A stretch of DNA of 64,000 nucleotides from a virus (taxonomy: Duplodnaviria; Caudoviricetes). Positions within the stretch are counted from its first letter, which is position 1; each line of letters starts with the position of its first letter. The notes under the pieces were generated by a model, which worked only from the letters and a program-made list of their open reading frames with translations, was not told where the DNA came from and did no database searches. This document shows, in pieces, positions 1 through 64,000 of the stretch. The translations under genes were made by a program, and so were the position numbers. The DNA lies in the IMG/VR virus record IMGVR_UViG_3300037067_027684, positions 96,001-160,000 of that record, one strand, 5' to 3'.

Positions 1-75
1 GATGACTCATGAGCAAGCTTTGCAGTTAATTTCCTTCCTTAAGGAGCAAGTCTCTTTTCTTGAGGTGAAGAAGAC

Positions 76-960
76 GTGAGGGTATTGGTTTTTGGTCATA
101 ATGGTCAAACGGGATTCTACTTAGAGAGACTAGTTTCACAGAAGGGTTGGACTTTTTATGGATCGTCACGAAGCACTGGTAGTTCTCCATCCTTGATTGG
201 TGATGTGTCTGATTATTCATTTGTTAAAAGGGTAATAGTTGAGACTTCACCTGATTGGATCATAAATCTTGCTGCTTACTCTAATACTAAACATCGGAAT
301 GTCCTTATTAATCATTTGACTATTGATACTGGTAATTTGAATGTTCTAGAAGCTGCACATATGCTTGCTCGTCATGCTAAAGTGTTTGTTACTGGTTCTG
401 GATTACAATTTAGGAATTCTGGTAAGCCAATTTCCCATACTGATGAGTTTGAAGCACGTGATCCATATTCTATGGCTAGGATTGCTTCTGTTTATCAGGC
501 TAGGTATTATCGTAGGTTGGGAATTAAGGCGTATGTCGGGTATCTATTCCATCATGAAAGTGCTTTGCGTCAGAAGAGTAGCGTAAGCCAAATTATTTTG
601 GGTGCTGCTAGGGAGGGAATTAGTGTTAGGATTGGTGATTTGGGTGTGGTGAAGGAGTGGACTTTTGCTGGTGATGTGGCTGAGGGTATTTTGACACTTA
701 TGAGTCAAGATGTGATTATGGAAGCTACGATTGGGTCAGGCATTGGACATTCAATAATGGATTGGGCTAAATTGTGTTATGCTCATTTTGATATGGATTG
801 GATGAGATTTTACCAACCAATTCCTGGTTATATTCCTGAATTTAAGATTTTGATTTCTAATCCGACAGTCATTAATGGTCTTGGATGGAAGCCGAAGGTT
901 GATTTCAAAGATCTAATAGGTTTGATGTTGCAAAAGCCAACCAACAGGAATTCAACATGA
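76..960 (+). CDS. GDP-mannose 4,6-dehydratase-like NAD(P)-dependent sugar-nucleotide epimerase/reductase (extended SDR)
   Basis: N-terminal GHNGQTG Rossmann motif, INLAA, PYSMAR (YxxxK variant), LFHHES, LGWKPKVDF as in the Gmd family. Confidence 0.85.
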   Translation: MRVLVFGHNGQTGFYLERLVSQKGWTFYGSSRSTGSSPSLIGDVSDYSFVKRVIVETSPDWIINLAAYSNTKHRNVLINHLTIDTGNLNVLEAAHMLARHAKVFVTGSGLQFRNSGKPISHTDEFEARDPYSMARIASVYQARYYRRLGIKAYVGYLFHHESALRQKSSVSQIILGAAREGISVRIGDLGVVKEWTFAGDVAEGILTLMSQDVIMEATIGSGIGHSIMDWAKLCYAHFDMDWMRFYQPIPGYIPEFKILISNPTVINGLGWKPKVDFKDLIGLMLQKPTNRNST

Positions 961-1859
961 GCTTGCAAGACGCCTTGGCAGTTTTCGATCACGCTCGTTT
1001 GTTTGCTCTTGGTACTGGTAAGAAGCCAACAATCATTATTAAACAAACAGAACATATGGGTGATACTTTATATGCTACTCCTGTGATTAGACATTATCGG
1101 ATGAAATATCCACATGCAGCTATTGCTTTTGTTACTGGTCATAAATATGCTGATGTCCATAGGTATAATCCCCATATCGATCGCTTATTTGTGGTCCCTG
1201 TTAATTCAGATTGGCGTTTAGCGTATAAGCAGAAGATGGATGCTTTTGCTGATATTGATATCAAGTTGGCCCCTGCTGTTGCTTTTGGTAAGTGGTATGC
1301 TAGTCATCAATGGAGTCATCCTAATTTATTCGATCAGTATTTATGTAATGCTGGTATTACTGATTTGAATCCGTTGGGTGGCAGACAACCAGTGGCTGTT
1401 TGTTCTAATGAGGAGGAGAGTTGGGTTACTAATTTTTTGGCGGTCAATAAGATTGATCCAAATAGAGCTATTGCTTTGGAGTATAATAGTTATTCTCATG
1501 GTTTGGGGTGGACTCCTGCTGAGTTTCAGCAATTTTGTCATATCTGCGTTAATAAGGTTTATGTTATTGCTTTGGCTGGTTCTAATGAGGGTCTCTATGT
1601 TAATACTGTTGATGCTCGTGGTACTTCTTGGTTGCGGTCTGCAGCTCTTTTGAATCGGATTAGAGGCATTGTTGGCGTTAGTTCTGGGATGTCTGTGTTG
1701 GCTTCTACTTGCCCTAGGAAGCCTTTCATTTTTGAGATTAATGTTCCTGATTCGATTTCTATTAAAACTATGGGTTTTAGTAGTAATTGTCTATCGGTTG
1801 TTGGTGGTTGTCCTGAGCATATGGTTAATTTGGTTTGTGATAAGGTTTTCAGATCATGA
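957..1859 (+). CDS. Glycosyltransferase family 9 (heptosyltransferase-like)
   Basis: MGDTLYATPVIRHYRMKYPHA, YNPHID, SSGMSVLA motifs typical of GT9. Confidence 0.8.
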   Translation: MSLQDALAVFDHARLFALGTGKKPTIIIKQTEHMGDTLYATPVIRHYRMKYPHAAIAFVTGHKYADVHRYNPHIDRLFVVPVNSDWRLAYKQKMDAFADIDIKLAPAVAFGKWYASHQWSHPNLFDQYLCNAGITDLNPLGGRQPVAVCSNEEESWVTNFLAVNKIDPNRAIALEYNSYSHGLGWTPAEFQQFCHICVNKVYVIALAGSNEGLYVNTVDARGTSWLRSAALLNRIRGIVGVSSGMSVLASTCPRKPFIFEINVPDSISIKTMGFSSNCLSVVGGCPEHMVNLVCDKVFRS

Positions 1860-2179
1860 GAAAGATTACTTCGTTGACTTTCAATTATAATGGGAATATT
1901 GTGTTTACTGATAATTCTAGTCATGTGTTTGCTGTGGTTTATGATGGAGTTCATGATGGGGAGCAGTTTCAGAAGTTGATTGGTAAGAGTTTTGATGATT
2001 TGAAGGAATTTATTAAAGCTTGGATTCCTGATATTCAGTCTTTGACTGCTGCGAAATCTAAGAAGGTTGTTTCTTCTTTTGCCTTGAATTTATATGGTAA
2101 TGTTTCTTTTGACGATGGGACAGTGGATGGTTTTAGTTTCGAATATCATCCTGATCATGGCCTAATTGAGCACATGTAG
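1856..2179 (+). CDS. Hypothetical protein; stand-alone copy of the N-terminal domain of 53666..55123
   Basis: ATGA overlap with GT9; two internal repeats of the GxVxF/YxD(N/G)(S/T) type shared with the 53666 ORF. Confidence 0.7.
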   Translation: MRKITSLTFNYNGNIVFTDNSSHVFAVVYDGVHDGEQFQKLIGKSFDDLKEFIKAWIPDIQSLTAAKSKKVVSSFALNLYGNVSFDDGTVDGFSFEYHPDHGLIEHM

Positions 2180-2290
2180 TATTTCTTTTAATATCTTTTG
2201 AATTTTTAGATTGAGCCTGTGCGATAGCACATAGCAGACACGATTTTAATCTCCTTAGAACCTCGATAGGAAACCCTTCGGAGGAAGAGA

Positions 2291-2680
2291 ATGAACATCT
2301 TTAGGACAGAATCGAAAATCCAAACAGAATCAGGAGAGACTTTCCACGAAGGAAAGTGGGATCGTCTTACGCCGTTTATGACTGCTGGTGGTCTTATTTT
2401 GACCGAATTGACTGACAACGAGTTTGATGGTGTTCTTAATCTGGGTGATTCTCTTGATCCTCTTGGTTTACGCGGATATATGGTTGCCTTACATGTTGAG
2501 AATCCGAGTGAGGACGATCCAAAATCTGTTAATCTTGCCGCTCTGCCTGCTAAGGATCAGATTTTAAGGCATCAAGATCGGTATTATTTGGTTAAGGTTG
2601 TGGTCCAGAGTAGTAGTTGTGGTATTGCGGTTTATGTAAAGCGTTTGTCTCGATTGGAGTTGTCTGGTTTTCTAAGATAG
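2291..2680 (+). CDS. Hypothetical protein
   Basis: GGAGG RBS; 129 aa ORF. Confidence 0.7.
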   Translation: MNIFRTESKIQTESGETFHEGKWDRLTPFMTAGGLILTELTDNEFDGVLNLGDSLDPLGLRGYMVALHVENPSEDDPKSVNLAALPAKDQILRHQDRYYLVKVVVQSSSCGIAVYVKRLSRLELSGFLR

Positions 2681-2688
2681 GAGCAGAC

Positions 2689-2868
2689 ATGTGTCCTGAA
2701 TGTGAGTTGAAGGATAAGCGTATCGTTGAGCTAGAGGCTGAATTAAAACAGTGGAAATGGAAGTGTGAAGATGTGTTGTTGACATTGTCGGCCATTCAAG
2801 TGGCCATTTGTGATTTTAAGGTTCGGGATTCCTGCGCGAAAGCTGATGGGTCAAGGACGAACTTATGA
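2689..2868 (+). CDS. Hypothetical coiled-coil protein
   Basis: AGGAG RBS before ATG 2689. Confidence 0.55.
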   Translation: MCPECELKDKRIVELEAELKQWKWKCEDVLLTLSAIQVAICDFKVRDSCAKADGSRTNL

Positions 2869-3112
2869 GCTTAGGCCAGATCGTTTTGAATGTACTCTTG
2901 AAGAGTGTCCTCATGGGTTATTTGTGCATTTTGTCACTAAGGATGAACCAATTTTTGGCTTCAAGACAGAATATGGTGATTGTGAGTGCTTTGTTGTGTC
3001 ATCTGGTGAGAAATTTTGTAGTCGTTCCGCTGGTGATGCGACTCCTGTTCCATTGAAAAAGTTAATGGTGGTGCCTGTTGTGATTTCCAAATGCGAGAGA
3101 GAATGCGTATGA
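2810..3112 (+). CDS. Hypothetical protein
   Basis: ORF fits gene tiling; start uncertain. Confidence 0.55.
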   Translation: MILRFGIPARKLMGQGRTYELRPDRFECTLEECPHGLFVHFVTKDEPIFGFKTEYGDCECFVVSSGEKFCSRSAGDATPVPLKKLMVVPVVISKCERECV

Positions 3113-3477
3113 GAATTCTTGGTGATAGACAATTAGTTTTCGACATTGTTGAAACCAAGGCACCGTCTGGGGAATCTTGTGTTTCGGTTACTATATGCGG
3201 TATTACTGCTAAAGTGCCCAATTGTCCCTATCTTATGAGTGTTACATTTAACAATACCCCAGATGGATATCAAGAACCCTATTTCTGTATGAGGCATCTT
3301 GAAACTAAGAGAGTTCTTGGTTCTGCTTTCACACTGGAAGAATCAAATATCGGTATTTTCGCAGCTATAGCTGCTGCTGAATGGCGCAAGAATGGTAATA
3401 TAGCTGAGGCTGATGCGTGGCAATCTATTTATAATGTTTTGGGGAACATTCATCAGATGACTGAGGCTGTTTATTAA
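3109..3477 (+). CDS. Hypothetical protein with N-terminal LGDRQLVF tag
   Basis: ATGA overlap with upstream ORF; begins MRILGDRQLVF. Confidence 0.65.
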   Translation: MRILGDRQLVFDIVETKAPSGESCVSVTICGITAKVPNCPYLMSVTFNNTPDGYQEPYFCMRHLETKRVLGSAFTLEESNIGIFAAIAAAEWRKNGNIAEADAWQSIYNVLGNIHQMTEAVY

Positions 3478-3582
3478 CATATGGTTTGTGAGACGATCCA
3501 ACTAAGAATTATCAATCCTATTAGGTATAGGATGAATTTCTCGTCTTCTGTTATGATGACTTCCCCGTAGGGAGGTTTGACT

Positions 3583-4053
3583 CTATACTCTGAGCGAGAA
3601 GTTTTCCAGAAGGTGTTCTCTCTTGATTGCCCATACTTCAGAGATACCTTCTTGGAGTGCTGCACAGTGTGTGACAAGGCAGCATGCTCCGATGGAGGCG
3701 ATGATGTAGATGTCCCCTTCTTTTTCATCTTGGCAGGCCCAAATTTGTCCTTGTTGGATTAGGACGGTATCTTGTGTTGTTTGAGGTTCTTTCTTGGCGG
3801 GTTCTTTCTTTGGTTCCTTCTTTTCTTTCTTGGCTTCTACGGGGGCAGGTGGTATACTGGGGGCCTCTACTGGGTCGGGGACTGGGAGGATGACTGCACC
3901 TTGTGGCTTTAGCTTACCGTCAGCTACTTTCTGTTGCATTTGTGTGGAGAAGTTTTTGCGATGGTTTTGGACGCGGATTGCGCCAAGGGCATCTGGCTTT
4001 CTGGTAAGGGGTTTGGTGACAATTCTGATTTCATCTCTTGACATGTGCTTCAC
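3583..4053 (-). CDS. Hypothetical Lys/Pro-rich protein
   Basis: 156 aa ORF divergent from HTH gene; TAAATA upstream on minus strand. Confidence 0.6.
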   Translation of the reverse strand: MKHMSRDEIRIVTKPLTRKPDALGAIRVQNHRKNFSTQMQQKVADGKLKPQGAVILPVPDPVEAPSIPPAPVEAKKEKKEPKKEPAKKEPQTTQDTVLIQQGQIWACQDEKEGDIYIIASIGACCLVTHCAALQEGISEVWAIKREHLLENFSLRV

Positions 4054-4067
4054 CCTCGGTTTATAAT
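4038..4067 (+). promoter_or_regulatory. Sigma70-type promoter candidate
   Basis: TTGACA-N18-TATAAT upstream of the HTH gene at 4115; overlaps the start of the divergent gene. Confidence 0.5.
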
Positions 4068-4114
4068 ATTTACGGCGTAACTAAACTTAGCAAAAATACC
4101 TTTGGAGGCCAAAC

Positions 4115-4414
4115 ATGAAACTTCAAGGCTTACATAAACTCTACATCGAAGATACCAAATTCCTTGATAACAAGGTTCTGGCGGAGGAGACTCCGACTAG
4201 TACGCCTATGTCAAAGGCGCTTGCTGATTCTGGCGAGTCGCAGGCTCAGATTGCTAAGGATGTTGGTGTTCATCCTAGTACGATTTCTAGATATAAGCAT
4301 AAGGAAGCTGCTCGTAAGAAGGGGAAAGGCCGCAGACCATCTTTTGACACCTTGAAGCGTCTTTCTCAGGTTGTTGGTCGTAAGGCTACGGTCCTTTTCC
4401 CTGAACTCTCTTAG
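4115..4414 (+). CDS. XRE/Cro-family helix-turn-helix protein
   Basis: SQAQIAKDVGVHPSTISRY...RRPSFDTLKRLSQVVG. Confidence 0.85.
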   Translation: MKLQGLHKLYIEDTKFLDNKVLAEETPTSTPMSKALADSGESQAQIAKDVGVHPSTISRYKHKEAARKKGKGRRPSFDTLKRLSQVVGRKATVLFPELS

Positions 4415-4422
4415 GATGGGGT

Positions 4423-4638
4423 ATGGATCAGGAAACATCTGGGGATTCTACTAGACATAAGAAATTCCCGCGTGGGAGTAAGAAGAATCCTTGGTATGCC
4501 ATTCCAGGTCAGATGATTGATGGTAAAGTTATAGTGCAGCATTGTTTTATGTTGTTTTGTAAGGATGGTATTTGGAAAACTACAAATAGGGAGGATATAC
4601 CAAAGGATGCTGTGATTAAGGTCACAACGTCTTACTAA
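4423..4638 (+). CDS. Hypothetical protein
   Basis: ORF in tiling. Confidence 0.5.
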   Translation: MDQETSGDSTRHKKFPRGSKKNPWYAIPGQMIDGKVIVQHCFMLFCKDGIWKTTNREDIPKDAVIKVTTSY

Positions 4639-4684
4639 CTTACGATGATTTTATGGAGAGATATTACGGATTGAGGAGAAGGTT

Positions 4685-5113
4685 ATGACCATTACGTGTA
4701 TTATCTGCAAGAAACCCATGAAAATTGTTGGATGGGCGAAGGATGATCCTATTCTGGAATGTGGGCATATTGCGCATGCTCTTAGTCCTGAAGAGATTGC
4801 TAAGAAAGCTTGTATTGAGACTGAGAATACGATCCTTCAGTTGATGAAGGAACGTGGGTATACTCGTGAGCAGGCTGAGGAGTTTTTGATTTATGATAGT
4901 TTGAATGCTTATGTGAAGGTCAAGACTTCAATGAAGGATAATATTGAGCCTGATCCTTTACCTTTTGCGGTTAAATTGGACCGTGCTTGTAAGCGTAGTG
5001 AGTTGAAGAATAAGTTTAAGGGTCCTCGTTGGTTAAATAATCCTCCTTCTGGTCCTCTTCCGTTTAGTTCATGGGAGGATGTTGACGAGATTATTGCTAA
5101 GATTTGGAATTAG
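4685..5113 (+). CDS. Hypothetical protein with N-terminal Zn-ribbon-like CxxC...CxH
   Basis: GAGGAG RBS; CIIC...CGH. Confidence 0.65.
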   Translation: MTITCIICKKPMKIVGWAKDDPILECGHIAHALSPEEIAKKACIETENTILQLMKERGYTREQAEEFLIYDSLNAYVKVKTSMKDNIEPDPLPFAVKLDRACKRSELKNKFKGPRWLNNPPSGPLPFSSWEDVDEIIAKIWN

Positions 5114-5114
5114 A

Positions 5115-5324
5115 ATGAAAGCGAAAGCTACAGTATCAAAGCATGAGCATGGTACATATGGCATCGACCGAGGTGGTGCGATTCTTTATGAATCTTCGCC
5201 AGAATTGGGTGGTTTTAATCTTGAAGTTGCCCGTAGAATTGTTCAATTGGAGAATAGCGACAACCCTCCAATTGATTGGGAGGAAACTGAATTGATACTT
5301 AGAGACGAAGGATATAATCTTTGA
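5115..5324 (+). CDS. Hypothetical protein
   Basis: Starts right after the upstream stop. Confidence 0.55.
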   Translation: MKAKATVSKHEHGTYGIDRGGAILYESSPELGGFNLEVARRIVQLENSDNPPIDWEETELILRDEGYNL

Positions 5325-5328
5325 TTAG

Positions 5329-5464
5329 CTTGGCCTTAGCGGGGCGTGGTTGCTCTCACAATGCGACCTTAAGACGCCATAGCAGTGCTGACGTGCGGGC
5401 CAAATGCTGCGGTTTCGTCCGCATCTCCGCATTTGGCTCCATTGGTGCGCGTCCCGCTCCCAAG
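5329..5464 (+). ncRNA. Candidate structured RNA or leader (unassigned)
   Basis: GC-rich intergenic segment; closing stem AGCGGGGCGTG/CGCGTCCCGCT; internal stems GGTTGC/GCGACC, GCCAAATGC/GCATTTGGC, TGCGG/CCGCA. Confidence 0.5.
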
Positions 5465-5468
5465 ACTT

Positions 5469-6137
5469 ATGAATAATGGTATTGTCTACGTAGCGACAGG
5501 GAAGTTTAATTATGTAGTGTCGTGCGGTTGTAGTATTCTGAGTGTCAAGCGTTTTAGCGATGTTCCTATCACAATATTAACTGATTCGCCTGTTGTTGAG
5601 GCATTGTCCTCAATTGCAGATGTTAAAGTTGTTAAAATTCCCGATGACCCAAAGTTGATTTATCCTTCTCGTTGGGTTAAGACTCAACTCGCTAAATTTA
5701 CACCATATGATAGGACTCTATTTTTAGATTCTGATATCTTATGTGTTGATAGGTTTGATGAATTATGGGACTATTCTGACGATCTTATTATTGCTGCTGA
5801 TGTCTATCCTGTTAAGTATATTGATGGTGTTCGATATGCTTATTATAATACTGGTGTTATTCTTTTTGATAGGAATAAGACTGTTGATTTGTTTGAGGAT
5901 TGGCATAATAGGTGGTTGGAGACTGGTAAGTGGGATCAGCCTTCTTTTGCTGTGGCCTTGAGTAAATGGGGTGGTACTCGCAACTTAGTGGATAAATTTG
6001 TTTATAATTGGAATGTTAGGGATGCTCGTTCGAAATTTGTGCATTATTGGCATGGAGTGTGTAATTTGTCTGTTTTTCCTAAGGAGGATGTGTTGCGGGT
6101 TATTTCTATGCTTGATCCTGATGGTTCGTTAAGATAA
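5469..6137 (+). CDS. GT-A glycosyltransferase (GT8/nucleotide-diphosphosugar transferase-like)
   Basis: GIVYVATG, TPYDRTLFLDSD (DxD), YNTGVILF, WDQPSF, FVHYW. Confidence 0.85.
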   Translation: MNNGIVYVATGKFNYVVSCGCSILSVKRFSDVPITILTDSPVVEALSSIADVKVVKIPDDPKLIYPSRWVKTQLAKFTPYDRTLFLDSDILCVDRFDELWDYSDDLIIAADVYPVKYIDGVRYAYYNTGVILFDRNKTVDLFEDWHNRWLETGKWDQPSFAVALSKWGGTRNLVDKFVYNWNVRDARSKFVHYWHGVCNLSVFPKEDVLRVISMLDPDGSLR

Positions 6138-6628
6138 CTTTCATCAACCAGATGTTTAACTAACTTTTCACACTGCTTGGTTTCTTCTTTTGTTACTTCA
6201 GTCATCATTTCATGGTATTTCTGTTTGCTATTAGAACCATGAAAGTTCTGGCTACCATTCCAGATTCTGTGATGGTCTTTATATGCCAAGAACAACATTT
6301 TGGTGTGATTATGGTCATTCCACAAGAACTGTATATTTTTGAAATTAGAACTTATTAATTGTACTTCTTTAATGATTCTATCTTCATTATTGTTTGGTGG
6401 CGTCATTATGATTGCTAATCCGCCTGGAGTTTGATTCATCAAATGAATAAATTTCTGGATGGGATTCATCTTGTGAAATGGTGGTATTTTTTGAGTTCCG
6501 TGACAATCGTGCCAATTTAGGAAAGCTGCATGGAAGTTATAAGTGGTTAATACGCCATGTTCAGGCGGTTCAACATAGACCAATTCAGCGAAATATTCCC
6601 AATAGTCTGGATCTTTATAGTCGTTCAT
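6044..6628 (-). CDS. Phospholipase D-family (HKD) nuclease-like protein
   Basis: NHTKMLFL...IWNGSQNF = HxK...GSxN single HKD motif. Confidence 0.6.
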   Translation of the reverse strand: MNDYKDPDYWEYFAELVYVEPPEHGVLTTYNFHAAFLNWHDCHGTQKIPPFHKMNPIQKFIHLMNQTPGGLAIIMTPPNNNEDRIIKEVQLISSNFKNIQFLWNDHNHTKMLFLAYKDHHRIWNGSQNFHGSNSKQKYHEMMTEVTKEETKQCEKLVKHLVDESYLNEPSGSSIEITRNTSSLGKTDKLHTPCQ

Positions 6629-6637
6629 TTTCTTTTA

Positions 6638-6697
6638 GTTTCCACGGAGGAAAGACTACTTTGTCCAGGTGTCGGACTACATTTCCTCCGTGGAAAC
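6638..6697. repeat. 16-bp perfect inverted repeat (hairpin; terminator or processing site)
   Basis: GTTTCCACGGAGGAAA ... TTTCCTCCGTGGAAAC, with inner GTCC/GGAC stem, between two minus-strand genes. Confidence 0.7.
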
Positions 6698-6710
6698 CCT
6701 TTGAAGCTGT

Positions 6711-7508
6711 TTAGACTGTTGCCGTTGCGGGTTCGGCAGGCGCGGGAGCCGGTGCTTCAGGCGCAGGAGCAGGTGCGGGAGCCGGTGCAGCGCTCTCCTT
6801 AATCTCCTGATGCTTGAAACCCTTCTTTTCGCGTTCTGCGATTACCTGAGCAGCATCCTTCGTACCCTTGAGGACTCGCGTGCTGTGTCCACCAGCCTTG
6901 GTTTCGATCTTGAGGCTGACTCGCTGGCCCTTCAGAGGGTACTTGCTTTCACCGTTCGCTCCACCCAGTACGTTGTTGGGGTAGCGGTAGGCATTGATGA
7001 AGTAGTAGTATCCACCCTTTTCATCAACTGCCAAGAAGGTGTGAAGCTTGTGGGTAGTATGGTCGAATTTACCACCCTTGGAGAGGAGTACTCCACCGTG
7101 GGCTTTGGCCCAGGCGTTTACGTCGAAGGGAATAATCTTGGATTTTACTTCCTTCTTCGCTTTCTTCTCTTTTGGTTCTTTCTTCTCTGGCTTGGTCGCC
7201 ATCGTCGTTCTCCTTGCCTCGCGGCTTTCTTGCTTCGGCTTCTGTGCCTCTGCTTTTGGTTCTTTGGTCTCTTTCTTGACCGGTTTTTGTGCTTCGGCTT
7301 GTGCTTTTTGCTCTGCTGTTTGTTTGATTACTTCAGCCACTCTCGACTTATGTACGCGGAAAATCACCCCTTTCGTGTCTTTGACGCGTAGGGCCTCGCG
7401 GTTGACGACGGCCACTACTAGGTATGGTTCATCAACCACTTGGCCATCGGGTGGCCCCTTCAGCTTCACAACATCGCCGTCACACATTACTGGTTTGATG
7501 TCGGGCAT
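6711..7508 (-). CDS. Hypothetical protein: SH3/KOW-like N-terminus, Lys/Glu linker, C-terminal domain paralogous to 7985..8494, Ala/Pro tail
   Basis: AGGAG RBS before ATG 7508; second in-frame ATG at 7202 with AAGGAG RBS. Confidence 0.75.
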   Translation of the reverse strand: MPDIKPVMCDGDVVKLKGPPDGQVVDEPYLVVAVVNREALRVKDTKGVIFRVHKSRVAEVIKQTAEQKAQAEAQKPVKKETKEPKAEAQKPKQESREARRTTMATKPEKKEPKEKKAKKEVKSKIIPFDVNAWAKAHGGVLLSKGGKFDHTTHKLHTFLAVDEKGGYYYFINAYRYPNNVLGGANGESKYPLKGQRVSLKIETKAGGHSTRVLKGTKDAAQVIAEREKKGFKHQEIKESAAPAPAPAPAPEAPAPAPAEPATATV

Positions 7509-7601
7509 TTGGCTGATATCTCCTGAAATCAATCTGCCGCCTTGTATCAAATCACTTCCACCTGTCAAGTAGGGGTGATTGCTCTCTTGTGTGGAGACTA
7601 A

Positions 7602-7629
7602 CCTCCCCAGAAGAGGGAGGAAGTGCCAC
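7602..7629 (+). promoter_or_regulatory. CCTCCC-N16-TGCCAC motif copy 1
   Basis: cctccc cagaagagggaggaag tgccac; intergenic. Confidence 0.65.
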
Positions 7630-7691
7630 TATGTCGTTGAGGACCACCAGCGGACTCCTCAGAAACATCCTCCTGATAGCGCCGATTGGTA

Positions 7692-7719
7692 CCTCCCCAT
7701 AGAGGGGAGGAGATGCCAC
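7692..7719 (+). promoter_or_regulatory. CCTCCC-N16-TGCCAC motif copy 2
   Basis: cctccc catagaggggaggaga tgccac; intergenic. Confidence 0.65.
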
Positions 7720-7946
7720 GACGACGGCGGAGGAAAAGAGGAAGCGCGTAGATGACGGTCAAACAAGAAAGGGGTTAAGATGAGTAGGATGAAGTCTTTC
7801 TCAGTAAGCTTTGGCGAGGGATTGAAGGACGTGCAACTAGACAATTCATCTTTAAGGAGGGAAGCTTGTGCGATAAATTAAATTTCTAAATTGTCTTGCC
7901 AATTATTGCCGGATTCGATACGAATCGATACCAATTACCGGACGAC

Positions 7947-7960
7947 GCGCCTACGGGCGC
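7947..7960 (+). other. C(UACG)G tetraloop hairpin in 5' leader
   Basis: GCGCC-TACG-GGCGC just upstream of the AAGGAG RBS of 7985. Confidence 0.55.
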
Positions 7961-7984
7961 AAAAACCCCAAAAGGAGAAACACA

Positions 7985-8494
7985 ATGAGTACTACGTTTG
8001 GTTGGACCAAGGTCGGGGCGTGCAAGATTGTGGCTCAGGATGAAGCTCGTGTTCGCATTCTGCTTCCTGGCCGCAAGAATCCGCAGTGGGTCAGCAAGAC
8101 TCACCTTCTGCCGGTTCCCGCCAGTCTCCGCCTCCTGAAGAAGGCTGAGTTTGACCAGAAGTGCGGCTGCACGTCCTTCGTGGATGTGAATGGTCAGAAG
8201 GTTGAGACGTACAACGTGTACGGTTCTGTGGGCAAGTACCTGAAGTCTGGCATCAGCGAAGGTCTGGACGCCAGCGCTCATCACCGCCGCGTTTTCCTCT
8301 CCGAGAAGGGTTTCGTTCGGGCCAAGGGTGCGGTCCGGAATGCTAAGGACCTTGGTGCGGTTCTCTTCAACTACCAGAAGGATGGTTACAAGATCCTTTC
8401 GGGCGAGAAGAAGGCCAAGGCTCCGAAGATTGTTCCGGTTATCGTTGAAGCTCCGGTTGCTGCTCCGGTTCCCGAGGCTGTTCCCGCCGTCTGA
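7985..8494 (+). CDS. Hypothetical protein, paralog of the divergent 6711..7508 gene
   Basis: Strong RBS; GC-richer codons; shared LLxK..FD...F..V....N.Y and KxG[YF] pattern; AP-rich tail. Confidence 0.8.
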   Translation: MSTTFGWTKVGACKIVAQDEARVRILLPGRKNPQWVSKTHLLPVPASLRLLKKAEFDQKCGCTSFVDVNGQKVETYNVYGSVGKYLKSGISEGLDASAHHRRVFLSEKGFVRAKGAVRNAKDLGAVLFNYQKDGYKILSGEKKAKAPKIVPVIVEAPVAAPVPEAVPAV

Positions 8495-8514
8495 AGTTAC
8501 TCCTGAGGAAGAAT

Positions 8515-8541
8515 GGGGTGCCGCCTGTCTGGGGCACCCCA
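8515..8541 (+). terminator. Hairpin after 7985..8494
   Basis: TGGGGTGCC...GGCACCCCA stem; no U tract. Confidence 0.5.
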
Positions 8542-8592
8542 AGTCGTATTCATCTTGACGGCATGAAGTGAACCCCTTGAAGGAAAACAGTC

Positions 8593-8919
8593 ATGGAAGA
8601 GAAGACTCCAATTCCCGAGAATTGGCTCTACGAGGTCGGCATTGAAGATCCTCGTCCCCCTTCTCCCGAAGAATTTGCAGAAGCGCTACGAACTCTGGCT
8701 GATTACCCGACTCTGTTTGCATTGATTTTGGATTTGAAGCTTGCAGTTCAGAGGATTGAGAATTGTCCTAAAGCCCCGCCAGAAATGTTGAAGCTGGTGA
8801 AGGCATATAAGCCTTGTATTAATTGTCTAGTTGATGATGCTAAGCTTCTTCTTGAGAAGATGCGCCGTGATCATGAGAATGGTCAAGGTATCAGGAACAA
8901 GGAAGATTCAAATGGATGA
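8593..8919 (+). CDS. Hypothetical protein
   Basis: AAGGA RBS; 108 aa. Confidence 0.65.
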   Translation: MEEKTPIPENWLYEVGIEDPRPPSPEEFAEALRTLADYPTLFALILDLKLAVQRIENCPKAPPEMLKLVKAYKPCINCLVDDAKLLLEKMRRDHENGQGIRNKEDSNG

Positions 8920-9172
8920 CGGAGCAGATGTTTCAATCCGATGGGTCAGGCATAGGAAGAAAGGTCATATTCCCTATGGAACTATGGCTTGGAATAAACG
9001 TTTCCTTGGAAAATGGCATGCCAAAATTGACGGCGAACCAAGAACATGTTGCGGTCGATATAGTTTGAACCCAATGTGTATGGCCACCAGCACCAAGAAA
9101 CGTCATCTCTGTGAACGATGTCGGAAGGCAATTGTGACACTCCACAAGGCAATGAGCGCTATGTGCTGCTAA
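8912..9172 (+). CDS. Hypothetical Cys/His-containing protein
   Basis: Overlaps the upstream stop; WH...CG...CERC. Confidence 0.55.
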   Translation: MDDGADVSIRWVRHRKKGHIPYGTMAWNKRFLGKWHAKIDGEPRTCCGRYSLNPMCMATSTKKRHLCERCRKAIVTLHKAMSAMCC

Positions 9173-9181
9173 TGGGGGATT

Positions 9182-9493
9182 ATGATGGCAAAACATAAAA
9201 CATTCCCAGAAACACTCTGGGAATCTGTGGAAAGAAACAAACAGAACGAGCAGAAGCAGAACGAGCAAAAACAAGAGGTAATAGCCCTAGCAGGCTACGC
9301 TCTTTTTCTTGGACGTTGGGATCAAGACGAATTGGCCGACATATGCAAATTAAGTCTTGATGATCTCATTCCAGACGGAATTAAAATGGAAGATGCACAA
9401 GATGCTGCTATACGAGCCAGTAATAAAATTTTCATGCGAAGTAAGAAGCTTTACACTATCCTAAAGCGTGTTGCGGCTTCACACTGTGATTAG
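9182..9493 (+). CDS. Hypothetical protein
   Basis: 103 aa; KQNEQ tandem duplication. Confidence 0.6.
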   Translation: MMAKHKTFPETLWESVERNKQNEQKQNEQKQEVIALAGYALFLGRWDQDELADICKLSLDDLIPDGIKMEDAQDAAIRASNKIFMRSKKLYTILKRVAASHCD

Positions 9494-9692
9494 AGGTATC
9501 AAAAATATGTCGGAGGTAATACAAATGGCATCGAAATCACTGAATGTTGACGAAAGCAAATGTTTGGTCGCCGTTCGTGATCGAAAAACCAAGCAAATGC
9601 GACAGTGTCGTAACAATCGTGCAGATGGAAAGTGTTGTGTTATTCACGCAACAGCACAAGATTGTGGCGATACTTTGACGTTTATTAAGTAA
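9468..9692 (+). CDS. Small Cys-rich hypothetical protein
   Basis: C...QC...CxxH pattern; likely start at an internal ATG. Confidence 0.5.
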   Translation: MLRLHTVIRGIKNMSEVIQMASKSLNVDESKCLVAVRDRKTKQMRQCRNNRADGKCCVIHATAQDCGDTLTFIK

Positions 9693-9702
9693 TCACCGTA
9701 TT

Positions 9703-10524
9703 GTGTTGTCCAACGTATATAAGAGCATGAGAGACAACACGAATCGATACCAAAATCTCCAACAAGAAAAGCAAGCTGCTGCTCCCTTATGTGCCTGTGG
9801 TTGTGGTCAAAAGGTCCTTTGGAATTTACATGGGCATTCCTATAGGAAGTATTTGTTCAATCATCATCAGAAAAGAATCTTTTCCGAAGTCCTCTCTCCA
9901 AGACAAGAACAAATAGTGAGAGGAACCCTACTCGGAGACGGAAGTCTCTCTTTCATAAAGAGTAGAAAGGGACCAGAATTAGGTGTTGCTCGATTGAGAG
10001 TACGACATTCAACTGTTCGTCAGAAGGATTATACTTGGTGGCTTTATGAGGAACTTAGGAATTTCACTTCTAGTCCCCCGAAAGAGGGGCCAAATAAAGG
10101 CTTTGGAGAAAGAGTTATTGCATTCAGTACGTGTTCTACCAAACAACTATATCAAATAGGCAAAGAAATTTACTCCCCAGTTAAGGGAGTGACATGGGAT
10201 TATTTACAAAAACTCGATGATCTTGGTTTGGCGATCTGGTTCATGGACGATGGATCAACAACCTCTTTTGCCACACATTCGTTTACGGTTCAAGAGAATG
10301 AAATAATTCAGCGTTGGTTTAAAGAAAGATGGAATTTAGAATGCCTAATACAAATAGACGAAAGAGTTAATAAGCCATTTATTCGCTTTAGACAACCCAA
10401 TGTCTATAAATTACATAAGATTGTTTTTCCACATGTATTACCAAGTCTTAGATATAAATTCAAATATTGCTTGCCATACCTACTGGCCGGAAAAGCATCT
10501 GTTTCAGAAGGTCTTCAAAGCTGA
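9703..10524 (+). CDS. Free-standing LAGLIDADG homing endonuclease with N-terminal CxCGCG motif
   Basis: GTLLGDGSL and LAIWFMDDGS motifs; A-rich composition distinct from flanks. Confidence 0.85.
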   Translation: MLSNVYKSMRDNTNRYQNLQQEKQAAAPLCACGCGQKVLWNLHGHSYRKYLFNHHQKRIFSEVLSPRQEQIVRGTLLGDGSLSFIKSRKGPELGVARLRVRHSTVRQKDYTWWLYEELRNFTSSPPKEGPNKGFGERVIAFSTCSTKQLYQIGKEIYSPVKGVTWDYLQKLDDLGLAIWFMDDGSTTSFATHSFTVQENEIIQRWFKERWNLECLIQIDERVNKPFIRFRQPNVYKLHKIVFPHVLPSLRYKFKYCLPYLLAGKASVSEGLQS

Positions 10525-10582
10525 TTTAGCCGTAGACACCAGATCACCCCACGATACCACGTCAAACCGAAAGGAGGAGTCC

Positions 10583-11779
10583 ATGCAAGCGCCTATCGAG
10601 ACGCGTGATTATCAACAGCGTATTATCACCAAAGTTCTTGCTGAATACAAAAAGGGACTTAAGTCAGTGTTATTGGTAAGTCCTTGTGGGTCCGGGAAAA
10701 CGGTAATGGGATTAAGTATTCTTAAAATTCTAGAAGAGCTAGATCCGACTCTGACATTTGGTTGGGTGACAATGCGTAGGAAGCTGTTGCAACAAGCATT
10801 CATAGAAAATGAACGCATTGGTGTTAAGAACATAGAATTCATTTCTATGTTCGATAGGAATCCACCGAAGAAAAGGTTTCTGGTGATTGATGAAGGGCAT
10901 CATGCTGCAGCGGCTACTTGTGCTAATCTTTATTCTATTATGGGCATTGAACGTTCGTTGGCTCTAACTGGCACTCCATTCCGTACTGACCGAATCAAGC
11001 TTTCTTTCGAAAAGATCGTGGATGATTGTGGTGTTCGTTTCCTGATTGAGAAGGGTTACTTGAGTCCGTATCAGCAGTTCGTGATTCCTAAATGGACTCC
11101 AGATACTGTTGCTAAGATGTTTCTACAAGACCCAAAACGTTGGGGTAAGTCTGTCATCTATATGAAGACAGTAGAGCTATGTGATGAAGTAGTCCGTCTC
11201 CTTGATCTGGGTGGCATTAGATCCAGAGTGATTCATGGTGGACAGTCGAATGAGACTCACGAAGAAATCTATGAATCCTTTGAATCTGGTGAGACACAAG
11301 CGTTGGTAAATGTCTACCTTCTCACTGAAGGTTTTGACCTTCCATCGCTGCAAACTGCCTGGATTAGAGATAGTGGGAAATTAACCTCTATTCAAATGGG
11401 AGGGAGAACGCTTCGTAAGGACCCGAATAATCCTGGTAAGATTGCGAATATTGTGCAGTCCGAGGAGACTTGGTTCCCTTATACGAAGGTGGCTAAGCCT
11501 AGTGGTGAGTTTGTGTGGCAGGATGAGGAATGGCGCTCGATTGAGGCTAATGAGCGGGTTGCTAATGTTAGTGATATGGTTCGCAATGAGATTTTGACGT
11601 TGCCTGTGGAGCTTCCGGCTTATTTGGAGTATGGTGCTGCTGGTTCTATTCGGGTGAATAAGAAGGGTAAGGTTACGGTGCGGAAGTCTCGTAAGGTTGT
11701 GTCTATGGTGGCTTCAATGTTGGGTGCTTTGGACGCTGGTGAGTTTGACGATGATGGGGATTTGGAGGCTGCGGTGTGA
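10583..11779 (+). CDS. Superfamily 2 DEAD/DEAH-box (ResIII-like) helicase
   Basis: RDYQ, SPCGSGKT, VIDEGHH, LTGTP, LTEGFDLP, QMGGRTLR; AAGGAGGAG RBS before ATG 10583. Confidence 0.92.
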   Translation: MQAPIETRDYQQRIITKVLAEYKKGLKSVLLVSPCGSGKTVMGLSILKILEELDPTLTFGWVTMRRKLLQQAFIENERIGVKNIEFISMFDRNPPKKRFLVIDEGHHAAAATCANLYSIMGIERSLALTGTPFRTDRIKLSFEKIVDDCGVRFLIEKGYLSPYQQFVIPKWTPDTVAKMFLQDPKRWGKSVIYMKTVELCDEVVRLLDLGGIRSRVIHGGQSNETHEEIYESFESGETQALVNVYLLTEGFDLPSLQTAWIRDSGKLTSIQMGGRTLRKDPNNPGKIANIVQSEETWFPYTKVAKPSGEFVWQDEEWRSIEANERVANVSDMVRNEILTLPVELPAYLEYGAAGSIRVNKKGKVTVRKSRKVVSMVASMLGALDAGEFDDDGDLEAAV

Positions 11780-11830
11780 AGCTCGTGATTATTATGGGTT
11801 GAAAATTCCAAAGGGAGAAGGGAGGTAGGC

Positions 11831-11983
11831 ATGTGGATTGTCATTTTGCTGGCCATAATCGGGGTTGCCTATGTTCTTCACTCTGTTGATAAGAGTGGGA
11901 TGCTAACTCTCTTGTTTATGGTTTTGGCCATGATTATTGCTGGAATATTCCGAATTTTAAATGTGATAAATACCAGCCTCTAA
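11831..11983 (+). CDS. Small two-TM membrane protein (not in ORF track)
   Basis: GGAGG RBS; MWIVILLAIIGVAYVLHSVDKSGMLTLLFMVLAMIIAGIFRILNVINTSL. Confidence 0.6.
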   Translation: MWIVILLAIIGVAYVLHSVDKSGMLTLLFMVLAMIIAGIFRILNVINTSL

Positions 11984-12061
11984 GCGCAACAGTTTTCTGC
12001 TGTGCTTCCGGCGATACTCCGTAGGAGAGGGTGATGGGGAGAGACTCCCCAAGAGGAGAAA

Positions 12062-12283
12062 ATGTCAAAACCCAAACCAAAATTGAAGAGACTGAGGTTA
12101 GAGCAGTTTGCTAATGACTTTATTGATAGGTATAAGCATATTGTAGATGAATTCATTGATGATCTTGATGTTATGAATAATGTGGTTTATGACGATGGAT
12201 CAGATGATGAACAGATTGAGAATCGAAAGCAAGTTCGTATTTTTCTAATCGATCGGCTCACAACTCACCTCAAGAATCGTTGA
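12062..12283 (+). CDS. Hypothetical protein
   Basis: GAGGAG RBS. Confidence 0.65.
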   Translation: MSKPKPKLKRLRLEQFANDFIDRYKHIVDEFIDDLDVMNNVVYDDGSDDEQIENRKQVRIFLIDRLTTHLKNR

Positions 12284-12296
12284 AGAGGAGGAAGAA

Positions 12297-13457
12297 ATGA
12301 CTGTTACACTTCCGACGTTTGAGTACAGCGTTCTGAGGATCAAGGATCTAGAAGTTGTAAGCACGATTTCTCCTGAGGGAGCGATTGTTGTAGACCATAT
12401 TAAAACTGGTGGCAAGATTCTAAATCCTTCTCGGAGGTTCTGGGATAGTCTTTGCGCTCGTTTTGGTTTCGGTCCAAGTATTTTCAAATATTTCTCTCAT
12501 GCTGAAGTTTTCCAACGGATTAGTGAGAAATCGTCCAAGGACATGGTTCGGCTGGCTGTCCAGATGACCCCTTATGGTTTTGAGTCTCCGAAGGACTGGA
12601 AGCCGAAGTTACTGGCGCTTTCTAGCCCTAAGGGTAAGGCGGTTTTGACCAATACTGACATGATTCAGGTTTTTGAGGAATTGCCCTTGCTCTCAATGAC
12701 TTATCATGATGGTATTGTTACTTCGACTCATCCTTGTCGGAATGTTATGAGTTGGGATATTGAGGGTGCGACTTTTACTTCGCAGTTGATGATGGAGACT
12801 CCTCTTGATGGTTATGGGAAGCCGACTGTTTGGTTGTCTGTGGCCAAGGAACTTGGGGGTGAGGATGGTGTTACTTTTACTGCTTATTCTAAGAAGTTTA
12901 GGAGTGGGATTATTCTTGGCGATAAGAGTGCCGCCTTTACTTTGAAGCGGGCTGTTGAGTCATTTTCGAATGAGGATGGTTTTGTGGCGTTGAAGCAGCG
13001 TATGGAGGCTGCTACTAATTCTTGGTCTTCTGTTTCTGAGTGTGTTCGTTTGACTCGGATTTTGTATTCTCTGAAGAATTCGGATTTCAATCCCGATTAT
13101 GCGTTGACTGTTGTTCCCAATGGCGTTGACTCTCTTGAGGGGACTCTTCGGAATCGGTTGATTTCTGCTCTTCATGAGATTACTGGTGATATTAGGACGC
13201 TATATGGTGTGGCTCAGTTGGATTCGATTTCTGAGAAGAAGATGAAGTTGCTTCCTACGAAGTGTAGGATGTTTACTTTGATGGATTTTGCTACTGATAT
13301 TGCTACTCGTCAGGTTTTGCCTGAGGCTGCTCGTCGGCTTCGGTCTTATTTTGGTGAGTTGATTTCTAATGAGTATGATTTGGAATCTTCTGGTGAGAAG
13401 TTTGGGTCGTTCCAAGACTTTGTTGATAAGTCTGAATTCAAGAAGGAGGCGGTATAA
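12297..13457 (+). CDS. DUF932-like protein
   Basis: RFWDSLCARFGFGPSIFKYFSHAEVF, ETPLDGYGKP, EYDLE resemble a family I recall from planctomycetes. Confidence 0.6.
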   Translation: MTVTLPTFEYSVLRIKDLEVVSTISPEGAIVVDHIKTGGKILNPSRRFWDSLCARFGFGPSIFKYFSHAEVFQRISEKSSKDMVRLAVQMTPYGFESPKDWKPKLLALSSPKGKAVLTNTDMIQVFEELPLLSMTYHDGIVTSTHPCRNVMSWDIEGATFTSQLMMETPLDGYGKPTVWLSVAKELGGEDGVTFTAYSKKFRSGIILGDKSAAFTLKRAVESFSNEDGFVALKQRMEAATNSWSSVSECVRLTRILYSLKNSDFNPDYALTVVPNGVDSLEGTLRNRLISALHEITGDIRTLYGVAQLDSISEKKMKLLPTKCRMFTLMDFATDIATRQVLPEAARRLRSYFGELISNEYDLESSGEKFGSFQDFVDKSEFKKEAV

Positions 13458-13672
13458 TGGATCGTTCTCCACTTGGGTGTGCAATTGCACAACACTTGAC
13501 TGCTGCTCTTCTTGGTGTTGATACGAGCAATTATGAGAGTCGTGCTACGGCAGTCTATGCTGAATGTTCGGGTATTGCTAGGGAACAAAAGGTTGGCGAT
13601 TGGATTGAGATGCCAGATGGGACTGTTTACACAATGACGTTTAAGCCAAAGAAAGGAGATTCGAATGCCTAA
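13457..13672 (+). CDS. Hypothetical protein
   Basis: TAATG coupling, GGAGG RBS. Confidence 0.6.
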   Translation: MDRSPLGCAIAQHLTAALLGVDTSNYESRATAVYAECSGIAREQKVGDWIEMPDGTVYTMTFKPKKGDSNA

Positions 13673-13955
13673 AACAGCCAAAGAACTTGCTATTGGGATT
13701 GTTAAATGGTTAGAGCTTGATCCCGACATGAAGTGTGAGATCGTTGAAAAGAAAGATGGGTCGATTGATATTAACCTTGCCTCAGAGGGAGAGGAATTCT
13801 TCATCCAGGACTTTGCTGAATCTGGCATGAATATTAAGCAGATTGGTTCTTGTAAGCATGACGGTCGAACTGAGAATATTTTCGAAGTTAATGGCGACCT
13901 TTTCGGCGAGAATGCCAAGGCGATTGCGATTTGGGTAATTGGAGACACCTTCTAA
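13665..13955 (+). CDS. Hypothetical protein
   Basis: AAGGAG RBS. Confidence 0.65.
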   Translation: MPKTAKELAIGIVKWLELDPDMKCEIVEKKDGSIDINLASEGEEFFIQDFAESGMNIKQIGSCKHDGRTENIFEVNGDLFGENAKAIAIWVIGDTF

Positions 13956-14491
13956 TGAATACTTTCACCCAATGCGCGGTCTGTGGACAGAAATGCGAAG
14001 ACGGATCATTGTGTGGAACATGCGCAAAAACTCCTTCAATGCGAAAATTAACTGACCGTGAAGTTCTCGATCTGGCAACCAAGATTAAGCATCGCCAAAT
14101 CATGTTGGCTTATGGGGCCTATTGTCGAATGCTTTATGGTTCGAAAGCTGCGATTTTTGAGATTAGTCTCCAAACTGAAGTGGATTCCCATAGTGGTGAA
14201 TATTCCAGGATCAAGCGCGTTTATGTGAAGGATGATCACGGTGATATTCTACAACCAGATTTCTCTTTGCCTTTTTGGTTGGACATGGCAAAGGAGGGTG
14301 GTAGAGTTATTGCTGGTAAGGCTGTAATTCCAAATGATTGGGTTGCGAACATTATTAATGAGTTGATTGATGATAGTTGTCTTCCGATTGTGGTTGAGAA
14401 TATTGAGCATCACCTTGATGAACCTGAGACTCTTCCTGATGTCTTTGTGGAGGATGAGCCATGCAATTGCAAGGCTTCACAACCTACTTGA
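13955..14491 (+). CDS. Hypothetical protein with N-terminal Zn finger
   Basis: CAVC...CGTC; TAATG coupling. Confidence 0.65.
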   Translation: MNTFTQCAVCGQKCEDGSLCGTCAKTPSMRKLTDREVLDLATKIKHRQIMLAYGAYCRMLYGSKAAIFEISLQTEVDSHSGEYSRIKRVYVKDDHGDILQPDFSLPFWLDMAKEGGRVIAGKAVIPNDWVANIINELIDDSCLPIVVENIEHHLDEPETLPDVFVEDEPCNCKASQPT

Positions 14492-15186
14492 AGGATGACC
14501 AATATTGGTCTTATAAGGTTCGTAGTGATGTTGAATTGGAGATTGAGAAGGGTACTTTACAGGGTGGTTTCGATAATGTAATTTGGCCTTTTAATTGTCG
14601 AGCTGAATTGGACAAATGGCTTAGAAAGAATATCACTCGATGTGTTAAGTTGGGTTTCAAATTAGCTGCTGAGAGTGTTGTTGAGTCTAAGTCGGATGAT
14701 GCGTTACTGTTGGGTCAAGGTGTGTCGATTGTTGGTGTTCATTGGGTTGATAGGTTTGCTGTTGATGAGTTCAGGGATGTTGGGCGTGATTTGAGATTTT
14801 TGAAGGAATATGATCCGAATGGTTTGATTTTGGTAGAGGTTCTGAATCGGGGTATTGTGAGTTTCTTCCTTTTGTCTAAGAAAGAATCTTGGATTTTGGT
14901 TAATGCTGAGCGTAATGGTACTGATTTGAAGTTTGAGGGTGCGGCTCCTAGTTTCTTTTATCCTGAGGCGTTGATTTTTATTAGTAAAACTAGGTCCCTT
15001 CTAAGGAGGTTTTCGCATTTCGTTAGGAAGCGTGTTAAGAAGGCTGGTTATGAGATGGGAAATTTGTCTTTGTTTGATGGCGTTGATGTTAGTGATGCGT
15101 CGATGGTTCGGGTTTTCTCTACTGAGATTGGTGAGCAGGTACAGAAGCAGTTTAGGGATTTGGGTGACAGAGTTTTGTCTTTATAA
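14461..15186 (+). CDS. Degenerate WGR-like protein, paralog of 28831..29559, with C-terminal LGDRVLSL tag
   Basis: Collinear similarity to the 28831 ORF; ends QFRDLGDRVLSL. Confidence 0.7.
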   Translation: MQLQGFTTYLKDDQYWSYKVRSDVELEIEKGTLQGGFDNVIWPFNCRAELDKWLRKNITRCVKLGFKLAAESVVESKSDDALLLGQGVSIVGVHWVDRFAVDEFRDVGRDLRFLKEYDPNGLILVEVLNRGIVSFFLLSKKESWILVNAERNGTDLKFEGAAPSFFYPEALIFISKTRSLLRRFSHFVRKRVKKAGYEMGNLSLFDGVDVSDASMVRVFSTEIGEQVQKQFRDLGDRVLSL

Positions 15187-15196
15187 GGAGCTGAGA

Positions 15197-15355
15197 ATGA
15201 AACAGGTAACGCGAGTGACTCAATCTCCACTCAATAAGTTGAGATGGTGTCTTGATCTGGAATGTGGTCATGATGAGTGGGTTACGTCGAAGCGTCGTCC
15301 AACCACTAAGAAGTATAAGTGTTCTAGATGTCCGAAGGAGGCTGATAATGGATAA
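15197..15355 (+). CDS. Small Zn-ribbon protein
   Basis: AAGGAG RBS; LECGH...CSRC. Confidence 0.6.
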   Translation: MKQVTRVTQSPLNKLRWCLDLECGHDEWVTSKRRPTTKKYKCSRCPKEADNG

Positions 15356-15677
15356 GGGCATTCTGGTTGTTTGGGTTCAGACTATGGTTGGTAGGGGTTT
15401 GCTTACTAGTTCAGATTCCTATGTTCTGAAGAAAGAGACGTTCAAGCGATTTAAGAGGATTCTTTTATCAGAAATGAAGTTGTCTAAGGACAATGCGCTG
15501 GACAGTGAGTCTTTGTCTGGTAGGTATTATTCTTCGATGGTGAGTGATGCGACTGAGTTTGATAAGATGGTGGTTGTTCAGTCGCTTGAGACTGTTAGAA
15601 TTCCAGGTGAGGACGATTCTGATGCTTTGATTCAGCATAAGTTTAAGGAATACGAAGTTTCTGGTGTCTCTAAGTGA
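15348..15677 (+). CDS. Hypothetical protein
   Basis: AAGGAGG RBS. Confidence 0.6.
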   Translation: MDKGILVVWVQTMVGRGLLTSSDSYVLKKETFKRFKRILLSEMKLSKDNALDSESLSGRYYSSMVSDATEFDKMVVVQSLETVRIPGEDDSDALIQHKFKEYEVSGVSK

Positions 15678-15708
15678 GATAAATGGGTAGAGAAAAGGAG
15701 ATTCAAAA

Positions 15709-16221
15709 ATGTGGAAATCTGTGTTGGTTCTGTTGCTGGTTCTCTGTGGCTGCTCTAACTCTGAAAAGCTTAAAGCTGAGTTTCAGACAGAGACTAAAGA
15801 TATTTCAGTCCTCTTGAAAAATCTACATAAGTCTCTATCTGTAGGAGTTTCCAAAGATGCTTTGGATTTGTCTACCAGAGAATTTAAGTACCTGAATGAA
15901 CAACTGCAGAGTAATAAGAAAATGGCTGAGCGTTATCCTGAACTTATGGATAAATTGAAGCATTTGTCTTATGATTTGACATTTGTGTATTATGCTTGGA
16001 CGAATATGGATTTTGGCGACAATGAATTGGATATTGATGACTCGTCTTTGGGTGAGATATGGGAAACACACCCTGAACTTAAGAAAGAGACATCCGAAGG
16101 TGGTCTTCTGCTTAATGGTAAGGTGTCAATCCGATTGGCTATGCCGATTATTCTGAGTATGCTGTCTGATTCTGTGGGTGGGGTTCTGGATGAACTTAAG
16201 AATCCCACGATGAAGAAATAG
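15709..16221 (+). CDS. Putative lipoprotein
   Basis: MWKSVLVLLLVLCGC lipobox-type signal. Confidence 0.7.
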   Translation: MWKSVLVLLLVLCGCSNSEKLKAEFQTETKDISVLLKNLHKSLSVGVSKDALDLSTREFKYLNEQLQSNKKMAERYPELMDKLKHLSYDLTFVYYAWTNMDFGDNELDIDDSSLGEIWETHPELKKETSEGGLLLNGKVSIRLAMPIILSMLSDSVGGVLDELKNPTMKK

Positions 16222-16228
16222 TTTGCTA

Positions 16229-16256
16229 CCTCCCTGTAGGGGCTAGCGGATGCCAT
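16229..16256 (+). promoter_or_regulatory. CCTCCC-N16-TGCCAT motif copy 3
   Basis: cctccc tgtaggggctagcgga tgccat; intergenic. Confidence 0.6.
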
Positions 16257-16272
16257 TGTGTTATTAGGCCAA

Positions 16273-16667
16273 GAATAAAAGGAGATTCAAAATGGCTAAA
16301 TTACGTATACAACTTGGAACAGATGGCTATTGGGGAGATGATCCTAGCGAATCATTTCGAGATGGTAGTCGTGACTTTCGCAAGTCCTTTGCAAAGATTG
16401 AAGAGAAGCTAGAACTTAAAGAGGTTGATTCCGGTTATGATGGCGACGGCGTTGGGTATTTTGAATATGAAGCTCTTAGTCTAAAAGATGAGAAACAAGT
16501 TGAAGAAGTCCTTGGTTCAATCAAAGATTGTGACCTGAATTCCGTCGAGAAGGTTGATGATAAGTTTGTGGTTGAGATGTGTGTTGTAAATCCAAATCCG
16601 TCTGACGAAGAGGGTGATGAAGAAGGTTGGTAGAAACCAGGAATAAAAGGAGATTCAAAATGGCTAA
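16273..16667 (+). repeat. 27-bp direct repeats bracketing gene 16292..16633
   Basis: GAATAAAAGGAGATTCAAAATGGCTAA at 16273-16299 and 16641-16667. Confidence 0.75.
16292..16633 (+). CDS. Acidic hypothetical protein
   Basis: AAGGAG RBS. Confidence 0.7.
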   Translation: MAKLRIQLGTDGYWGDDPSESFRDGSRDFRKSFAKIEEKLELKEVDSGYDGDGVGYFEYEALSLKDEKQVEEVLGSIKDCDLNSVEKVDDKFVVEMCVVNPNPSDEEGDEEGW

Positions 16668-17517
16668 GAAGGGTGCCGCAGCACTGTTGGGCAAGTTCAC
16701 GAAGACCGAGGAAAAGAAGAGTAAGAGTGAAACTCCGTTTGTGGAGTTGAAGCCCACTACCGAGAATGTTGAAGCAATCATCAACTGGGTTCGCCACAAG
16801 CGTCAGGAACGTGCGTCTGAGACTGCTCGTAAGCAGCAAGAAGAGCTTATTCGTCCGGAGAGTATTGCCGCCCGCAAGGATCATTGTATGAAGGTGCAGA
16901 AATTTACATCTACGGTCAAAGTCAAGGTTGATTCTCGTGAGTATAAGAAGGCGAAATTGGCTCTGGCCAAGACTGCTGATGAGAAGAAGGAAATTGAAGC
17001 TCTTGAGGATGAGTACATTCTGACGTTCGTGACTCAGGATAAGTACAGCGATATTCCTCTGGATCGTGAGCCTGCTTTGAAGGCTACAATTGCTCAGATT
17101 TTTGGTATTAAGGCTAAAACTCCTGAGGAATTGAAGCTTGATCCTAAGACCGATAAGGCTATTCAGGATCAGCTTATTCAGGAGGAGTTGGATTCTGCTC
17201 TTGAGAATAAGTTCAATGAGTTGTTTGTTGTTGAACCTACGATTAAGATTAGTGATGCTGGTAAGCTTCAACTGGATGATTTGCTTCCTAAGATCATTCG
17301 GGCTTGTGGTGGTGAGAAGAAGCCCGATGAGAAGGAAGAGGAGTTCCAGGAGCGGTGTGAGGCTGAATTTGCAAAGTTCTTCACGGTGACTCAGGTTTAT
17401 ACGCCGACTGAGGCTATGCATCAGGGTCGGGTGCTGAATCCTACGATTGCTGCTTTTGCGGATGAGGCAATTAAGAATGGCTTGATTAAGCATAATTCTC
17501 CCTCGTTCAAGGAGTAA
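16660..17517 (+). CDS. Hypothetical charged helical protein
   Basis: AAGGAG RBS before ATG 16660; 285 aa. Confidence 0.75.
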   Translation: MAKKGAAALLGKFTKTEEKKSKSETPFVELKPTTENVEAIINWVRHKRQERASETARKQQEELIRPESIAARKDHCMKVQKFTSTVKVKVDSREYKKAKLALAKTADEKKEIEALEDEYILTFVTQDKYSDIPLDREPALKATIAQIFGIKAKTPEELKLDPKTDKAIQDQLIQEELDSALENKFNELFVVEPTIKISDAGKLQLDDLLPKIIRACGGEKKPDEKEEEFQERCEAEFAKFFTVTQVYTPTEAMHQGRVLNPTIAAFADEAIKNGLIKHNSPSFKE

Positions 17518-17529
17518 TCAAGCGTGGTT

Positions 17530-17556
17530 GGTGCCCGTCCAAATCGGACGGGCACC
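17530..17556 (+). terminator. GC-rich hairpin
   Basis: GGTGCCCGTCC-AAATC-GGACGGGCACC downstream of 17517. Confidence 0.55.
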
Positions 17557-17573
17557 ACTGTAAGGAGCCAGAT

Positions 17574-17987
17574 ATGCAAGCTTTGATGAATAAGAGGGTT
17601 AGGTATGAGTTGTCTAAAGTTGCGCCGTCGATTCACTTTGCGGTAGATTGGGAAGTTGACCCATATTTCATATGGAATGGTTTTGGGCCAGACCCACGAA
17701 ATAAGGGTTACTATCCTCATGATGTGACGGTAACGGCAACTGTTATTATTAATGGTGATTTAGTTAAAGGTCAAAATGTCCTTGGTGGGTCTTATGATAA
17801 GCCAGGGAAACTTTGTCGTAATGTACATGGTTATTTGCTTCAAATGATTGATGAGGCTATTGATGATTTGAGGAAGAAGGTGGGGGTAACTGGTCTGTGT
17901 TTGACGTGTGAGATGCACAAGGCGCAATCCTTGCTAAAGAAATTAATGACGCAGGCATACAACAGACAGCGGAAGGGCAAGAAATGA
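17574..17987 (+). CDS. Hypothetical protein
   Basis: AAGGAG RBS. Confidence 0.7.
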   Translation: MQALMNKRVRYELSKVAPSIHFAVDWEVDPYFIWNGFGPDPRNKGYYPHDVTVTATVIINGDLVKGQNVLGGSYDKPGKLCRNVHGYLLQMIDEAIDDLRKKVGVTGLCLTCEMHKAQSLLKKLMTQAYNRQRKGKK

Positions 17988-18196
17988 CACCACACCCAAT
18001 CGTTGGTGCTTTGATTGACCAAGATCGATTCAAGTCCTCAGGAAAATGTGAGCAGTGTGGTAAGGAAGCTGATTTGAGACCTTATGGGCCGAATGGCCAA
18101 AAGATTTGTGTTGAATGTGGTTGTAAAGACGAAGAGGCAACAATTAAACGCATTAAAGCCCTTTTTGAACCATTGATTTTTGGAGGTAAGAAATGA
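17984..18196 (+). CDS. Small Zn-finger protein
   Basis: CEQCG...LRPYGPNG..ICVEC. Confidence 0.65.
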   Translation: MTPHPIVGALIDQDRFKSSGKCEQCGKEADLRPYGPNGQKICVECGCKDEEATIKRIKALFEPLIFGGKK

Positions 18197-18396
18197 TCAA
18201 AGCTAATGTTTATATTGTTCCCGTCCAAAATGGTTATGCTGGTTCGGTTTTGAATGCAAGATATCTTGGTTCGGTTGAGGCCAATGTGTTGGAGCTTGAG
18301 GACACTCTTCGTAAAATTCCTCTTGTTTGTGGAGTTAGCAGTTTTCCTACTAAGGGTGGGGTTGATGTTGTGATTCACAAACATGTGAAGAATTAG
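18193..18396 (+). CDS. Hypothetical protein
   Basis: ATGA coupling. Confidence 0.55.
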   Translation: MIKANVYIVPVQNGYAGSVLNARYLGSVEANVLELEDTLRKIPLVCGVSSFPTKGGVDVVIHKHVKN

Positions 18397-18405
18397 GAGA
18401 GGGTT

Positions 18406-18660
18406 ATGGATCAGAAAAAACTGACTGACTTAGAGCAGAGAATGTTCAAGGCACTTATGGAGGCCGATGTAGCTTTTGCGGTCTTTAACATTACTGAGGT
18501 TACGCCTCAGGCTCGTGCTTCTTTGATTAAGGCTTGGCCGCTGGTTCAGGATTGCATTGCGGAGGTTAAGGGTGAGGATTCCGCTTATGCCGAAGCTATT
18601 CGTCTGGCTCGTGCTGAGGATACAAAGTGGTGGACGATGCATTCTTCGCCCCAAGAATAA
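18406..18660 (+). CDS. Hypothetical protein
   Basis: AGGAG RBS. Confidence 0.6.
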   Translation: MDQKKLTDLEQRMFKALMEADVAFAVFNITEVTPQARASLIKAWPLVQDCIAEVKGEDSAYAEAIRLARAEDTKWWTMHSSPQE

Positions 18661-18689
18661 ATTTCAAACCAGCCTAGAAAGGAGGAGAC

Positions 18690-19352
18690 ATGATCTACAC
18701 TTATGGTGATAAGCCATTACGTGATTTCAAGACCAACATTGCTCATTATTCTGATGGGAATTGGTTCTTCTCCACGAAGGCAGATGGTTGGAGAACAAGG
18801 ATTGTTCGCGATAAGAGTCAGCGAATTATAAGCCCATTTGGCCAATCTTCATGGGCGAGGGGCAGGGATAAGTCATTATTCTTCCTATCTAGTAGAGACA
18901 TGAAAAAGGGTGGTCCTACTCAGATTCCAGTAAGTGAGGAAATTGTCAAATCTGTTGAGGCTCTGGATTTAGCTGATTTGTCTCTACTTGACACTGAGTG
19001 GATGGCTCGTCGGACTATTGGTGAATGTCTTGAGAAACTTTTTGTGATTGATGTGGCTGTTCTTGCTGATAAGTCGTTTGCTGACGAGACCTACTATCAA
19101 CGAAAGAATATTCGGGAGGAGTTGTTGGTTGGTAAATTGACTTCTTGTTTAGATGCTTTGGAGGAGACTTCAGTCAATCTACAAGAGTTCTATGATAAGA
19201 TGACCACAATTCCGTGGACTGAGGGGATGGTTGGGAAGCATAAGAATAGTAAGTTGAAAGCAAGTTCATTCACATCGGTTGATAATCCATTGTGGGTCAA
19301 GATAAAGTGGCGTGATGGGTCAAGTGGTAGAGATACTTATCAGTCGATTTAG
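18690..19352 (+). CDS. Stand-alone ATP-dependent ligase/capping-type nucleotidyltransferase domain (no OB fold)
   Basis: Motif I KADGWR, III LLDTEW, IIIa FVIDV, IV EGMVGK, V WVKIK; ends 14 aa after motif V. Confidence 0.75.
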   Translation: MIYTYGDKPLRDFKTNIAHYSDGNWFFSTKADGWRTRIVRDKSQRIISPFGQSSWARGRDKSLFFLSSRDMKKGGPTQIPVSEEIVKSVEALDLADLSLLDTEWMARRTIGECLEKLFVIDVAVLADKSFADETYYQRKNIREELLVGKLTSCLDALEETSVNLQEFYDKMTTIPWTEGMVGKHKNSKLKASSFTSVDNPLWVKIKWRDGSSGRDTYQSI

Positions 19353-19360
19353 GAGGAATC

Positions 19361-19654
19361 ATGGGCAAAATTGAGGATTATGCTGTTCATAAGAGTTTGT
19401 GTAATTTGAAGACTCCATGCAGTTGTGGTCTGGATAAGGTTAGGAAATCAATGAATACTGTTTTGCTCGTCATCGAGATGTCACCTTGTGGTGGTACGCA
19501 TTTAGTTTTTAGAGTTCCCGAGGATGAAGCTGATGATCTTCGGGAAAGATGTGATGACAAACTTTCTGGTGATGGTAATCATGGTGTGCCAACTGTTGTT
19601 GAACGAATTGGTACGAAAAAGGACCTATTAGAATTACTAAACAGAAAGGAGTGA
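19361..19654 (+). CDS. Hypothetical protein
   Basis: AGGAGG RBS; H...C...CSCG. Confidence 0.6.
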   Translation: MGKIEDYAVHKSLCNLKTPCSCGLDKVRKSMNTVLLVIEMSPCGGTHLVFRVPEDEADDLRERCDDKLSGDGNHGVPTVVERIGTKKDLLELLNRKE

Positions 19655-19658
19655 ATTT

Positions 19659-19877
19659 ATGTGGAACTATTATTTGGGGAAGCCAATCAGTCAAAGTAGT
19701 GTCCAGTTGAAACCAATTGGTGTCTACAAAACTCTGTTGTGGTTTGTTGATGACAAGCCAATCTACCACGACACACCAATCTATGGTAGGCGCAAGCATT
19801 TCTTGGAGTTAGCGAAGAAGTGGGCTAATCAAGTTTTGATTGTGTGTTTGGATGATTACATGTGGATTAATGAGTGA
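19659..19877 (+). CDS. Hypothetical protein
   Basis: AAGGAG RBS. Confidence 0.55.
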   Translation: MWNYYLGKPISQSSVQLKPIGVYKTLLWFVDDKPIYHDTPIYGRRKHFLELAKKWANQVLIVCLDDYMWINE

Positions 19878-20110
19878 GGTGCCATGTGAAAAGTGAGATT
19901 AGTAAATCTCTCGAAATTCGAGAAGCACTTGACCAACCTCTTTTTGTTGGTCAGCCGTACACATTGCGGCTTGTATTGCAAGAGTTCGCCGCTGTAATGG
20001 AGGGCAATTCTTCTGTTCATGACATTCGAACCCATACTGGTTTGTGTGAGGAAGAGTGTCTTAATATTAGTAAGATTGCCCAACTTCTTCTCGCTTCGAA
20101 GGAGTTGTGA
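19874..20110 (+). CDS. Hypothetical protein
   Basis: ORF in tiling. Confidence 0.5.
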   Translation: MRCHVKSEISKSLEIREALDQPLFVGQPYTLRLVLQEFAAVMEGNSSVHDIRTHTGLCEEECLNISKIAQLLLASKEL

Positions 20111-20139
20111 TGAGAATAACAATTTCCCTCTAGGAAAGG

Positions 20140-20493
20140 TTGAAGACCATGGGAAAGGTGATTAACGAGATTGTGCAGTTTGATCCTGGTTTCAAACAAC
20201 GCCTCGAAAATACAATGCTAGCCAAAGCCCCCAAGCTACCTGAAGCTGAAACCAAGTTGCTTCTGAGCTTGTTTACTGGCAAGCCTCTGGCTCCTTCCGT
20301 GTTCAAGCGTTGCGTTAGGACTATTGTTAGGGCTATGTCTGTCGTTCCATCCTACTCTATTTCTGATAGTTTGGTTTTGGCTAATGGTGAGGTTGATAGG
20401 AGTAATTCCAAGGTTATTCGTTGGTCGAAGCGTGATATTGCAAGGGATAGGTTTGAATATCTATATCTAACCGTTCGGAACATATTTTCGTAA
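20140..20493 (+). CDS. Hypothetical protein
   Basis: ORF in tiling. Confidence 0.6.
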   Translation: MKTMGKVINEIVQFDPGFKQRLENTMLAKAPKLPEAETKLLLSLFTGKPLAPSVFKRCVRTIVRAMSVVPSYSISDSLVLANGEVDRSNSKVIRWSKRDIARDRFEYLYLTVRNIFS

Positions 20494-20496
20494 TAC

Positions 20497-20781
20497 TTGC
20501 GGTGGTATCTGTGTCGGATACCAACAAACAGAGAAAAGTTTTTCTCTTTCCCAGAAAGCGAGGGTTTTCTTGTGGAAGATCATATTAGTACGCCCATTGA
20601 CGAACAGATGATGCCTTGTCCTAAATGTCAAACACTTCACTACCACAACGTTGAAAACATTGTTAATTGTAAATGTGGAGCTAGCCTTAAATTTGCAGTT
20701 CCACTTTTGTTCTGGGACGCAATGCCTTACGGATGGAAGTGGGTCGTTCAAGAAAAGGCGGAGCTTAATGCCTCCCTATAG
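20497..20781 (+). CDS. Small Zn-ribbon protein
   Basis: CPKC...CKCG; start uncertain. Confidence 0.5.
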   Translation: MRWYLCRIPTNREKFFSFPESEGFLVEDHISTPIDEQMMPCPKCQTLHYHNVENIVNCKCGASLKFAVPLLFWDAMPYGWKWVVQEKAELNASL

Positions 20782-20798
20782 AGTGGAGCGGATGCCAC
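20771..20798 (+). promoter_or_regulatory. CCTCCC-N16-TGCCAC motif copy 4 (upstream of AAA+ operon)
   Basis: cctccc tatagagtggagcgga tgccac. Confidence 0.65.
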
Positions 20799-20855
20799 GG
20801 TGTTGTCGTGGGGAAGGACAATCGCAAGGGAATCCGCTGGAGAAAGGAGATTTAC

Positions 20856-20972
20856 ATGTTTGCGCACGTGACACATGACGAGGTTTCGTTGGTCAGTTCG
20901 TTGATGGTGCTTGGCTTTGCTTTTGGAGCTTACTTTGGTTTCCGGATGCTGAAGAAGATTTTTGGTAAGTAA
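20856..20972 (+). CDS. 38-aa single-TM peptide (not in ORF track)
   Basis: AAAGGAG RBS; MFAHVTHDEVSLVSSLMVLGFAFGAYFGFRMLKKIFGK. Confidence 0.65.
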   Translation: MFAHVTHDEVSLVSSLMVLGFAFGAYFGFRMLKKIFGK

Positions 20973-20998
20973 AGACCTCTAGAAAAGGAGAGAAGACG

Positions 20999-23900
20999 AT
21001 GGCTGAAAAGAAGACTGCTGCTGTTGTTGAGTCGCCAACTGAAGCACGGATCATTAATTACATCAAAGCGGCCTACCCAATTCTGTGGCTGCAGACTGCG
21101 GAAGAGTCTCGTGCTGAACGCGAACTCCTCAATATCGCCAAGAAGATGCAACGTCGGATTTCGGTGTGGAGTTTCACCGAAGGATTCCTCAACCTGCAGG
21201 AAGATGGCAAGGAATCCCGCGCCTCTGGCGATGCTTCCTCTGAAGATCCTATTGAAGCTCTGAAGAAGATCAAAGACGAGGCCGCTAATGTTGGCCAAAT
21301 CTACATCTTCCGTGACCTTCATGCGTTCTTCAACAATCCGAAGGTTGTCCGATTGCTTCGGGACATTGCTCGTGAATTCAAGCAGGGCAAGAAAGTGCTG
21401 GTCGTTCTCAGTCCGTTGAATAAGCTGCCGCCTGAGGCGGAGCGTGACATCACCTTGGTTGATTATGGACTCCCGAATCGTCCGGTTATCACCAAGATTT
21501 GGGATAACATGTACGCCAAGAACAAGACTGGTATCGTGAAGACCAATGGCGATAAGGAATTTTCTGCCGATGAACATGAGAAGATTTCTCAGGCTGCTCT
21601 TGGTCTTACGACTGTCGAAGCTGAAAATGCTTTTGGTAAGGCTGTGATTGAGTGGGCGGCTCTTCCGATTGAGGATCGGCCTACCATCAGTTCTCTGGTG
21701 ATGAAGGAGAAGGCTGCTGCGGTCAAGAAGTCTGGTATTCTGGAATATTTCGAGCGGCGTGAGTCTATCAAGGATATTGGTGGCCTTGAGGCTCTTAAGA
21801 GTTGGCTGGATGTCCGCAAGCGGGCTTTGTCGCTCTCTGCGCGGGAATTCGGCTTGCCGATGCCTCGTGGTATTCTGCTGGTGGGGTTGCCTGGTTGCGG
21901 TAAGTCCTTGGTTGCTAAGGCTACTGCTGGTATTCTGGGCGTGCCTCTAATCCGTTTCGATATTGGCCGCGTGTTTGCTGGTCTGGTCGGTCAGTCTGAG
22001 ATGAACATGCGTTCTGCTCTTCAGACGATTGACGCTATCGGCAATTGTCTTACCGGTGATACTCAGGTAACGATGAAGGATGGATCTCTCCTTCAGATCG
22101 ACCAAATTAAGGTTGGTGATGAAGTTGCTTGTGTTGATGAGAAAACCGGCAAGATCACTACAACCAAGGTAATTCATGTTCAATCTCGTCGTAAGGATAC
22201 CATTCGTCTCTCGAATAAGAGTGGTGATTCGGTAACGGCGACTTTGGATCATCGGTTCCTTGTCCTCACTGATGGTGAAATGGTTTGGAAGCAAGCCTCT
22301 GAATTGAAGATTGGTGATTTGGTTGGTGTGCCTGTGAAACTTCCTTTCAATAAGGATGTGTCTGTTTTGGATCTGCTTCCTAAAGAGGCTAGGATCTATG
22401 GCGTTGATCGTTCTGATAAGAGGGTGCCTGCCTACGTTCGTTGTGATTCGGAGAAATATCCTGACCCATTCATGAATAAGTGCCTTATGACCAAAGATGA
22501 ATGGCTCTCGAAAGACAAGCATCGAGTTTCTACAGGCGCTGGTCTTTATCTCTCTGAAGTTACTGTGCCATCTCGGATTTCAGAGGAAATGTGTTATGTG
22601 GCTGGTCTTGTGGCGAGTGATGGTCATATTGGTGGTCGTCATGTTGGATTCACCAATAGTCAGAAATTGCTTCATGAACCAGTTAGGAACTTCATGAAGA
22701 GTCTATTGCTGAATCCTGTGACTCGGGAATCATTGGCTGATTCCAAATACGAATCATACAAACAGTTGTCTGGGATTTCTGAAAATCCCAGCCTTGCTGT
22801 GATCGAAGAGACTAAGACTTGTGGTAAGCTTTTTAGCCAAATCTTCAGGGCTTTACAGGAAAAGTTGCTTACATTAGACCCTGATCTTCTTCGTTGGTGG
22901 TTGGCTGGCTATGTAGATGGCGATGGTTCTACATCGCTTCCTCAACATCCTGAGAAGATTGTCATTTGCTCTAAGAAGAGCAAAAATGCTCAGCTTGTTC
23001 GTGAAGTAATTCGAAGGTTGGGCATCATTCCTCCTAAATGGGATGGAAAGGCAATTGAGGTTTCTGGGCAACGCGCTAGAGATCTCGCTATTATGTTGAC
23101 TAATAAGGTTAAGACGCCTTGGAAGTCTGACAACATCAAGAGTATCATTCGTTCTGAGAAAGTCGCTTCTAGTCGTGATTCTGGGTTTAAGGTTGGTAAG
23201 AAACTCAAGGCACTTAGAAAGAATGCTGGAATCAAATCGACTGCAATGTCAGTTGGTTCTGGCTCGATTTCTCGCGCCGAAAGTGATGTTTCGATTTGTG
23301 AACAAACCCTTAGTCGTATTAATGACGATCTGAAGGGTTCTTTCGATTATCTCCTTAATTCTGATGTCCGATGGGTACCAATTACCAAGCTTGAGGAAAT
23401 TGGTGAAGAGACCGTCTACGACATCAGTTGTGAGGGCGATAATACTCATAGCTTTATTGCGAATGGGATTGTTGCACATAATTGTGTCGTCTGGATTGAC
23501 GAAATGGAGAAGGCGTTCGCTGGCATGGGTTCGTCCAGCACGACTGATTCTGGTGTTAGCCAGCGTGTCTTCGGTTCTTTGATCACGTGGATGCAAGAGA
23601 AGAGCAGTCCTTCGTTTATGGTCGCCACAGTGAACCGAATCGAAGGTCTTCCTCCGGAATTGCTCCGTAAAGGTCGCTTCGATGAGATTTTCTTTGTCGA
23701 TCTGCCGACTGCTAAGGAGCGTCAGGAGATTCTCAAGATTCATCTTGAGAAGGATCGTCGTACTGAGGAGTTCCAGGATGGCGCTTGGCGTTATAAGTTC
23801 GATGAGGTTTTCAAGAATAAGTCTGAACTTGAGAACTGCATTTCTGCTTCTGAGAACTTCAGCGGTGCTGAACTAGAGGAAGCAATCGTGACTGCTCTCT

Positions 23901-24103
23901 ATACGGCTTATTACCGTGATGATAAGGCGGCTGATAAGTTCGGCCTGTACATCTACGGGGCGATCCAGAACACTCGTGCTCTGGCTAAGACGAATGAGGG
24001 CCAGTTAAAGGCGATGAAGACGTGGGCTGAGAATAATGCGGTCCATGCTTCGATCAAGGCTGGTACGAAGAAGGCTGACGCTCGGACGTTGGATATTGGT
24101 TAA
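20999..24103 (+). CDS. Ycf46-like AAA+ ATPase interrupted by an intein
   Basis: N-terminal degenerate AAA (AYPILWLQTAEESR, FRDLHAF); Walker A GLPGCGKS; Walker B VVWIDEMEK; LPPELLRKGRFDEIFFVDLP. Confidence 0.92.
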   Translation: MAEKKTAAVVESPTEARIINYIKAAYPILWLQTAEESRAERELLNIAKKMQRRISVWSFTEGFLNLQEDGKESRASGDASSEDPIEALKKIKDEAANVGQIYIFRDLHAFFNNPKVVRLLRDIAREFKQGKKVLVVLSPLNKLPPEAERDITLVDYGLPNRPVITKIWDNMYAKNKTGIVKTNGDKEFSADEHEKISQAALGLTTVEAENAFGKAVIEWAALPIEDRPTISSLVMKEKAAAVKKSGILEYFERRESIKDIGGLEALKSWLDVRKRALSLSAREFGLPMPRGILLVGLPGCGKSLVAKATAGILGVPLIRFDIGRVFAGLVGQSEMNMRSALQTIDAIGNCLTGDTQVTMKDGSLLQIDQIKVGDEVACVDEKTGKITTTKVIHVQSRRKDTIRLSNKSGDSVTATLDHRFLVLTDGEMVWKQASELKIGDLVGVPVKLPFNKDVSVLDLLPKEARIYGVDRSDKRVPAYVRCDSEKYPDPFMNKCLMTKDEWLSKDKHRVSTGAGLYLSEVTVPSRISEEMCYVAGLVASDGHIGGRHVGFTNSQKLLHEPVRNFMKSLLLNPVTRESLADSKYESYKQLSGISENPSLAVIEETKTCGKLFSQIFRALQEKLLTLDPDLLRWWLAGYVDGDGSTSLPQHPEKIVICSKKSKNAQLVREVIRRLGIIPPKWDGKAIEVSGQRARDLAIMLTNKVKTPWKSDNIKSIIRSEKVASSRDSGFKVGKKLKALRKNAGIKSTAMSVGSGSISRAESDVSICEQTLSRINDDLKGSFDYLLNSDVRWVPITKLEEIGEETVYDISCEGDNTHSFIANGIVAHNCVVWIDEMEKAFAGMGSSSTTDSGVSQRVFGSLITWMQEKSSPSFMVATVNRIEGLPPELLRKGRFDEIFFVDLPTAKERQEILKIHLEKDRRTEEFQDGAWRYKFDEVFKNKSELENCISASENFSGAELEEAIVTALYTAYYRDDKAADKFGLYIYGAIQNTRALAKTNEGQLKAMKTWAENNAVHASIKAGTKKADARTLDIG
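22046..23482 (+). mobile_element. Intein (479 aa) with LAGLIDADG endonuclease
   Basis: Starts CLTGDT, block B ATLDHRF, VAGLVASDG and LAGYVDGDG, block F VYDISC, ends IVAHN before Cys+1. Confidence 0.92.
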
Positions 24104-24117
24104 ACTCAACGAGGACG

Positions 24118-24140
24118 GGGTAGCATTTGGCTACCCTTTT
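24118..24140 (+). terminator. Intrinsic terminator candidate
   Basis: GGGTAGC-ATTTG-GCTACCC-TTTT. Confidence 0.6.
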
Positions 24141-24155
24141 AGAAAGGAATAAAAG

Positions 24156-25124
24156 ATGCCTAGTTTTTCCAAGCAAATGCTTTTGGGTCTCTATCAGGAA
24201 GAGAATACTCGGTTCGAAATTCTTGGATATATGTGTTGGTGGAATATCCGTAACGTGCAGTTGACCCAAAGTCAGTTCGGAAAGATGTTGGAGGATTGCG
24301 GTCTGAATCGGAAGTATGCTCGCACGCACAATTATCGGTCTGCTTTCATCCGTGCTCTCCGGAATTTGGAGGAGCAGCGAATTATCCGTAAGGTCGAGGA
24401 AACTGATCGATATTTGGTCTATCAGTTCACGGCTGAGCAGAAGATTAGTGAAGGTCAGACTGCTGAGTTGGAATATGATCAGGAGACAATTGTTGTTCTC
24501 GATAAGGAGTCTTATTATAAGGATCAGGATTTCCTTAAATCTCTGGTCAAGGGCCGTGAGGATATCCGACAGGCTGTGGCTTCGCATTTTGAGCGTGAGC
24601 GTGTTGCTTATTCGTCTTCTGATATCACTCGTTATGTTCAGAAGATCATGGGCGATCAGGCTGATTATGTGAGTATGCGTGAGCAGGGTTGTTTGTACTT
24701 TGTGCCTGCTGGTTTTCAGGGTACGGTTAGTGCTTGTGAGCGGTTGGTCCAGATGCTTGGTGGTGGTTCTCGTTTCGATTCGATGCCTGTTCCGAATGTT
24801 CAGGCGAATCGGATGATGGTTGGTGCTGCTGCTACTGATGAGTTGCGTCGGTTGTATGAGAAGTTGGCTGTTGAGGTTAAGGCTTCGGTTGATACTGCTA
24901 CTGATAAGTGGACTGAGGGTAAGTTGGTTGAAGTGCGTTCTATTCTTGCTCGTATTGGTATGTATGGTGATGTGATGAAGGAGAAGGAGCGTGAGAGTTT
25001 GGTTAATGATTTCTCTGCTCTTGAGAAGGAGTTGTTCCCTGATCGTGAGTTGGATTTGACTCCTGTAACGGAGACTCCGGTGGCAGAGCCTAAGAGTGCT
25101 GAGGCTGCTGCGACCCCTGTCTAA
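24156..25124 (+). CDS. DUF6744-like protein, with PDRELDL tag near C-terminus
   Basis: LGYMCWW, SAFIRALR, SMREQGCLYFVP; adjacent to AAA+ ATPase. Confidence 0.65.
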   Translation: MPSFSKQMLLGLYQEENTRFEILGYMCWWNIRNVQLTQSQFGKMLEDCGLNRKYARTHNYRSAFIRALRNLEEQRIIRKVEETDRYLVYQFTAEQKISEGQTAELEYDQETIVVLDKESYYKDQDFLKSLVKGREDIRQAVASHFERERVAYSSSDITRYVQKIMGDQADYVSMREQGCLYFVPAGFQGTVSACERLVQMLGGGSRFDSMPVPNVQANRMMVGAAATDELRRLYEKLAVEVKASVDTATDKWTEGKLVEVRSILARIGMYGDVMKEKERESLVNDFSALEKELFPDRELDLTPVTETPVAEPKSAEAAATPV

Positions 25125-25129
25125 GGGGG

Positions 25130-25157
25130 ACTCCCTAGAGAGGGGAGTGATTGCCAC
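25130..25157 (+). promoter_or_regulatory. ACTCCC-N16-TGCCAC motif copy 5
   Basis: actccc tagagaggggagtgat tgccac; followed by hairpin GGAGGAGCGG/CCGCTCCTCC. Confidence 0.6.
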
Positions 25158-25216
25158 TATCATAGTAGGGGAGGAGCGGGTGTTCCGCTCCTCCTCCCAT
25201 TCTAAGGAGATTTGAA

Positions 25217-25456
25217 ATGATTAAGTCCGTGAAGGAAGTTGAAGATGCGATGGTTGAGTCTGTAGTTCAGGTCCTTCATCCCAATGGGAATCAATATTTT
25301 ATTGCTCAGACGCGTGGCGAAGTTCAGCCCGCTTATTCGCGCAAAGTACGAACTGCTGCTTTTGTTAAGGTTTATGGGCGCAATCCAGAGAACGATGTGG
25401 AATTGTTCAGTAACACACCGATTATGTTCACTCCTGGTGTTTTGGAACTGGAGTGA
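25217..25456 (+). CDS. Hypothetical protein
   Basis: AAGGAG RBS. Confidence 0.6.
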   Translation: MIKSVKEVEDAMVESVVQVLHPNGNQYFIAQTRGEVQPAYSRKVRTAAFVKVYGRNPENDVELFSNTPIMFTPGVLELE

Positions 25457-25797
25457 AAGGAGGAATCATGAGTAAGGCTGAGCAACAGCGCAAGCATGCT
25501 TTCCGTCGCTCTAGGGAGCGTGTTGAGGGTAAAATTACTCAGAATGATTATGTTCAGATCATCAAGATGATTCAGACTGGTAAGGCTTGTTTTCTTGAAC
25601 GTCAATCGAATCGTGTTACTTTGTGGATTCTTGTTTATAGGGATGAGCCTGTTCGGGTTGTTTATGATAAGGTGCGTAGTCAGGTTGTATCGTTCCTTCC
25701 GATTGAGGAGGAGCATTTTAACAAGCTTGAGGCTTGGGAGGAGAAGAGAAATGTACAAAATACAATGGCGCAGGCAGTGGTCCCAAACTCTAACTGA
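25453..25797 (+). CDS. Hypothetical protein (RelE/ParE-like fold possible)
   Basis: KHAFRRSRERV...VVYDK...VVSFLP. Confidence 0.55.
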   Translation: MKGGIMSKAEQQRKHAFRRSRERVEGKITQNDYVQIIKMIQTGKACFLERQSNRVTLWILVYRDEPVRVVYDKVRSQVVSFLPIEEEHFNKLEAWEEKRNVQNTMAQAVVPNSN

Positions 25798-25901
25798 TGG
25801 GTTGTCGAAATATCCAAGTCTTGAGGCGGCTAATCACCAAGTTGTGATTTGGCAATCAATTTTCCGAGATAATGAGTACTTTGTGATTTTAGGAGATTAA
25901 C

Positions 25902-26165
25902 ATGGTAGTAATGACCAATCCGCCAGATTCCACAACTCCGCAAGAACAGTTGGTTGGAACTAATATTCCTGAATTCTTCGCTAGTCTAAAGATTGCTGCT
26001 TCTACCGCTATCGGCTATAGTTGGAGGCCGGTTATGGTGTTTCGAAATGAAGAGAACAAGCGTGAATTTATAGCCGTTGATAAGAAAGACGTTCAGATGT
26101 TTCGCTCCACTCACAAAAAGTGGAGAAGAATTGTTACGGTGACACCTCACATTTTTGAGAAATAG
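25902..26165 (+). CDS. Hypothetical protein
   Basis: AGGAG RBS. Confidence 0.55.
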   Translation: MVVMTNPPDSTTPQEQLVGTNIPEFFASLKIAASTAIGYSWRPVMVFRNEENKREFIAVDKKDVQMFRSTHKKWRRIVTVTPHIFEK

Positions 26166-26176
26166 GAGGCTAAGCA

Positions 26177-26452
26177 ATGCCTTGTTTCACTTTGGTGCAA
26201 GTCGAGGTTAAGGATAAGGTGATGGCAGAGAGGGCACTCAAGAAGATGGGTGCCAAAGCCTCCATTGAGAAGAATGCCAATGGGACTTATACTGTGACTC
26301 CCGCAAAGCAGGATGCCTCATTCCGAGACACCTTCATGTCTGAATATGCCGCGCAGGTAGCCACGGCTAAGGCTCAGGCGGATGGCTACACAGTTACACG
26401 TCAAGAAGTTGATGGTGAAACTGTCCTCTATTTGAGGGATTATTCGTCATGA
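26177..26452 (+). CDS. DUF1257 (Ycf35)-like protein
   Basis: V.VEVKD...ERALKKMG...EYAAQVATAKAQADGYTV...DGETVLYL; similar to 57288..57641. Confidence 0.6.
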   Translation: MPCFTLVQVEVKDKVMAERALKKMGAKASIEKNANGTYTVTPAKQDASFRDTFMSEYAAQVATAKAQADGYTVTRQEVDGETVLYLRDYSS

Positions 26453-26865
26453 AGAAAAGTAATGTCATGAAAACACACATGCATGCTCCGCCTGAACAAG
26501 TGAAGCTGGTCAAGGACTTTCTGAAGCACACAAAGAAACACACAATCTCGATTTTCTCAGAGGATTGGTGTAGACATTGGACTAAGTATTCCAAGTCGAA
26601 TTATCTTCGATTGATTACTTTGCTTAGGAAAGTCTATAGCCCAGTTGATCTATACGACCACAATGATGAGTTTAAGGCAGTTCTCATTATCATGGGTGTT
26701 AGGTTGGCATGGGGAATTCATGCTAGTCGTGCATATAGGTATGCTTATGTTCAGCGTTATGCTTTAGACGCGGGGTGCGAATACACAATTTTGTCTAATC
26801 ATGATTTTTCAAAGATTGATCCCAATTACCCATGGGAGAATTGGGATATCTTCCTAAAGGAGTGA
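26449..26865 (+). CDS. Hypothetical protein
   Basis: ORF in tiling. Confidence 0.55.
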   Translation: MKKSNVMKTHMHAPPEQVKLVKDFLKHTKKHTISIFSEDWCRHWTKYSKSNYLRLITLLRKVYSPVDLYDHNDEFKAVLIIMGVRLAWGIHASRAYRYAYVQRYALDAGCEYTILSNHDFSKIDPNYPWENWDIFLKE

Positions 26866-26868
26866 AAA

Positions 26869-27303
26869 ATGAAAATTTTGCTAGCCCCTAACAAAGATGC
26901 AGTTGGTACTGGCACACTTGATTTCTGCCATACAACTCCAGGCGAATTACTTGTGGTTTCTTCTTCTAGATGCTCCAAGGGCACTGTTGAGGATGAATGT
27001 GGTTGTCATCGCTCGATGACTGGAACTCAATCAAAGAAGGGCACAACAATTGGTATTGTTGCTGAGATGCCTGAAGGTGAGGTTATGAAATGGGTTAAAC
27101 ATCGCTCTGACAATTATTATTCCAAAATCGATGGTGCATCAGATGAATTAAAGAACCATTTAACAGCATGGACCATGCGTGAGCTTAAGCTAATTGCCGA
27201 TGATATTAGTGAAATTCCTGTTGGTTCGCGTGTTGGTTTCGCTTTTACGAATAGCACAATCGATATCTTCCGCGCTGGTGAGCGCAAGAAACATGGGGTG
27301 TAA
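26869..27303 (+). CDS. Hypothetical Cys-containing protein
   Basis: DFCHTTPGEL, DECGCHRSMTG. Confidence 0.65.
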   Translation: MKILLAPNKDAVGTGTLDFCHTTPGELLVVSSSRCSKGTVEDECGCHRSMTGTQSKKGTTIGIVAEMPEGEVMKWVKHRSDNYYSKIDGASDELKNHLTAWTMRELKLIADDISEIPVGSRVGFAFTNSTIDIFRAGERKKHGV

Positions 27304-27305
27304 AC

Positions 27306-27596
27306 ATGGATTTCGATAAAATGACGGAGCTTACTGATAAGATGGAGGTAGAGATTAGAGAGCTTAACCATTTGTCCAAGGCTTGTTTGACACTTGGCCT
27401 ACATGATTTGGCCGACAAACTAGCATGCTCTGCCGTGGAATTAAACAATATTTCCCACGACTTTAAAGTTACTGTCGTAAAAGATTTGGATCAACGTTAT
27501 AAGCAGGCGCAGCAGTTCTCTGCTACTGTTCTGGAGGCTACCTTGACAGGAATTGCCCTTGGGAAGGAGGCTCCAAATGAAGCAAGTAATCGTTAA
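27306..27596 (+). CDS. Hypothetical protein
   Basis: ORF in tiling. Confidence 0.6.
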   Translation: MDFDKMTELTDKMEVEIRELNHLSKACLTLGLHDLADKLACSAVELNNISHDFKVTVVKDLDQRYKQAQQFSATVLEATLTGIALGKEAPNEASNR

Positions 27597-27771
27597 AATT
27601 GGGAAAGGTGGTCGAACCAAGATTCTTGCTGAAGGGCCACTTGGTGCTGGTACTGAGAAGTTTACAGCTGAGTTGGCTAGGGATCTGGGTACTATCCAAG
27701 AGCGACATGCAGGCTGGTTCCACACACACAACGAACAACATACTCATGTAGAGGGACACGTCCATGATTGA
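27577..27771 (+). CDS. DUF2997-like small protein, copy 1
   Basis: MKQVIVKIGKGGRTKILAEG..GAGTEKFTAELARDLG; AAGGAGG RBS. Confidence 0.65.
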   Translation: MKQVIVKIGKGGRTKILAEGPLGAGTEKFTAELARDLGTIQERHAGWFHTHNEQHTHVEGHVHD

Positions 27772-28423
27772 TGAAGATAAGGAAATTGAGCATCCGTCAT
27801 TTGGTTTGATCGGTCTTGCTCGCACTTCTGGTGGTGCTAAATTGTTTGGGTCATCGGTTGACCATCACAATTATATTAGTCTTACGATTAGCCGAGCTAA
27901 GTTGGTTCGTGGTTTGCATCATGATCATTACTACTCTACGGAGGATATTATTGAGGTTGCTTTGTCGCCTAATCAATTGAGTGAATTGCTGATGAATATG
28001 AATGTTGCCGAGGGGGTTCCGTGTACACTTCATCGTATTCTTGTTGACGGGGTGTATCAAATGGTCCCTCAGCCTGATGAGGTTAGTTCGTCTACTAAGA
28101 CTTATGTTGATGAATTTAAGGAGCGTATGGCTAAGCTGGCTGAGCAGGCGGCTAGTTTGATTTCTCATGCAAGGTCTGTGGCTGAGAAACCCACTGCTAA
28201 TAAGACTGAGCGTCGTGAGTTGACTCATGAGTTGGAAATGATGGTTCAGGAGTTGAAGAATAATATGCCTTTCGCTCTTGAGAGTTATATTGAGCAGGTT
28301 GAGAAGGTTGTTACTCAGGCTAAGTCGGAGATTGAGGCTCATCGGGTGGCGATTGGTGGTACTGCTACGGTTAATCCCAAGTTGCTTGCTTTAGGGGAAT
28401 CTAAGGAGGTTAAGAATGCGTGA
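27764..28423 (+). CDS. Conserved phage hypothetical protein
   Basis: HPSFGLI..R.SG...LFGS; G.GVPCTL; N.PF coiled-coil region. Confidence 0.75.
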   Translation: MIDEDKEIEHPSFGLIGLARTSGGAKLFGSSVDHHNYISLTISRAKLVRGLHHDHYYSTEDIIEVALSPNQLSELLMNMNVAEGVPCTLHRILVDGVYQMVPQPDEVSSSTKTYVDEFKERMAKLAEQAASLISHARSVAEKPTANKTERRELTHELEMMVQELKNNMPFALESYIEQVEKVVTQAKSEIEAHRVAIGGTATVNPKLLALGESKEVKNA

Positions 28424-28595
28424 GATTAAGATAGTGATTTCTAAAGGTGGAAAGCTTAAGATGCTGGATAAGGATGGCACTTCGGCTCAATTTACCGAGA
28501 AGTTGGCCAAGGAACTTGGTCAAACTGAGGAGCGTCATAAAGGAGGAAATTACACTCAAAATGAGCAAAACACGGAAATCCAACAAGGCCATTAA
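28416..28595 (+). CDS. DUF2997-like small protein, copy 2 (59 aa, not in ORF track)
   Basis: AAGGAGG RBS; MREIKIVISKGGKLKMLDKDGTSAQFTEKLAKELGQTEERHKGG..., clearly paralogous to 27577. Confidence 0.7.
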   Translation: MREIKIVISKGGKLKMLDKDGTSAQFTEKLAKELGQTEERHKGGNYTQNEQNTEIQQGH

Positions 28596-28800
28596 GTGGC
28601 CGTCTCGGAAAGAGATTCGAGATAAAATGATCAAAGACTGTCCTCAACTAGCTGCTATTCCTCCTTCTGCCTTTAATTTCTATACTAAGGACGAGTGGGC
28701 AGCGATGGAGACAATATTCAGGTTGAAGGTTGAACAACCTAATAAATTCCAGAGGATAATTGATATCGTCAAGGCGAAACACTCGTCAGAAATCAAGTAA
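28561..28800 (+). CDS. Hypothetical protein
   Basis: ORF in tiling. Confidence 0.5.
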   Translation: MSKTRKSNKAIKWPSRKEIRDKMIKDCPQLAAIPPSAFNFYTKDEWAAMETIFRLKVEQPNKFQRIIDIVKAKHSSEIK

Positions 28801-28830
28801 GGAGTGGATAGAACTCTAAGGAGAAAAAGA

Positions 28831-29559
28831 ATGCCGACCTACATCTGCAAAGAACATGAGGACCGAGGTGAAGCAACCAATGCATTCTGGAAATATGAAC
28901 TTGAAGGAAGTACAGGAGTAACGATCCGGTTCGGTCGGATTGGTTTAAAAGGACAGGAAGTCAAGAAATCTTTTGATAGCCAATCTGCACGTGACAAATA
29001 TGTCAATGATAAAATCCGTGAGAAAACCCGTCACGGCTACCAACTTTCCAATGAGGAAACATTGGCGAAGGAGACACAGACGGCTAAGGAGCTTGGGACT
29101 CAGTATAAGATTCGCCGCATTCAGTGGGTTGCTAGGAAGGGTTCTAAGCTTAATTTCATTCTCAACTATGAGCCTACGCAATGGGTTTATGTTGAGATTC
29201 TGAATTCTTGGAAGGGTGACGTTACTCGTCTGATTCTCTCCAAGACTGAATCCCTTCAGATTGAGGGCACTGCTGAGTCTAACCGAGTCATTGAGTTTGA
29301 TTCTGTGCAATCTGCTCCGTCTGATTTCGCAAAGGCTGTGCGCAATTATTTGCGGAGTTTGGCTAAGAAGGTTGTGGCTGTCGCTCAGAAATTTGCAGCG
29401 ATGGGCAACCGTGCGTTGGATTTGGGGTTTGGTGATTCGGATGATGAAGAGCCTACACAGCAGGCTGCGGATCTTTACGAGCAGGTTGCTGAATCTGGGG
29501 CTACTGCTCAGGTCATTTCGAAGTTCGGTGGACTTGGTGAGCGTATGTTGGAGTTGTAG
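28831..29559 (+). CDS. WGR-domain protein with two C-terminal tags (MGNRALDL, LGERMLEL)
   Basis: FWKYEL...VTIRFGRIG..GQ...F...KIREKTRHGY. Confidence 0.8.
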   Translation: MPTYICKEHEDRGEATNAFWKYELEGSTGVTIRFGRIGLKGQEVKKSFDSQSARDKYVNDKIREKTRHGYQLSNEETLAKETQTAKELGTQYKIRRIQWVARKGSKLNFILNYEPTQWVYVEILNSWKGDVTRLILSKTESLQIEGTAESNRVIEFDSVQSAPSDFAKAVRNYLRSLAKKVVAVAQKFAAMGNRALDLGFGDSDDEEPTQQAADLYEQVAESGATAQVISKFGGLGERMLEL

Positions 29560-29594
29560 GGTCAAACCCAACCAAGGTTAAGTAGATTGAAATA

Positions 29595-30302
29595 TTATCC
29601 TGGTTGGTATTGGCTGACGTTTGCTGTGTAAATTGGAGCGCACCAAGTTGGTCCGTCGTTGAGGGTTGTGTAACTGCCATATGGTAGGGAGTCGCTACTA
29701 GATCCTTGCCATATGGCTCCAAACTGGTCATCGATCAGACAATAGAGGGTTATAACCCATCGACAATTAACAGTATCGTAACTCACGATTATTCTGAAAT
29801 CTTGTAGAATGGTGTAACCAATCCAGGAACATCGTGGATATCCTTCTTCTTCAGCCCGTGTCATTGGTGAAAGTATCATTAATTCACTACCAGTAAACGA
29901 GTTACTGCAACCACATATTTCTTGTTGGATGTAAACCGCAACTCCTTGGGCATCTAGGAATTGTACTGTGAGATATGTTAGATTAAATGTATCTATATCA
30001 AATGGACAAATACATGGTGTTGGATATGGGGATGGGGATGGAGATGGTGTTGGTGGGTATCCTGGGACTTCTTCCTTAATGGTTTCGCTGATGTGGTCTG
30101 CTGGGACGTTGCCGCAGCATTCTACTAGTCCTGGGGTTGTGTCTACGAACATTTCTACACTGCCGGTTAGGGCATTTAGAGTTACGCCTGGTATGGTTAG
30201 GGCAGTTGCTAGTGGTATTTCGTTGGCTCCGTAGTCAGGGATTATTACGAATCCATTTATGACTGGGAATCGTCTGACAATGGTGATGTCTTCAAAGCTC
30301 AT
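29595..30302 (-). CDS. Cys/Pro-rich hypothetical protein (possibly virion-associated)
   Basis: PPTPSPSPSP linker, many Cys; AAATAT upstream. Confidence 0.65.
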   Translation of the reverse strand: MSFEDITIVRRFPVINGFVIIPDYGANEIPLATALTIPGVTLNALTGSVEMFVDTTPGLVECCGNVPADHISETIKEEVPGYPPTPSPSPSPYPTPCICPFDIDTFNLTYLTVQFLDAQGVAVYIQQEICGCSNSFTGSELMILSPMTRAEEEGYPRCSWIGYTILQDFRIIVSYDTVNCRWVITLYCLIDDQFGAIWQGSSSDSLPYGSYTTLNDGPTWCAPIYTANVSQYQPG

Positions 30303-30339
30303 ATTAAGTACCCCATTTCCTAGACTATATTTGTCTTGG

Positions 30340-30474
30340 TGCTCCCGTTTATGTGATTGTGAGCGGTACTCCGGATGGTACCACCGTACCGGCGATACCG
30401 GTAGCTTGGCGTCCTGTAAACGGGACGGGGCGTGGTTTGGCCGGTCCGGACGGGTTCGGCGCGGGTTCTCCGCG
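30340..30474. other. GC-rich non-coding element, copy A
   Basis: Homologous to 48130-48330; shares GAGCGGT, GTACCGGC, TCCTGTAAACG, TCCGGACGGG; lies at a divergent gene junction. Confidence 0.65.
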
Positions 30475-30489
30475 AGAAAGGAACGTAAG

Positions 30490-30723
30490 ATGAAACACAG
30501 ACGACCTCCTCTTGATGATGAATGTGGATTAATCTGTATTATTCTTAAGGGTCATTACGTTGTTCCTGGTTCTTTTGGTCTAGGTAGTGCGGATTCGATT
30601 AGGCGATTTATGATGCTTCCTGGTAATGGGAAGTACATGGATAGTGGTTACGATGGAATGAAGAAGGATGGCTACAGGTTGGCTGATGTTCGTCTCAAGG
30701 TTGTGGGTATTAAAGAGATTTGA
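30490..30723 (+). CDS. Hypothetical protein
   Basis: AAGGA RBS before ATG 30490. Confidence 0.55.
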   Translation: MKHRRPPLDDECGLICIILKGHYVVPGSFGLGSADSIRRFMMLPGNGKYMDSGYDGMKKDGYRLADVRLKVVGIKEI

Positions 30724-30736
30724 TAAGGAGTCTAAG

Positions 30737-30925
30737 ATGAAATGTCAAGTTTGTCATGGTAAGGGTTGGTCTACTTTCGATTATGATGGTAAACCTACCA
30801 TTCAGCGTTGTGACGCTTGTATGAAATTCAATTCAGATGTTGCTGCAGCCAAGGAAGCTAAGAAGACTGGTATTAATGTCCGTCTTCGGTATCCATGTTT
30901 CATTCAGCGCCCGTATTTCAAATGA
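30737..30925 (+). CDS. Small Zn-finger protein
   Basis: CQVCHGKGW...IQRCDAC. Confidence 0.65.
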   Translation: MKCQVCHGKGWSTFDYDGKPTIQRCDACMKFNSDVAAAKEAKKTGINVRLRYPCFIQRPYFK

Positions 30926-30952
30926 CGCATTTGGAATAAGGAGAAATTTTTC

Positions 30953-31183
30953 ATGGAACTTTCTAAGGCAGATCTGGATGATTTGGGCTTTAAGGTTATT
31001 GAGAAGGATCGAGGTTTTGGAGGTAAAGCTTGGAATCTAGTTAGGATTCAGTTGGAATCTGATGGTATTTATGATACTGAACCTGATGTTGTCTTCTTTA
31101 AGAAGGGTTCTCGGGAATTTGTGTTGGTTGGTTGTGCTTTGGAGGGGCATGGTACGTTTCGGATTTATGAGGTGAAATTATGA
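30953..31183 (+). CDS. Hypothetical protein
   Basis: AAGGAG RBS. Confidence 0.6.
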   Translation: MELSKADLDDLGFKVIEKDRGFGGKAWNLVRIQLESDGIYDTEPDVVFFKKGSREFVLVGCALEGHGTFRIYEVKL

Positions 31184-31446
31184 ATGGCATTCCGCGATAT
31201 CGTTTTCAGGATGAAGTATCAGAAGATTTGAGGGGTCTGCCTAAGGGCGATTGTGAATGGCCAGGATATTCTGTCGTCTGGGATAGGCTGCAATCAATAG
31301 CATTGAAAATGGCCATGAGTAAAGGACATAATTATTTGTCCGAAGACCATTTGCATACTATGGCTGTTCTTGGTTGTGGTCATGAGGAGACAATGAAGGG
31401 TTGGCTTCTGCACCTTACGGATATTGGGTGGAAATGGGAGAAATAA
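31180..31446 (+). CDS. Hypothetical protein
   Basis: ATGA coupling. Confidence 0.6.
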   Translation: MNGIPRYRFQDEVSEDLRGLPKGDCEWPGYSVVWDRLQSIALKMAMSKGHNYLSEDHLHTMAVLGCGHEETMKGWLLHLTDIGWKWEK

Positions 31447-31449
31447 CAA

Positions 31450-31740
31450 ATGCTCTACTTAATCATTGGTAACCAAGTTTCATTCATGGATAATGGACTC
31501 TCATGTGATAATGATGGAACTAGTATTTGGCTTGTTGAGGGCGAACAAGAAGCGAAGAAAAGCGCTCAGGATTGGTGGGATAAGAAATTAGTCCCAAAAG
31601 AAGAAGACGATGATGATACGGAAGTATACCTTAACATTAAGATATTCCCTGCTATAAATGGTTTGTCATTTAATCATGATGGAACTACACAAGCAAAGTC
31701 AATCTTCGAACTGGAATCAGATAGGATGAATAACACATGA
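31450..31740 (+). CDS. Hypothetical protein with internal NGLSxxxDGT repeat
   Basis: NGLSCDNDGT and NGLSFNHDGT. Confidence 0.6.
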   Translation: MLYLIIGNQVSFMDNGLSCDNDGTSIWLVEGEQEAKKSAQDWWDKKLVPKEEDDDDTEVYLNIKIFPAINGLSFNHDGTTQAKSIFELESDRMNNT

Positions 31741-31940
31741 TTGAACAGGTTCTTCAAGAAATAATTGACAGTCTACCTCCTGTTGATAAGAAAGAGGAAC
31801 TAGATTCTTACCTGGAGAGTGTTCGGAACGAGGAAGAAGATATTGGTATCCTCAAGATGATTCCTGAAGAAGAGATTGCCCTTTACAACCTCCCTAAAAA
31901 CCCGAGCAGATGCCATGAGCAGGTCGGAGGACAGGAATGA
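31737..31940 (+). CDS. Hypothetical protein
   Basis: ATGA coupling. Confidence 0.5.
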   Translation: MIEQVLQEIIDSLPPVDKKEELDSYLESVRNEEEDIGILKMIPEEEIALYNLPKNPSRCHEQVGGQE

Positions 31941-32194
31941 AGAGTTTTAGGTCTGCGATTGTTATGTCAATTACTATGACGATTATTGCTGCTATCTCTA
32001 TAGCAATCTATTGTCTAGTTATCTATGTCTTCCCGCGAAGCAATGAGAATGTGGTAGATCCTGCTTCGTCGTTGATGTCAGAGGTTGGCGGAAAACATTC
32101 GTTTGCAGTTTATCGAATTACGATTGATGGAAATAACTACCTTGTTGCCAGAGGCTTTAATGGGATTTCAATAATTCCAGAGACCAAGAAGTGA
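31937..32194 (+). CDS. Single-TM membrane protein
   Basis: N-terminal hydrophobic helix. Confidence 0.6.
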   Translation: MKSFRSAIVMSITMTIIAAISIAIYCLVIYVFPRSNENVVDPASSLMSEVGGKHSFAVYRITIDGNNYLVARGFNGISIIPETKK

Positions 32195-32201
32195 GGTAAG
32201 G

Positions 32202-32540
32202 ATGTTGGTTGCAATAGTCGGCTCTAGATCACTCTCCCCTGACGATAAGGCTATCGCCAGACATTTGCCAGGCGACACAACAGGTATTATATCAGGTGGA
32301 GCTATTGGAGTTGACAGAGCAGCCGCCCAATACGCAAGGTCACATAACTTAACCCTTCGTGAATTCTTGCCAGATTATGAAATTTACGGGCGTAGAGCGC
32401 CATTGGTTCGCAATCAATCAATTGTGGATCAAGCTGATTACTTGCTTGCATTTTGGGATGGTAAGTCAAAAGGAACTGCCCACACAATCGGAATTGCCAA
32501 GAAAAAGGGAATTCCAATTAAAATCGTTAGGAGGAAATAA
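32202..32540 (+). CDS. SLOG-superfamily protein (YspA/DUF2493-like)
   Basis: VAIVGSR, IISGGAIGVD, PLVRNQSIV, AFWDGKSKGT. Confidence 0.85.
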   Translation: MLVAIVGSRSLSPDDKAIARHLPGDTTGIISGGAIGVDRAAAQYARSHNLTLREFLPDYEIYGRRAPLVRNQSIVDQADYLLAFWDGKSKGTAHTIGIAKKKGIPIKIVRRK

Positions 32541-32781
32541 TGACTCCTACCAAACGCCTATATCAGAAATCACACAGTCCGTACGATACTTGGGAATCGT
32601 GTCAGGTGCCTGAGAAAAGATCGTCTGTCTGCTTTAATTGTGGGTGGCTAAAGAGGCATCATCTAACTACCAAACTCCTAAAGAAGATTAAGAAGGCAGT
32701 TCGCAAAGCAACTAAGGGATTCGTCTTTGATGGTCCTAAGACCCAAATCATTACGCTCACTCTAAGGAGGAAATAATGACT
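32529..32781 (+). repeat. 17-bp direct repeats bracketing gene 32540..32776
   Basis: AGGAGGAAATAATGACT at 32529-32545 and 32765-32781. Confidence 0.65.
32540..32776 (+). CDS. Hypothetical protein
   Basis: TAATG coupling at both ends. Confidence 0.55.
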   Translation: MTPTKRLYQKSHSPYDTWESCQVPEKRSSVCFNCGWLKRHHLTTKLLKKIKKAVRKATKGFVFDGPKTQIITLTLRRK

Positions 32782-34734
32782 GACCAGGAACTGGAGACAG
32801 AAGTCAAGACCCTTGAAGAAGCCGCCAAGTATTACTACAACGCACCCGATGAAGTTACGATGGAAGACGCAGAATATGATCGGCGAGTAGACTACCTCAA
32901 GGCAAATCACCCTGAACATCCGCTAGTCAAACCCTTCCTTCAAAAGGTTGGCGCTCGCCCGTTGGGTGTAGTGATCAAGCATGATTATCCGGTTGGCTCT
33001 CAGGAGAAGTTGAAGACCAGGGAAGAATTCTATTCGTGGTGTCTTAATGTTTTGGCTAAGCATAAGGGTCCTAAGAAGCCTTTTGTCCTACAGTGGAAGT
33101 TGGATGGTGGCACGATTGTGCTTACTTATGAGAATGGTCGCTTGCTCCGTGCGGTGACGCGGGGAACTGGAATTGAGGGCGAAGATGTTACCGAGAATGC
33201 TCTCAAGATGAAGAATGTTAAGAAGAATCTTCCAGGATTCTCTGGTACTCTCCGTGGTGAGTGTTTGATTTCGAAGAGTGATTTTGAGCGTGTTTTCAAA
33301 CCTCTTGGTTATAAGAATCCGAGAAATACCGCAACTGGTCTTACTCGTGATCAGAAGGGTGGGAGTCTCCAGAAGGATATTATTGTTAAGTATTTCGATC
33401 TTATTCAGAATGTGGCTAAGCTTGAGACTGAGATGGAAAATATTAACTTCATCAATGGGTCTTTGGTGTTGGAAACTGTTGAAACTGAAGAGTTTGACAA
33501 TCCCGATACGCTTTGGGCTGCTATCAAGAGGATGGAGGAGCAGCGTCCGGATTATCAATATGAGGTTGATGGTGTGATCGTTCGGGCTAATAGTTTGGAA
33601 CTTCAAGAAGAGATGGGAATGAGTTCTGATCTTCGTCCGCGTATGCAAAGGTGTGTCAAGTTCCAGGCGCAAAGTGCTGTTACTCAACTACTTGGTATTA
33701 CGTGGTCTTTGGGACATACTGGGGCGCATATTCCAACTGGCAATGTTAAGCCTGTGGAGATTGGTGGGGTCACGGTTAGTAATGTTCTTTTGAATAATCC
33801 GACTTATATGAAGGAGTTGGATCTTGAGATTGGCGATACTTTCTTGATTGAAAGAGCGGGTGATGTTATTCCGCATGCGGCTAAAGTTCTTGATAGGTCT
33901 GGTAGGACTGGTACGGTTGTCCCGACTGTTTGTATTGCTTGTGGTGGTCCTCTGGTTACTGAGGGTGCCTTCCTTCTGTGTAAGAATGAGGAGTGTGAGG
34001 GTAAGGCTATTCGCCGTTTGAAGAATTGGGTTTCTAAAAGATCGATCAAGTTCCTTGGTGATACTTTGATTGAGGAGTTGTGGGATAATCATAACATTAA
34101 GGAGCCTCAGGATTTGTATAAGTTGACTGAGGAATTTTTGGCTACTGTGGGTAGGGGTGCGGGAGTGGTTGGTTCTTCTTCTGTTTTGATTATGTCTGAG
34201 ATTAATAAGTCGAAGAAGTGTTCTTTGCCTGATTTTCTTGGGTCGTTGTGCATTAAGTTCTTGGGTCGGCGTCAGGTTGAGATTGTGATGGAATCTGCTC
34301 CTTCGGTTGGTGTGAAGGCTGATACTTTGGAATCATGGTTGGTGATGAAGGTTGAGGATTTGGTGAAGGTTCCTGGGTTTGCTGCTGATGGTTCTAAGGC
34401 TGGTGCGATTATTGAGGGTATCAAGAAGGCTCGTCCTACTATTTCTGGTTTGTTGTCTGCTGGTGTTGAGGTTAAGGAGCCTGTTCAGGTTGAGACTATT
34501 GCTGGTCATCCTTTTAATGGCAAGTCTGTGTGTTTTACGGGGGTTAGGATGAAGCCTTCTGAGGCTGAGCGGTTTAGGGCTGTTGGGGCTATTGAGAAGT
34601 CTGGTGTGTCTAAGGGTCTTGACTTTTTGGTCGCCAAAGATACTACATCTTCTTCTAATAAGGCTGAGAAGGCCAAGGCTCTTGGGACGGAGATTCTTGG
34701 GTGGGATGATTTTTTAAGGATTCTTAACTCATGA
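32776..34734 (+). CDS. ligA: NAD-dependent DNA ligase
   Basis: YY...DAEYD domain Ia, KLDG, TRGTGIEGEDVT, NPRN, DGVIV, RAGDVIP, C4 Zn finger, HhH, C-terminal BRCT. Confidence 0.95.
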   Translation: MTDQELETEVKTLEEAAKYYYNAPDEVTMEDAEYDRRVDYLKANHPEHPLVKPFLQKVGARPLGVVIKHDYPVGSQEKLKTREEFYSWCLNVLAKHKGPKKPFVLQWKLDGGTIVLTYENGRLLRAVTRGTGIEGEDVTENALKMKNVKKNLPGFSGTLRGECLISKSDFERVFKPLGYKNPRNTATGLTRDQKGGSLQKDIIVKYFDLIQNVAKLETEMENINFINGSLVLETVETEEFDNPDTLWAAIKRMEEQRPDYQYEVDGVIVRANSLELQEEMGMSSDLRPRMQRCVKFQAQSAVTQLLGITWSLGHTGAHIPTGNVKPVEIGGVTVSNVLLNNPTYMKELDLEIGDTFLIERAGDVIPHAAKVLDRSGRTGTVVPTVCIACGGPLVTEGAFLLCKNEECEGKAIRRLKNWVSKRSIKFLGDTLIEELWDNHNIKEPQDLYKLTEEFLATVGRGAGVVGSSSVLIMSEINKSKKCSLPDFLGSLCIKFLGRRQVEIVMESAPSVGVKADTLESWLVMKVEDLVKVPGFAADGSKAGAIIEGIKKARPTISGLLSAGVEVKEPVQVETIAGHPFNGKSVCFTGVRMKPSEAERFRAVGAIEKSGVSKGLDFLVAKDTTSSSNKAEKAKALGTEILGWDDFLRILNS

Positions 34735-35117
34735 AGAAAAACAAAAAGAAGTGTAATTGTGGAGTCTGTAAATTTAGCAGGCGTTTTAGTAAGTGGCGTG
34801 ATAAGCTTCCTAAATCAGCGTTGAAGTTCGCTGATGAGTTGTACGAGCGTATGGCTAATTTTGAGGATGACGCTGGTTATTATCATGCGATTGTCGATGG
34901 TTCGTGGTTAGATGCTGATAGGATCATCAAACACGCAAGAGAAAAGCGTCAGGAGACTTGTAAAGTGCGTAAGGTTGAGAAGAAGGTTGATGGCCCGACT
35001 TATACTCCTCCTGGTTTGAAGGTTGATGGTTACTCGGGTAAGATTTTGTCTCGTCCTCAAGCTCTTGATAAGGCTACTGAGAAGGCGTTCTACGATGGCT
35101 TGAAGAAGATCAAGTAA
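34731..35117 (+). CDS. Hypothetical protein
   Basis: ATGA coupling; CNCGVC. Confidence 0.6.
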   Translation: MKKNKKKCNCGVCKFSRRFSKWRDKLPKSALKFADELYERMANFEDDAGYYHAIVDGSWLDADRIIKHAREKRQETCKVRKVEKKVDGPTYTPPGLKVDGYSGKILSRPQALDKATEKAFYDGLKKIK

Positions 35118-35141
35118 ACATGGTGTACAAATGGAGGTCAC

Positions 35142-35555
35142 ATGATTCATGAACTTGGCGATTTTCCGAAGTATGCGCCTAACCCACCACCTTGGAGTGT
35201 CACCTATGTCAACGATCAATGTGAGGGATACGAGGCTTTCACGGTACTCCCAGTTGCCCACACTGTTGGTCTAGAGAAGTTGGGTTATCCTGAGTTGATG
35301 ATCAGAAAATCGTCGCCTGGTCAAGCGGCTTACTTGCTTGATATAATTGGTATTTGGTTCATGGATAATCACAATAAAGTTGGTCGGTTGGATGAGTTTT
35401 TGGTTTTTGGTGAGAAGTTTAAGGTTATACCAGTGGTTATTGGTAACACACCTTGGCTTAGGTTATCTTGGTATAAAGATGATGATGAGGATTTTGCTTC
35501 AGTTGAGGATTTCAAGGTTGCTTGTGTCAGTCGGCGTATTCCTAATTCGTTTTAG
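35142..35555 (+). CDS. DUF4262-like protein
   Basis: WSVTYV...AHTVGL...GYPELMI. Confidence 0.55.
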   Translation: MIHELGDFPKYAPNPPPWSVTYVNDQCEGYEAFTVLPVAHTVGLEKLGYPELMIRKSSPGQAAYLLDIIGIWFMDNHNKVGRLDEFLVFGEKFKVIPVVIGNTPWLRLSWYKDDDEDFASVEDFKVACVSRRIPNSF

Positions 35556-35558
35556 GGG

Positions 35559-35993
35559 TTGAATATGGATAAAAGAGAGGCTTTTAGATTGGTTTTTAAT
35601 CGAGAGAATAGGTTGTTTAAATTAAGGAAGTTGTGCGCTCCTAAGAAAATTCTTGATAATGAGGAGAGGTTATTCAATCTGGCTAAAGAACGTCTTTCGA
35701 GTTTTGGTGCTACTTGGGCTGACTATGAAAAGTTTCGCGCCTATTATGGTGTAGTCTTTGAGTTAGAACAGGTTGAATTTGATATTGCAGATGATTGTTT
35801 GACCAATCTTCTTGCTCTTCAGAAAGATTCTCCTCAATGTCCTCATATTGAGGAGAATCATAGACCAGATGGTAGAATTCCATGTGGACCTTTGTGTTCT
35901 TTTTATAAGAAGGCTTCAGATAAACAGAATAGTGATTTTGCTAATCGCATTGATATTATAACTGGTGAATCTTTGCCTCTTAACGAGGTTTAG
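35559..35993 (+). CDS. Hypothetical protein
   Basis: ORF in tiling. Confidence 0.6.
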   Translation: MNMDKREAFRLVFNRENRLFKLRKLCAPKKILDNEERLFNLAKERLSSFGATWADYEKFRAYYGVVFELEQVEFDIADDCLTNLLALQKDSPQCPHIEENHRPDGRIPCGPLCSFYKKASDKQNSDFANRIDIITGESLPLNEV

Positions 35994-35995
35994 TA

Positions 35996-36023
35996 CCTCC
36001 CTATAGAATCGAGAAAGTGCCAC
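35996..36023 (+). promoter_or_regulatory. CCTCCC-N16-TGCCAC motif copy 6
   Basis: cctccc tatagaatcgagaaag tgccac; intergenic. Confidence 0.65.
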
Positions 36024-36055
36024 AAGACGGTAGGACAAGAATAGGAGGATTGCTC

Positions 36056-36274
36056 ATGGATGATAAGACACATCCGTGCCCTATCTGTGGCTGCTCAGTC
36101 CCAGATGAAAGAACGGAGTTGACTGGTGCGGAGACTTGTATTCAACACACGTTTCAAAGGCCAAAGCCGTTGGGGATTGTTGAATACGCGGAGAAGGCTG
36201 GGGGAGTTCTCTTCATCACTGAAGATCGGAAGGTTTTTGAGATGTTGAAGCGTCCAGCGAATAGGAGGCGATGA
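36056..36274 (+). CDS. Small Zn-finger protein (DksA/TraR C4-like spacing)
   Basis: CPICG..VPDERTEL.GAETCIQH; AGGAGG RBS. Confidence 0.55.
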   Translation: MDDKTHPCPICGCSVPDERTELTGAETCIQHTFQRPKPLGIVEYAEKAGGVLFITEDRKVFEMLKRPANRRR

Positions 36275-36555
36275 TGAAGAAACGCAAATTGACTAAGAAG
36301 GAATTGAATTTCATTAAGAATAACGTCGAATTTCGTTGCTATGAACAAGGTGATATACTGTTTGCTGAATTCACAGTCCATCTTGGTGTTTTTGATGATG
36401 CTACTAAGAACATGATGAAGCTTTATAATAAGCCTGTGAAGTGTCTCTCTATTAAACAAGCAATCGCCTTGTTGAAGCGTCTAGCTATTGACGAGCAAAA
36501 TAAAATGCTCGTCAATTTTTCAAATGGTTCGAACGGCATAGTGGAGATTAAGTGA
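36271..36555 (+). CDS. Hypothetical protein
   Basis: ATGA coupling. Confidence 0.55.
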   Translation: MMKKRKLTKKELNFIKNNVEFRCYEQGDILFAEFTVHLGVFDDATKNMMKLYNKPVKCLSIKQAIALLKRLAIDEQNKMLVNFSNGSNGIVEIK

Positions 36556-36860
36556 TGAAATTCGATGAAACCAATACCGAGTTCGTTCTATCACTAGTAC
36601 ATCAGCTAATGCAAGCTCGCCCTGATAAGTTCAGGGATGTTGTTGATGCGGCAGTCGAAGGTGTTAAAGTCTATGCTGAGAAGCAGAGTGATACTTCTTC
36701 GGCGTTGGCAGCGCGATTGATTACTGTTCTTGAGTTGAACAAGATTTCTGACACTGGGAATTTCACTCCGAAGGAAGTGCTTTCGGTGCTTGAGCCAAAT
36801 TACGGTGGGACGCCAGCACTTAAGGCGCTCCACAAGAAACTCACAAAGGAGGCAAAATGA
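36552..36860 (+). CDS. Hypothetical protein
   Basis: Coupled ORF. Confidence 0.6.
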   Translation: MMKFDETNTEFVLSLVHQLMQARPDKFRDVVDAAVEGVKVYAEKQSDTSSALAARLITVLELNKISDTGNFTPKEVLSVLEPNYGGTPALKALHKKLTKEAK

Positions 36861-37297
36861 GTAAGACAATCAAGGAATGGCGTGCACACCTGAAGAAGGC
36901 TGAAGGAATGCGTGATAAGCCTCTTGATGCGATTACTCATGAAAGTTGGCAGAATACAGCCGAGACGGCTAAGAAAGCCATTGAAGATTATAAGAAGTAC
37001 AAGCTGCTGCTCAAGCCTAAGATGATTCGCTTTCTTAAGCGTTGGGTTAAGAGTGATCGTGGTATTGATTGCTTCTGCCTTCATGGTGATCAGCAGAATG
37101 TCTTCGTGACATATAATGGTCGTTGGACTTGTAACGGCAAGGGTGAAATAATCGACCACGATTATAACGGTAGTGATTTCCCATGTTGTGATAAACATGA
37201 TGATTCGGTTGTGGTGGCTTCGGATGTGATCACTGATCTTAAGGAGATTACTGAGTTTGCTGAAGTTGTTAAGATTCTGAATAATGGAGAATTCTAA
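36857..37297 (+). CDS. Hypothetical protein
   Basis: AAGGAGG RBS. Confidence 0.65.
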   Translation: MSKTIKEWRAHLKKAEGMRDKPLDAITHESWQNTAETAKKAIEDYKKYKLLLKPKMIRFLKRWVKSDRGIDCFCLHGDQQNVFVTYNGRWTCNGKGEIIDHDYNGSDFPCCDKHDDSVVVASDVITDLKEITEFAEVVKILNNGEF

Positions 37298-37596
37298 TGA
37301 AAACCAAGGAAGAGGCGAGGAAGCTGCTGTTTTACTGCCTTCCTCCCCACCGTCAGATTTCGTATTTGGTTCAGCAGACTAAAGCTGGTGCTTATGTGCG
37401 GTTGTTCTTCGCCAGTGATTCTCATATGATTGAGGAGTGCTCTAAGTTGGCTGCTATTGCTATTGAGGCGACTTATGTGGAAGATAAGGGAATTTACCGC
37501 AAGGGCACTGGTTACGGTTATGGCTCTGATACGGTTCAGGAATTGAGTTATGCTATCTATAAGGATAGCACGATCATTCCTTCCAGCAAGCTCTAG
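37297..37596 (+). CDS. Hypothetical phage protein
   Basis: TAATG coupling; KGTGYGYG. Confidence 0.6.
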   Translation: MKTKEEARKLLFYCLPPHRQISYLVQQTKAGAYVRLFFASDSHMIEECSKLAAIAIEATYVEDKGIYRKGTGYGYGSDTVQELSYAIYKDSTIIPSSKL

Positions 37597-37674
37597 AATA
37601 TTAGTTCGCGTCAGAAATGTCTGCTCCATAGGGCGATACTTGCAGGCGGTGCGTTTGTAGATAGAAGACAGCAC

Positions 37675-37703
37675 TTGACAGAAACACCTCGATGATGTAA
37701 AAT
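37675..37703 (+). promoter_or_regulatory. Host sigma70-type promoter of the phage sigma factor gene
   Basis: TTGACA-N17-TAAAAT. Confidence 0.75.
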
Positions 37704-37770
37704 AAACGTACTGTAATGTCGTTCCTATGGCGTGAAGAGAGGGGAAACACGTAGGAAAAGGAGAAAACCC

Positions 37771-39654
37771 GTGGAAGAACAAGGTGCTTCCGTCGTCGAA
37801 GAGAAAGTAACGACAGACGCAGAAGTCGCTCTAAAGCAAAAAGCTATCGCTATCCTCACCGAAATCGGACGCAACCCCGAGGCTATCCAGACGTGGGCCA
37901 GCATGAAGCGAAGCCCGAAAGTCTGGAACAAAATCGTCAGCCGACTCCAAAACGCTCCCAAGCTCCAAGAAGACCCAAACCTGGAGAATGAAAAGCGAAA
38001 TGCTCTTCCTACGCGGGCGCATTTTGAAGAGTGGGAGAAGCTGCCTCATGAGATTAGCAGCCTGAACAAGATCCTTTATCCGACTCTCTGCGGCTGGACT
38101 GCAGAGGAGGTCTGTCAGATTCTGACGCCTTATGTTGGCAAGGTGGTGCAGAAGTTCCAGACCAGCCGGATTCCTTATGAAGATTGCTGCCAGCAGGGCA
38201 TCATGGGCATTCTCCAGGCGCTTCGGACTGATGCTGGTATTGCTCCTTTTGCTAAGCACGTCTTCCTTCATATTAAGACGAAGGTGCGCCGTGCTTCGGT
38301 TGGGTCTGGTGCGATTCGGAAGCCTGAGAAGATGCCTTCTCGCACTGAGGTTCGGCGAGAAATTAGCATTTGGGTTGGTGGCTGGTGGATGGAATATGAG
38401 ATGCAGAAGATTGCTGGGGAGTTGAAGCTGCCTCAGGCTAAGCTTCCCATTAATGAGTTCCGCCAGTGGCTTGCCACAGCCAAGGAACAGCACACTGTTC
38501 TGTTGGCTAGGGCTGAGAATCGGCTGAAGTTGCTGAATGCTCCTATCAATCAGGAATGTCTGACTAATCCTGATGATTATGTTATTGCGCCAGTCCAGGT
38601 GATTGGGGTGTCGGATGCGAAGGAAGTTCTTCTTCGTGAGGATTTTGTGTTGGCGAGGCTTTGCTCTTCTGATGTGCCTGATCCTGAACAGGTTCCTGAT
38701 CCTGAGCAGGTTCCTGAGAACAAGCTTCACGATTTGTTTGCTTATCTAAATCGTAAGTTCCAATACCCGTTGAAGCGTGTACTTTTGGCTCGTCAGAAGT
38801 ACAACAAGTCCAAGGGTTGTTTCTCTAGGCTCAAGAAGGTGGATGAGGTTGAGACCGAGACTGTCCTTGGTGATGATATGTCGAAGTACAAGACTGTTGC
38901 TGATTTGGTTGGTGCGATTGCTACTCCGCCTGAGTTCCACGATAGTCTGGTTCCTTTGGATGCTCCGATGGATGAGGAGGGCTATACTCATGAGCAGACG
39001 ACTGCTGATGAGAAGGTTGTTGAGCCTTCTTCGGAGTTGGAGCGTCAGGAGAATTTGGATAAGTATCGGATTATTCTTCAGGAGGTTCGTTCTCGATTGC
39101 AGTTGTCGTTGGAGCAGGAGACTGTTTTGGTTTACACGTTTGGTTTGGATGGTGAGAAGCCGGTGAATGGTTCGGAGTTGGCTCGGAATTTGGGTCAATA
39201 TTTGACTTTGATGGCTCAGAAGAAGGGTCGGGTGGCTCAGGACCCGTCGAAGCATGTTAGTCGTCAGCGGATTACTCAATATATTGATACGGTTAAGCGT
39301 CGGATTCGGGATGTGATGTGGGTATATTTCTTCATTGATGGTCGTAAGTCGGTGCGGAACATCATGCGTGATGTGGAGTTGACTTCTGTTGAGCTTAAGA
39401 TTTTGCGTGCTGTGTTTCAGACTGATCGGCCTGTGGCTGAGTTGGAGCGTGAGGTTGAAATCACTATGAAGGAGCGTGATTTGTCTCGCTCGGATGCTCA
39501 GGGTGTGCTGGTTGACGAGAGTTTGGAGTGCGTGGCTGAGCAGTATCGGGATGTGACTGGTCTGGATTTGGATTTGAACCTTCAGGGTCGTAAGACTTTG
39601 GTGCGGGATCAATTCGACACAATCAAGTTGAAGTTGGTTGCGGCTTGTTTGTGA
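37771..39654 (+). CDS. Phage-encoded sigma70-family RNA polymerase sigma factor (large, with insertions)
   Basis: Region 2 YEDCCQQGIMGILQAL...FAKHVFLHIKTKVRRA; region 3.2 VPLDAPMDEEG; region 4 LSLEQETVLVYTFGLDG...VSRQRITQY; GTG start with AAGGAG RBS. Confidence 0.8.
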   Translation: MEEQGASVVEEKVTTDAEVALKQKAIAILTEIGRNPEAIQTWASMKRSPKVWNKIVSRLQNAPKLQEDPNLENEKRNALPTRAHFEEWEKLPHEISSLNKILYPTLCGWTAEEVCQILTPYVGKVVQKFQTSRIPYEDCCQQGIMGILQALRTDAGIAPFAKHVFLHIKTKVRRASVGSGAIRKPEKMPSRTEVRREISIWVGGWWMEYEMQKIAGELKLPQAKLPINEFRQWLATAKEQHTVLLARAENRLKLLNAPINQECLTNPDDYVIAPVQVIGVSDAKEVLLREDFVLARLCSSDVPDPEQVPDPEQVPENKLHDLFAYLNRKFQYPLKRVLLARQKYNKSKGCFSRLKKVDEVETETVLGDDMSKYKTVADLVGAIATPPEFHDSLVPLDAPMDEEGYTHEQTTADEKVVEPSSELERQENLDKYRIILQEVRSRLQLSLEQETVLVYTFGLDGEKPVNGSELARNLGQYLTLMAQKKGRVAQDPSKHVSRQRITQYIDTVKRRIRDVMWVYFFIDGRKSVRNIMRDVELTSVELKILRAVFQTDRPVAELEREVEITMKERDLSRSDAQGVLVDESLECVAEQYRDVTGLDLDLNLQGRKTLVRDQFDTIKLKLVAACL

Positions 39655-39822
39655 GGCAAAGATCAGTCATGCGAGCGTTTTTACGTGGTGTGGCTAGTAT
39701 TTTGGTGTTGAATCCTCAACCGTTTCGTTTGAAGCATAAAACTACTTGTGAGGCTTTGTGTGATGATTGGAAGAACGTTGGTCGCTCGTTCCACGCAGTA
39801 TTGGGGCGGAGGATCGACCAAA

Positions 39823-40014
39823 ATGAAAAAGGAATCAAGAATCAAGGCGGAGGAGGCTGTTGAGAGGGTTCTGGCCAAGCATTCACCGGATGTTGTCAGA
39901 CGTATTATAAGTGAGGCGACTGGTGTTGAAGTTAAGGATGTTAGTGCTTTTACTGATGAGCAGTTGGAGCATGTTCTTGGTTTGGCTAGGATGTATTTGC
40001 GGTTGCGTAGTTAA
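39823..40014 (+). CDS. Hypothetical protein
   Basis: GGAGG RBS before MKKESRIK. Confidence 0.5.
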   Translation: MKKESRIKAEEAVERVLAKHSPDVVRRIISEATGVEVKDVSAFTDEQLEHVLGLARMYLRLRS

Positions 40015-40031
40015 TTGAAAGGCGGTGGTTA

Positions 40032-40220
40032 GTGAAAGGGCGGTGGGCGTTCAGAGTGAGGAAAGGTGAAGGACCTGTCAGCGGTACGGAGACGTTTGTT
40101 TTGATGGTTGGGTGGGTAATATTGTTTGTCGGTGTCCCTTTCTTTTTGGTTTACTTGATGTTTGTGACTTTTACTGCGGTTTTTATGGGAGTTTTCAGGG
40201 CAATTTTTGGTGGAGGTTAG
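40032..40220 (+). CDS. Small membrane protein
   Basis: Long hydrophobic segment. Confidence 0.5.
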   Translation: MKGRWAFRVRKGEGPVSGTETFVLMVGWVILFVGVPFFLVYLMFVTFTAVFMGVFRAIFGGG

Positions 40221-40276
40221 ACCCCTAGGGGTCGGAAGGGCATCCCCTTTGTTGCGGTTTTACCGCCCGACCCCTA
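40220..40276. other. Compact three-way-junction structure with overlapping palindrome
   Basis: TAGGGGTCGG/CCGACCCCTA closes AAGGG/CCCTT and GCGGT/ACCGC; GACCCCTAGGGGTC palindrome at 40220-40233. Confidence 0.55.
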
Positions 40277-40296
40277 ATTAAGTTCTGGTTGGTGAA

Positions 40297-40530
40297 ATGA
40301 CTAAACTTGACCAAATGGTTAAACTAGCTAAGAAACTTGGTTTCACCAATAGTGATCTAGACTGGCTCGTGAATAGAGAAAAGAATCTAGAAGCCGATAA
40401 AATTAATAATCGTGGTTATAGATCACAACTCAGATATCTGCTTGCTGGACATCACCCAGAATTAACGTTGAAGAAGCTCAAGCGTGAGTTGACCATCATT
40501 GATAACAGGATTAGGAATAGTGAAGAATAA
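40297..40530 (+). CDS. Hypothetical protein
   Basis: ORF in tiling. Confidence 0.6.
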   Translation: MTKLDQMVKLAKKLGFTNSDLDWLVNREKNLEADKINNRGYRSQLRYLLAGHHPELTLKKLKRELTIIDNRIRNSEE

Positions 40531-40540
40531 GGAGACTGCT

Positions 40541-40711
40541 ATGTATGAAGTTCAAGTCCGGAAATCGGAAGTTGAAGAGTGGAAGTTGGTAGTCAATGCG
40601 AATATGCCTGGTTTGGCTCGTTCTCAAGTTGATGGTGTAAAGAAATATTATCCAGGTTGTGAGGTTAGGGTTTGGGATTCAAGGAAGAATAAGGATATTA
40701 CGAACGGTTAA
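40541..40711 (+). CDS. Hypothetical protein
   Basis: AAGGAG RBS. Confidence 0.55.
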   Translation: MYEVQVRKSEVEEWKLVVNANMPGLARSQVDGVKKYYPGCEVRVWDSRKNKDITNG

Positions 40712-40974
40712 TTCAACGGTTCTTGATCTGTCATTGATTCTAATTCTTCGATTTCTTGAGCAGATGGACCTTGATCTGGTATTTTCTGCGCGATTTGTTC
40801 TGGTGTTTGTACTTCATCTTCTGGAGTTTGAATAGACATAGCACAAGTGCCATTCCATTCATCAATCCCCATAACTTGATACTCGGCGTCACCTTGGTCT
40901 GGTGGTGGAACTACTATGAAATCCATTTGCGGATTGAATTTGGCCAGTAGGGCTTGAAGTTCTCCGACTTTCAT
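40708..40974 (-). CDS. Hypothetical protein
   Basis: AAGGAG RBS; MKVGELQALL phage-type start. Confidence 0.65.
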   Translation of the reverse strand: MKVGELQALLAKFNPQMDFIVVPPPDQGDAEYQVMGIDEWNGTCAMSIQTPEDEVQTPEQIAQKIPDQGPSAQEIEELESMTDQEPLN

Positions 40975-40990
40975 CTTACTCTCCTTGTGA

Positions 40991-41311
40991 CTAAGAACTA
41001 CGCCCGTAATTCTTAAAGAAATTTAAATGTCTCTGCCCTAGTTCGTAGCCTTGATCTGGTACCTTCGGTGATGCTTTTTTCTTCTTGACGCCAGATAGCG
41101 TCTTGATTCCATGTTTCTTCTCGACAACAACTCTGGTTACGGCTGGAGCTATTCTGGCTTGAGGAGATACACCAGCCGTTCTGATGGCTGGTAATTTGTG
41201 CTCAATGACTGGTTTCACTGGAGGGTTAATCGGGATTAATCCTGGATAGATCGGCCTTTGGTTGACGGTCATTAGTTTTAGTGATACCATCTTGGGCATG
41301 GTCTTGAACAT
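40991..41311 (-). CDS. Basic hypothetical protein
   Basis: GGAG RBS; Lys/Pro-rich. Confidence 0.6.
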   Translation of the reverse strand: MFKTMPKMVSLKLMTVNQRPIYPGLIPINPPVKPVIEHKLPAIRTAGVSPQARIAPAVTRVVVEKKHGIKTLSGVKKKKASPKVPDQGYELGQRHLNFFKNYGRSS

Positions 41312-41358
41312 GTGTTATCTCCGATTACCCAAAGTAATTTTGATGATAGGAGGACCAA

Positions 41359-43089
41359 ATGGAGCAACTTGGAGAGAGAAAGCTGGCTTTCGAGGAGCGG
41401 GAACCTGTTCTCGCCGTGGGCGAGAAGAGGGTTAACAAGAATTGGTTTGGCTTGTCGAATGCTGGTTGGGTAGCAATGAATAAGGCCCGCAGTATGGGGC
41501 ATTTGGTTCGTGAGGCTGTTGCTAATGCTTTTGATGCTAAACCTGCTACTGTCAAATTGTTTTTGGAACCTGGATATATCTGTGTTGAGGATGATTCGGT
41601 TGGATTTTCATCTCCTGAACTTATTTATACGGTTTTTCTGACCGATAAGGAGGATTCCCATCTTCAACGTGGCCGTAAGGGTCGAGGTTTGAAGGAGTTG
41701 TTGGCTGCTGGTAATCAGGCTAACGTGGAAACTGTTGGTTGTACTGTGACCTTTAGCAAAGAAGGCCGTATTGAGGTTGGGAATACTAGGAAGAATGGTA
41801 CCAAGATCGAAGTTTGGGGCGACTGGAAGAATTATGATGTCGAAATAGCTGTTGAGTATCTTCGTACTTTCATTCCTCCGTGCACGCTCATAATCAACGA
41901 CAAGGAGGTTAATCTTCCGGAGTTGGTTGAGACGTTTAAAGCGGAACTTCCTACTGTGGTTTTCTCTAACGGCGCTCAGACTACCAGAACTATTGAGACT
42001 GAAGTTAAACTATATAAGTCTGAATCTATTGATTTTTCCCATCTTTACGAGATGGGTATTCCTATTCAAGTACTCGGAGACAGGTTTAATGTAGATATTC
42101 AACAGCGGGTCCCCGTTAGTGATGATAGGAATACTGCTGATTCCTCGTTCGTGTCGAAGTTGGATGCGGTTATGTTGAAGAATTTTGTGGATCGATGGAC
42201 GCGTGTTGAGTTGATGTCATCTAGGTGGATTTCGAACGGTCTATATTGGGTTGATTCCGATGTTAAGAAGAAATTTGCTGATAAGTTTGTTGATAAAAGA
42301 CCGACTGCTCTTAAATCAACCAATACCAAGGCTAATACTAGACTGAAAGAGCGTGGCTATGAATTGATTGAGACTAATAGCTTGCAATATTCTGTGAAAT
42401 CAGCTTTGGAAGGAAATATTCTAGACGCAGAAGTAATTGCTAAACGTTTGGATTCTGAAGCTCCTGATGGAGTGGTGGTACTTACCGAGCAACATCGTGC
42501 TTTTCAGTCTGTTATTTCTTGGTTGATTAAAGATGCTTTTGATCTTCAATGTGCTGGTGATCATTATATTAGACTTAATCAAGTCACTTTCTTCGCTAAG
42601 GGTGAGGGTATTGATGGGACTCATCAGAGTTGTAAGGTGATTAAAAATCCTGATGATACCAATATTTCTGTCGCAGAGAATAATGGGTCTCTTCCTATGA
42701 ATATTGCTTTTAATGTCTCTCATCCTTCTTTCAACATCGAGAAGCCTTTGAGTTCTGGGGTTATGACTTCTCTGGTTGAGGCTCTTCTCAATTATTGGTG
42801 GGACCCGAATCTGGATCATTGTCCAGATACTCCTTTCTCGGAAGTTGCGAAAATTGCTGGTGCTTTGGCTAGTGCAGTTAGTAGATTGCCTAGGGATATT
42901 CGTGAAGTTACTAAGGTTCATCCTGGTAAGACGACTTTTATTACTTGTGTTGATTGTGGTGTTAAGCGTGAGATTAAGGTTCAGGATGTTCACCAATGTT
43001 CGCGCTGTCTGGAGTGCCAGAGGAAAGCTGCTAGGTTAAGGGCCAAGATGAGGAGGATCAATCGTGAAGCTTTTGGATCAGTTACCTGA
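41359..43089 (+). CDS. GHKL (HATPase_c) ATPase with N-terminal LGERKLAF tag and C-terminal Zn ribbon
   Basis: REAVANAFDA, VEDDSVG, RGRKGRGLKE, GTKIEV; CVDC...CLEC. Confidence 0.8.
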   Translation: MEQLGERKLAFEEREPVLAVGEKRVNKNWFGLSNAGWVAMNKARSMGHLVREAVANAFDAKPATVKLFLEPGYICVEDDSVGFSSPELIYTVFLTDKEDSHLQRGRKGRGLKELLAAGNQANVETVGCTVTFSKEGRIEVGNTRKNGTKIEVWGDWKNYDVEIAVEYLRTFIPPCTLIINDKEVNLPELVETFKAELPTVVFSNGAQTTRTIETEVKLYKSESIDFSHLYEMGIPIQVLGDRFNVDIQQRVPVSDDRNTADSSFVSKLDAVMLKNFVDRWTRVELMSSRWISNGLYWVDSDVKKKFADKFVDKRPTALKSTNTKANTRLKERGYELIETNSLQYSVKSALEGNILDAEVIAKRLDSEAPDGVVVLTEQHRAFQSVISWLIKDAFDLQCAGDHYIRLNQVTFFAKGEGIDGTHQSCKVIKNPDDTNISVAENNGSLPMNIAFNVSHPSFNIEKPLSSGVMTSLVEALLNYWWDPNLDHCPDTPFSEVAKIAGALASAVSRLPRDIREVTKVHPGKTTFITCVDCGVKREIKVQDVHQCSRCLECQRKAARLRAKMRRINREAFGSVT

Positions 43090-43342
43090 TATTACGCCGT
43101 CTAAATATTCAGAGATGTTGAGAGCTAGGAATGAGGTTGTACAACGAAATGCTTCTCGTCGTAAGCGTGGACTGTCAGTGTTGCCGCTTCCTGATAAGCC
43201 TGAGAAGCCTTTGTGTTACGTTGCTTACTCGGATGACGGTACTTATGAGGGGCGGCTTAAGTCCCGTTCGTTGGCTGAGGCTCGTGAGGAAGCACCTGGG
43301 TTTAAGATCGTGGTTGAAGAATGGGTCAATGAAACTTACTAA
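43064..43342 (+). CDS. Hypothetical protein
   Basis: GAGGAGG RBS, GTG start. Confidence 0.55.
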   Translation: MKLLDQLPDITPSKYSEMLRARNEVVQRNASRRKRGLSVLPLPDKPEKPLCYVAYSDDGTYEGRLKSRSLAEAREEAPGFKIVVEEWVNETY

Positions 43343-43353
43343 GGAGAATCATC

Positions 43354-43590
43354 ATGATCACGTATGAAGATAAGACTAAGGTTGATGACATTGAAGCCGC
43401 TAAGGAAGTTATCAAGAAGAATCTGAAGTTTGAGGCTAAGTTTACTGAGAATCGTGTGATTCGATATCTCTTCCAGCAAGATGGGGTATTGTATTTCCGC
43501 GTTAATTTTCACAATACTTCTCGGTCTAATTATATTGATCGGTCGTATTGGCTCGGCGTTTCTGGTGATAAGATTGTCGGAGTGAATTAA
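43354..43590 (+). CDS. Hypothetical protein
   Basis: AAGGAG RBS. Confidence 0.6.
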   Translation: MITYEDKTKVDDIEAAKEVIKKNLKFEAKFTENRVIRYLFQQDGVLYFRVNFHNTSRSNYIDRSYWLGVSGDKIVGVN

Positions 43591-43668
43591 TGAAAGACAT
43601 AAGATTCTATGTTGACTTGATTTAATGGACTTTTTGATTCTTGGTATGTTGATGTCTTAGGAGACTTT

Positions 43669-44625
43669 ATGATAGGCAAAATTGACCTTGACTCAAGAAT
43701 TGACGAAATATCAAGATTAATAGAAGAAAAAAGAACAACTAGAGAGATATCGCTAGTACTAAATATTAGTAGATCAACTCTAATTAATTTCTTGAAGCTT
43801 CATCCAGAATTTAAAATTAAATTGCGAGTGAATTATGATTCCAGACGGTCAGAGGTTGCACGGAAAAATTGGTCTGATCCTAATCATAGAAGGAAGTGGG
43901 AGGAAGCACGCCGGGCACGCCGGTCTCCTGAAAGAATAGCTAGAAAGAATAAAGAAACAGCTAAAGAAAAGTGGGATAAAAGATTACCGGAAATTGAACG
44001 TCTAATTACAAACGGTCTTACTCTCCCTCAAATTGCTAAGGAATTAAATGTTGATTATGGTAACATAGTCGATAGAATCAAAAGATATCCGAATTATTCC
44101 TCTCTTAAGGAGGGGTTATATCGTAATTGGTTGGGGAAAGTAAAATCAAATGAATACAGGACCAAGAGAAGTACTCAAACTAAGTTGTTTTATCAAAAAC
44201 ATCCGGAGGTCCTCCAAAAAATGAAGGAAAAGACTCTCATGATGTTTAGGAATGAAGCCTTTAAGAATAATTTTTTAGATGCGATGTCAAGAATGTGGGC
44301 AAATCAAGATTATCGCAATAAAATGTCAAAAGTTAGTTCGGAGAAGTTCAATCAAAAGCCAGAGTTGAGAGAAAAAGCTCGAAAACATTTCAAGGATTTA
44401 TGGGCTGATCCAGCCTTTTATGGAAAAGTTTTTTCATTAGAAAATAGAACACAAGCATCTAAGAGAATGAAACTTTTATGGCAAGATTTCGAATATCGCA
44501 AAAAAGTAATGACAAACTGTAAACCAATTGCTGATTTTTGGAATTGGCTATCTGACTTTAGTGAAGAAAAACAAACGAAAATTTTAGTGGCAATCCATAA
44601 GAAAAAATGGAAAAGGAAATTCTGA
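43669..44625 (+). CDS. HTH plus NUMOD3-like repeat DNA-binding protein (homing-endonuclease-related)
   Basis: Two HTH-like segments; repeated W.DP.[YH]R.K motifs; AT-rich. Confidence 0.6.
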   Translation: MIGKIDLDSRIDEISRLIEEKRTTREISLVLNISRSTLINFLKLHPEFKIKLRVNYDSRRSEVARKNWSDPNHRRKWEEARRARRSPERIARKNKETAKEKWDKRLPEIERLITNGLTLPQIAKELNVDYGNIVDRIKRYPNYSSLKEGLYRNWLGKVKSNEYRTKRSTQTKLFYQKHPEVLQKMKEKTLMMFRNEAFKNNFLDAMSRMWANQDYRNKMSKVSSEKFNQKPELREKARKHFKDLWADPAFYGKVFSLENRTQASKRMKLLWQDFEYRKKVMTNCKPIADFWNWLSDFSEEKQTKILVAIHKKKWKRKF

Positions 44626-45455
44626 TGAATCGGCTATTTATGATTTTACTCGTGTTAATTTGTACCCAAGTGCGATCCGAGGAAGCAAAGACTCGCATCC
44701 AAAACCTGTTGGCCGTTCATCAGACAGTCACTGACAAATATCAAGTTCTGCGCCAAAAAGTTATCCAAGGCATCGAATTGCTGAACCAAGCTAGAGAAAC
44801 AGAAAATAGATGCAAAGCTCATATCGAATCGCTTAACAATCAACGTAGCAATATCGTTCGATCTGAATCGCAAGAAGCACAAGCGTACTCATATTACATG
44901 AATACTTCGTATTGGTATTATCGACCTTACTGGTATGACTACACATCTGTTTATCGTTCCTATTCTTATAGTTATAGGCTTGACAATCTAGATAATGATA
45001 TCAATAGGGTTAGGCGTCTTCAAGAGAAGCAATCTGCAATTATTAATGAATTTTATGGTTCGAAACTTGAGACCTATATTATTCCGCCTCCAGAAAAAGG
45101 AATTAGTCAGGGGAAGAGCGCAGGTGATTATGTTTATTTGTTGAATAATTTAAAGAGTGATCATTATGTTGGCTTGGGTGGTATTCTTCTTGATTTGCAT
45201 ACTTGTCTGGCTAGTCTAGCTCTGGATTATCCAGATTATGCAGCTGAGATTAGTTTGGCGTTGGAGAAGTCACGTCCTCTATTGACTGGTGAGAGGGTGA
45301 AATCCAATAAGGTTTTGGTTCTTAAGGACGGTAGAGAAATACCAATCTCTATGATTATCGAGTCGAATGGTATTCTGACTGTTAGGACGCAGGATGGGAA
45401 GTTGTTTGAGATATCTAGGGATAAGGTTCTTGAGGTTAAGCAACTTCAAAAATAA
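44625..45455 (+). CDS. Putative exported protein
   Basis: Signal-peptide-like start, coiled coil, Tyr/Trp-rich patch, C-terminal LVLKDGREI domain. Confidence 0.65.
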   Translation: MNRLFMILLVLICTQVRSEEAKTRIQNLLAVHQTVTDKYQVLRQKVIQGIELLNQARETENRCKAHIESLNNQRSNIVRSESQEAQAYSYYMNTSYWYYRPYWYDYTSVYRSYSYSYRLDNLDNDINRVRRLQEKQSAIINEFYGSKLETYIIPPPEKGISQGKSAGDYVYLLNNLKSDHYVGLGGILLDLHTCLASLALDYPDYAAEISLALEKSRPLLTGERVKSNKVLVLKDGREIPISMIIESNGILTVRTQDGKLFEISRDKVLEVKQLQK

Positions 45456-45471
45456 ACTCAGGAACATATTT

Positions 45472-46152
45472 ATGGGCATTCAACAAGGTACGAAAGTCTT
45501 TTGGAAGAGTGCTTACGATCCAAATTATTGGGGTGGCTATGTCAAGACTGGCGACACCGGTACGGTACTGAGGGTGCGTCAACTTGGCAATATGGTTAGT
45601 GTTCAGGTGGAATGGGATAGAATTATTAAATCTCAATTTGGGAATGATATTCATCAAGTTACCAATGCCGACACCAGAGACCTTGGGGTAGTTCAGGAGG
45701 AGAGCATGAGCTTCAGTAATCGGCTTGATAGGGCTATTAATGAGGCTCTGGCTGGTGAGGGTGATTTTGGATCTCTAGGCTCGGATGTTAGTACTTGGCG
45801 TATTCCTCTTTCTCAGTGTCATAAGGAAGATGATGGTTTATACACTTGGTGGTCTGATTGGGATGTTGAACAGAATGCCGGTGCTTTGGTTGCTTATGTT
45901 GATAAGAAGAATTTAGATGCTTTTACTGGCCAAGATCCTAGATGGGCAGATGCTGAATTTGATATGAGGTCTGCTTTCGATCCAGCTAAGTTGGCTGTGG
46001 CTAAGCCTGATGCGAATGGCCTTTACTATATTCCTGATCTTTACACTGAGGAAGCGAAGGCTGAGGTGCTTGAGAGATTTAGGAAGGCTCAGGAAGAGTC
46101 TGAGAGTTTAGCTCTTGCTAGGAATCGACAAGAGCAGGGTGGTTTGGAATAG
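45472..46152 (+). CDS. Hypothetical protein (candidate internal head protein)
   Basis: SH3-like N-terminal part; internal RBS+ATG at 45706 giving MSFSNRLDRAINEAL. Confidence 0.65.
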   Translation: MGIQQGTKVFWKSAYDPNYWGGYVKTGDTGTVLRVRQLGNMVSVQVEWDRIIKSQFGNDIHQVTNADTRDLGVVQEESMSFSNRLDRAINEALAGEGDFGSLGSDVSTWRIPLSQCHKEDDGLYTWWSDWDVEQNAGALVAYVDKKNLDAFTGQDPRWADAEFDMRSAFDPAKLAVAKPDANGLYYIPDLYTEEAKAEVLERFRKAQEESESLALARNRQEQGGLE

Positions 46153-46161
46153 TCTTAAACT

Positions 46162-46196
46162 AAGAGGGAGAGAGGTTAAAACCTTGTCTCCCTCTT
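46162..46196. terminator. Bidirectional terminator hairpin
   Basis: AAGAGGGAGA...TCTCCCTCTT between convergent genes. Confidence 0.65.
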
Positions 46197-46219
46197 TCCA
46201 TATTTCCACTTAGGAAATA

Positions 46220-46633
46220 TTAAGGCCCAAACTTGGCTTTCTTAAACGCAGGAAGACTTAAAAAAGTCTTACTCCACTCATCTAAAGCAACACACCCAAA
46301 GTGTTCATTAATTTGACTGAATAATCTTAGGAATAATTCATCCTTGACAGTGCTTACAGCGTTTATGGAATAGACTTGCTTACTTACTGACGAATCAGTA
46401 TAACCATAGAGTATTACGCCAGTTTCCACCTTCCAAAGAAATCTAAATATTGGTCTATCACTTAGGGTCGATATTTGTACTGTCCGCATTAGGGGGATTT
46501 GGCATAATCCTTCTATTACCGAATCTACATGACCAAATGCTATTAGGCTGAATTCTTGGTGCACATTGAGTTTGGCTACTGGGATTGGGTCTGGTTTCCA
46601 GAAGGAGTAAAATTTCACTTCGGAAGCATTCAT
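46220..46633 (-). CDS. Hypothetical protein
   Basis: AAGGAGG RBS. Confidence 0.65.
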   Translation of the reverse strand: MNASEVKFYSFWKPDPIPVAKLNVHQEFSLIAFGHVDSVIEGLCQIPLMRTVQISTLSDRPIFRFLWKVETGVILYGYTDSSVSKQVYSINAVSTVKDELFLRLFSQINEHFGCVALDEWSKTFLSLPAFKKAKFGP

Positions 46634-46716
46634 CTAGGTGGCCTCCTTACCTTATATTTGTATCTTCAACCTTGTCAAAGATACAATGAACAGGTTCTGT
46701 AAATAACTACTTTGGG

Positions 46717-47046
46717 ATGACGGTGAAGATTGAACTCAATGTTGGTGGATTGAACAGGAGTGATAAAGTGGAATCGATTGACTTTCGTCTAACCAAACGT
46801 CTTGGTCAGCTTACGGAGGCCGATGGCGCTGAAGAGACTCCTGGGGATGTTCTGGTTGTGCAGAATCTAGCGAAATATTTGAATGCTTATGGTTCGGAGT
46901 TATTGAAGCATTCTCAGACTGGTAATGTTCGGGAAGCTAGATTGAGGATTATTGAGATTGCTAGCGTTGTGGAGCAGGCTAAGGCTGAGTTGAGTAAATT
47001 GGCTAAGGAAGCTGGTTTACCTGATTTGGAGCTTGGTGGTAAATGA
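46717..47046 (+). CDS. Hypothetical protein (candidate head protein)
   Basis: LGQLTEAD motif; TAAATA upstream. Confidence 0.6.
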   Translation: MTVKIELNVGGLNRSDKVESIDFRLTKRLGQLTEADGAEETPGDVLVVQNLAKYLNAYGSELLKHSQTGNVREARLRIIEIASVVEQAKAELSKLAKEAGLPDLELGGK

Positions 47047-47687
47047 TGCGTTTTGAGAGGGTTCTCGCTGAAGCTTTTGAACGTGCTCTCACTGAGGAGT
47101 ATATCCCTCAGAAAGATGTGGCTACTTGGCGCGATATTGAACGGATGTACGCTGATGCTGGTAAACACCATTGTTTGAGATTGTCTTGTGTGAAGTGTGG
47201 TAATGTTCAGACTTGTAGGTGTCGAGAGCCTAAGGAAGAGAAGGAAGGGATTTGTCCGTATTGTACTGGTGAGTTGTCAGAGTCTATTAATGAGTCCAAA
47301 TGTCCAGCTTGTGGTCAGAATGCTTATGTTGGTTTTAGGGAGGTTGAATGTTCGAATCCTGATTGTAAAAATTTTAAACCTTCGAATACTGGATTATCCA
47401 ATACTTGTTGGTTATGGGATGAGATTACTATTGATGTCACTAGTGTGAAATTTCCAAAGAAATTTTTGGAATTCTGGCGAGCGGGGCGAGACCCAAATAC
47501 TTTCATGATTGAGGTTGATGATTGGTTAGCTTTTAACTCTTTAGACCGTGGTCATGATCGCAATGTTACTGTTAAGGACAGTGTCTATATTCTCCAGGGT
47601 AAGTTCGGTAAGGATTTGCAGTATGTTGTGTGTTGGTCGCCGGTCAGTAGTGATTCTGCTAGGAAGATGGCTGGGACGTTTGCCTAA
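47043..47687 (+). CDS. Zn-finger hypothetical protein (candidate internal head protein)
   Basis: MRFERVLAEAFERALTEE start; several CxxC; INES motif. Confidence 0.65.
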   Translation: MMRFERVLAEAFERALTEEYIPQKDVATWRDIERMYADAGKHHCLRLSCVKCGNVQTCRCREPKEEKEGICPYCTGELSESINESKCPACGQNAYVGFREVECSNPDCKNFKPSNTGLSNTCWLWDEITIDVTSVKFPKKFLEFWRAGRDPNTFMIEVDDWLAFNSLDRGHDRNVTVKDSVYILQGKFGKDLQYVVCWSPVSSDSARKMAGTFA

Positions 47688-48112
47688 TCTTGCTTTAACT
47701 TTTTCAAACCCAATTCTCGTAGTGCGATACAATCTTTCTTTCGCAAATGTCGTCTAGCTTCTTTGGCGACTTCAAGAGTTTTATCTGTTGTGTAGTAATC
47801 GAAATCAAATCCACAGTTACCCATTCCGAGGCATTTGCCATAATCGTTGATTACTGAGAGCATCCATTTGGCGTCTTCGCTGGTCAGCTTTCCATATCTG
47901 TCTAGTGAGTAGTGGAAGTATCTCTTTACGACTGGTAGTTCGCAGTCTCTTAGGATATCATGGACTTGGTCGTCTAGGTAGTTTCTGAGGTATCCGCTGG
48001 ATTTTTGTCGTGAGTAGAAGAATGTTCTTGCTGGGAATCCGGATAGTAGGCTTGCTATGATCCATTTGCGCATGTCATAGCTTTTTCTGAATTTGTCGAA
48101 TATTTTGCTCAT
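47684..48112 (-). CDS. Hypothetical protein
   Basis: 142 aa ORF. Confidence 0.6.
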   Translation of the reverse strand: MSKIFDKFRKSYDMRKWIIASLLSGFPARTFFYSRQKSSGYLRNYLDDQVHDILRDCELPVVKRYFHYSLDRYGKLTSEDAKWMLSVINDYGKCLGMGNCGFDFDYYTTDKTLEVAKEARRHLRKKDCIALRELGLKKLKQD

Positions 48113-48129
48113 TTGTTGTTAAATACTTG

Positions 48130-48330
48130 TTCTCCGGTGAACGTGGTTATTGAGCGGTGGCGGGATGGCTACCGGTACCGGCTCCGCCCGTGGTTTGGTC
48201 TCCTGTAAACGAGGACGCGTCCGGACGGGTGCTCCGGACGGGGTGCCGTCCCGTACGCGCATCGTTTACCACCGTGTAAGCGGACGGGACGGGCGGTATC
48301 CGGACGGGTGGTACGAGCGCTTGGTCGTCC
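48130..48330. other. GC-rich non-coding element, copy B
   Basis: Homologous to 30340-30474; three CCGGACGGG copies; hairpin CCGTCCCGT/ACGGGACGG; divergent junction. Confidence 0.65.
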
Positions 48331-48345
48331 TGTTCACTTGTGCGC

Positions 48346-48725
48346 AAGGCTGGACAACTAATTTTTAATGTTTGGTGTTGTGATAGTAGATTGATATGAT
48401 TAAATGGCAATCTATCAAAAAAGATGGCTTTCCGAAACTTAAGAAGCCGTGTGATCACGGTGGGATGACATCAGAACGCTTACTCTTATGGATTACTGAT
48501 CATATTGGATTTGGATCATATAGAGTTTATGATCATGATGTGTTGATGTCTAGTCGTATTAAGGGGAAGGCTTATGCGTTTTGGAGTATTGAAGATCACG
48601 GTGGTGAATGTGATGTGACACACTGGGCAAGGATTACGCCTCCAAAAGGTGTTCGATAAGAATGAGTTTAGGCGTCTGTAAGGCTGGACAACTAATTTTT
48701 AATGTTTGGTGTTGTGATAGTAGAT
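48346..48725 (+). repeat. 46-bp perfect direct repeats bracketing gene 48396..48659
   Basis: AAGGCTGGACAACTAATTTTTAATGTTTGGTGTTGTGATAGTAGAT at 48346-48391 and 48680-48725. Confidence 0.9.
48396..48659 (+). CDS. DUF551-like small phage protein
   Basis: MIKWQSIK...P...VTHWARITPP. Confidence 0.6.
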   Translation: MIKWQSIKKDGFPKLKKPCDHGGMTSERLLLWITDHIGFGSYRVYDHDVLMSSRIKGKAYAFWSIEDHGGECDVTHWARITPPKGVR

Positions 48726-48729
48726 CTTA

Positions 48730-48864
48730 CTAATGCAGAAGGCATTCGGTGCCAACAGCATCTGGTTGCCGTGGGTGGGTGTGCAGATGTCCCGAGACGA
48801 GTGATGCATGCCACGACGTTTCGCTGATTACCACGGTTGTCGGTTAAACTCCGACCTGCATTAG
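48730..48864 (+). ncRNA. Candidate structured leader RNA (unassigned)
   Basis: CTAATGCAG/CTGCATTAG closing stem; GGCA/TGCC, CATCTG/CAGATG, GTCGG/CCGAC hairpins; possible CCGTGG/CCACGG pseudoknot. Confidence 0.5.
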
Positions 48865-48883
48865 GCTTAAAAGGAGAAAAAGC

Positions 48884-49369
48884 ATGGTGAGCAAGCGCAA
48901 AGCGGTGTTGAACAAAAAGATCATGAAGGTCATCCTGAAGGGTAGGAGCAATGGTTTGAAGTGGCGGGAGATTTGTAAGCAGGTTAAGGATAAGTTTAAT
49001 ATCTATATTAGTACTTCTGCTCTTCAACAGAGGTATCAATACTTCATGAAGATGAATAATAGCTTTACTACCGCTACCGTCCTCCTATCTCCTAAATTAA
49101 AGAAAGCTGCTAAAGCAGCGGTTAAGTCTTGGTCGAAGAAGGTCAAGGATGTTACTGTGACGGTTGAGACCTATGATGGGAAGGTAAATGAGTTCCAGAG
49201 TTATCTTGATTCGTATATTGCCAAGAAGATAGCTGACGCCAAGGCTCAGATGAAGGGTAATCTTCAAGTGGCGATTGACAATTTGATGTCGATGATTGAT
49301 TCGAGTGTCAAGCACTTTACTGATAATATTAAGCAGGATCTTGGCGAAGCTCTAAATAAACTGGAATGA
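48884..49369 (+). CDS. Basic protein with HTH/Myb-like N-terminus
   Basis: GLKWREICKQVKDKFNIYISTSALQQRY; AAGGAG RBS. Confidence 0.6.
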   Translation: MVSKRKAVLNKKIMKVILKGRSNGLKWREICKQVKDKFNIYISTSALQQRYQYFMKMNNSFTTATVLLSPKLKKAAKAAVKSWSKKVKDVTVTVETYDGKVNEFQSYLDSYIAKKIADAKAQMKGNLQVAIDNLMSMIDSSVKHFTDNIKQDLGEALNKLE

Positions 49370-49518
49370 AAATTACCGAGATGTTGATGGTCGGAGAGAA
49401 AGTTCGTCCTGCTAATATTTCAGAGGAAGTTGTGAGACTGTTGCTTGAGAAGGAAAATGAGTATGTTATGGTCAGGGATAGAGATGGTATTCTTCGTATC
49501 TTGAAGGCGAAGAAATGA
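49366..49518 (+). CDS. Small hypothetical protein (50 aa, not in ORF track)
   Basis: ATGA coupling at both ends. Confidence 0.5.
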   Translation: MKITEMLMVGEKVRPANISEEVVRLLLEKENEYVMVRDRDGILRILKAKK

Positions 49519-50084
49519 GTTACACTTCTCAAACTGAGGCTGGTTTAAAGTCTCTTCTTATGGATTTATTAGAACAGAAACCCCTGGGTTTCGTTTGGGG
49601 TTTCATGCCTTATGAATCTGAAAAAGAGATTACGATTGCTAAGGGCATGATTGGTCGAACTCGAATTCAAAATCATCCTCCGCTTGTGGTGCCAGTTGAT
49701 CATACTTTCTCACTCAAGCATTTGCTTTTGGATTATGAGCAACCAATACGACCAACAACATGGTATCACGTTTTTGTGATTTGGGATGATGAGGGGAATT
49801 ATGATTTTCGGGCAACTAGATTCGTTCATTGGAGTGATACTCAACATCCTGGTAATGATCGGTATATGAGGTTTCCTTATTATCGTCATATTGCGTCTTA
49901 TTTGACTGATGCTTTTGGGAAAGTTCGTCGGGCTAATACTGACGAATTGCCATTTGCTTGGACACCTCCTGAGGCTTTGGCATCTCCTCCTAAAGCTTGG
50001 ACACCTTACACTAACGCCAAGCCAGAGGGGTCATTTAATACCCCAGAGATGGGTGATAGAACACTCGAACTGGAGGTCTCATGA
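49515..50084 (+). CDS. Hypothetical protein with C-terminal MGDRTLEL tag
   Basis: Ends PEMGDRTLELEVS after a Pro-rich linker. Confidence 0.7.
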   Translation: MSYTSQTEAGLKSLLMDLLEQKPLGFVWGFMPYESEKEITIAKGMIGRTRIQNHPPLVVPVDHTFSLKHLLLDYEQPIRPTTWYHVFVIWDDEGNYDFRATRFVHWSDTQHPGNDRYMRFPYYRHIASYLTDAFGKVRRANTDELPFAWTPPEALASPPKAWTPYTNAKPEGSFNTPEMGDRTLELEVS

Positions 50085-50428
50085 ATTCAATGTTTGAGTC
50101 GGTTGAACAACGCCATATACCTCGGTTGGTCTATGTTCTTGAACGTGAGATGGCGAATGGCGGAGACAGTATCCGGACGCATCTTGGAGTATTTGAATCT
50201 TTAATTAATGCTAAGAATGCTGCTGAAGCTTTGGTAACTGAGGATGACCGTGCTAGGGCTGTGAAAGATGGATCTGAGTGCTATAATAAGTGGGTCGATG
50301 ATGACTTGAGTTTGTTGAGAGCTTGGCAATTTAGGACTAGTACTTGGGGTTACACTGTTTTTAGCATTGTTGAGATTCCTCTTAACACTTTGTTGAAATC
50401 ATCATTGACTTTAGATGAGATGGAGTAA
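50081..50428 (+). CDS. Hypothetical protein
   Basis: ATGA coupling. Confidence 0.6.
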   Translation: MNSMFESVEQRHIPRLVYVLEREMANGGDSIRTHLGVFESLINAKNAAEALVTEDDRARAVKDGSECYNKWVDDDLSLLRAWQFRTSTWGYTVFSIVEIPLNTLLKSSLTLDEME

Positions 50429-50431
50429 CCA

Positions 50432-50683
50432 ATGATCGATCAGGTTGGTGTCAAGAAGAAGTATCAAGTTAAGCGGCTTGATGGTAAGGATTGTAGGGGA
50501 GGGAAGCACGAGAATTGTGCATATTACGTTCTTGACTTAAATCACGATAGATATGCGGTTGCTGCTCTTGAGGCGTACGCTAACGCTTGCCGCCTTGATT
50601 ATCCAGAGTTGGCTGGTGATATTGATGAGTGGGTTGATTTCATGCGTACTGGTCAGGGTAAACCGGATTGGGTGGTTAGATGA
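50432..50683 (+). CDS. Conserved phage hypothetical protein
   Basis: KYQVKRLDG....GGKH..C.YYVLDL.HD..A.AAL.AYA. Confidence 0.7.
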   Translation: MIDQVGVKKKYQVKRLDGKDCRGGKHENCAYYVLDLNHDRYAVAALEAYANACRLDYPELAGDIDEWVDFMRTGQGKPDWVVR

Positions 50684-51053
50684 GTTGTGTGTGTGTGAAA
50701 GGTGTGGTGGGTACTTTTCTTCAGAAATTCTGCAGAAGGATGTTTATAAATATATTGTTTTCATCAATAAGAAGCCTATATGTTTGAGATGTGCGAATAC
50801 TGCTCATCCTCGTTTAGGGGTAAAGTCTTTAATTAAATGTACTGCTGCCATTTGCGAAGAGCGTGCTTATGGTTGTATCAATACTGTTAAGTTTAAGTGT
50901 TGTTGTGGTATGTTACTTTGTAATAGTTGTGTTGAAGCTCATTTTAAGTGGCATAATTCAATTTTAGAGACTCAGAAGTCTAAAGATCAAATTGAGGATG
51001 TTGAGACAGAGCCTCTTTTCAATATGGCCAAGAAGCTCCAAAATGATTTATAG
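50676..51053 (+). CDS. Cys-rich Zn-finger protein
   Basis: Multiple CxxC; start approximate. Confidence 0.5.
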   Translation, partial: LDELCVCERCGGYFSSEILQKDVYKYIVFINKKPICLRCANTAHPRLGVKSLIKCTAAICEERAYGCINTVKFKCCCGMLLCNSCVEAHFKWHNSILETQKSKDQIEDVETEPLFNMAKKLQNDL

Positions 51054-51345
51054 ATTGAACGAGGAAAAGACAGATGAATTCCTACGGACCTGCCTTATTA
51101 ATAATGGGATTTATGCTTTTTGTAAGGAAAAATTAGGTTCTAGTAGAATTGGGCAGTTATATGATGGTGAATTTACTGATTTCTTTGCATTGCGAGAGTT
51201 GAGTGATGGTGAATGTCAGATGGACAGGGACGAGATTTGGTCACTTAACACGATGTGGGTTGGGTGGATGTTTGATCGAGTTTATGATGTGGTTGAGGAT
51301 GATAATACTGTGACTGAGCTTGGAGATAGAGACCTTGAACTTTAA
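51043..51345 (+). CDS. Hypothetical protein with C-terminal LGDRDLEL tag
   Basis: Ends VTELGDRDLEL*. Confidence 0.7.
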   Translation: MIYRLNEEKTDEFLRTCLINNGIYAFCKEKLGSSRIGQLYDGEFTDFFALRELSDGECQMDRDEIWSLNTMWVGWMFDRVYDVVEDDNTVTELGDRDLEL

Positions 51346-51474
51346 TCTTAGTGGTGATTTGCAGAGGTTCAAGGGTTGCTTGAATGAGATGGCGATTCCT
51401 ATTTTGGTTGGTGTTGGATTGGTTTTTATTCTTTGGATATTTGGGTTTTTTGATTGGTTGGCGGGGGTGTGGTG

Positions 51475-51879
51475 ATGCACCTTATTAAACAAGAAACTAA
51501 TTATGATTGTTGTGCTGCTGTATTGGCTATGTTGCTTGATTGCTCTTTGGCTGATGCTAAGTTGGAGTTTATGGGTATTAATCTTGATATACCACCACAG
51601 AATAAGGTGTTTGTCAATGATATGTTGATGATTTTGGCTCGTAAGGGCTATTGGGTTTCTCCGTTTTGGAAGACTTGTTGTACGGTGGAAGTAGTTCTGC
51701 CTCAGATTAAGGGTCCTGGTTTTGCTATGATCCAGTGGAATGCTAGTGTTAATGACACTCATCTTGTGGCGATTTCTGAGAACAATTTAGTTTTAGATCC
51801 AATGAAGGATGAGCCAAGGCAGCTGAATGTATATGATTTTGTTTTCATTGCTGCTGTTCGAAAAGGGAATGAATTATGA
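51475..51879 (+). CDS. C39-like (papain-fold) cysteine peptidase
   Basis: IKQETNYDCCAAVLAM, THLVAI, VLDP catalytic pattern. Confidence 0.7.
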   Translation: MHLIKQETNYDCCAAVLAMLLDCSLADAKLEFMGINLDIPPQNKVFVNDMLMILARKGYWVSPFWKTCCTVEVVLPQIKGPGFAMIQWNASVNDTHLVAISENNLVLDPMKDEPRQLNVYDFVFIAAVRKGNEL

Positions 51880-52109
51880 GTGATGAATGTGAAATAAGTG
51901 AGAGTGGTTGCGCAACCTTAATGACGTTGTTGGGCGCTATTATTACTTCTATTTGTGTTGGTTATATTTATGGTGCCATTTTTGGATGGCTATTATTTGG
52001 TGGTGTACTGATATTTTATGGTGGCGTATGCTTGCTGTACTATATGGTTAGTGGTTTGATTTCCGCCGTTAAGGAGGATCAGAATGACCCCAAAGATAAA
52101 GAAAATTAG
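51876..52109 (+). CDS. Small two-TM membrane protein
   Basis: Two hydrophobic helices. Confidence 0.6.
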   Translation: MSDECEISESGCATLMTLLGAIITSICVGYIYGAIFGWLLFGGVLIFYGGVCLLYYMVSGLISAVKEDQNDPKDKEN

Positions 52110-52437
52110 CTCGGTAGTTGCTCCTCAAGAGAAGTTGGCAGAGCTTAATGCCTATATTGATGACATAGCTAAGGTTTTGCGTCCTGGGGAATGTGTTGGG
52201 TTAAGTCGCGAGATTATGATAGAAATTGCTACTGCTTATGTTGGGTGTCGAATTCTCCATTTAGGTGCTAAGTTTGGTGATCCTTCTGATAATTTCGAAT
52301 ACGCGATTTATTTGCCTAAATCTAAATTGGGTACTGTTTGTTCTATTTGTGGTGAGCCTCAGTTTGAGACTCCTTCTGGTGCTTCTTGTAAGAATGGTCA
52401 TGGTGGGGCGGAGGGGAGACCAAATGAGGTTTCGTGA
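52084..52437 (+). CDS. Hypothetical protein with C-terminal Zn knuckle
   Basis: CSICGEPQFETPSG..C.NGHGG. Confidence 0.6.
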   Translation: MTPKIKKISSVVAPQEKLAELNAYIDDIAKVLRPGECVGLSREIMIEIATAYVGCRILHLGAKFGDPSDNFEYAIYLPKSKLGTVCSICGEPQFETPSGASCKNGHGGAEGRPNEVS

Positions 52438-52852
52438 ATTAAAAGTTGGGGAGTTCTTTGGTTTTAATGATAACTTCTTTATGAAGATCGATGAGATTCA
52501 TATTGGGTGTGGCATGAAGCAAGCAATTAGGGTTAAAGATGCTGGTTTCGTTGAATTCTGGGGTGATGAACCGGTGGAATTTGCTGAAGTTAATTTCTAC
52601 CATAGAGCTGCAATTTGCGGAGACAAAGGTGTGAATGATAAAACAATCCTAATCAACGGAAAACCACACACGCTGACGGATAAGTCTCTATCTTATGCAG
52701 AGATTGTCGAGCTTGCATTCCCTAGGCCGTTGTATACAGTGATTTTTACTGGTGGTCCTAAGTCTCAACCGATTGGTACTGTGATACCAAAGCAGGCCAT
52801 TGCGGTGAGGGACGGGATGAAAATAGAGGTCGCTTTTACTGGTAATGCATAA
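52424..52852 (+). CDS. Protein with C-terminal ubiquitin-like (multi-ubiquitin) domain
   Basis: TILINGK...LSYAEIVELAFP...YTVIFTGGP...GTVIP...VRDGMKIEV; possible internal GTG start at 52631. Confidence 0.65.
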   Translation: MRFRELKVGEFFGFNDNFFMKIDEIHIGCGMKQAIRVKDAGFVEFWGDEPVEFAEVNFYHRAAICGDKGVNDKTILINGKPHTLTDKSLSYAEIVELAFPRPLYTVIFTGGPKSQPIGTVIPKQAIAVRDGMKIEVAFTGNA

Positions 52853-52864
52853 AAGGAGATTGAA

Positions 52865-53410
52865 ATGAGGATTGTGTTGCTTTCGTTGGTGTTGTTTGCT
52901 TCTTCTCTGTTTGCGGTTGAGAAGTTAGATACTGATGGTCTTAGTGCGGAACAGAAAGCCAAGATTCAGCTTCAAATTGAGCAGATGAAGCGGGATGAGG
53001 ATAAGACAAAGACTATTGACGTTGCAAAGGAATATGTCCAATTAGGTGAGATGATTGGTAAGGCTTTTGGTTCTTGTGCTAAGGAATTGAATGTTCAGGT
53101 TAATGATTTTATTACTACTCCCGCTGGTATGCTTACTATTTCAATTATTTGTTGGAAGACGATTGGCCGAGATATGGTTCATTTTGGATTTGGATTCTTG
53201 GTTCTTGTTGTTGGGAGTTGGTTTTGGTACATTTGCGCTTATCGGCCTCTGAAGGTTGCTTCTATTGAATATGGTCAGGGTTTTTGGATTTTTAGGTCCC
53301 GTAAGGTTACTTTGAAGAAGGATTCTGAAATTAGTGATGGTTGGGCTGCGGCCACAGTAATTTTCATACTCATAATTGTGGGCATGAGCCAAATAATCAT
53401 GTGGAGCTAG
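52865..53410 (+). CDS. Membrane protein with signal peptide
   Basis: Signal peptide plus 2-3 TM segments. Confidence 0.7.
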   Translation: MRIVLLSLVLFASSLFAVEKLDTDGLSAEQKAKIQLQIEQMKRDEDKTKTIDVAKEYVQLGEMIGKAFGSCAKELNVQVNDFITTPAGMLTISIICWKTIGRDMVHFGFGFLVLVVGSWFWYICAYRPLKVASIEYGQGFWIFRSRKVTLKKDSEISDGWAAATVIFILIIVGMSQIIMWS

Positions 53411-53412
53411 AC

Positions 53413-53619
53413 ATGACTAAGATCAGGAAGGAATATATTCGACTTCAATATGAAATTGCTGATGAAGATTCTAGGTATGAAAGGAAGATACAGAGAATTA
53501 ATAAAAAGATTTCTGAACTTAGATCGAAATGTCCACATAAGCGAACCACATTTCATGGTGATCCTGCTGGTGGTTTTGATAGTTTCTCTGAGTGTTGTGA
53601 CTGTGGGAAGCATATCTAA
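53413..53619 (+). CDS. Small coiled-coil/Zn-ribbon protein
   Basis: CPH...HGDPAGG...CCDCG. Confidence 0.6.
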   Translation: MTKIRKEYIRLQYEIADEDSRYERKIQRINKKISELRSKCPHKRTTFHGDPAGGFDSFSECCDCGKHI

Positions 53620-53665
53620 AATATATTCCCTGATCCAAATATAATAGGGATTAGGGATAAAAACA

Positions 53666-55123
53666 ATGAGAATAGTAACATCATTTTGTTTCAACTTGTC
53701 GGGACTTGTGGCGTATGTTGATAATACATCAGAACCATTTCGTGTCTCTTACGACAGTAGTTCATCTGAGAGATTATCTGGCTCTATATTCTCGAATCTG
53801 ATTGGTTCGAATTATCCAGATATTGTTGATTTTCAGAATAGTTTGTTGCCTGCAGTTTGGAGTTTCGCACCAATAAATGTAGGCAAAGAAATTAGGGATG
53901 TTACTATTCATCTTTATGGTACGGTTGCCTATGATGACAATACTGTTGAGATGTTTGATATTGAGAGGAATCGTAGTGAAACTGTTAATCATAACAGTAA
54001 TTATGGCTTATCTGACATTACTGAACAATCGGATACGAATTCATTATTGACTAACATTATTTCCCCAATTAATGATGGAGCAGTGGTTATAGACAATGGT
54101 ATTGGTAGGGATTGGGTTAAGGTCCTAGAAGTTCCGCGTACTCCAGGTGATAATATTCAGGGGTATCTTTATCTTGAAGGTGGTATATATTTCTTCATGA
54201 TCGAGAGGTATGATGTTGACTGGAATACAATTGGATCTTCTGTTTATAGGTCAACAGATGGTGTGAATTGGACGAATGTCCTAACGACAACTGGGTTACA
54301 TGATTTGGTGAAATATTTGGGCAATGGAACTTACTTGGTAAGTGATGCGCAGAATTATGTTGTTTACAGATCATTTGATTATGGAGTGACATGGGCTACT
54401 ATACCTGGTGTTGTTGATGTTCGTTACTTTGCTACTGATTTAAATGGGGTTGGAATTATTAGTGGTGATAATATTTATAGGACTGCTAATTATGGTTTAA
54501 CTTGGACTGAGGTAGTTCATGGTACTGGGTATTACTTCACTGATGTTATATATTCCCCATTAAGACCAAATGAATATTTGACCACAGGCACTGCGGGCAT
54601 GGGGTTGTCAACTGATAAAGGACTCACTTGGTCTAGTCTAAATTCGATTAGCGGACTAGTTCCCCTCTACCAAGGCAGTACTTTGTTTATGATTTCTGGT
54701 GATGGGACTCCTCAGACTTTGATCAAATCGACTGATTTTGGTCGGAATTGGACAACCATTTTCTCAATTCCAGCAGTGGCGATGGGTTCTATTTGGCTGA
54801 CAAGTATCTCGGATGATGTCACTGGTTTTGTTCATTTAAATGCTCTTGATCCAGGTTGGACTAACACAGAAGCTACTTTCTATTTGATAACTAATCAAGG
54901 CGATAAATTGACGGTCATGAATACGTATTCAAATCTCGCGCAGTTGGCGGCGAACGGTTTTATAGTTTACTTTGAACTCGCAGGTCAGCAAAGCATACTT
55001 AGGTCTAGTGATTTTGGCAAAACGTATTCTTCGCATTTAGATGCGTACAATTTGCGTTTGATAGCTGGTAGGGTGTTGTACTCTGATACTACGACATCTG
55101 ATGTGCTTTATTATGCAACTTGA
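53666..55123 (+). CDS. BNR/Asp-box beta-propeller protein (likely virion-associated)
   Basis: Repeated SxDxGxTW boxes (STDGVNW, SFDYGVTW, TANYGLTW, STDKGLTW, STDFGRNW, SSDFGKTY). Confidence 0.8.
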   Translation: MRIVTSFCFNLSGLVAYVDNTSEPFRVSYDSSSSERLSGSIFSNLIGSNYPDIVDFQNSLLPAVWSFAPINVGKEIRDVTIHLYGTVAYDDNTVEMFDIERNRSETVNHNSNYGLSDITEQSDTNSLLTNIISPINDGAVVIDNGIGRDWVKVLEVPRTPGDNIQGYLYLEGGIYFFMIERYDVDWNTIGSSVYRSTDGVNWTNVLTTTGLHDLVKYLGNGTYLVSDAQNYVVYRSFDYGVTWATIPGVVDVRYFATDLNGVGIISGDNIYRTANYGLTWTEVVHGTGYYFTDVIYSPLRPNEYLTTGTAGMGLSTDKGLTWSSLNSISGLVPLYQGSTLFMISGDGTPQTLIKSTDFGRNWTTIFSIPAVAMGSIWLTSISDDVTGFVHLNALDPGWTNTEATFYLITNQGDKLTVMNTYSNLAQLAANGFIVYFELAGQQSILRSSDFGKTYSSHLDAYNLRLIAGRVLYSDTTTSDVLYYAT

Positions 55124-55186
55124 TTAATATATTTAGTCTTTTATTTCGAGATACTTTGCTGGCTTAGTATCCCTACGGACGAGAAA

Positions 55187-55206
55187 AGAGCAGATTTCTC
55201 TGCTCT
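55187..55206. terminator. Hairpin at the +/- convergence point
   Basis: AGAGCAGA-TTTC-TCTGCTCT. Confidence 0.55.
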
Positions 55207-55627
55207 ACTTCTCTGCCTCTGTAATTGCTTCCTTTAAACGCTTAATGACAACTGGGAGCGTCGTGTCAATGTCACGTGGCTGCTTATTTAAACCGCCCTC
55301 TAGGCAGACTATTGAAACTTTCGCTAGGTCGATAAAACGCTTCTTGTCAGCTTTGGAGCACCTTGGTAAGTTAGAAGCGGTAGCTGCGTTGCAGTCGGCT
55401 AAATACAATGCCACAATCATCCAGTATTCTAGTTCCTTGCTACGAGGCTCTGGCTTAAAGCGCCATTCATAACGGCTGTCATCTTTGTTGAGTTGACTAA
55501 GAAATTGGTGTACCGGAGAAACAATTGAGTCGTCTTTGACAATGTTGTAATCTGTCCAATCATCGGTTGGATGGAAATCAGCAACCTTGTCAGCTAGTTC
55601 CTTGCGCCTTCGGTATTGTAGGGTCAT
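55205..55627 (-). CDS. Hypothetical protein
   Basis: Coupled ORF. Confidence 0.6.
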   Translation of the reverse strand: MTLQYRRRKELADKVADFHPTDDWTDYNIVKDDSIVSPVHQFLSQLNKDDSRYEWRFKPEPRSKELEYWMIVALYLADCNAATASNLPRCSKADKKRFIDLAKVSIVCLEGGLNKQPRDIDTTLPVVIKRLKEAITEAEK

Positions 55628-55974
55628 TCAAATCCCTCCTCGTATTCTCGTTTCCTTTTATTCAAAATATCACAAATAGGACATTGGAGTTTATTGAAGA
55701 TTTCTGAATTTGGATTCTTTTTAACGATCATAGGATAACTGTAATATTCATTCTCAAAACGAATGCGATAATCCCTATCCCGCTTAGGCTGGAAAAACGC
55801 AGTATTAGCTCCCCCACTAACCTCTCCACAGTCTATGACTGACGGCGGAGAAACCAAGAAACCATCTGCATCCGTTGAACCTCCACCAACCAGAGTCCTA
55901 TAGACTGTTTGTGGAGGTTTGGGTGGTTCAGGAGGAACTCCTAGATCTAGTTCCCTATCGCCTAACTCAGGCAT
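55624..55974 (-). CDS. Hypothetical protein with N-terminal LGDRELDL tag
   Basis: Starts MPELGDRELDLG, then a Pro-rich linker. Confidence 0.7.
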   Translation of the reverse strand: MPELGDRELDLGVPPEPPKPPQTVYRTLVGGGSTDADGFLVSPPSVIDCGEVSGGANTAFFQPKRDRDYRIRFENEYYSYPMIVKKNPNSEIFNKLQCPICDILNKRKREYEEGFE

Positions 55975-55992
55975 CTTGCGTCTCCAGCTTCT

Positions 55993-56229
55993 TCAAAGGA
56001 TATTCTCCTCAATCCATTTGGCTTCAGCCATTAAAGCTTCAGATCGAGTTTCGAACGGACCCATGACGGGTCCAGAGCTTGGGCCAAGATCAGCGGTCCA
56101 GCGGCCATCTGAGGTTGGTTCAACGTGTGAAGCACGCTTGATTTCGGACTTCCCAACATTCATCAAACCACGGAGTTTGTCAGAGTAAATGAATTGAACC
56201 GTCCCATTGGGAGAAATTTTGATCTTCAT
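55993..56229 (-). CDS. Conserved small protein associated with DUF2997/DUF1257/AAA clusters
   Basis: I.P.GTV..IY...IKRASHVEP...W.ADL....GP..GPF..RS.AL.AE..W pattern, recalled from planctomycete clusters. Confidence 0.7.
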   Translation of the reverse strand: MKIKISPNGTVQFIYSDKLRGLMNVGKSEIKRASHVEPTSDGRWTADLGPSSGPVMGPFETRSEALMAEAKWIEENIL

Positions 56230-56238
56230 TTTAACTCC

Positions 56239-56481
56239 CTAGTTTGTAACACTCTCAATCATCCAGCGTTTCCCACAACGTAGCAACCACCGAGTGCCCT
56301 TGAAGACGTTGATGCCTCTTGCGTGCATCCAGTTGTCGGTCCAAATCCGGAAGCGCTTTCCGTTGCAATCCACGCCTGTGACAACATATTTGTCGCCTTG
56401 CATACATACCCAGTTTTTCTTACCTTCCTTGAAGAAGAAGGGATAAATATCCCTAAAAGAGGAGACTGGAGCAATAATCAT
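56239..56481 (-). CDS. Hypothetical protein
   Basis: AAGGAGG RBS. Confidence 0.6.
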   Translation of the reverse strand: MIIAPVSSFRDIYPFFFKEGKKNWVCMQGDKYVVTGVDCNGKRFRIWTDNWMHARGINVFKGTRWLLRCGKRWMIESVTN

Positions 56482-56729
56482 GATTGACCTCCTTGGGACT
56501 CCCGTCTGACTTCCTCCTGAAGTCTTTTGTTCTCAGCAATCAGATGCGGTATGGAACCTACTTGGAGGTGTTCTTTAAGAGCCTTTTCGATGGTTTCGTG
56601 GAGCTTGCCAGCTAGCTCGTCACCACAAGGTCCAGATGATTTCCTGGTTGCATTTTTGGTGGCTTCATCAATGACGGCCAGAGAAGCACTTACAGCTTTG
56701 TGGATTACATCATCTAAATTCCCGTTCAT
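56478..56729 (-). CDS. Hypothetical protein
   Basis: ATGA coupling at both ends. Confidence 0.6.
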   Translation of the reverse strand: MNGNLDDVIHKAVSASLAVIDEATKNATRKSSGPCGDELAGKLHETIEKALKEHLQVGSIPHLIAENKRLQEEVRRESQGGQS

Positions 56730-56744
56730 GATTGACCTCCTTGG
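56478..56744 (-). repeat. 19-bp direct repeats bracketing gene 56478..56729
   Basis: TCATGATTGACCTCCTTGG at 56478-56496 and 56726-56744; two consecutive proteins both end QGGQS. Confidence 0.75.
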
Positions 56745-56926
56745 TCTAGATATTGTTGGTTCTCGACTGCCTGCTGTTGCTCGTAGTATTCACCCTTCAG
56801 CTTCTCCTTGGTGGTTGAGCCAAGTGCATTTTCAAGCTTTCGAGTGAGGTCCTTACAGCCTGTGCCTTTGACACCATCGACATCGATGGTTGTCACACCC
56901 TTTGGGGAAATTGAAATCTTAATCAT
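56726..56926 (-). CDS. DUF2997-family protein
   Basis: IKISISPKGVTTIDVDGVKGTGCKDLTRKLENALG...EYY. Confidence 0.85.
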   Translation of the reverse strand: MIKISISPKGVTTIDVDGVKGTGCKDLTRKLENALGSTTKEKLKGEYYEQQQAVENQQYLDQGGQS

Positions 56927-57279
56927 TCGTCATCTCCAATGATCCAACAAGGTTTGGACATTATCTTGGTTGCTGCTCTTGGGCAGGTGATTTTGATCTT
57001 CCTCTCAACGAAGAGGCCAACACAGTCATCTCCAACTGAGCGGAGGTACCAACCTTTCCTATCCTTCTCTGGAAGGTTGTTGAAGGCGTCACGAAGCTCA
57101 TAGAACCAATCAAAAGCCTTAGTGTAAACAAACTTCTTAGGCAGGTTGTTGGCTTGTTTTAGCGCCTTAAACTTCTTCGGACCCAGGATCTTCTTCAAGA
57201 GGCAAACAATTCGCTTATGAGTACATGAGGTGTAAAAATCCCATGTTTCACCAAATTCGATCTTAGTAATCCAGTTCAT
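56923..57279 (-). CDS. Hypothetical protein
   Basis: AGGAGG RBS. Confidence 0.6.
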   Translation of the reverse strand: MNWITKIEFGETWDFYTSCTHKRIVCLLKKILGPKKFKALKQANNLPKKFVYTKAFDWFYELRDAFNNLPEKDRKGWYLRSVGDDCVGLFVERKIKITCPRAATKIMSKPCWIIGDDE

Positions 57280-57287
57280 AAAACCTC

Positions 57288-57641
57288 CTAGGTCAAGTAG
57301 AGTTCCACAGTTCCATCAACCAGTTGTCGCTGTTCGACGGTGTAGCCAGCGTTGTGGGCCTCTTGGATGGAGACTTCCTTGGCATAGTCTTGGGTTAGCT
57401 TGTCGAATTGTTTTTGGTCTCCCCATGAGCCGTTGAAGTTATCCATGGAGGCGTCTCCATTATTAATGACAATGGGGTAGCGCCAACCAGGGATTTCGAT
57501 ACTGATATCACCAGATGCTGAGCTTGAGTAGAATTTCTGGGTAACAGCTCCCTTTGTCATTTTGTAATTCAACCTATCACAAACCTTTTTGAGGATTGTA
57601 TGGTTCTTAAATTGTGTCTTGACTGTCACTGTGTGGGACAT
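57288..57641 (-). CDS. DUF1257 (Ycf35)-family protein
   Basis: MSHTVTVKTQFKN, PGWRYPIV, DNFNGSWG, QDYA...GYTV...DGTVELYL. Confidence 0.85.
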   Translation of the reverse strand: MSHTVTVKTQFKNHTILKKVCDRLNYKMTKGAVTQKFYSSSASGDISIEIPGWRYPIVINNGDASMDNFNGSWGDQKQFDKLTQDYAKEVSIQEAHNAGYTVEQRQLVDGTVELYLT

Positions 57642-57994
57642 TTATCTTCTCCTAGAGTGAGGGTGATATTCAACCCAAAGAAACGAGCCACAGATTCCAA
57701 CAAGAGCAACTTATTCAGTTCAAAGCAATCAACTATCTTATCACTTGGTTGCTCTCCGGTAACATTGACATAATACCTACCATTGGTTATGTTGTGACAG
57801 ATATGAAAGTACATTGTCTTCGACCAATCGCGCCCATAGCAAGACTTCAGGTTAATTTCAATGGTTCCGAATCTACGGATATTGGAGCAGGAAAGTAAAC
57901 CCCGATTTGGAGATTTAGTTTTACTCTTGGATTTGATTTTGTTTTTGCTAAGAATTTCCTTAACAAAATCAAGAGCTTCTTTCAATTGATCCAT
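57626..57994 (-). CDS. Hypothetical protein
   Basis: AAGGAG RBS. Confidence 0.6.
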   Translation of the reverse strand: MDQLKEALDFVKEILSKNKIKSKSKTKSPNRGLLSCSNIRRFGTIEINLKSCYGRDWSKTMYFHICHNITNGRYYVNVTGEQPSDKIVDCFELNKLLLLESVARFFGLNITLTLGEDKCPTQ

Positions 57995-58004
57995 TTGGAT
58001 CTCC

Positions 58005-58241
58005 TTAATTCATGTCCAGTAGTTTCTTGAGAATCAAAATAGCTGCCGCCTCTTCTAGCTTGTTGTGGCTCAAGTATCTCTCTACTTTTACCTTCCTGAG
58101 GACTTTCCGCAATTCAATTTTTTCTGCGTGATTTAGTTCATCTACTTGGTCGGTTGCTTGATCAACGTAGTTACTCATCATATCTGCTGCGTTAAGCGCT
58201 CGTTTGAGCCAAGCTGACATTTTCCAACGTGGCTTTTTCAT
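58005..58241 (-). CDS. Hypothetical protein
   Basis: TAATG coupling. Confidence 0.55.
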   Translation of the reverse strand: MKKPRWKMSAWLKRALNAADMMSNYVDQATDQVDELNHAEKIELRKVLRKVKVERYLSHNKLEEAAAILILKKLLDMN

Positions 58242-58534
58242 TACATTGCCCTCCCGATGGTTTCGACTTCCTTTTGAGTTCCTTCGAAGATCTTATGTTT
58301 CTTGTGGATTGGTCGGTCTTCCATGAAGATTCCAGATACTTTGATGACTTCTGTGTTTGTACTAAAGAGGCTTTGCTTGTCCTCTTGGTTTTGCTGCTTG
58401 GCGATTTCTTCGATGATGAGGAGTGGTCCTCCCATTTTCCCGACAAATTCCCTAATCGCAAGCTTCCATTCTGCGGTTCCAGGGGTTCGGGCGTGGTTAC
58501 TTACCCTAGCCATTCGGCCTATTGTTTTTCGCAT
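58241..58534 (-). CDS. Hypothetical protein
   Basis: GGAG RBS. Confidence 0.55.
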   Translation of the reverse strand: MRKTIGRMARVSNHARTPGTAEWKLAIREFVGKMGGPLLIIEEIAKQQNQEDKQSLFSTNTEVIKVSGIFMEDRPIHKKHKIFEGTQKEVETIGRAM

Positions 58535-59043
58535 GATTCTCCCTCATTCTTAAAAGAGTGTGAAACCTCACAACCAGCTCGGTCACAATCAGATTGGTCG
58601 TCCTGCAAATCCCAAGCGTTGATGATGTTATAACTCGAAACAACGATAATCTCCTTCTGATAAGGTTGCTTCTTTCCGTATTTCTTATCATTCCAGCAAT
58701 CAAAAGCTTTTCGAACTTGTAATTTGAGATTCTTATTGTTCTTATGGATATTTGGGACTGTTGGGGATCCAATTAGAACTTCGTCAGAAGTCTCTTCGTT
58801 TTCCAAGTCTTTCTTGAATAATTCATATTGTTCTTCGGTGAGGTAGAGTATATCTACCCAATGCCTTTCAGATGCTCCGTTCCATTCTGCGGCTATAGAC
58901 CAACAGACCTTAATCATGCCTGTTCTCCTTTGTTCAGCATTTAGTTCCATGACAGCATTCGTAAAATGAAGACGAAAATTTAAATGGGCGAGAACCATTC
59001 TGATCGTCAATGGTGAAGTAAGAAGGGTGATTGTATTGGTCAT
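58519..59043 (-). CDS. Hypothetical protein (true start probably internal, MIKVCW)
   Basis: AAGGAG precedes an internal ATG. Confidence 0.5.
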   Translation of the reverse strand: MTNTITLLTSPLTIRMVLAHLNFRLHFTNAVMELNAEQRRTGMIKVCWSIAAEWNGASERHWVDILYLTEEQYELFKKDLENEETSDEVLIGSPTVPNIHKNNKNLKLQVRKAFDCWNDKKYGKKQPYQKEIIVVSSYNIINAWDLQDDQSDCDRAGCEVSHSFKNEGESCEKQ

Positions 59044-59145
59044 GCTGAATTAAACGACCACCATCACGCAAAGCCCAATCGGCTTCTTGCTTCTGCCACC
59101 AATTAAGGGAACATGTTTTCACTTCATATGATCGAACGCTGTCAC

Positions 59146-59475
59146 TCATCGTGTGATCCTTTTCAATTTGTCAATCAAATTCTTCAAACGAGCTTCACCG
59201 TCTGAATTATGGACTTGTCCTGCCTCCAGAACTGCCAGGACCTCTTTGATTCGCTTTGAATTCCAACTATAAGTCTCATCATAAGCTTCGGCTGGTGCCA
59301 TTGGGTAATCCCAAGAAGCTGCTCGTTTGATTGGTTGTTCCAATTTCCAGATGATGTTTTGTAGCTTCTTGACTCGTGGGTCATCACCACCAAGGAAGTC
59401 TACGCAGTCCGTGATGAGGTTGCATTCGATCATGTTTAACTTGACTTGGTAGCCATTTCGCATGGTTTTCTCCAT
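59146..59475 (-). CDS. Hypothetical protein
   Basis: ORF in tiling. Confidence 0.55.
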   Translation of the reverse strand: MEKTMRNGYQVKLNMIECNLITDCVDFLGGDDPRVKKLQNIIWKLEQPIKRAASWDYPMAPAEAYDETYSWNSKRIKEVLAVLEAGQVHNSDGEARLKNLIDKLKRITR

Positions 59476-59723
59476 CCTACTGGCTTGAGCACCAGTTCTC
59501 TTAGTTGACCTAGGCCAAAATCCATCTTGAATGTCACTATAACTTGATCGTCTTCAAAGCGACATCCTTCTAGGGTTATATCATGGTTTTTGTCTAGGTG
59601 AACGTAGCATCCCATTCCTTCAGGGCTTGAATCGATGATTTCCTCCCCAATGTGGTCGGCGAATACTTCGGCCATTTCAACGAAATAGGGGATTTCTTTA
59701 CTCATAAATATACGTTCCTCCAT
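59436..59723 (-). CDS. Hypothetical protein
   Basis: ORF in tiling. Confidence 0.55.
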   Translation of the reverse strand: MEERIFMSKEIPYFVEMAEVFADHIGEEIIDSSPEGMGCYVHLDKNHDITLEGCRFEDDQVIVTFKMDFGLGQLRELVLKPVGWRKPCEMATKSS

Positions 59724-59988
59724 TTGCTTCGGCGTCTTTAATTCTGGATAGTGTGGCTGTGTAGCCAGAGAGTGCTTCTTCGCAAACTATGGGTTGACCG
59801 CCTCCGATTGGCTCTCCGACTGTTATTACTTGGTCGGGTTTTTCTTTGTGTTGGAAGATGTAGACATTCCGTCCGCGCCATTTGTTGATGAAGTGTCCGA
59901 GTAGGACGCCTTTTACTGCTTCTGCTTGTTCTTGTCTTTCTTTGCGGCATGCTTCGGCTTGTTTGTCGTGATCTTCTCTAGTGCACAT
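59698..59988 (-). CDS. Hypothetical protein
   Basis: AAGGA RBS. Confidence 0.55.
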   Translation of the reverse strand: MCTREDHDKQAEACRKERQEQAEAVKGVLLGHFINKWRGRNVYIFQHKEKPDQVITVGEPIGGGQPIVCEEALSGYTATLSRIKDAEANGGTYIYE

Positions 59989-59991
59989 AAT

Positions 59992-60243
59992 TTATCCTTT
60001 CACTTTCATGGTGGTGACGAAGGCTGTGCCGGTTGTGTTGTCGTCGTTATCGTAAAGAGGGACAATCTTCTTGCCGAAGGCGAATATTTCACATAAGGCG
60101 TTGTTACCGTGGTAGAAGATTTCTTTGCATTTGGGGCAGACCATTTCACAACCGCTGTGGTCGTCTTCAGGTTCGGTGAAGATTCCCAGGACGTGGCCAC
60201 ATTTGTGTTTGATTTCAGCGACTTTAATCTTCTTGGTCTTCAT
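59992..60243 (-). CDS. Small Zn-ribbon protein
   Basis: HKCGH...CPKC; ATGA coupling. Confidence 0.55.
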   Translation of the reverse strand: MKTKKIKVAEIKHKCGHVLGIFTEPEDDHSGCEMVCPKCKEIFYHGNNALCEIFAFGKKIVPLYDNDDNTTGTAFVTTMKVKG

Positions 60244-60746
60244 TTCCTCAATTCCTTCAAAATGATCCTCTTGAGTCTGGGAAAGTAGCATGGTTCTAGA
60301 ATCTCATAGGGAGTCATACATTCAATGTCTTCTATGATTATTCCCTTTAGAAGTTCTAGTTCTTCGCCAGAAGCCTTTTCCTCTAGAAGTTTAGCGACTT
60401 TAGAATCCGCCTGGAGCTTTGCGAATAGTTTATTCCACTCAGGTCCTTCACAATAATAATAACTGTCCACCAATTTACGGACTGTTTTCTCTAAGAGTGA
60501 TACCTTAGAGAAAACAACAGCAACAAGGATACCATTGCGGCCATCATTTTCATAACAACTATGAATTCCGTACTTAGAGCCTCTCCAGTAATAGAAGTCA
60601 GTCTCATCTGTGTCTGTGGAGATGGAGTAAGAGTGATGTTTGTTGAATTTTGATATCGCAGCAAGAATATTCTTTCTCTTGCCAAGATCCTTTACATCAG
60701 ACCAATCCCCAGCACCAGTTTCGTTAATGAGATATGCGTGTTTCAT
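60240..60746 (-). CDS. Hypothetical protein
   Basis: AGGAGG RBS. Confidence 0.65.
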   Translation of the reverse strand: MKHAYLINETGAGDWSDVKDLGKRKNILAAISKFNKHHSYSISTDTDETDFYYWRGSKYGIHSCYENDGRNGILVAVVFSKVSLLEKTVRKLVDSYYYCEGPEWNKLFAKLQADSKVAKLLEEKASGEELELLKGIIIEDIECMTPYEILEPCYFPRLKRIILKELRK

Positions 60747-60754
60747 TTTGCCTC

Positions 60755-60925
60755 CTAGGCAGTCTTAATAATTCTACCATTGCTGAGTTTGCGTACAATT
60801 ACAGCACGAGCCTCACGCAAGGTGGGATTACGACGTTCGACGTGCTCGGTCTGTTCCTCAGATCCCTTCAGTTCGGCGAAGAGAGTCTTGAGCACGGGGT
60901 TAACCTGCCACAGTGTCTTAAACAT
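60755..60925 (-). CDS. Small hypothetical protein
   Basis: AAGGAG RBS before MFKTLW. Confidence 0.5.
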   Translation of the reverse strand: MFKTLWQVNPVLKTLFAELKGSEEQTEHVERRNPTLREARAVIVRKLSNGRIIKTA

Positions 60926-60974
60926 GTGTCTCTCCTTTAGAAGGTGAATTAAAAAGTGAACTAAACCTAAAAAC

Positions 60975-61667
60975 TTAATCGTTCCAGTTTTCAGCGCAGT
61001 TGCAAGAGAAACAACGGCATTCATAACCATCCAATGACTCATATCCTAGTATTGTTCTATAGAATTTATCAGATCCAGAACCACCAATAATTCTCCTTTC
61101 TTTATTTCCACCTCCGTTTGAGTGGTGGACTGTTAAAATCCTAATATCATTCTTACCACAAATAGAACAAGACCCACCAAGTAGAGACATAATCTTCTGT
61201 TTGATTTCCATTGCAGTTTTGCGCTTGCTTCTTGCCGAGAAATGGTTAGACAGGACAAGATCTCTTTTTCTTAAGAATTCAAGATGGTTACAATTCATAC
61301 AAAGAACTCTATAACCTTTGGGATATTGATTCTTTTTCAACCATCTGTAGAATTGACTCCCGCCTTGACCAATATCTCTTCTATGTTCAGAACCACCACC
61401 GTCAATGTGGTCAATAGTAAGAGAGCTAATTCTTTTGTCACCGCAGATACAACAAAATCGCCCTCCATAAGCATCAAAAGCTGCAAGCTTGGTTTTTCTA
61501 TTGTAATTTCTGTGGTGTTGGTGTAATCTATCCAGATATTCTGGGTCTTTTCTTCTGCGTTCTCTAACACGCCTAGCTGCTTCCTTATTAAGATAATCCC
61601 TATGTTCTTTCTGATACTTTCTCTGATAATCCTTTTCCTTATCCTTGTCGTGGAAGCTCATAGACAT
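60975..61667 (-). CDS. HNH-type endonuclease with two tandem HNH/Zn domains
   Basis: CCICG..LTIDHIDGGG..VLCMNCN and CSICG..LTVHHSNGGG..CRCFSCN. Confidence 0.8.
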   Translation of the reverse strand: MSMSFHDKDKEKDYQRKYQKEHRDYLNKEAARRVRERRRKDPEYLDRLHQHHRNYNRKTKLAAFDAYGGRFCCICGDKRISSLTIDHIDGGGSEHRRDIGQGGSQFYRWLKKNQYPKGYRVLCMNCNHLEFLRKRDLVLSNHFSARSKRKTAMEIKQKIMSLLGGSCSICGKNDIRILTVHHSNGGGNKERRIIGGSGSDKFYRTILGYESLDGYECRCFSCNCAENWND

Positions 61668-61723
61668 ATTTACATTTAATCGAACAGTCCAGCAGTATTG
61701 TAAGTTTTGGAGACTTCGTCCTC

Positions 61724-62221
61724 CTAGAATAGTGGGTTATCCGAATCTTCTTTAAGGCAAAGAGATGTAACTTTTCTGCGATGAAGGTACGGCATGTAGA
61801 ACCATTCAGTGCCAGCCTCAGAACCTCCATTGGCAGGAATTTCCAACATCTTAATCAATTGCGCCTTTGTTAGCTTCTCTAACCGAGTTGGTAGATTCCT
61901 ATCGATTGAGATGTAGAGGTATGAATGGCCATATAGCGTTAATCCAATATATGCATCTGCATTATCGCACTTGCAGAACATCTGCATCTTTAGACCGCAG
62001 AGTTCCAAATGAGTAATCCAACCTGATCGGCGTCCTTCGTTGGTTGCGGCAACATTATAACCATAAGACTTCAATGCTTCTCTTAGGATTCGTTTGCGTT
62101 CTTCTCCTCTTTCGTCATAAGTATAAACGTTGGAGTTAGCCAATCTTGCTTTCATAAAATCGAAAGTTTCTCGATAATACGATTTAATTAGTTTGTCTTT
62201 GAGTTTCCCAAATTTATCCAT
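61724..62221 (-). CDS. Hypothetical protein
   Basis: 165 aa ORF. Confidence 0.6.
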   Translation of the reverse strand: MDKFGKLKDKLIKSYYRETFDFMKARLANSNVYTYDERGEERKRILREALKSYGYNVAATNEGRRSGWITHLELCGLKMQMFCKCDNADAYIGLTLYGHSYLYISIDRNLPTRLEKLTKAQLIKMLEIPANGGSEAGTEWFYMPYLHRRKVTSLCLKEDSDNPLF

Positions 62222-62438
62222 TTTTAGATCCCTCTGGTGCTTCCTTGACCAATTCCAGAACTACTCCAACTTTCTTCAGGTCTGGCCAAACGGAAAGTGG
62301 AGGTTCTCCAACTTTGGTTACTTCGGAGACTGCTACCAGTTGGCCGTTGGGCCTCTTGTAGATTGCTGAGCCGCATTGACGGTCGGCTTGTTCACTGTAG
62401 TATGCCATCCACCATTGTTGCATTTTAATCTCCTTCAA
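62214..62438 (-). CDS. Hypothetical protein
   Basis: AAGGAG RBS before internal MQQWW. Confidence 0.55.
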   Translation of the reverse strand: MKEIKMQQWWMAYYSEQADRQCGSAIYKRPNGQLVAVSEVTKVGEPPLSVWPDLKKVGVVLELVKEAPEGSKNG

Positions 62439-62725
62439 TCGATCTCAAATCTCTTGACGACTTCAACAGTTCTTGGCGTAATCACCTCACCTTTGATGAT
62501 TAGTTTTTCGCCGATCTGTATTCCTTCTTCTGGGAACTGACTGAGATATTTGAATCCAGTTTCCCCGCGCTGCATATCGCTGGCTTCTTCGGCGAGATCA
62601 TCCAGAAGCTCATCACGCGTCAACTGTTCGGTATGTGGGCAGTGCTCGTCATCACTGCCGGTAAAGACAAAGTAGGCACTCATTACTTTAATCTCCTCCA
62701 ATGAAATCCATGAACTTGCCAACAT
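62435..62725 (-). CDS. Hypothetical protein
   Basis: GGAGGAG RBS before internal MSAYF. Confidence 0.55.
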   Translation of the reverse strand: MLASSWISLEEIKVMSAYFVFTGSDDEHCPHTEQLTRDELLDDLAEEASDMQRGETGFKYLSQFPEEGIQIGEKLIIKGEVITPRTVEVVKRFEID

Positions 62726-63161
62726 TCAGGGCTTCACAAATCTTATTCGCCTGAAGTTCGCGTCCCTCTTGGTGTTTCTTATCAAGCTGTTCTTGCAGCC
62801 ACTTCTCAAAATGATCAGGGTGCTTCGCAAAGAATTCTAGAGCGACCTTAATAATTAAACTACGAAGTTTGGCAACTGCACGCTTTGGGATGCTATCACG
62901 ATATTTCCGTTCCTCGGCGTGCATTTGGTCGTTGTAAACAACTCCTGGCTTCACTAGGAGTCGAATCTTATCAACCTCGGGCTTCAGTTGTTCCTCCAAC
63001 TTTTCATAACCATGGATTTTGATTCCGAGATCTTCCACAGAAGCGAGGGTAAAATCACCGAAGCTTACGTCTACACCATGGGAGTCAACCACCGTGTGGG
63101 CAGTGGTGCGCCTTTCGTCTCCGCTCTGTTCCTCTACTTCTAGATAGTCGAAAAATGACAT
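62688..63161 (-). CDS. Hypothetical protein
   Basis: AGGAG RBS. Confidence 0.65.
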   Translation of the reverse strand: MSFFDYLEVEEQSGDERRTTAHTVVDSHGVDVSFGDFTLASVEDLGIKIHGYEKLEEQLKPEVDKIRLLVKPGVVYNDQMHAEERKYRDSIPKRAVAKLRSLIIKVALEFFAKHPDHFEKWLQEQLDKKHQEGRELQANKICEALNVGKFMDFIGGD

Positions 63162-63170
63162 GGTATTCTC

Positions 63171-63557
63171 CTAAAATGGAATTATTGGCTCCAGTTCTCG
63201 TCTTGACTTCACTTTGACTGATTTTCCTCGAACCCATCTAAAGATGGTTCGGATTAACTTTCCACCCAGGAAATCATATTGGCATAAGTCATCCTTGGTT
63301 TTGTAGGAGACCCTGATTTGGCCACCATCAAGAACGTGGGTGCCAAGTGCTCTGCAGAATAGTTCCGGATTCCTCAATTTACTGTCGATTCTGGTGATCC
63401 GGAAGATTTCTCCAGAGCTGTGGAGTTTAACTCTGCCTACTATGTGGAAGGTTCGATCCCAACTTCCACCATAGGCGAAGTTGATGCAGTCTAGTAGGTA
63501 TCCTTGTCTGTCTTTTTTGAATCTGAGGTTGGTTGGTTCAATCATATGCGGTCCCAT
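63171..63557 (-). CDS. Hypothetical protein
   Basis: ORF in tiling. Confidence 0.55.
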   Translation of the reverse strand: MGPHMIEPTNLRFKKDRQGYLLDCINFAYGGSWDRTFHIVGRVKLHSSGEIFRITRIDSKLRNPELFCRALGTHVLDGGQIRVSYKTKDDLCQYDFLGGKLIRTIFRWVRGKSVKVKSRRELEPIIPF

Positions 63558-63991
63558 TCTCCGTAAGAGTATTCGCCTCGGCTGAGGATTAGGTCGATGT
63601 ATTTCTTTGCTGTTGCGATTGAGTTGGAATTACCCGCTCCTACGCAGCAGAAGTTGGGGCCTGGGCTGTCAACGAATCCTTTGGGGTAGTAGAGGTAGAC
63701 TGCGGTCCTGCGGACTGGCTGAGAAGCGGTGAATCGGGCACTGTTTCTTACAATGATGCATCCTCGGTGGATGGTGTAGGTTTCCCGTTTGCCGAAGGGC
63801 TTTCGGAAGAATCCTGGGCAATTTCGCTGCATGTCTACGAGGCTTGCTCTGGTGTCTACTTCTCCAGATATTGATCCATGGGATTTAATGGTGATCAGGT
63901 GTTTCTTATTCTTCCTGAAGTCTCCTGGGAGGATTCGCTGTTTGAACCATGCATTTTCTTCTTCTTTTGAGGAGATGTAGGATTGCCACAA
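63542..63991 (-). CDS. Hypothetical protein (may extend beyond window)
   Basis: ORF at window edge. Confidence 0.5.
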   Translation of the reverse strand: MWQSYISSKEEENAWFKQRILPGDFRKNKKHLITIKSHGSISGEVDTRASLVDMQRNCPGFFRKPFGKRETYTIHRGCIIVRNSARFTASQPVRRTAVYLYYPKGFVDSPGPNFCCVGAGNSNSIATAKKYIDLILSRGEYSYGEWDRI

Positions 63992-64000
63992 TTGTCGTTC

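Follow-up and report, generated by a model that had tools for sequence, protein, structure and literature searches.

The window analysed here is a stretch of 64,000 nucleotides, positions 96001-160000 of a 246,684-bp virus record. It encodes a Ycf46-like AAA+ ATPase, which belongs to a widespread protein-remodelling type, two gene modules with DUF1257- and DUF2997-type small proteins, and a series of proteins that carry a similar short peptide (the tag) at or near one terminus. The features, in window coordinates, are as follows.

3118..3141, plus strand: N-terminal tag LGDRQLVF, a weaker variant ending V-F, on a protein of 122-128 aa (ORF 3091/3109-3477)
15160..15183, plus strand: C-terminal tag LGDRVLSL, then stop, on a 241-aa protein (14461-15186), a paralogue of the WGR protein
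20999..24103, plus strand: Ycf46-like AAA+ ATPase, interrupted by an intein; the tail ends ADARTLDIG, then stop, with the tag at 24077-24100
25041..25058, plus strand: DRELDL, a weak copy 21 residues before the C-terminus of the DUF6744 protein (24156-25124)
26177..26452, plus strand: small module 1 protein with divergent similarity to DUF1257; candidate component of the receptor
27577..27771, plus strand: module 1 protein, small and DUF2997-like, whose tail is rich in His; its second paralogue is at 28416-28595
28804..29559, plus strand: WGR protein tagged twice: internally by MGNRALDL (29401-29424) and at the C-terminus by LGERMLEL, then stop (29533-29556)
41018..41041, minus strand: LGQRHLNF, 8 residues before the C-terminus of a 106-aa ORF (40991-41311)
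41368..41391, plus strand: N-terminal tag (MEQ)LGERKLAF on a GHKL ATPase (41359-43089)
50049..50072, plus strand: C-terminal tag MGDRTLEL, followed by EVS and stop, on a 189-aa protein (49515-50084)
51319..51342, plus strand: C-terminal tag LGDRDLEL, then stop, on a 117-aa protein (50992-51345)
55942..55965, minus strand: N-terminal tag (MPE)LGDRELDL(G) of a 116-aa protein (55624-55974), with a Pro-rich linker after the tag
55993..56229, minus strand: 78-aa 'RASHVEP' protein of module 2, a candidate receptor component (51-57% identity among relatives)
56726..56926, minus strand: canonical DUF2997 protein of module 2
57288..57641, minus strand: canonical DUF1257 (Ycf35-type) protein of module 2

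Ten of these copies had been listed in an earlier note on this DNA, and all ten translate as claimed there. The copy at 24077-24103 was correctly placed but reads DARTLDIG followed by the stop codon, with the leading A one codon upstream. The list lacked LGQRHLNF, and its PDRELDL in the DUF6744 protein, present as described, is a weak copy. When the whole 246,684-bp genome was scanned in six frames with the pattern [LMIV]G[DEN]RxLx[LIFMV], 17 matches were found, every one within a long ORF, and 16 of them were terminal, lying 0-3 residues before a stop codon or 2-3 residues past a start codon. In a greedy gene set (n = 457) the pattern matched 14 times, 13 of them terminally, versus a mean of 0.28 matches (maximum 2) and 0.06 terminal matches in 200 residue-shuffled proteomes, which confirms the proposed terminal enrichment. 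Only 31% of identical-residue positions shared a codon among 18 tag copies compared, and Leu was encoded by 5-6 different codons. This scarcity of shared codons indicates that the tag is conserved at the protein level, consistent with the portable terminal motif that the note had described.

About twenty mostly unrelated proteins carry the peptide, 8-10 residues long, at their start or end, usually joined to it by Pro- or acid-rich linkers. At least 10 further copies lie outside the window, including GERHLEL and GVRSLDI, both directly followed by stop codons; copies there start at genome positions 59546, 171077, 171413, 178558, 179368, 179685, 186610, 191500 and 233837. At least 8 copies in the genome are N-terminal, and a GGAG-like ribosome-binding site immediately precedes most of the N-terminal copies checked. 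Besides the AAA+ ATPase and the WGR protein, the carriers include the GHKL ATPase, coiled-coil proteins, a zinc-ribbon-like protein and many orphans. They are mutually unrelated except for two paralogue pairs: the note had recognized the WGR and 241-aa proteins as the only homologous carriers, and a second pair, of 131 and 108 aa, lies outside the window. The apparent consensus in this phage lineage is E-L-G-[DE]-R-x-L-[DE]-L-(G), a sharpened form of an R-x-L-[DE]-[LIF] core. The core comprises 5-8 residues with Gly on both sides. No published description of the tag was found in the literature.

The GHKL ATPase illustrates how the tag relates to its carriers. Ninety-seven of its homologues begin about 25 residues later, at NWFxIS, and have no tag, which is retained only by a 96%-identical relative; one 37%-identical homologue, read as protein sequence, begins MRELDL. 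The comparison indicates that the tag is an add-on to otherwise conserved domains. Apart from the homologue beginning MRELDL, N-terminal copies were seen in this genome only.

A view of the tag as peculiar to this phage is contradicted by the ATPase tails. Homologous ATPases of related phages end in AGRQLEL, AGRQLDL or FSRKMDF, and chromosomal Ycf46 proteins of cyanobacteria have the related ending YQR[ML]EF. Among 150 representatives of the AAA+ family, 47 had R-x-[LIVM]-x-[LIVFM] no more than 3 residues from the C-terminus, whereas 1.9 were expected. The motif formed the exact C-terminal end in 29 of the 47 tagged tails and was followed by 1-3 extra residues in the other 18. For this analysis we defined a Ycf46-module tail tag as R-x-[LIVM]-[DE]-[LIVMF] no more than 3 residues from the ATPase C-terminus, and the ATPase of the window, ending ARTLDIG, has this form. 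Together with the WGR proteins described below, these tails, from distant relatives as well, indicate that the module's ATPase and its WGR protein ended in the tag ancestrally and that this phage did not invent it, which bears out the note's choice of the AAA+/DUF1257/DUF2997/WGR module as the place to seek a partner. What appears particular to this phage lineage is the expansion to so many carriers, the N-terminal use and the longer consensus.

Bacteria and archaea have tagged ATPase tails too, encoded on chromosomes and plasmids. These organisms have no capsid, and we consider it exceedingly improbable that the tag is a signal for sorting to the capsid or another phage compartment, or a processing site at which a caspase-like protease cuts after the invariant Arg. 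Such a reading would draw on a Peptidase_C14 protein encoded in the genome (166978-167850). Prokaryotic caspase homologues commonly cleave after Arg or Lys, and encapsulins and microcompartments use terminal targeting peptides with linkers. However, cleavage would remove merely 4-6 residues, and the caspase gene was not seen among the module loci examined.

In an AlphaFold2 model of the ATPase, residues 1-215 fold as a domain of alternating alpha and beta elements (pLDDT above 90), and residues 1-490 align with the two-ring AAA proteins Rix7, NVL, Pex1/6 and VAT (Z about 25). The alignment indicates that the enzyme has a pseudo-ATPase ring of the D1 type but lacks a separate N-domain for cofactor binding, as would be expected if recognition has passed to small partners. 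The tag tail, residues 501-510, had a pLDDT of 65, and both tags of the WGR protein fell in a tail with pLDDT below 50. In these models, the tags of the ATPase and the WGR protein are thus located in flexible tails. The ATPase belongs to a Cdc48/Rix7-like unfoldase clade. Some members of its family are fused to Lon or trypsin-like peptidases.

These properties bear on whether the AAA+ ring itself reads the tag as a signal for recognizing or engaging substrates, the carriers being clients that are unfolded, disassembled or passed on for timed removal, and the ATPase tail acting as an auto-inhibiting pseudo-substrate. Extreme-terminal placement beside flexible linkers is what unfoldases need to begin threading, the unfoldase clade and the peptidase fusions agree with such a role, and the pLDDT of the ATPase tail is moderate, not very low. 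Nevertheless, it would be odd for an enzyme to bear a degron on its own tail and for a third of its family to conserve it, and no ClpP peptidase partner was found encoded in the phage genome. The WGR protein, a conserved and stoichiometric-looking operon member with two tags, resembles an adaptor more than a substrate. We therefore consider a substrate signal rather unlikely, and the degron that the note had offered as an alternative is a poor fit.

WGR homologues at 38-45% identity retain both tag copies, with F241, G245, R247 and L249 invariant; tagged WGR proteins were found in the window and in loci P0100-P0106 and L030. The two copies would suit a model in which tags self-associate as short strands, held in pairs by salt bridges between Arg and Asp/Glu, and a network or condensate forms from the linkers and the proteins with several tags. 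The occurrence of one peptide on many proteins with flexible linkers and the alternation of charged and hydrophobic residues in the motif also agree with it. Most carriers have a single copy, however, with which no network is possible, and no computational or experimental sign of self-association was seen; we regard this model as extremely unlikely.

Tagged proteins other than the ATPase also lie beside DUF1257 and DUF2997. Among 1,374 ORFs of 80 bacterial and archaeal loci, a strict C-terminal tag ended 8 ATPases, one WGR protein and one membrane/helix-hairpin-helix protein (1.8 expected). The last, an unrelated DNA-binding protein from the actinobacterium Dactylosporangium roseum, directly follows DUF2997, the same operon slot as that of the WGR partner. 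The tagged 116-aa protein of the window follows the RASHVEP gene, again in the slot occupied by the WGR protein in relatives. In raw counts, a phi-[DE]-phi C-terminal ending and DUF1257/DUF2997 neighbours were both present at 45 loci, both absent at 17 and discordant at 13. A phylogeny-aware test did not uphold this co-occurrence; with only 4 independent pairs on supported branches, the test was without power. One ATPase without the tail nevertheless has DUF1257 and DUF2997 at 4 kb, and several loci (L052, L073 and L102) have a tagged tail and no detectable partner. In the 10-20 kb covered in related phages, the tag was on the ATPase and WGR protein only, and the expansion is accordingly documented for one lineage plus the 96%-identical relative.

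The tag keeps to one operon whether it occurs in bacteria, in archaea or in phages whose hosts differ widely, which argues against docking of the carriers on a host hub (for instance a chaperone, the sliding clamp or RNA polymerase) instead of a module component. Several carriers are DNA-related (the WGR and GHKL proteins and the actinobacterial helix-hairpin-helix protein), and R-Q-L-x-[LF] occurs in a few copies. The sliding-clamp motif, QL[SD]LF or QLxLxL, is likewise short, has similar alternating Leu residues and functions at either terminus of many unrelated proteins. Yet where that motif has its obligate Gln, the tag has any of T, E, K, V, M, D, H and Q, the invariant Arg and conserved acidic residue are foreign to it, and the tag tracks the Ycf46 operon, not replication genes. 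No PF00712 (beta-clamp) match was found in the whole phage genome, and a search for a T4-type clamp gave no match, its control being likewise silent. The clamp motif, an alternative raised in the note, fits poorly, and we consider a host hub very unlikely. The R-x-I-x-I strand addition of small heat-shock proteins, also raised there, is likewise a poor match: in place of I/V-x-I/V the tag has an L-[DE]-L core, preceded at a distance of two residues by an invariant Arg, and no HSP20 domain is encoded in the phage genome.

Because the carriers share their peptide with the tails of the ATPase and its partner, they most likely share one docking site, and we propose that the tag is probably a short linear tethering peptide of the Ycf46-like AAA+/DUF1257/DUF2997 module. 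The ancestral form would be one or more small residues followed by R-x-L-[DE]-[LIF]-COOH at the end of the ATPase's flexible tail, with the same peptide on a DNA-binding partner encoded at the operon end, usually a WGR protein with two copies. All tag-bearing proteins would dock at the same site on a tag-less component of the module, most likely DUF1257 (Ycf35 type) and DUF2997, an obligate pair of small proteins that the 78-aa RASHVEP protein possibly joins, so that the ATPase and its clients are gathered on one hub. In the phage lineage the peptide would then have been sharpened and, by way of Pro- or acid-rich linkers, attached to about 15-18 further unrelated proteins, at one terminus or the other, which would recruit all of them to the module. 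Binding, receptor and the effect of recruitment are inferred here.

Several known docking systems resemble the proposed tether. The HbYX and GQYL motifs of proteasome activators (PAN/Rpt, archaeal Cdc48, Mpa, Bpa and PA200) are also very short tail endings common to a Cdc48-clade AAA+ ATPase and unrelated proteins that bind one receptor. We rejected membership because HbYX is hydrophobic-Tyr-any at the extreme C-terminus with a free carboxylate, whereas R-x-L-[DE]-L has Tyr in no copy, tolerates the 1-3 extra residues of the extended ATPase tails and occurs N-terminally in the phage, where a free carboxylate cannot be essential; the phage also encodes no proteasome-like partner. The p97/Cdc48 tail (DDLYG), bound by PUB and PUL cofactors, is likewise a flexible tail from the last ring of a two-ring AAA ATPase that ends in a docking peptide. 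Its sequence is different, however, and the partners in the phage module bear the ATPase's own peptide rather than a peptide-binding domain; no PUB or PUL domain was detected. In the ESCRT-III MIMs recognized by Vps4 MIT, one terminal motif with key Arg and Leu residues is again found on many clients of an AAA ATPase, and Vps4 shares a broad COG with the phage enzyme (SpoVK/Ycf46/Vps4). A MIM is a longer, amphipathic helix of about 12 residues, and Vps4 has an N-terminal three-helix MIT domain where the phage ATPase, itself tagged, has the domain of residues 1-215, which aligns with the D1 ring of Rix7, NVL, Pex1/6 and VAT, for which reason we rejected membership here too. The XB peptide of SspB, which tethers an adaptor to the ClpX N-domain through a flexible linker, is confined to a single adaptor family and differs in sequence and receptor, whereas the phage tag has about 20 carriers and is placed at either terminus.

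More broadly, it is possible, though doubtful, that the peptide serves the Ycf46/Ycf35(DUF1257)/DUF2997 machine as a general plug-in code, whereby R-x-L-[DE]-L at a flexible terminus would dock any protein on the small-protein hub for presentation to the two-ring ATPase, and the phage would use it at either terminus to connect about twenty of its proteins to a single centre of remodelling or assembly. In that case genome sequences could directly reveal the clients of this orphan family of ATPases, which ranges from chloroplasts to phages, and a compact tag recruiting arbitrary proteins to one hub could serve as a tool. Ycf46, Ycf35 and DUF2997 have been conserved in plastids and cyanobacteria and as far afield as plasmids and phages; the common terminal peptide provides a concrete handle on them that predicts a receptor and a client set. 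This phage gives the largest client list in our analysis and its only clear case of an N-terminal tag. Cultured phages, among them Rhizobium phage vB_RleS_L338C and Rhodobacter phage RcKickapoo, in which the ORF after the ATPase ends in GRKITI, carry the module together with tagged neighbour genes, making bench tests feasible.

The ten stretches that the earlier note had reported as copies of one short tag translate as claimed, and their flanks place all ten at ORF ends. When the whole virus record (246,684 bp, 42% G+C) was scanned in six frames with the pattern [LMIV]G[DEN]R.L.[LIFMV], 17 matches were found, all inside long ORFs, and 16 of them were terminal: they either end 0-3 residues short of a stop codon or begin 2-3 residues past a start codon. 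The preference for protein ends also held against shuffled sequences: a simple set of 457 genes gave 14 matches, 13 of them terminal, compared with means of 0.28 and 0.06, respectively, in 200 shuffled proteomes. Looser scans added further copies, and approximately 20 proteins of the genome carry the tag in total. The consensus forms and additional copies are as follows.

N-terminal consensus: M-(x)-E-L-G-D-R-x-L-D-[LIF]-G, then a Pro-rich or polar linker
C-terminal consensus: linker, then E-[LMI]-G-[DE]-R-x-L-[EIS]-[LM], with 0-3 trailing residues
41018-41041, minus strand: LGQRHLNF, an extra window copy (looser scans)
Elsewhere in the genome: LGCRQLEI, GERHLEL and GVRSLDI, each directly before a stop codon (looser scans)
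Ending of the window ATPase: ARTLDIG, directly before the stop codon (looser scans)
Tag peptides written out: ELGDRTLDLG; KFASLGARVLEL

Conservation had been placed at the protein level because codons differ between copies. Indeed, the same codon was used at only 31% of the positions with the same residue, and selection therefore acts on the peptide. A GGAG-like site was present directly upstream in most of the N-terminal copies checked. The idea that the tag is a translated DNA element, arising as a ribosome-binding-site artefact, was excluded by separate GGAG sites after the tags together with the codon variation. All-against-all BLASTP upheld the view that the carriers are mostly unrelated, except that two paralogue pairs were found where only the WGR-type pair had been thought homologous. 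Orphan carriers belonged to no family in PHROGs or Pfam, a homologue search with the 116-aa carrier returned only itself, and the fetched loci contained no DUF6744 homologues, so that the PDRELDL copy stays a weak candidate. Separately, L001:301-374 (plus strand), in the same virus genome outside the window, encodes a tRNA of amber suppressor type, its anticodon being CUA. TAG is the stop codon of 73 of the 359 longer genes, two tag carriers among them, and read-through of the WGR protein stop codon (window 29557-29559) would append 23 residues, making the terminal tag internal.

The window contains two modules of the type that combines a Ycf46-like AAA+ ATPase with DUF1257 (Ycf35 type), DUF2997, RASHVEP and WGR proteins.

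20999-29559, plus strand: module 1, divergent
57288-57641, minus strand: DUF1257 of module 2, the canonical one
56726-56926, minus strand: DUF2997 of module 2
55993-56229, minus strand: RASHVEP, the 78-aa small protein of module 2
After RASHVEP of module 2, minus strand: tagged 116-aa protein, where other such operons have WGR

The window ATPase gene (20999-24103, plus strand) is interrupted by an intein that carries a LAGLIDADG homing-endonuclease domain (protein residues ~347-828); inteins occur at the same place in several representatives of the ATPase family. The fold predicted for an intein-free homologue had a pLDDT of 94.8, compared with 65 for its last ten residues, which formed no secondary structure. 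Residues 1-490 of this model aligned with the two-ring AAA proteins Rix7, NVL, Pex1/6 and VAT (Z ~25), and the active ring is p97 D2-like by sequence. From the two-ring alignment, the first 215 residues are predicted to be a D1-like pseudo-ATPase ring rather than a separate cofactor-binding domain. The model of the WGR protein (28804-29559, plus strand) comprised a WGR domain, a second beta-rich domain, a long helix and then a low-confidence tail with both tags at pLDDT <50. Foldseek with this model matched the WGR domain only (2ra8), the remaining rows being noise, and for DUF1257 and RASHVEP the ESM Atlas returned only their own unnamed families. DUF2997-like paralogues (window 27577-27771 and 28416-28595, plus strand; L029:8162-8380, a fetched locus) have His-rich tails, HTHNEQHTHVEGHVHD and HVHSHGHTHTDTHVRQH, which might bind metal.

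Both tail copies are kept in WGR homologues of 38-45% identity, the internal one as KFAA[MV]GxRxL and the C-terminal one as KFA[SA][LMV]G[AG]RxL[EQTD][LI] directly before the stop codon, with F241, G245, R247 and L249 (numbering of the window WGR protein) invariant. The contigs of these homologues carry a compact operon, with AAA+ ATPase, DUF1257, DUF2997, a RASHVEP protein of 78-98 aa and WGR in that order, and their ATPases end in AGRQLEL, AGRQLDL or FSRKMDF, the counterparts of ARTLDIG in the window. An exhaustive search with the ATPase yielded 150 representatives at >=39% identity, and R-x-[LIVM]-x-[LIVFM] lay at most 3 residues from the C-terminus in 47 of them (exactly terminal in 29; shuffled tails, 1.9). 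In these tails, the Arg was most often preceded directly by Gly, and the position between the two hydrophobic residues was most often Asp or Glu. In 80 bacterial and archaeal loci with 1,374 ORFs in total, eight ATPases, one WGR protein and one unrelated protein of Dactylosporangium roseum carried the strict C-terminal tag, against 1.8 expected, and no N-terminal copy was present. The D. roseum protein (277 aa; chromosomal, L088:10251-11084) directly follows DUF2997 and ends in AGRVLDF. Its transmembrane helices are N-terminal, and it also has a Pro-rich linker and a helix-hairpin-helix like that of ComEA; in the usual WGR slot, it represents a second kind of putative DNA-binding client. Chromosomal cyanobacterial Ycf46 proteins (L043-L105) all have a related ending, YQR[ML]EF, which almost invariably reads SVAEYQR[ML]EF. 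A DUF1257-like ORF lies ~150 bases downstream of Ycf46 at the cyanobacterial loci.

The module is also present in cultured phages, and the ORF after the ATPase ends in GRKITI in Rhodobacter phage RcKickapoo and in RRAVKL in Rhizobium phage vB_RleS_L338C. Within the 10-20 kb covered in related phages, the tag was on the ATPase and the WGR protein only. From its occurrence on ATPases, WGR proteins and module neighbours of relatives, the core is a long-standing trait of the Ycf46-type module. Special to the phage here, judging from these comparisons, are the spread to many more proteins, the longer consensus and the N-terminal use. A role as a cleavage site or in capsid targeting fits poorly, since cellular operons, which lack a capsid, have the tag as well.

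For the GHKL ATPase (41359-43089), 98 homologues were found, and all except that of a 96%-identical relative begin near the conserved NWFxISxxGW block, which lies about 25 residues downstream of the tagged start; the tag is an add-on to this protein. One 37% homologue starts with MRELDL. The 96% relative is a 250-kb metagenome-assembly contig and kept three tags in the stretch read. It also has two IS605/TnpB (Cas12f-like) genes (L011:15169-17928) between homologues of window genes at ~46-48 kb, where the window has none. In public phage collections, megablast with 8.5 kb and tblastn with the WGR protein gave no match, and tblastn with the GHKL ATPase gave one remote match only; neither the GHKL nor the WGR protein had a match in IMG/VR. 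Searches with back-translated ELGDRxLDLG (IMG/VR) or MELGDRxLDLG (JGI metagenomes, GTDB genomes) returned nothing or only three GC-rich chance matches.

The tag is a real and striking feature, putatively a peptide by which proteins dock through a terminus on an AAA+ machine. It comes closest to the HbYX/GQYL tails with which proteasome activators dock, to the p97 tail that PUB/PUL domains bind, to the MIM-MIT pairing of the Vps4 system and to the SspB XB peptide, but the tag shares the defining features of none, and by this comparison it is their analogue and a member of no such system. Literature searches on DUF1257, DUF2997, DUF6744 and Ycf46 turned up no mechanistic account of the module and none of the tail.

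We favour a tethering peptide, through which every tagged protein, and the ATPase among them, would dock at one site of a module component that itself has no tag, the DUF1257/DUF2997 pair being the most likely candidate receptor. A phi-[DE]-phi ending and a DUF1257/DUF2997 neighbour were both present at 45 loci, both absent at 17 and discordant at 13, a raw association that a phylogeny-aware test, which had no power with only 4 independent pairs, could not support. One tail-less ATPase still has its DUF1257/DUF2997 partners nearby. With so few pairs and this ATPase, we therefore only infer the receptor. The main rival is that the ATPase ring recognises the tag directly and the tagged proteins are substrates; it is favoured by the strictly terminal placement and by family members in which the ATPase is fused to a Lon or trypsin-like peptidase, but a tag on the enzyme's own tail suits it less well. 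Docking to a host hub, a clamp or an sHSP fits poorly, as no gene for HSP20, a beta-clamp or ClpP was found in the genome and, for a clamp, the Gln position is variable.

A caspase-like Peptidase_C14 (291 aa, E 5e-23) is encoded at genome 166978-167850 (L006:6978-7850, plus strand), among minus-strand genes with N-terminal tags. When 140 ORFs of genome positions 1-112218 (L001-L005 plus window 1-16218) were pooled and compared with Pfam, the matches made up a complete-looking type I-E CRISPR-Cas set (Cse1, Cas7/CT1975, Cas5, Cas6e and Cas3) and also included Tad6 (Thoeris inhibitor), Mom, dUTPase and sugar-nucleotide enzymes. Pooled matches in window 16438-64000 and L006-L007, which continue the genome outside the window, were Multiubiquitin, NADAR, a PolX-type polymerase, peptide deformylase, an HD domain and SLOG/DprA-like domains.
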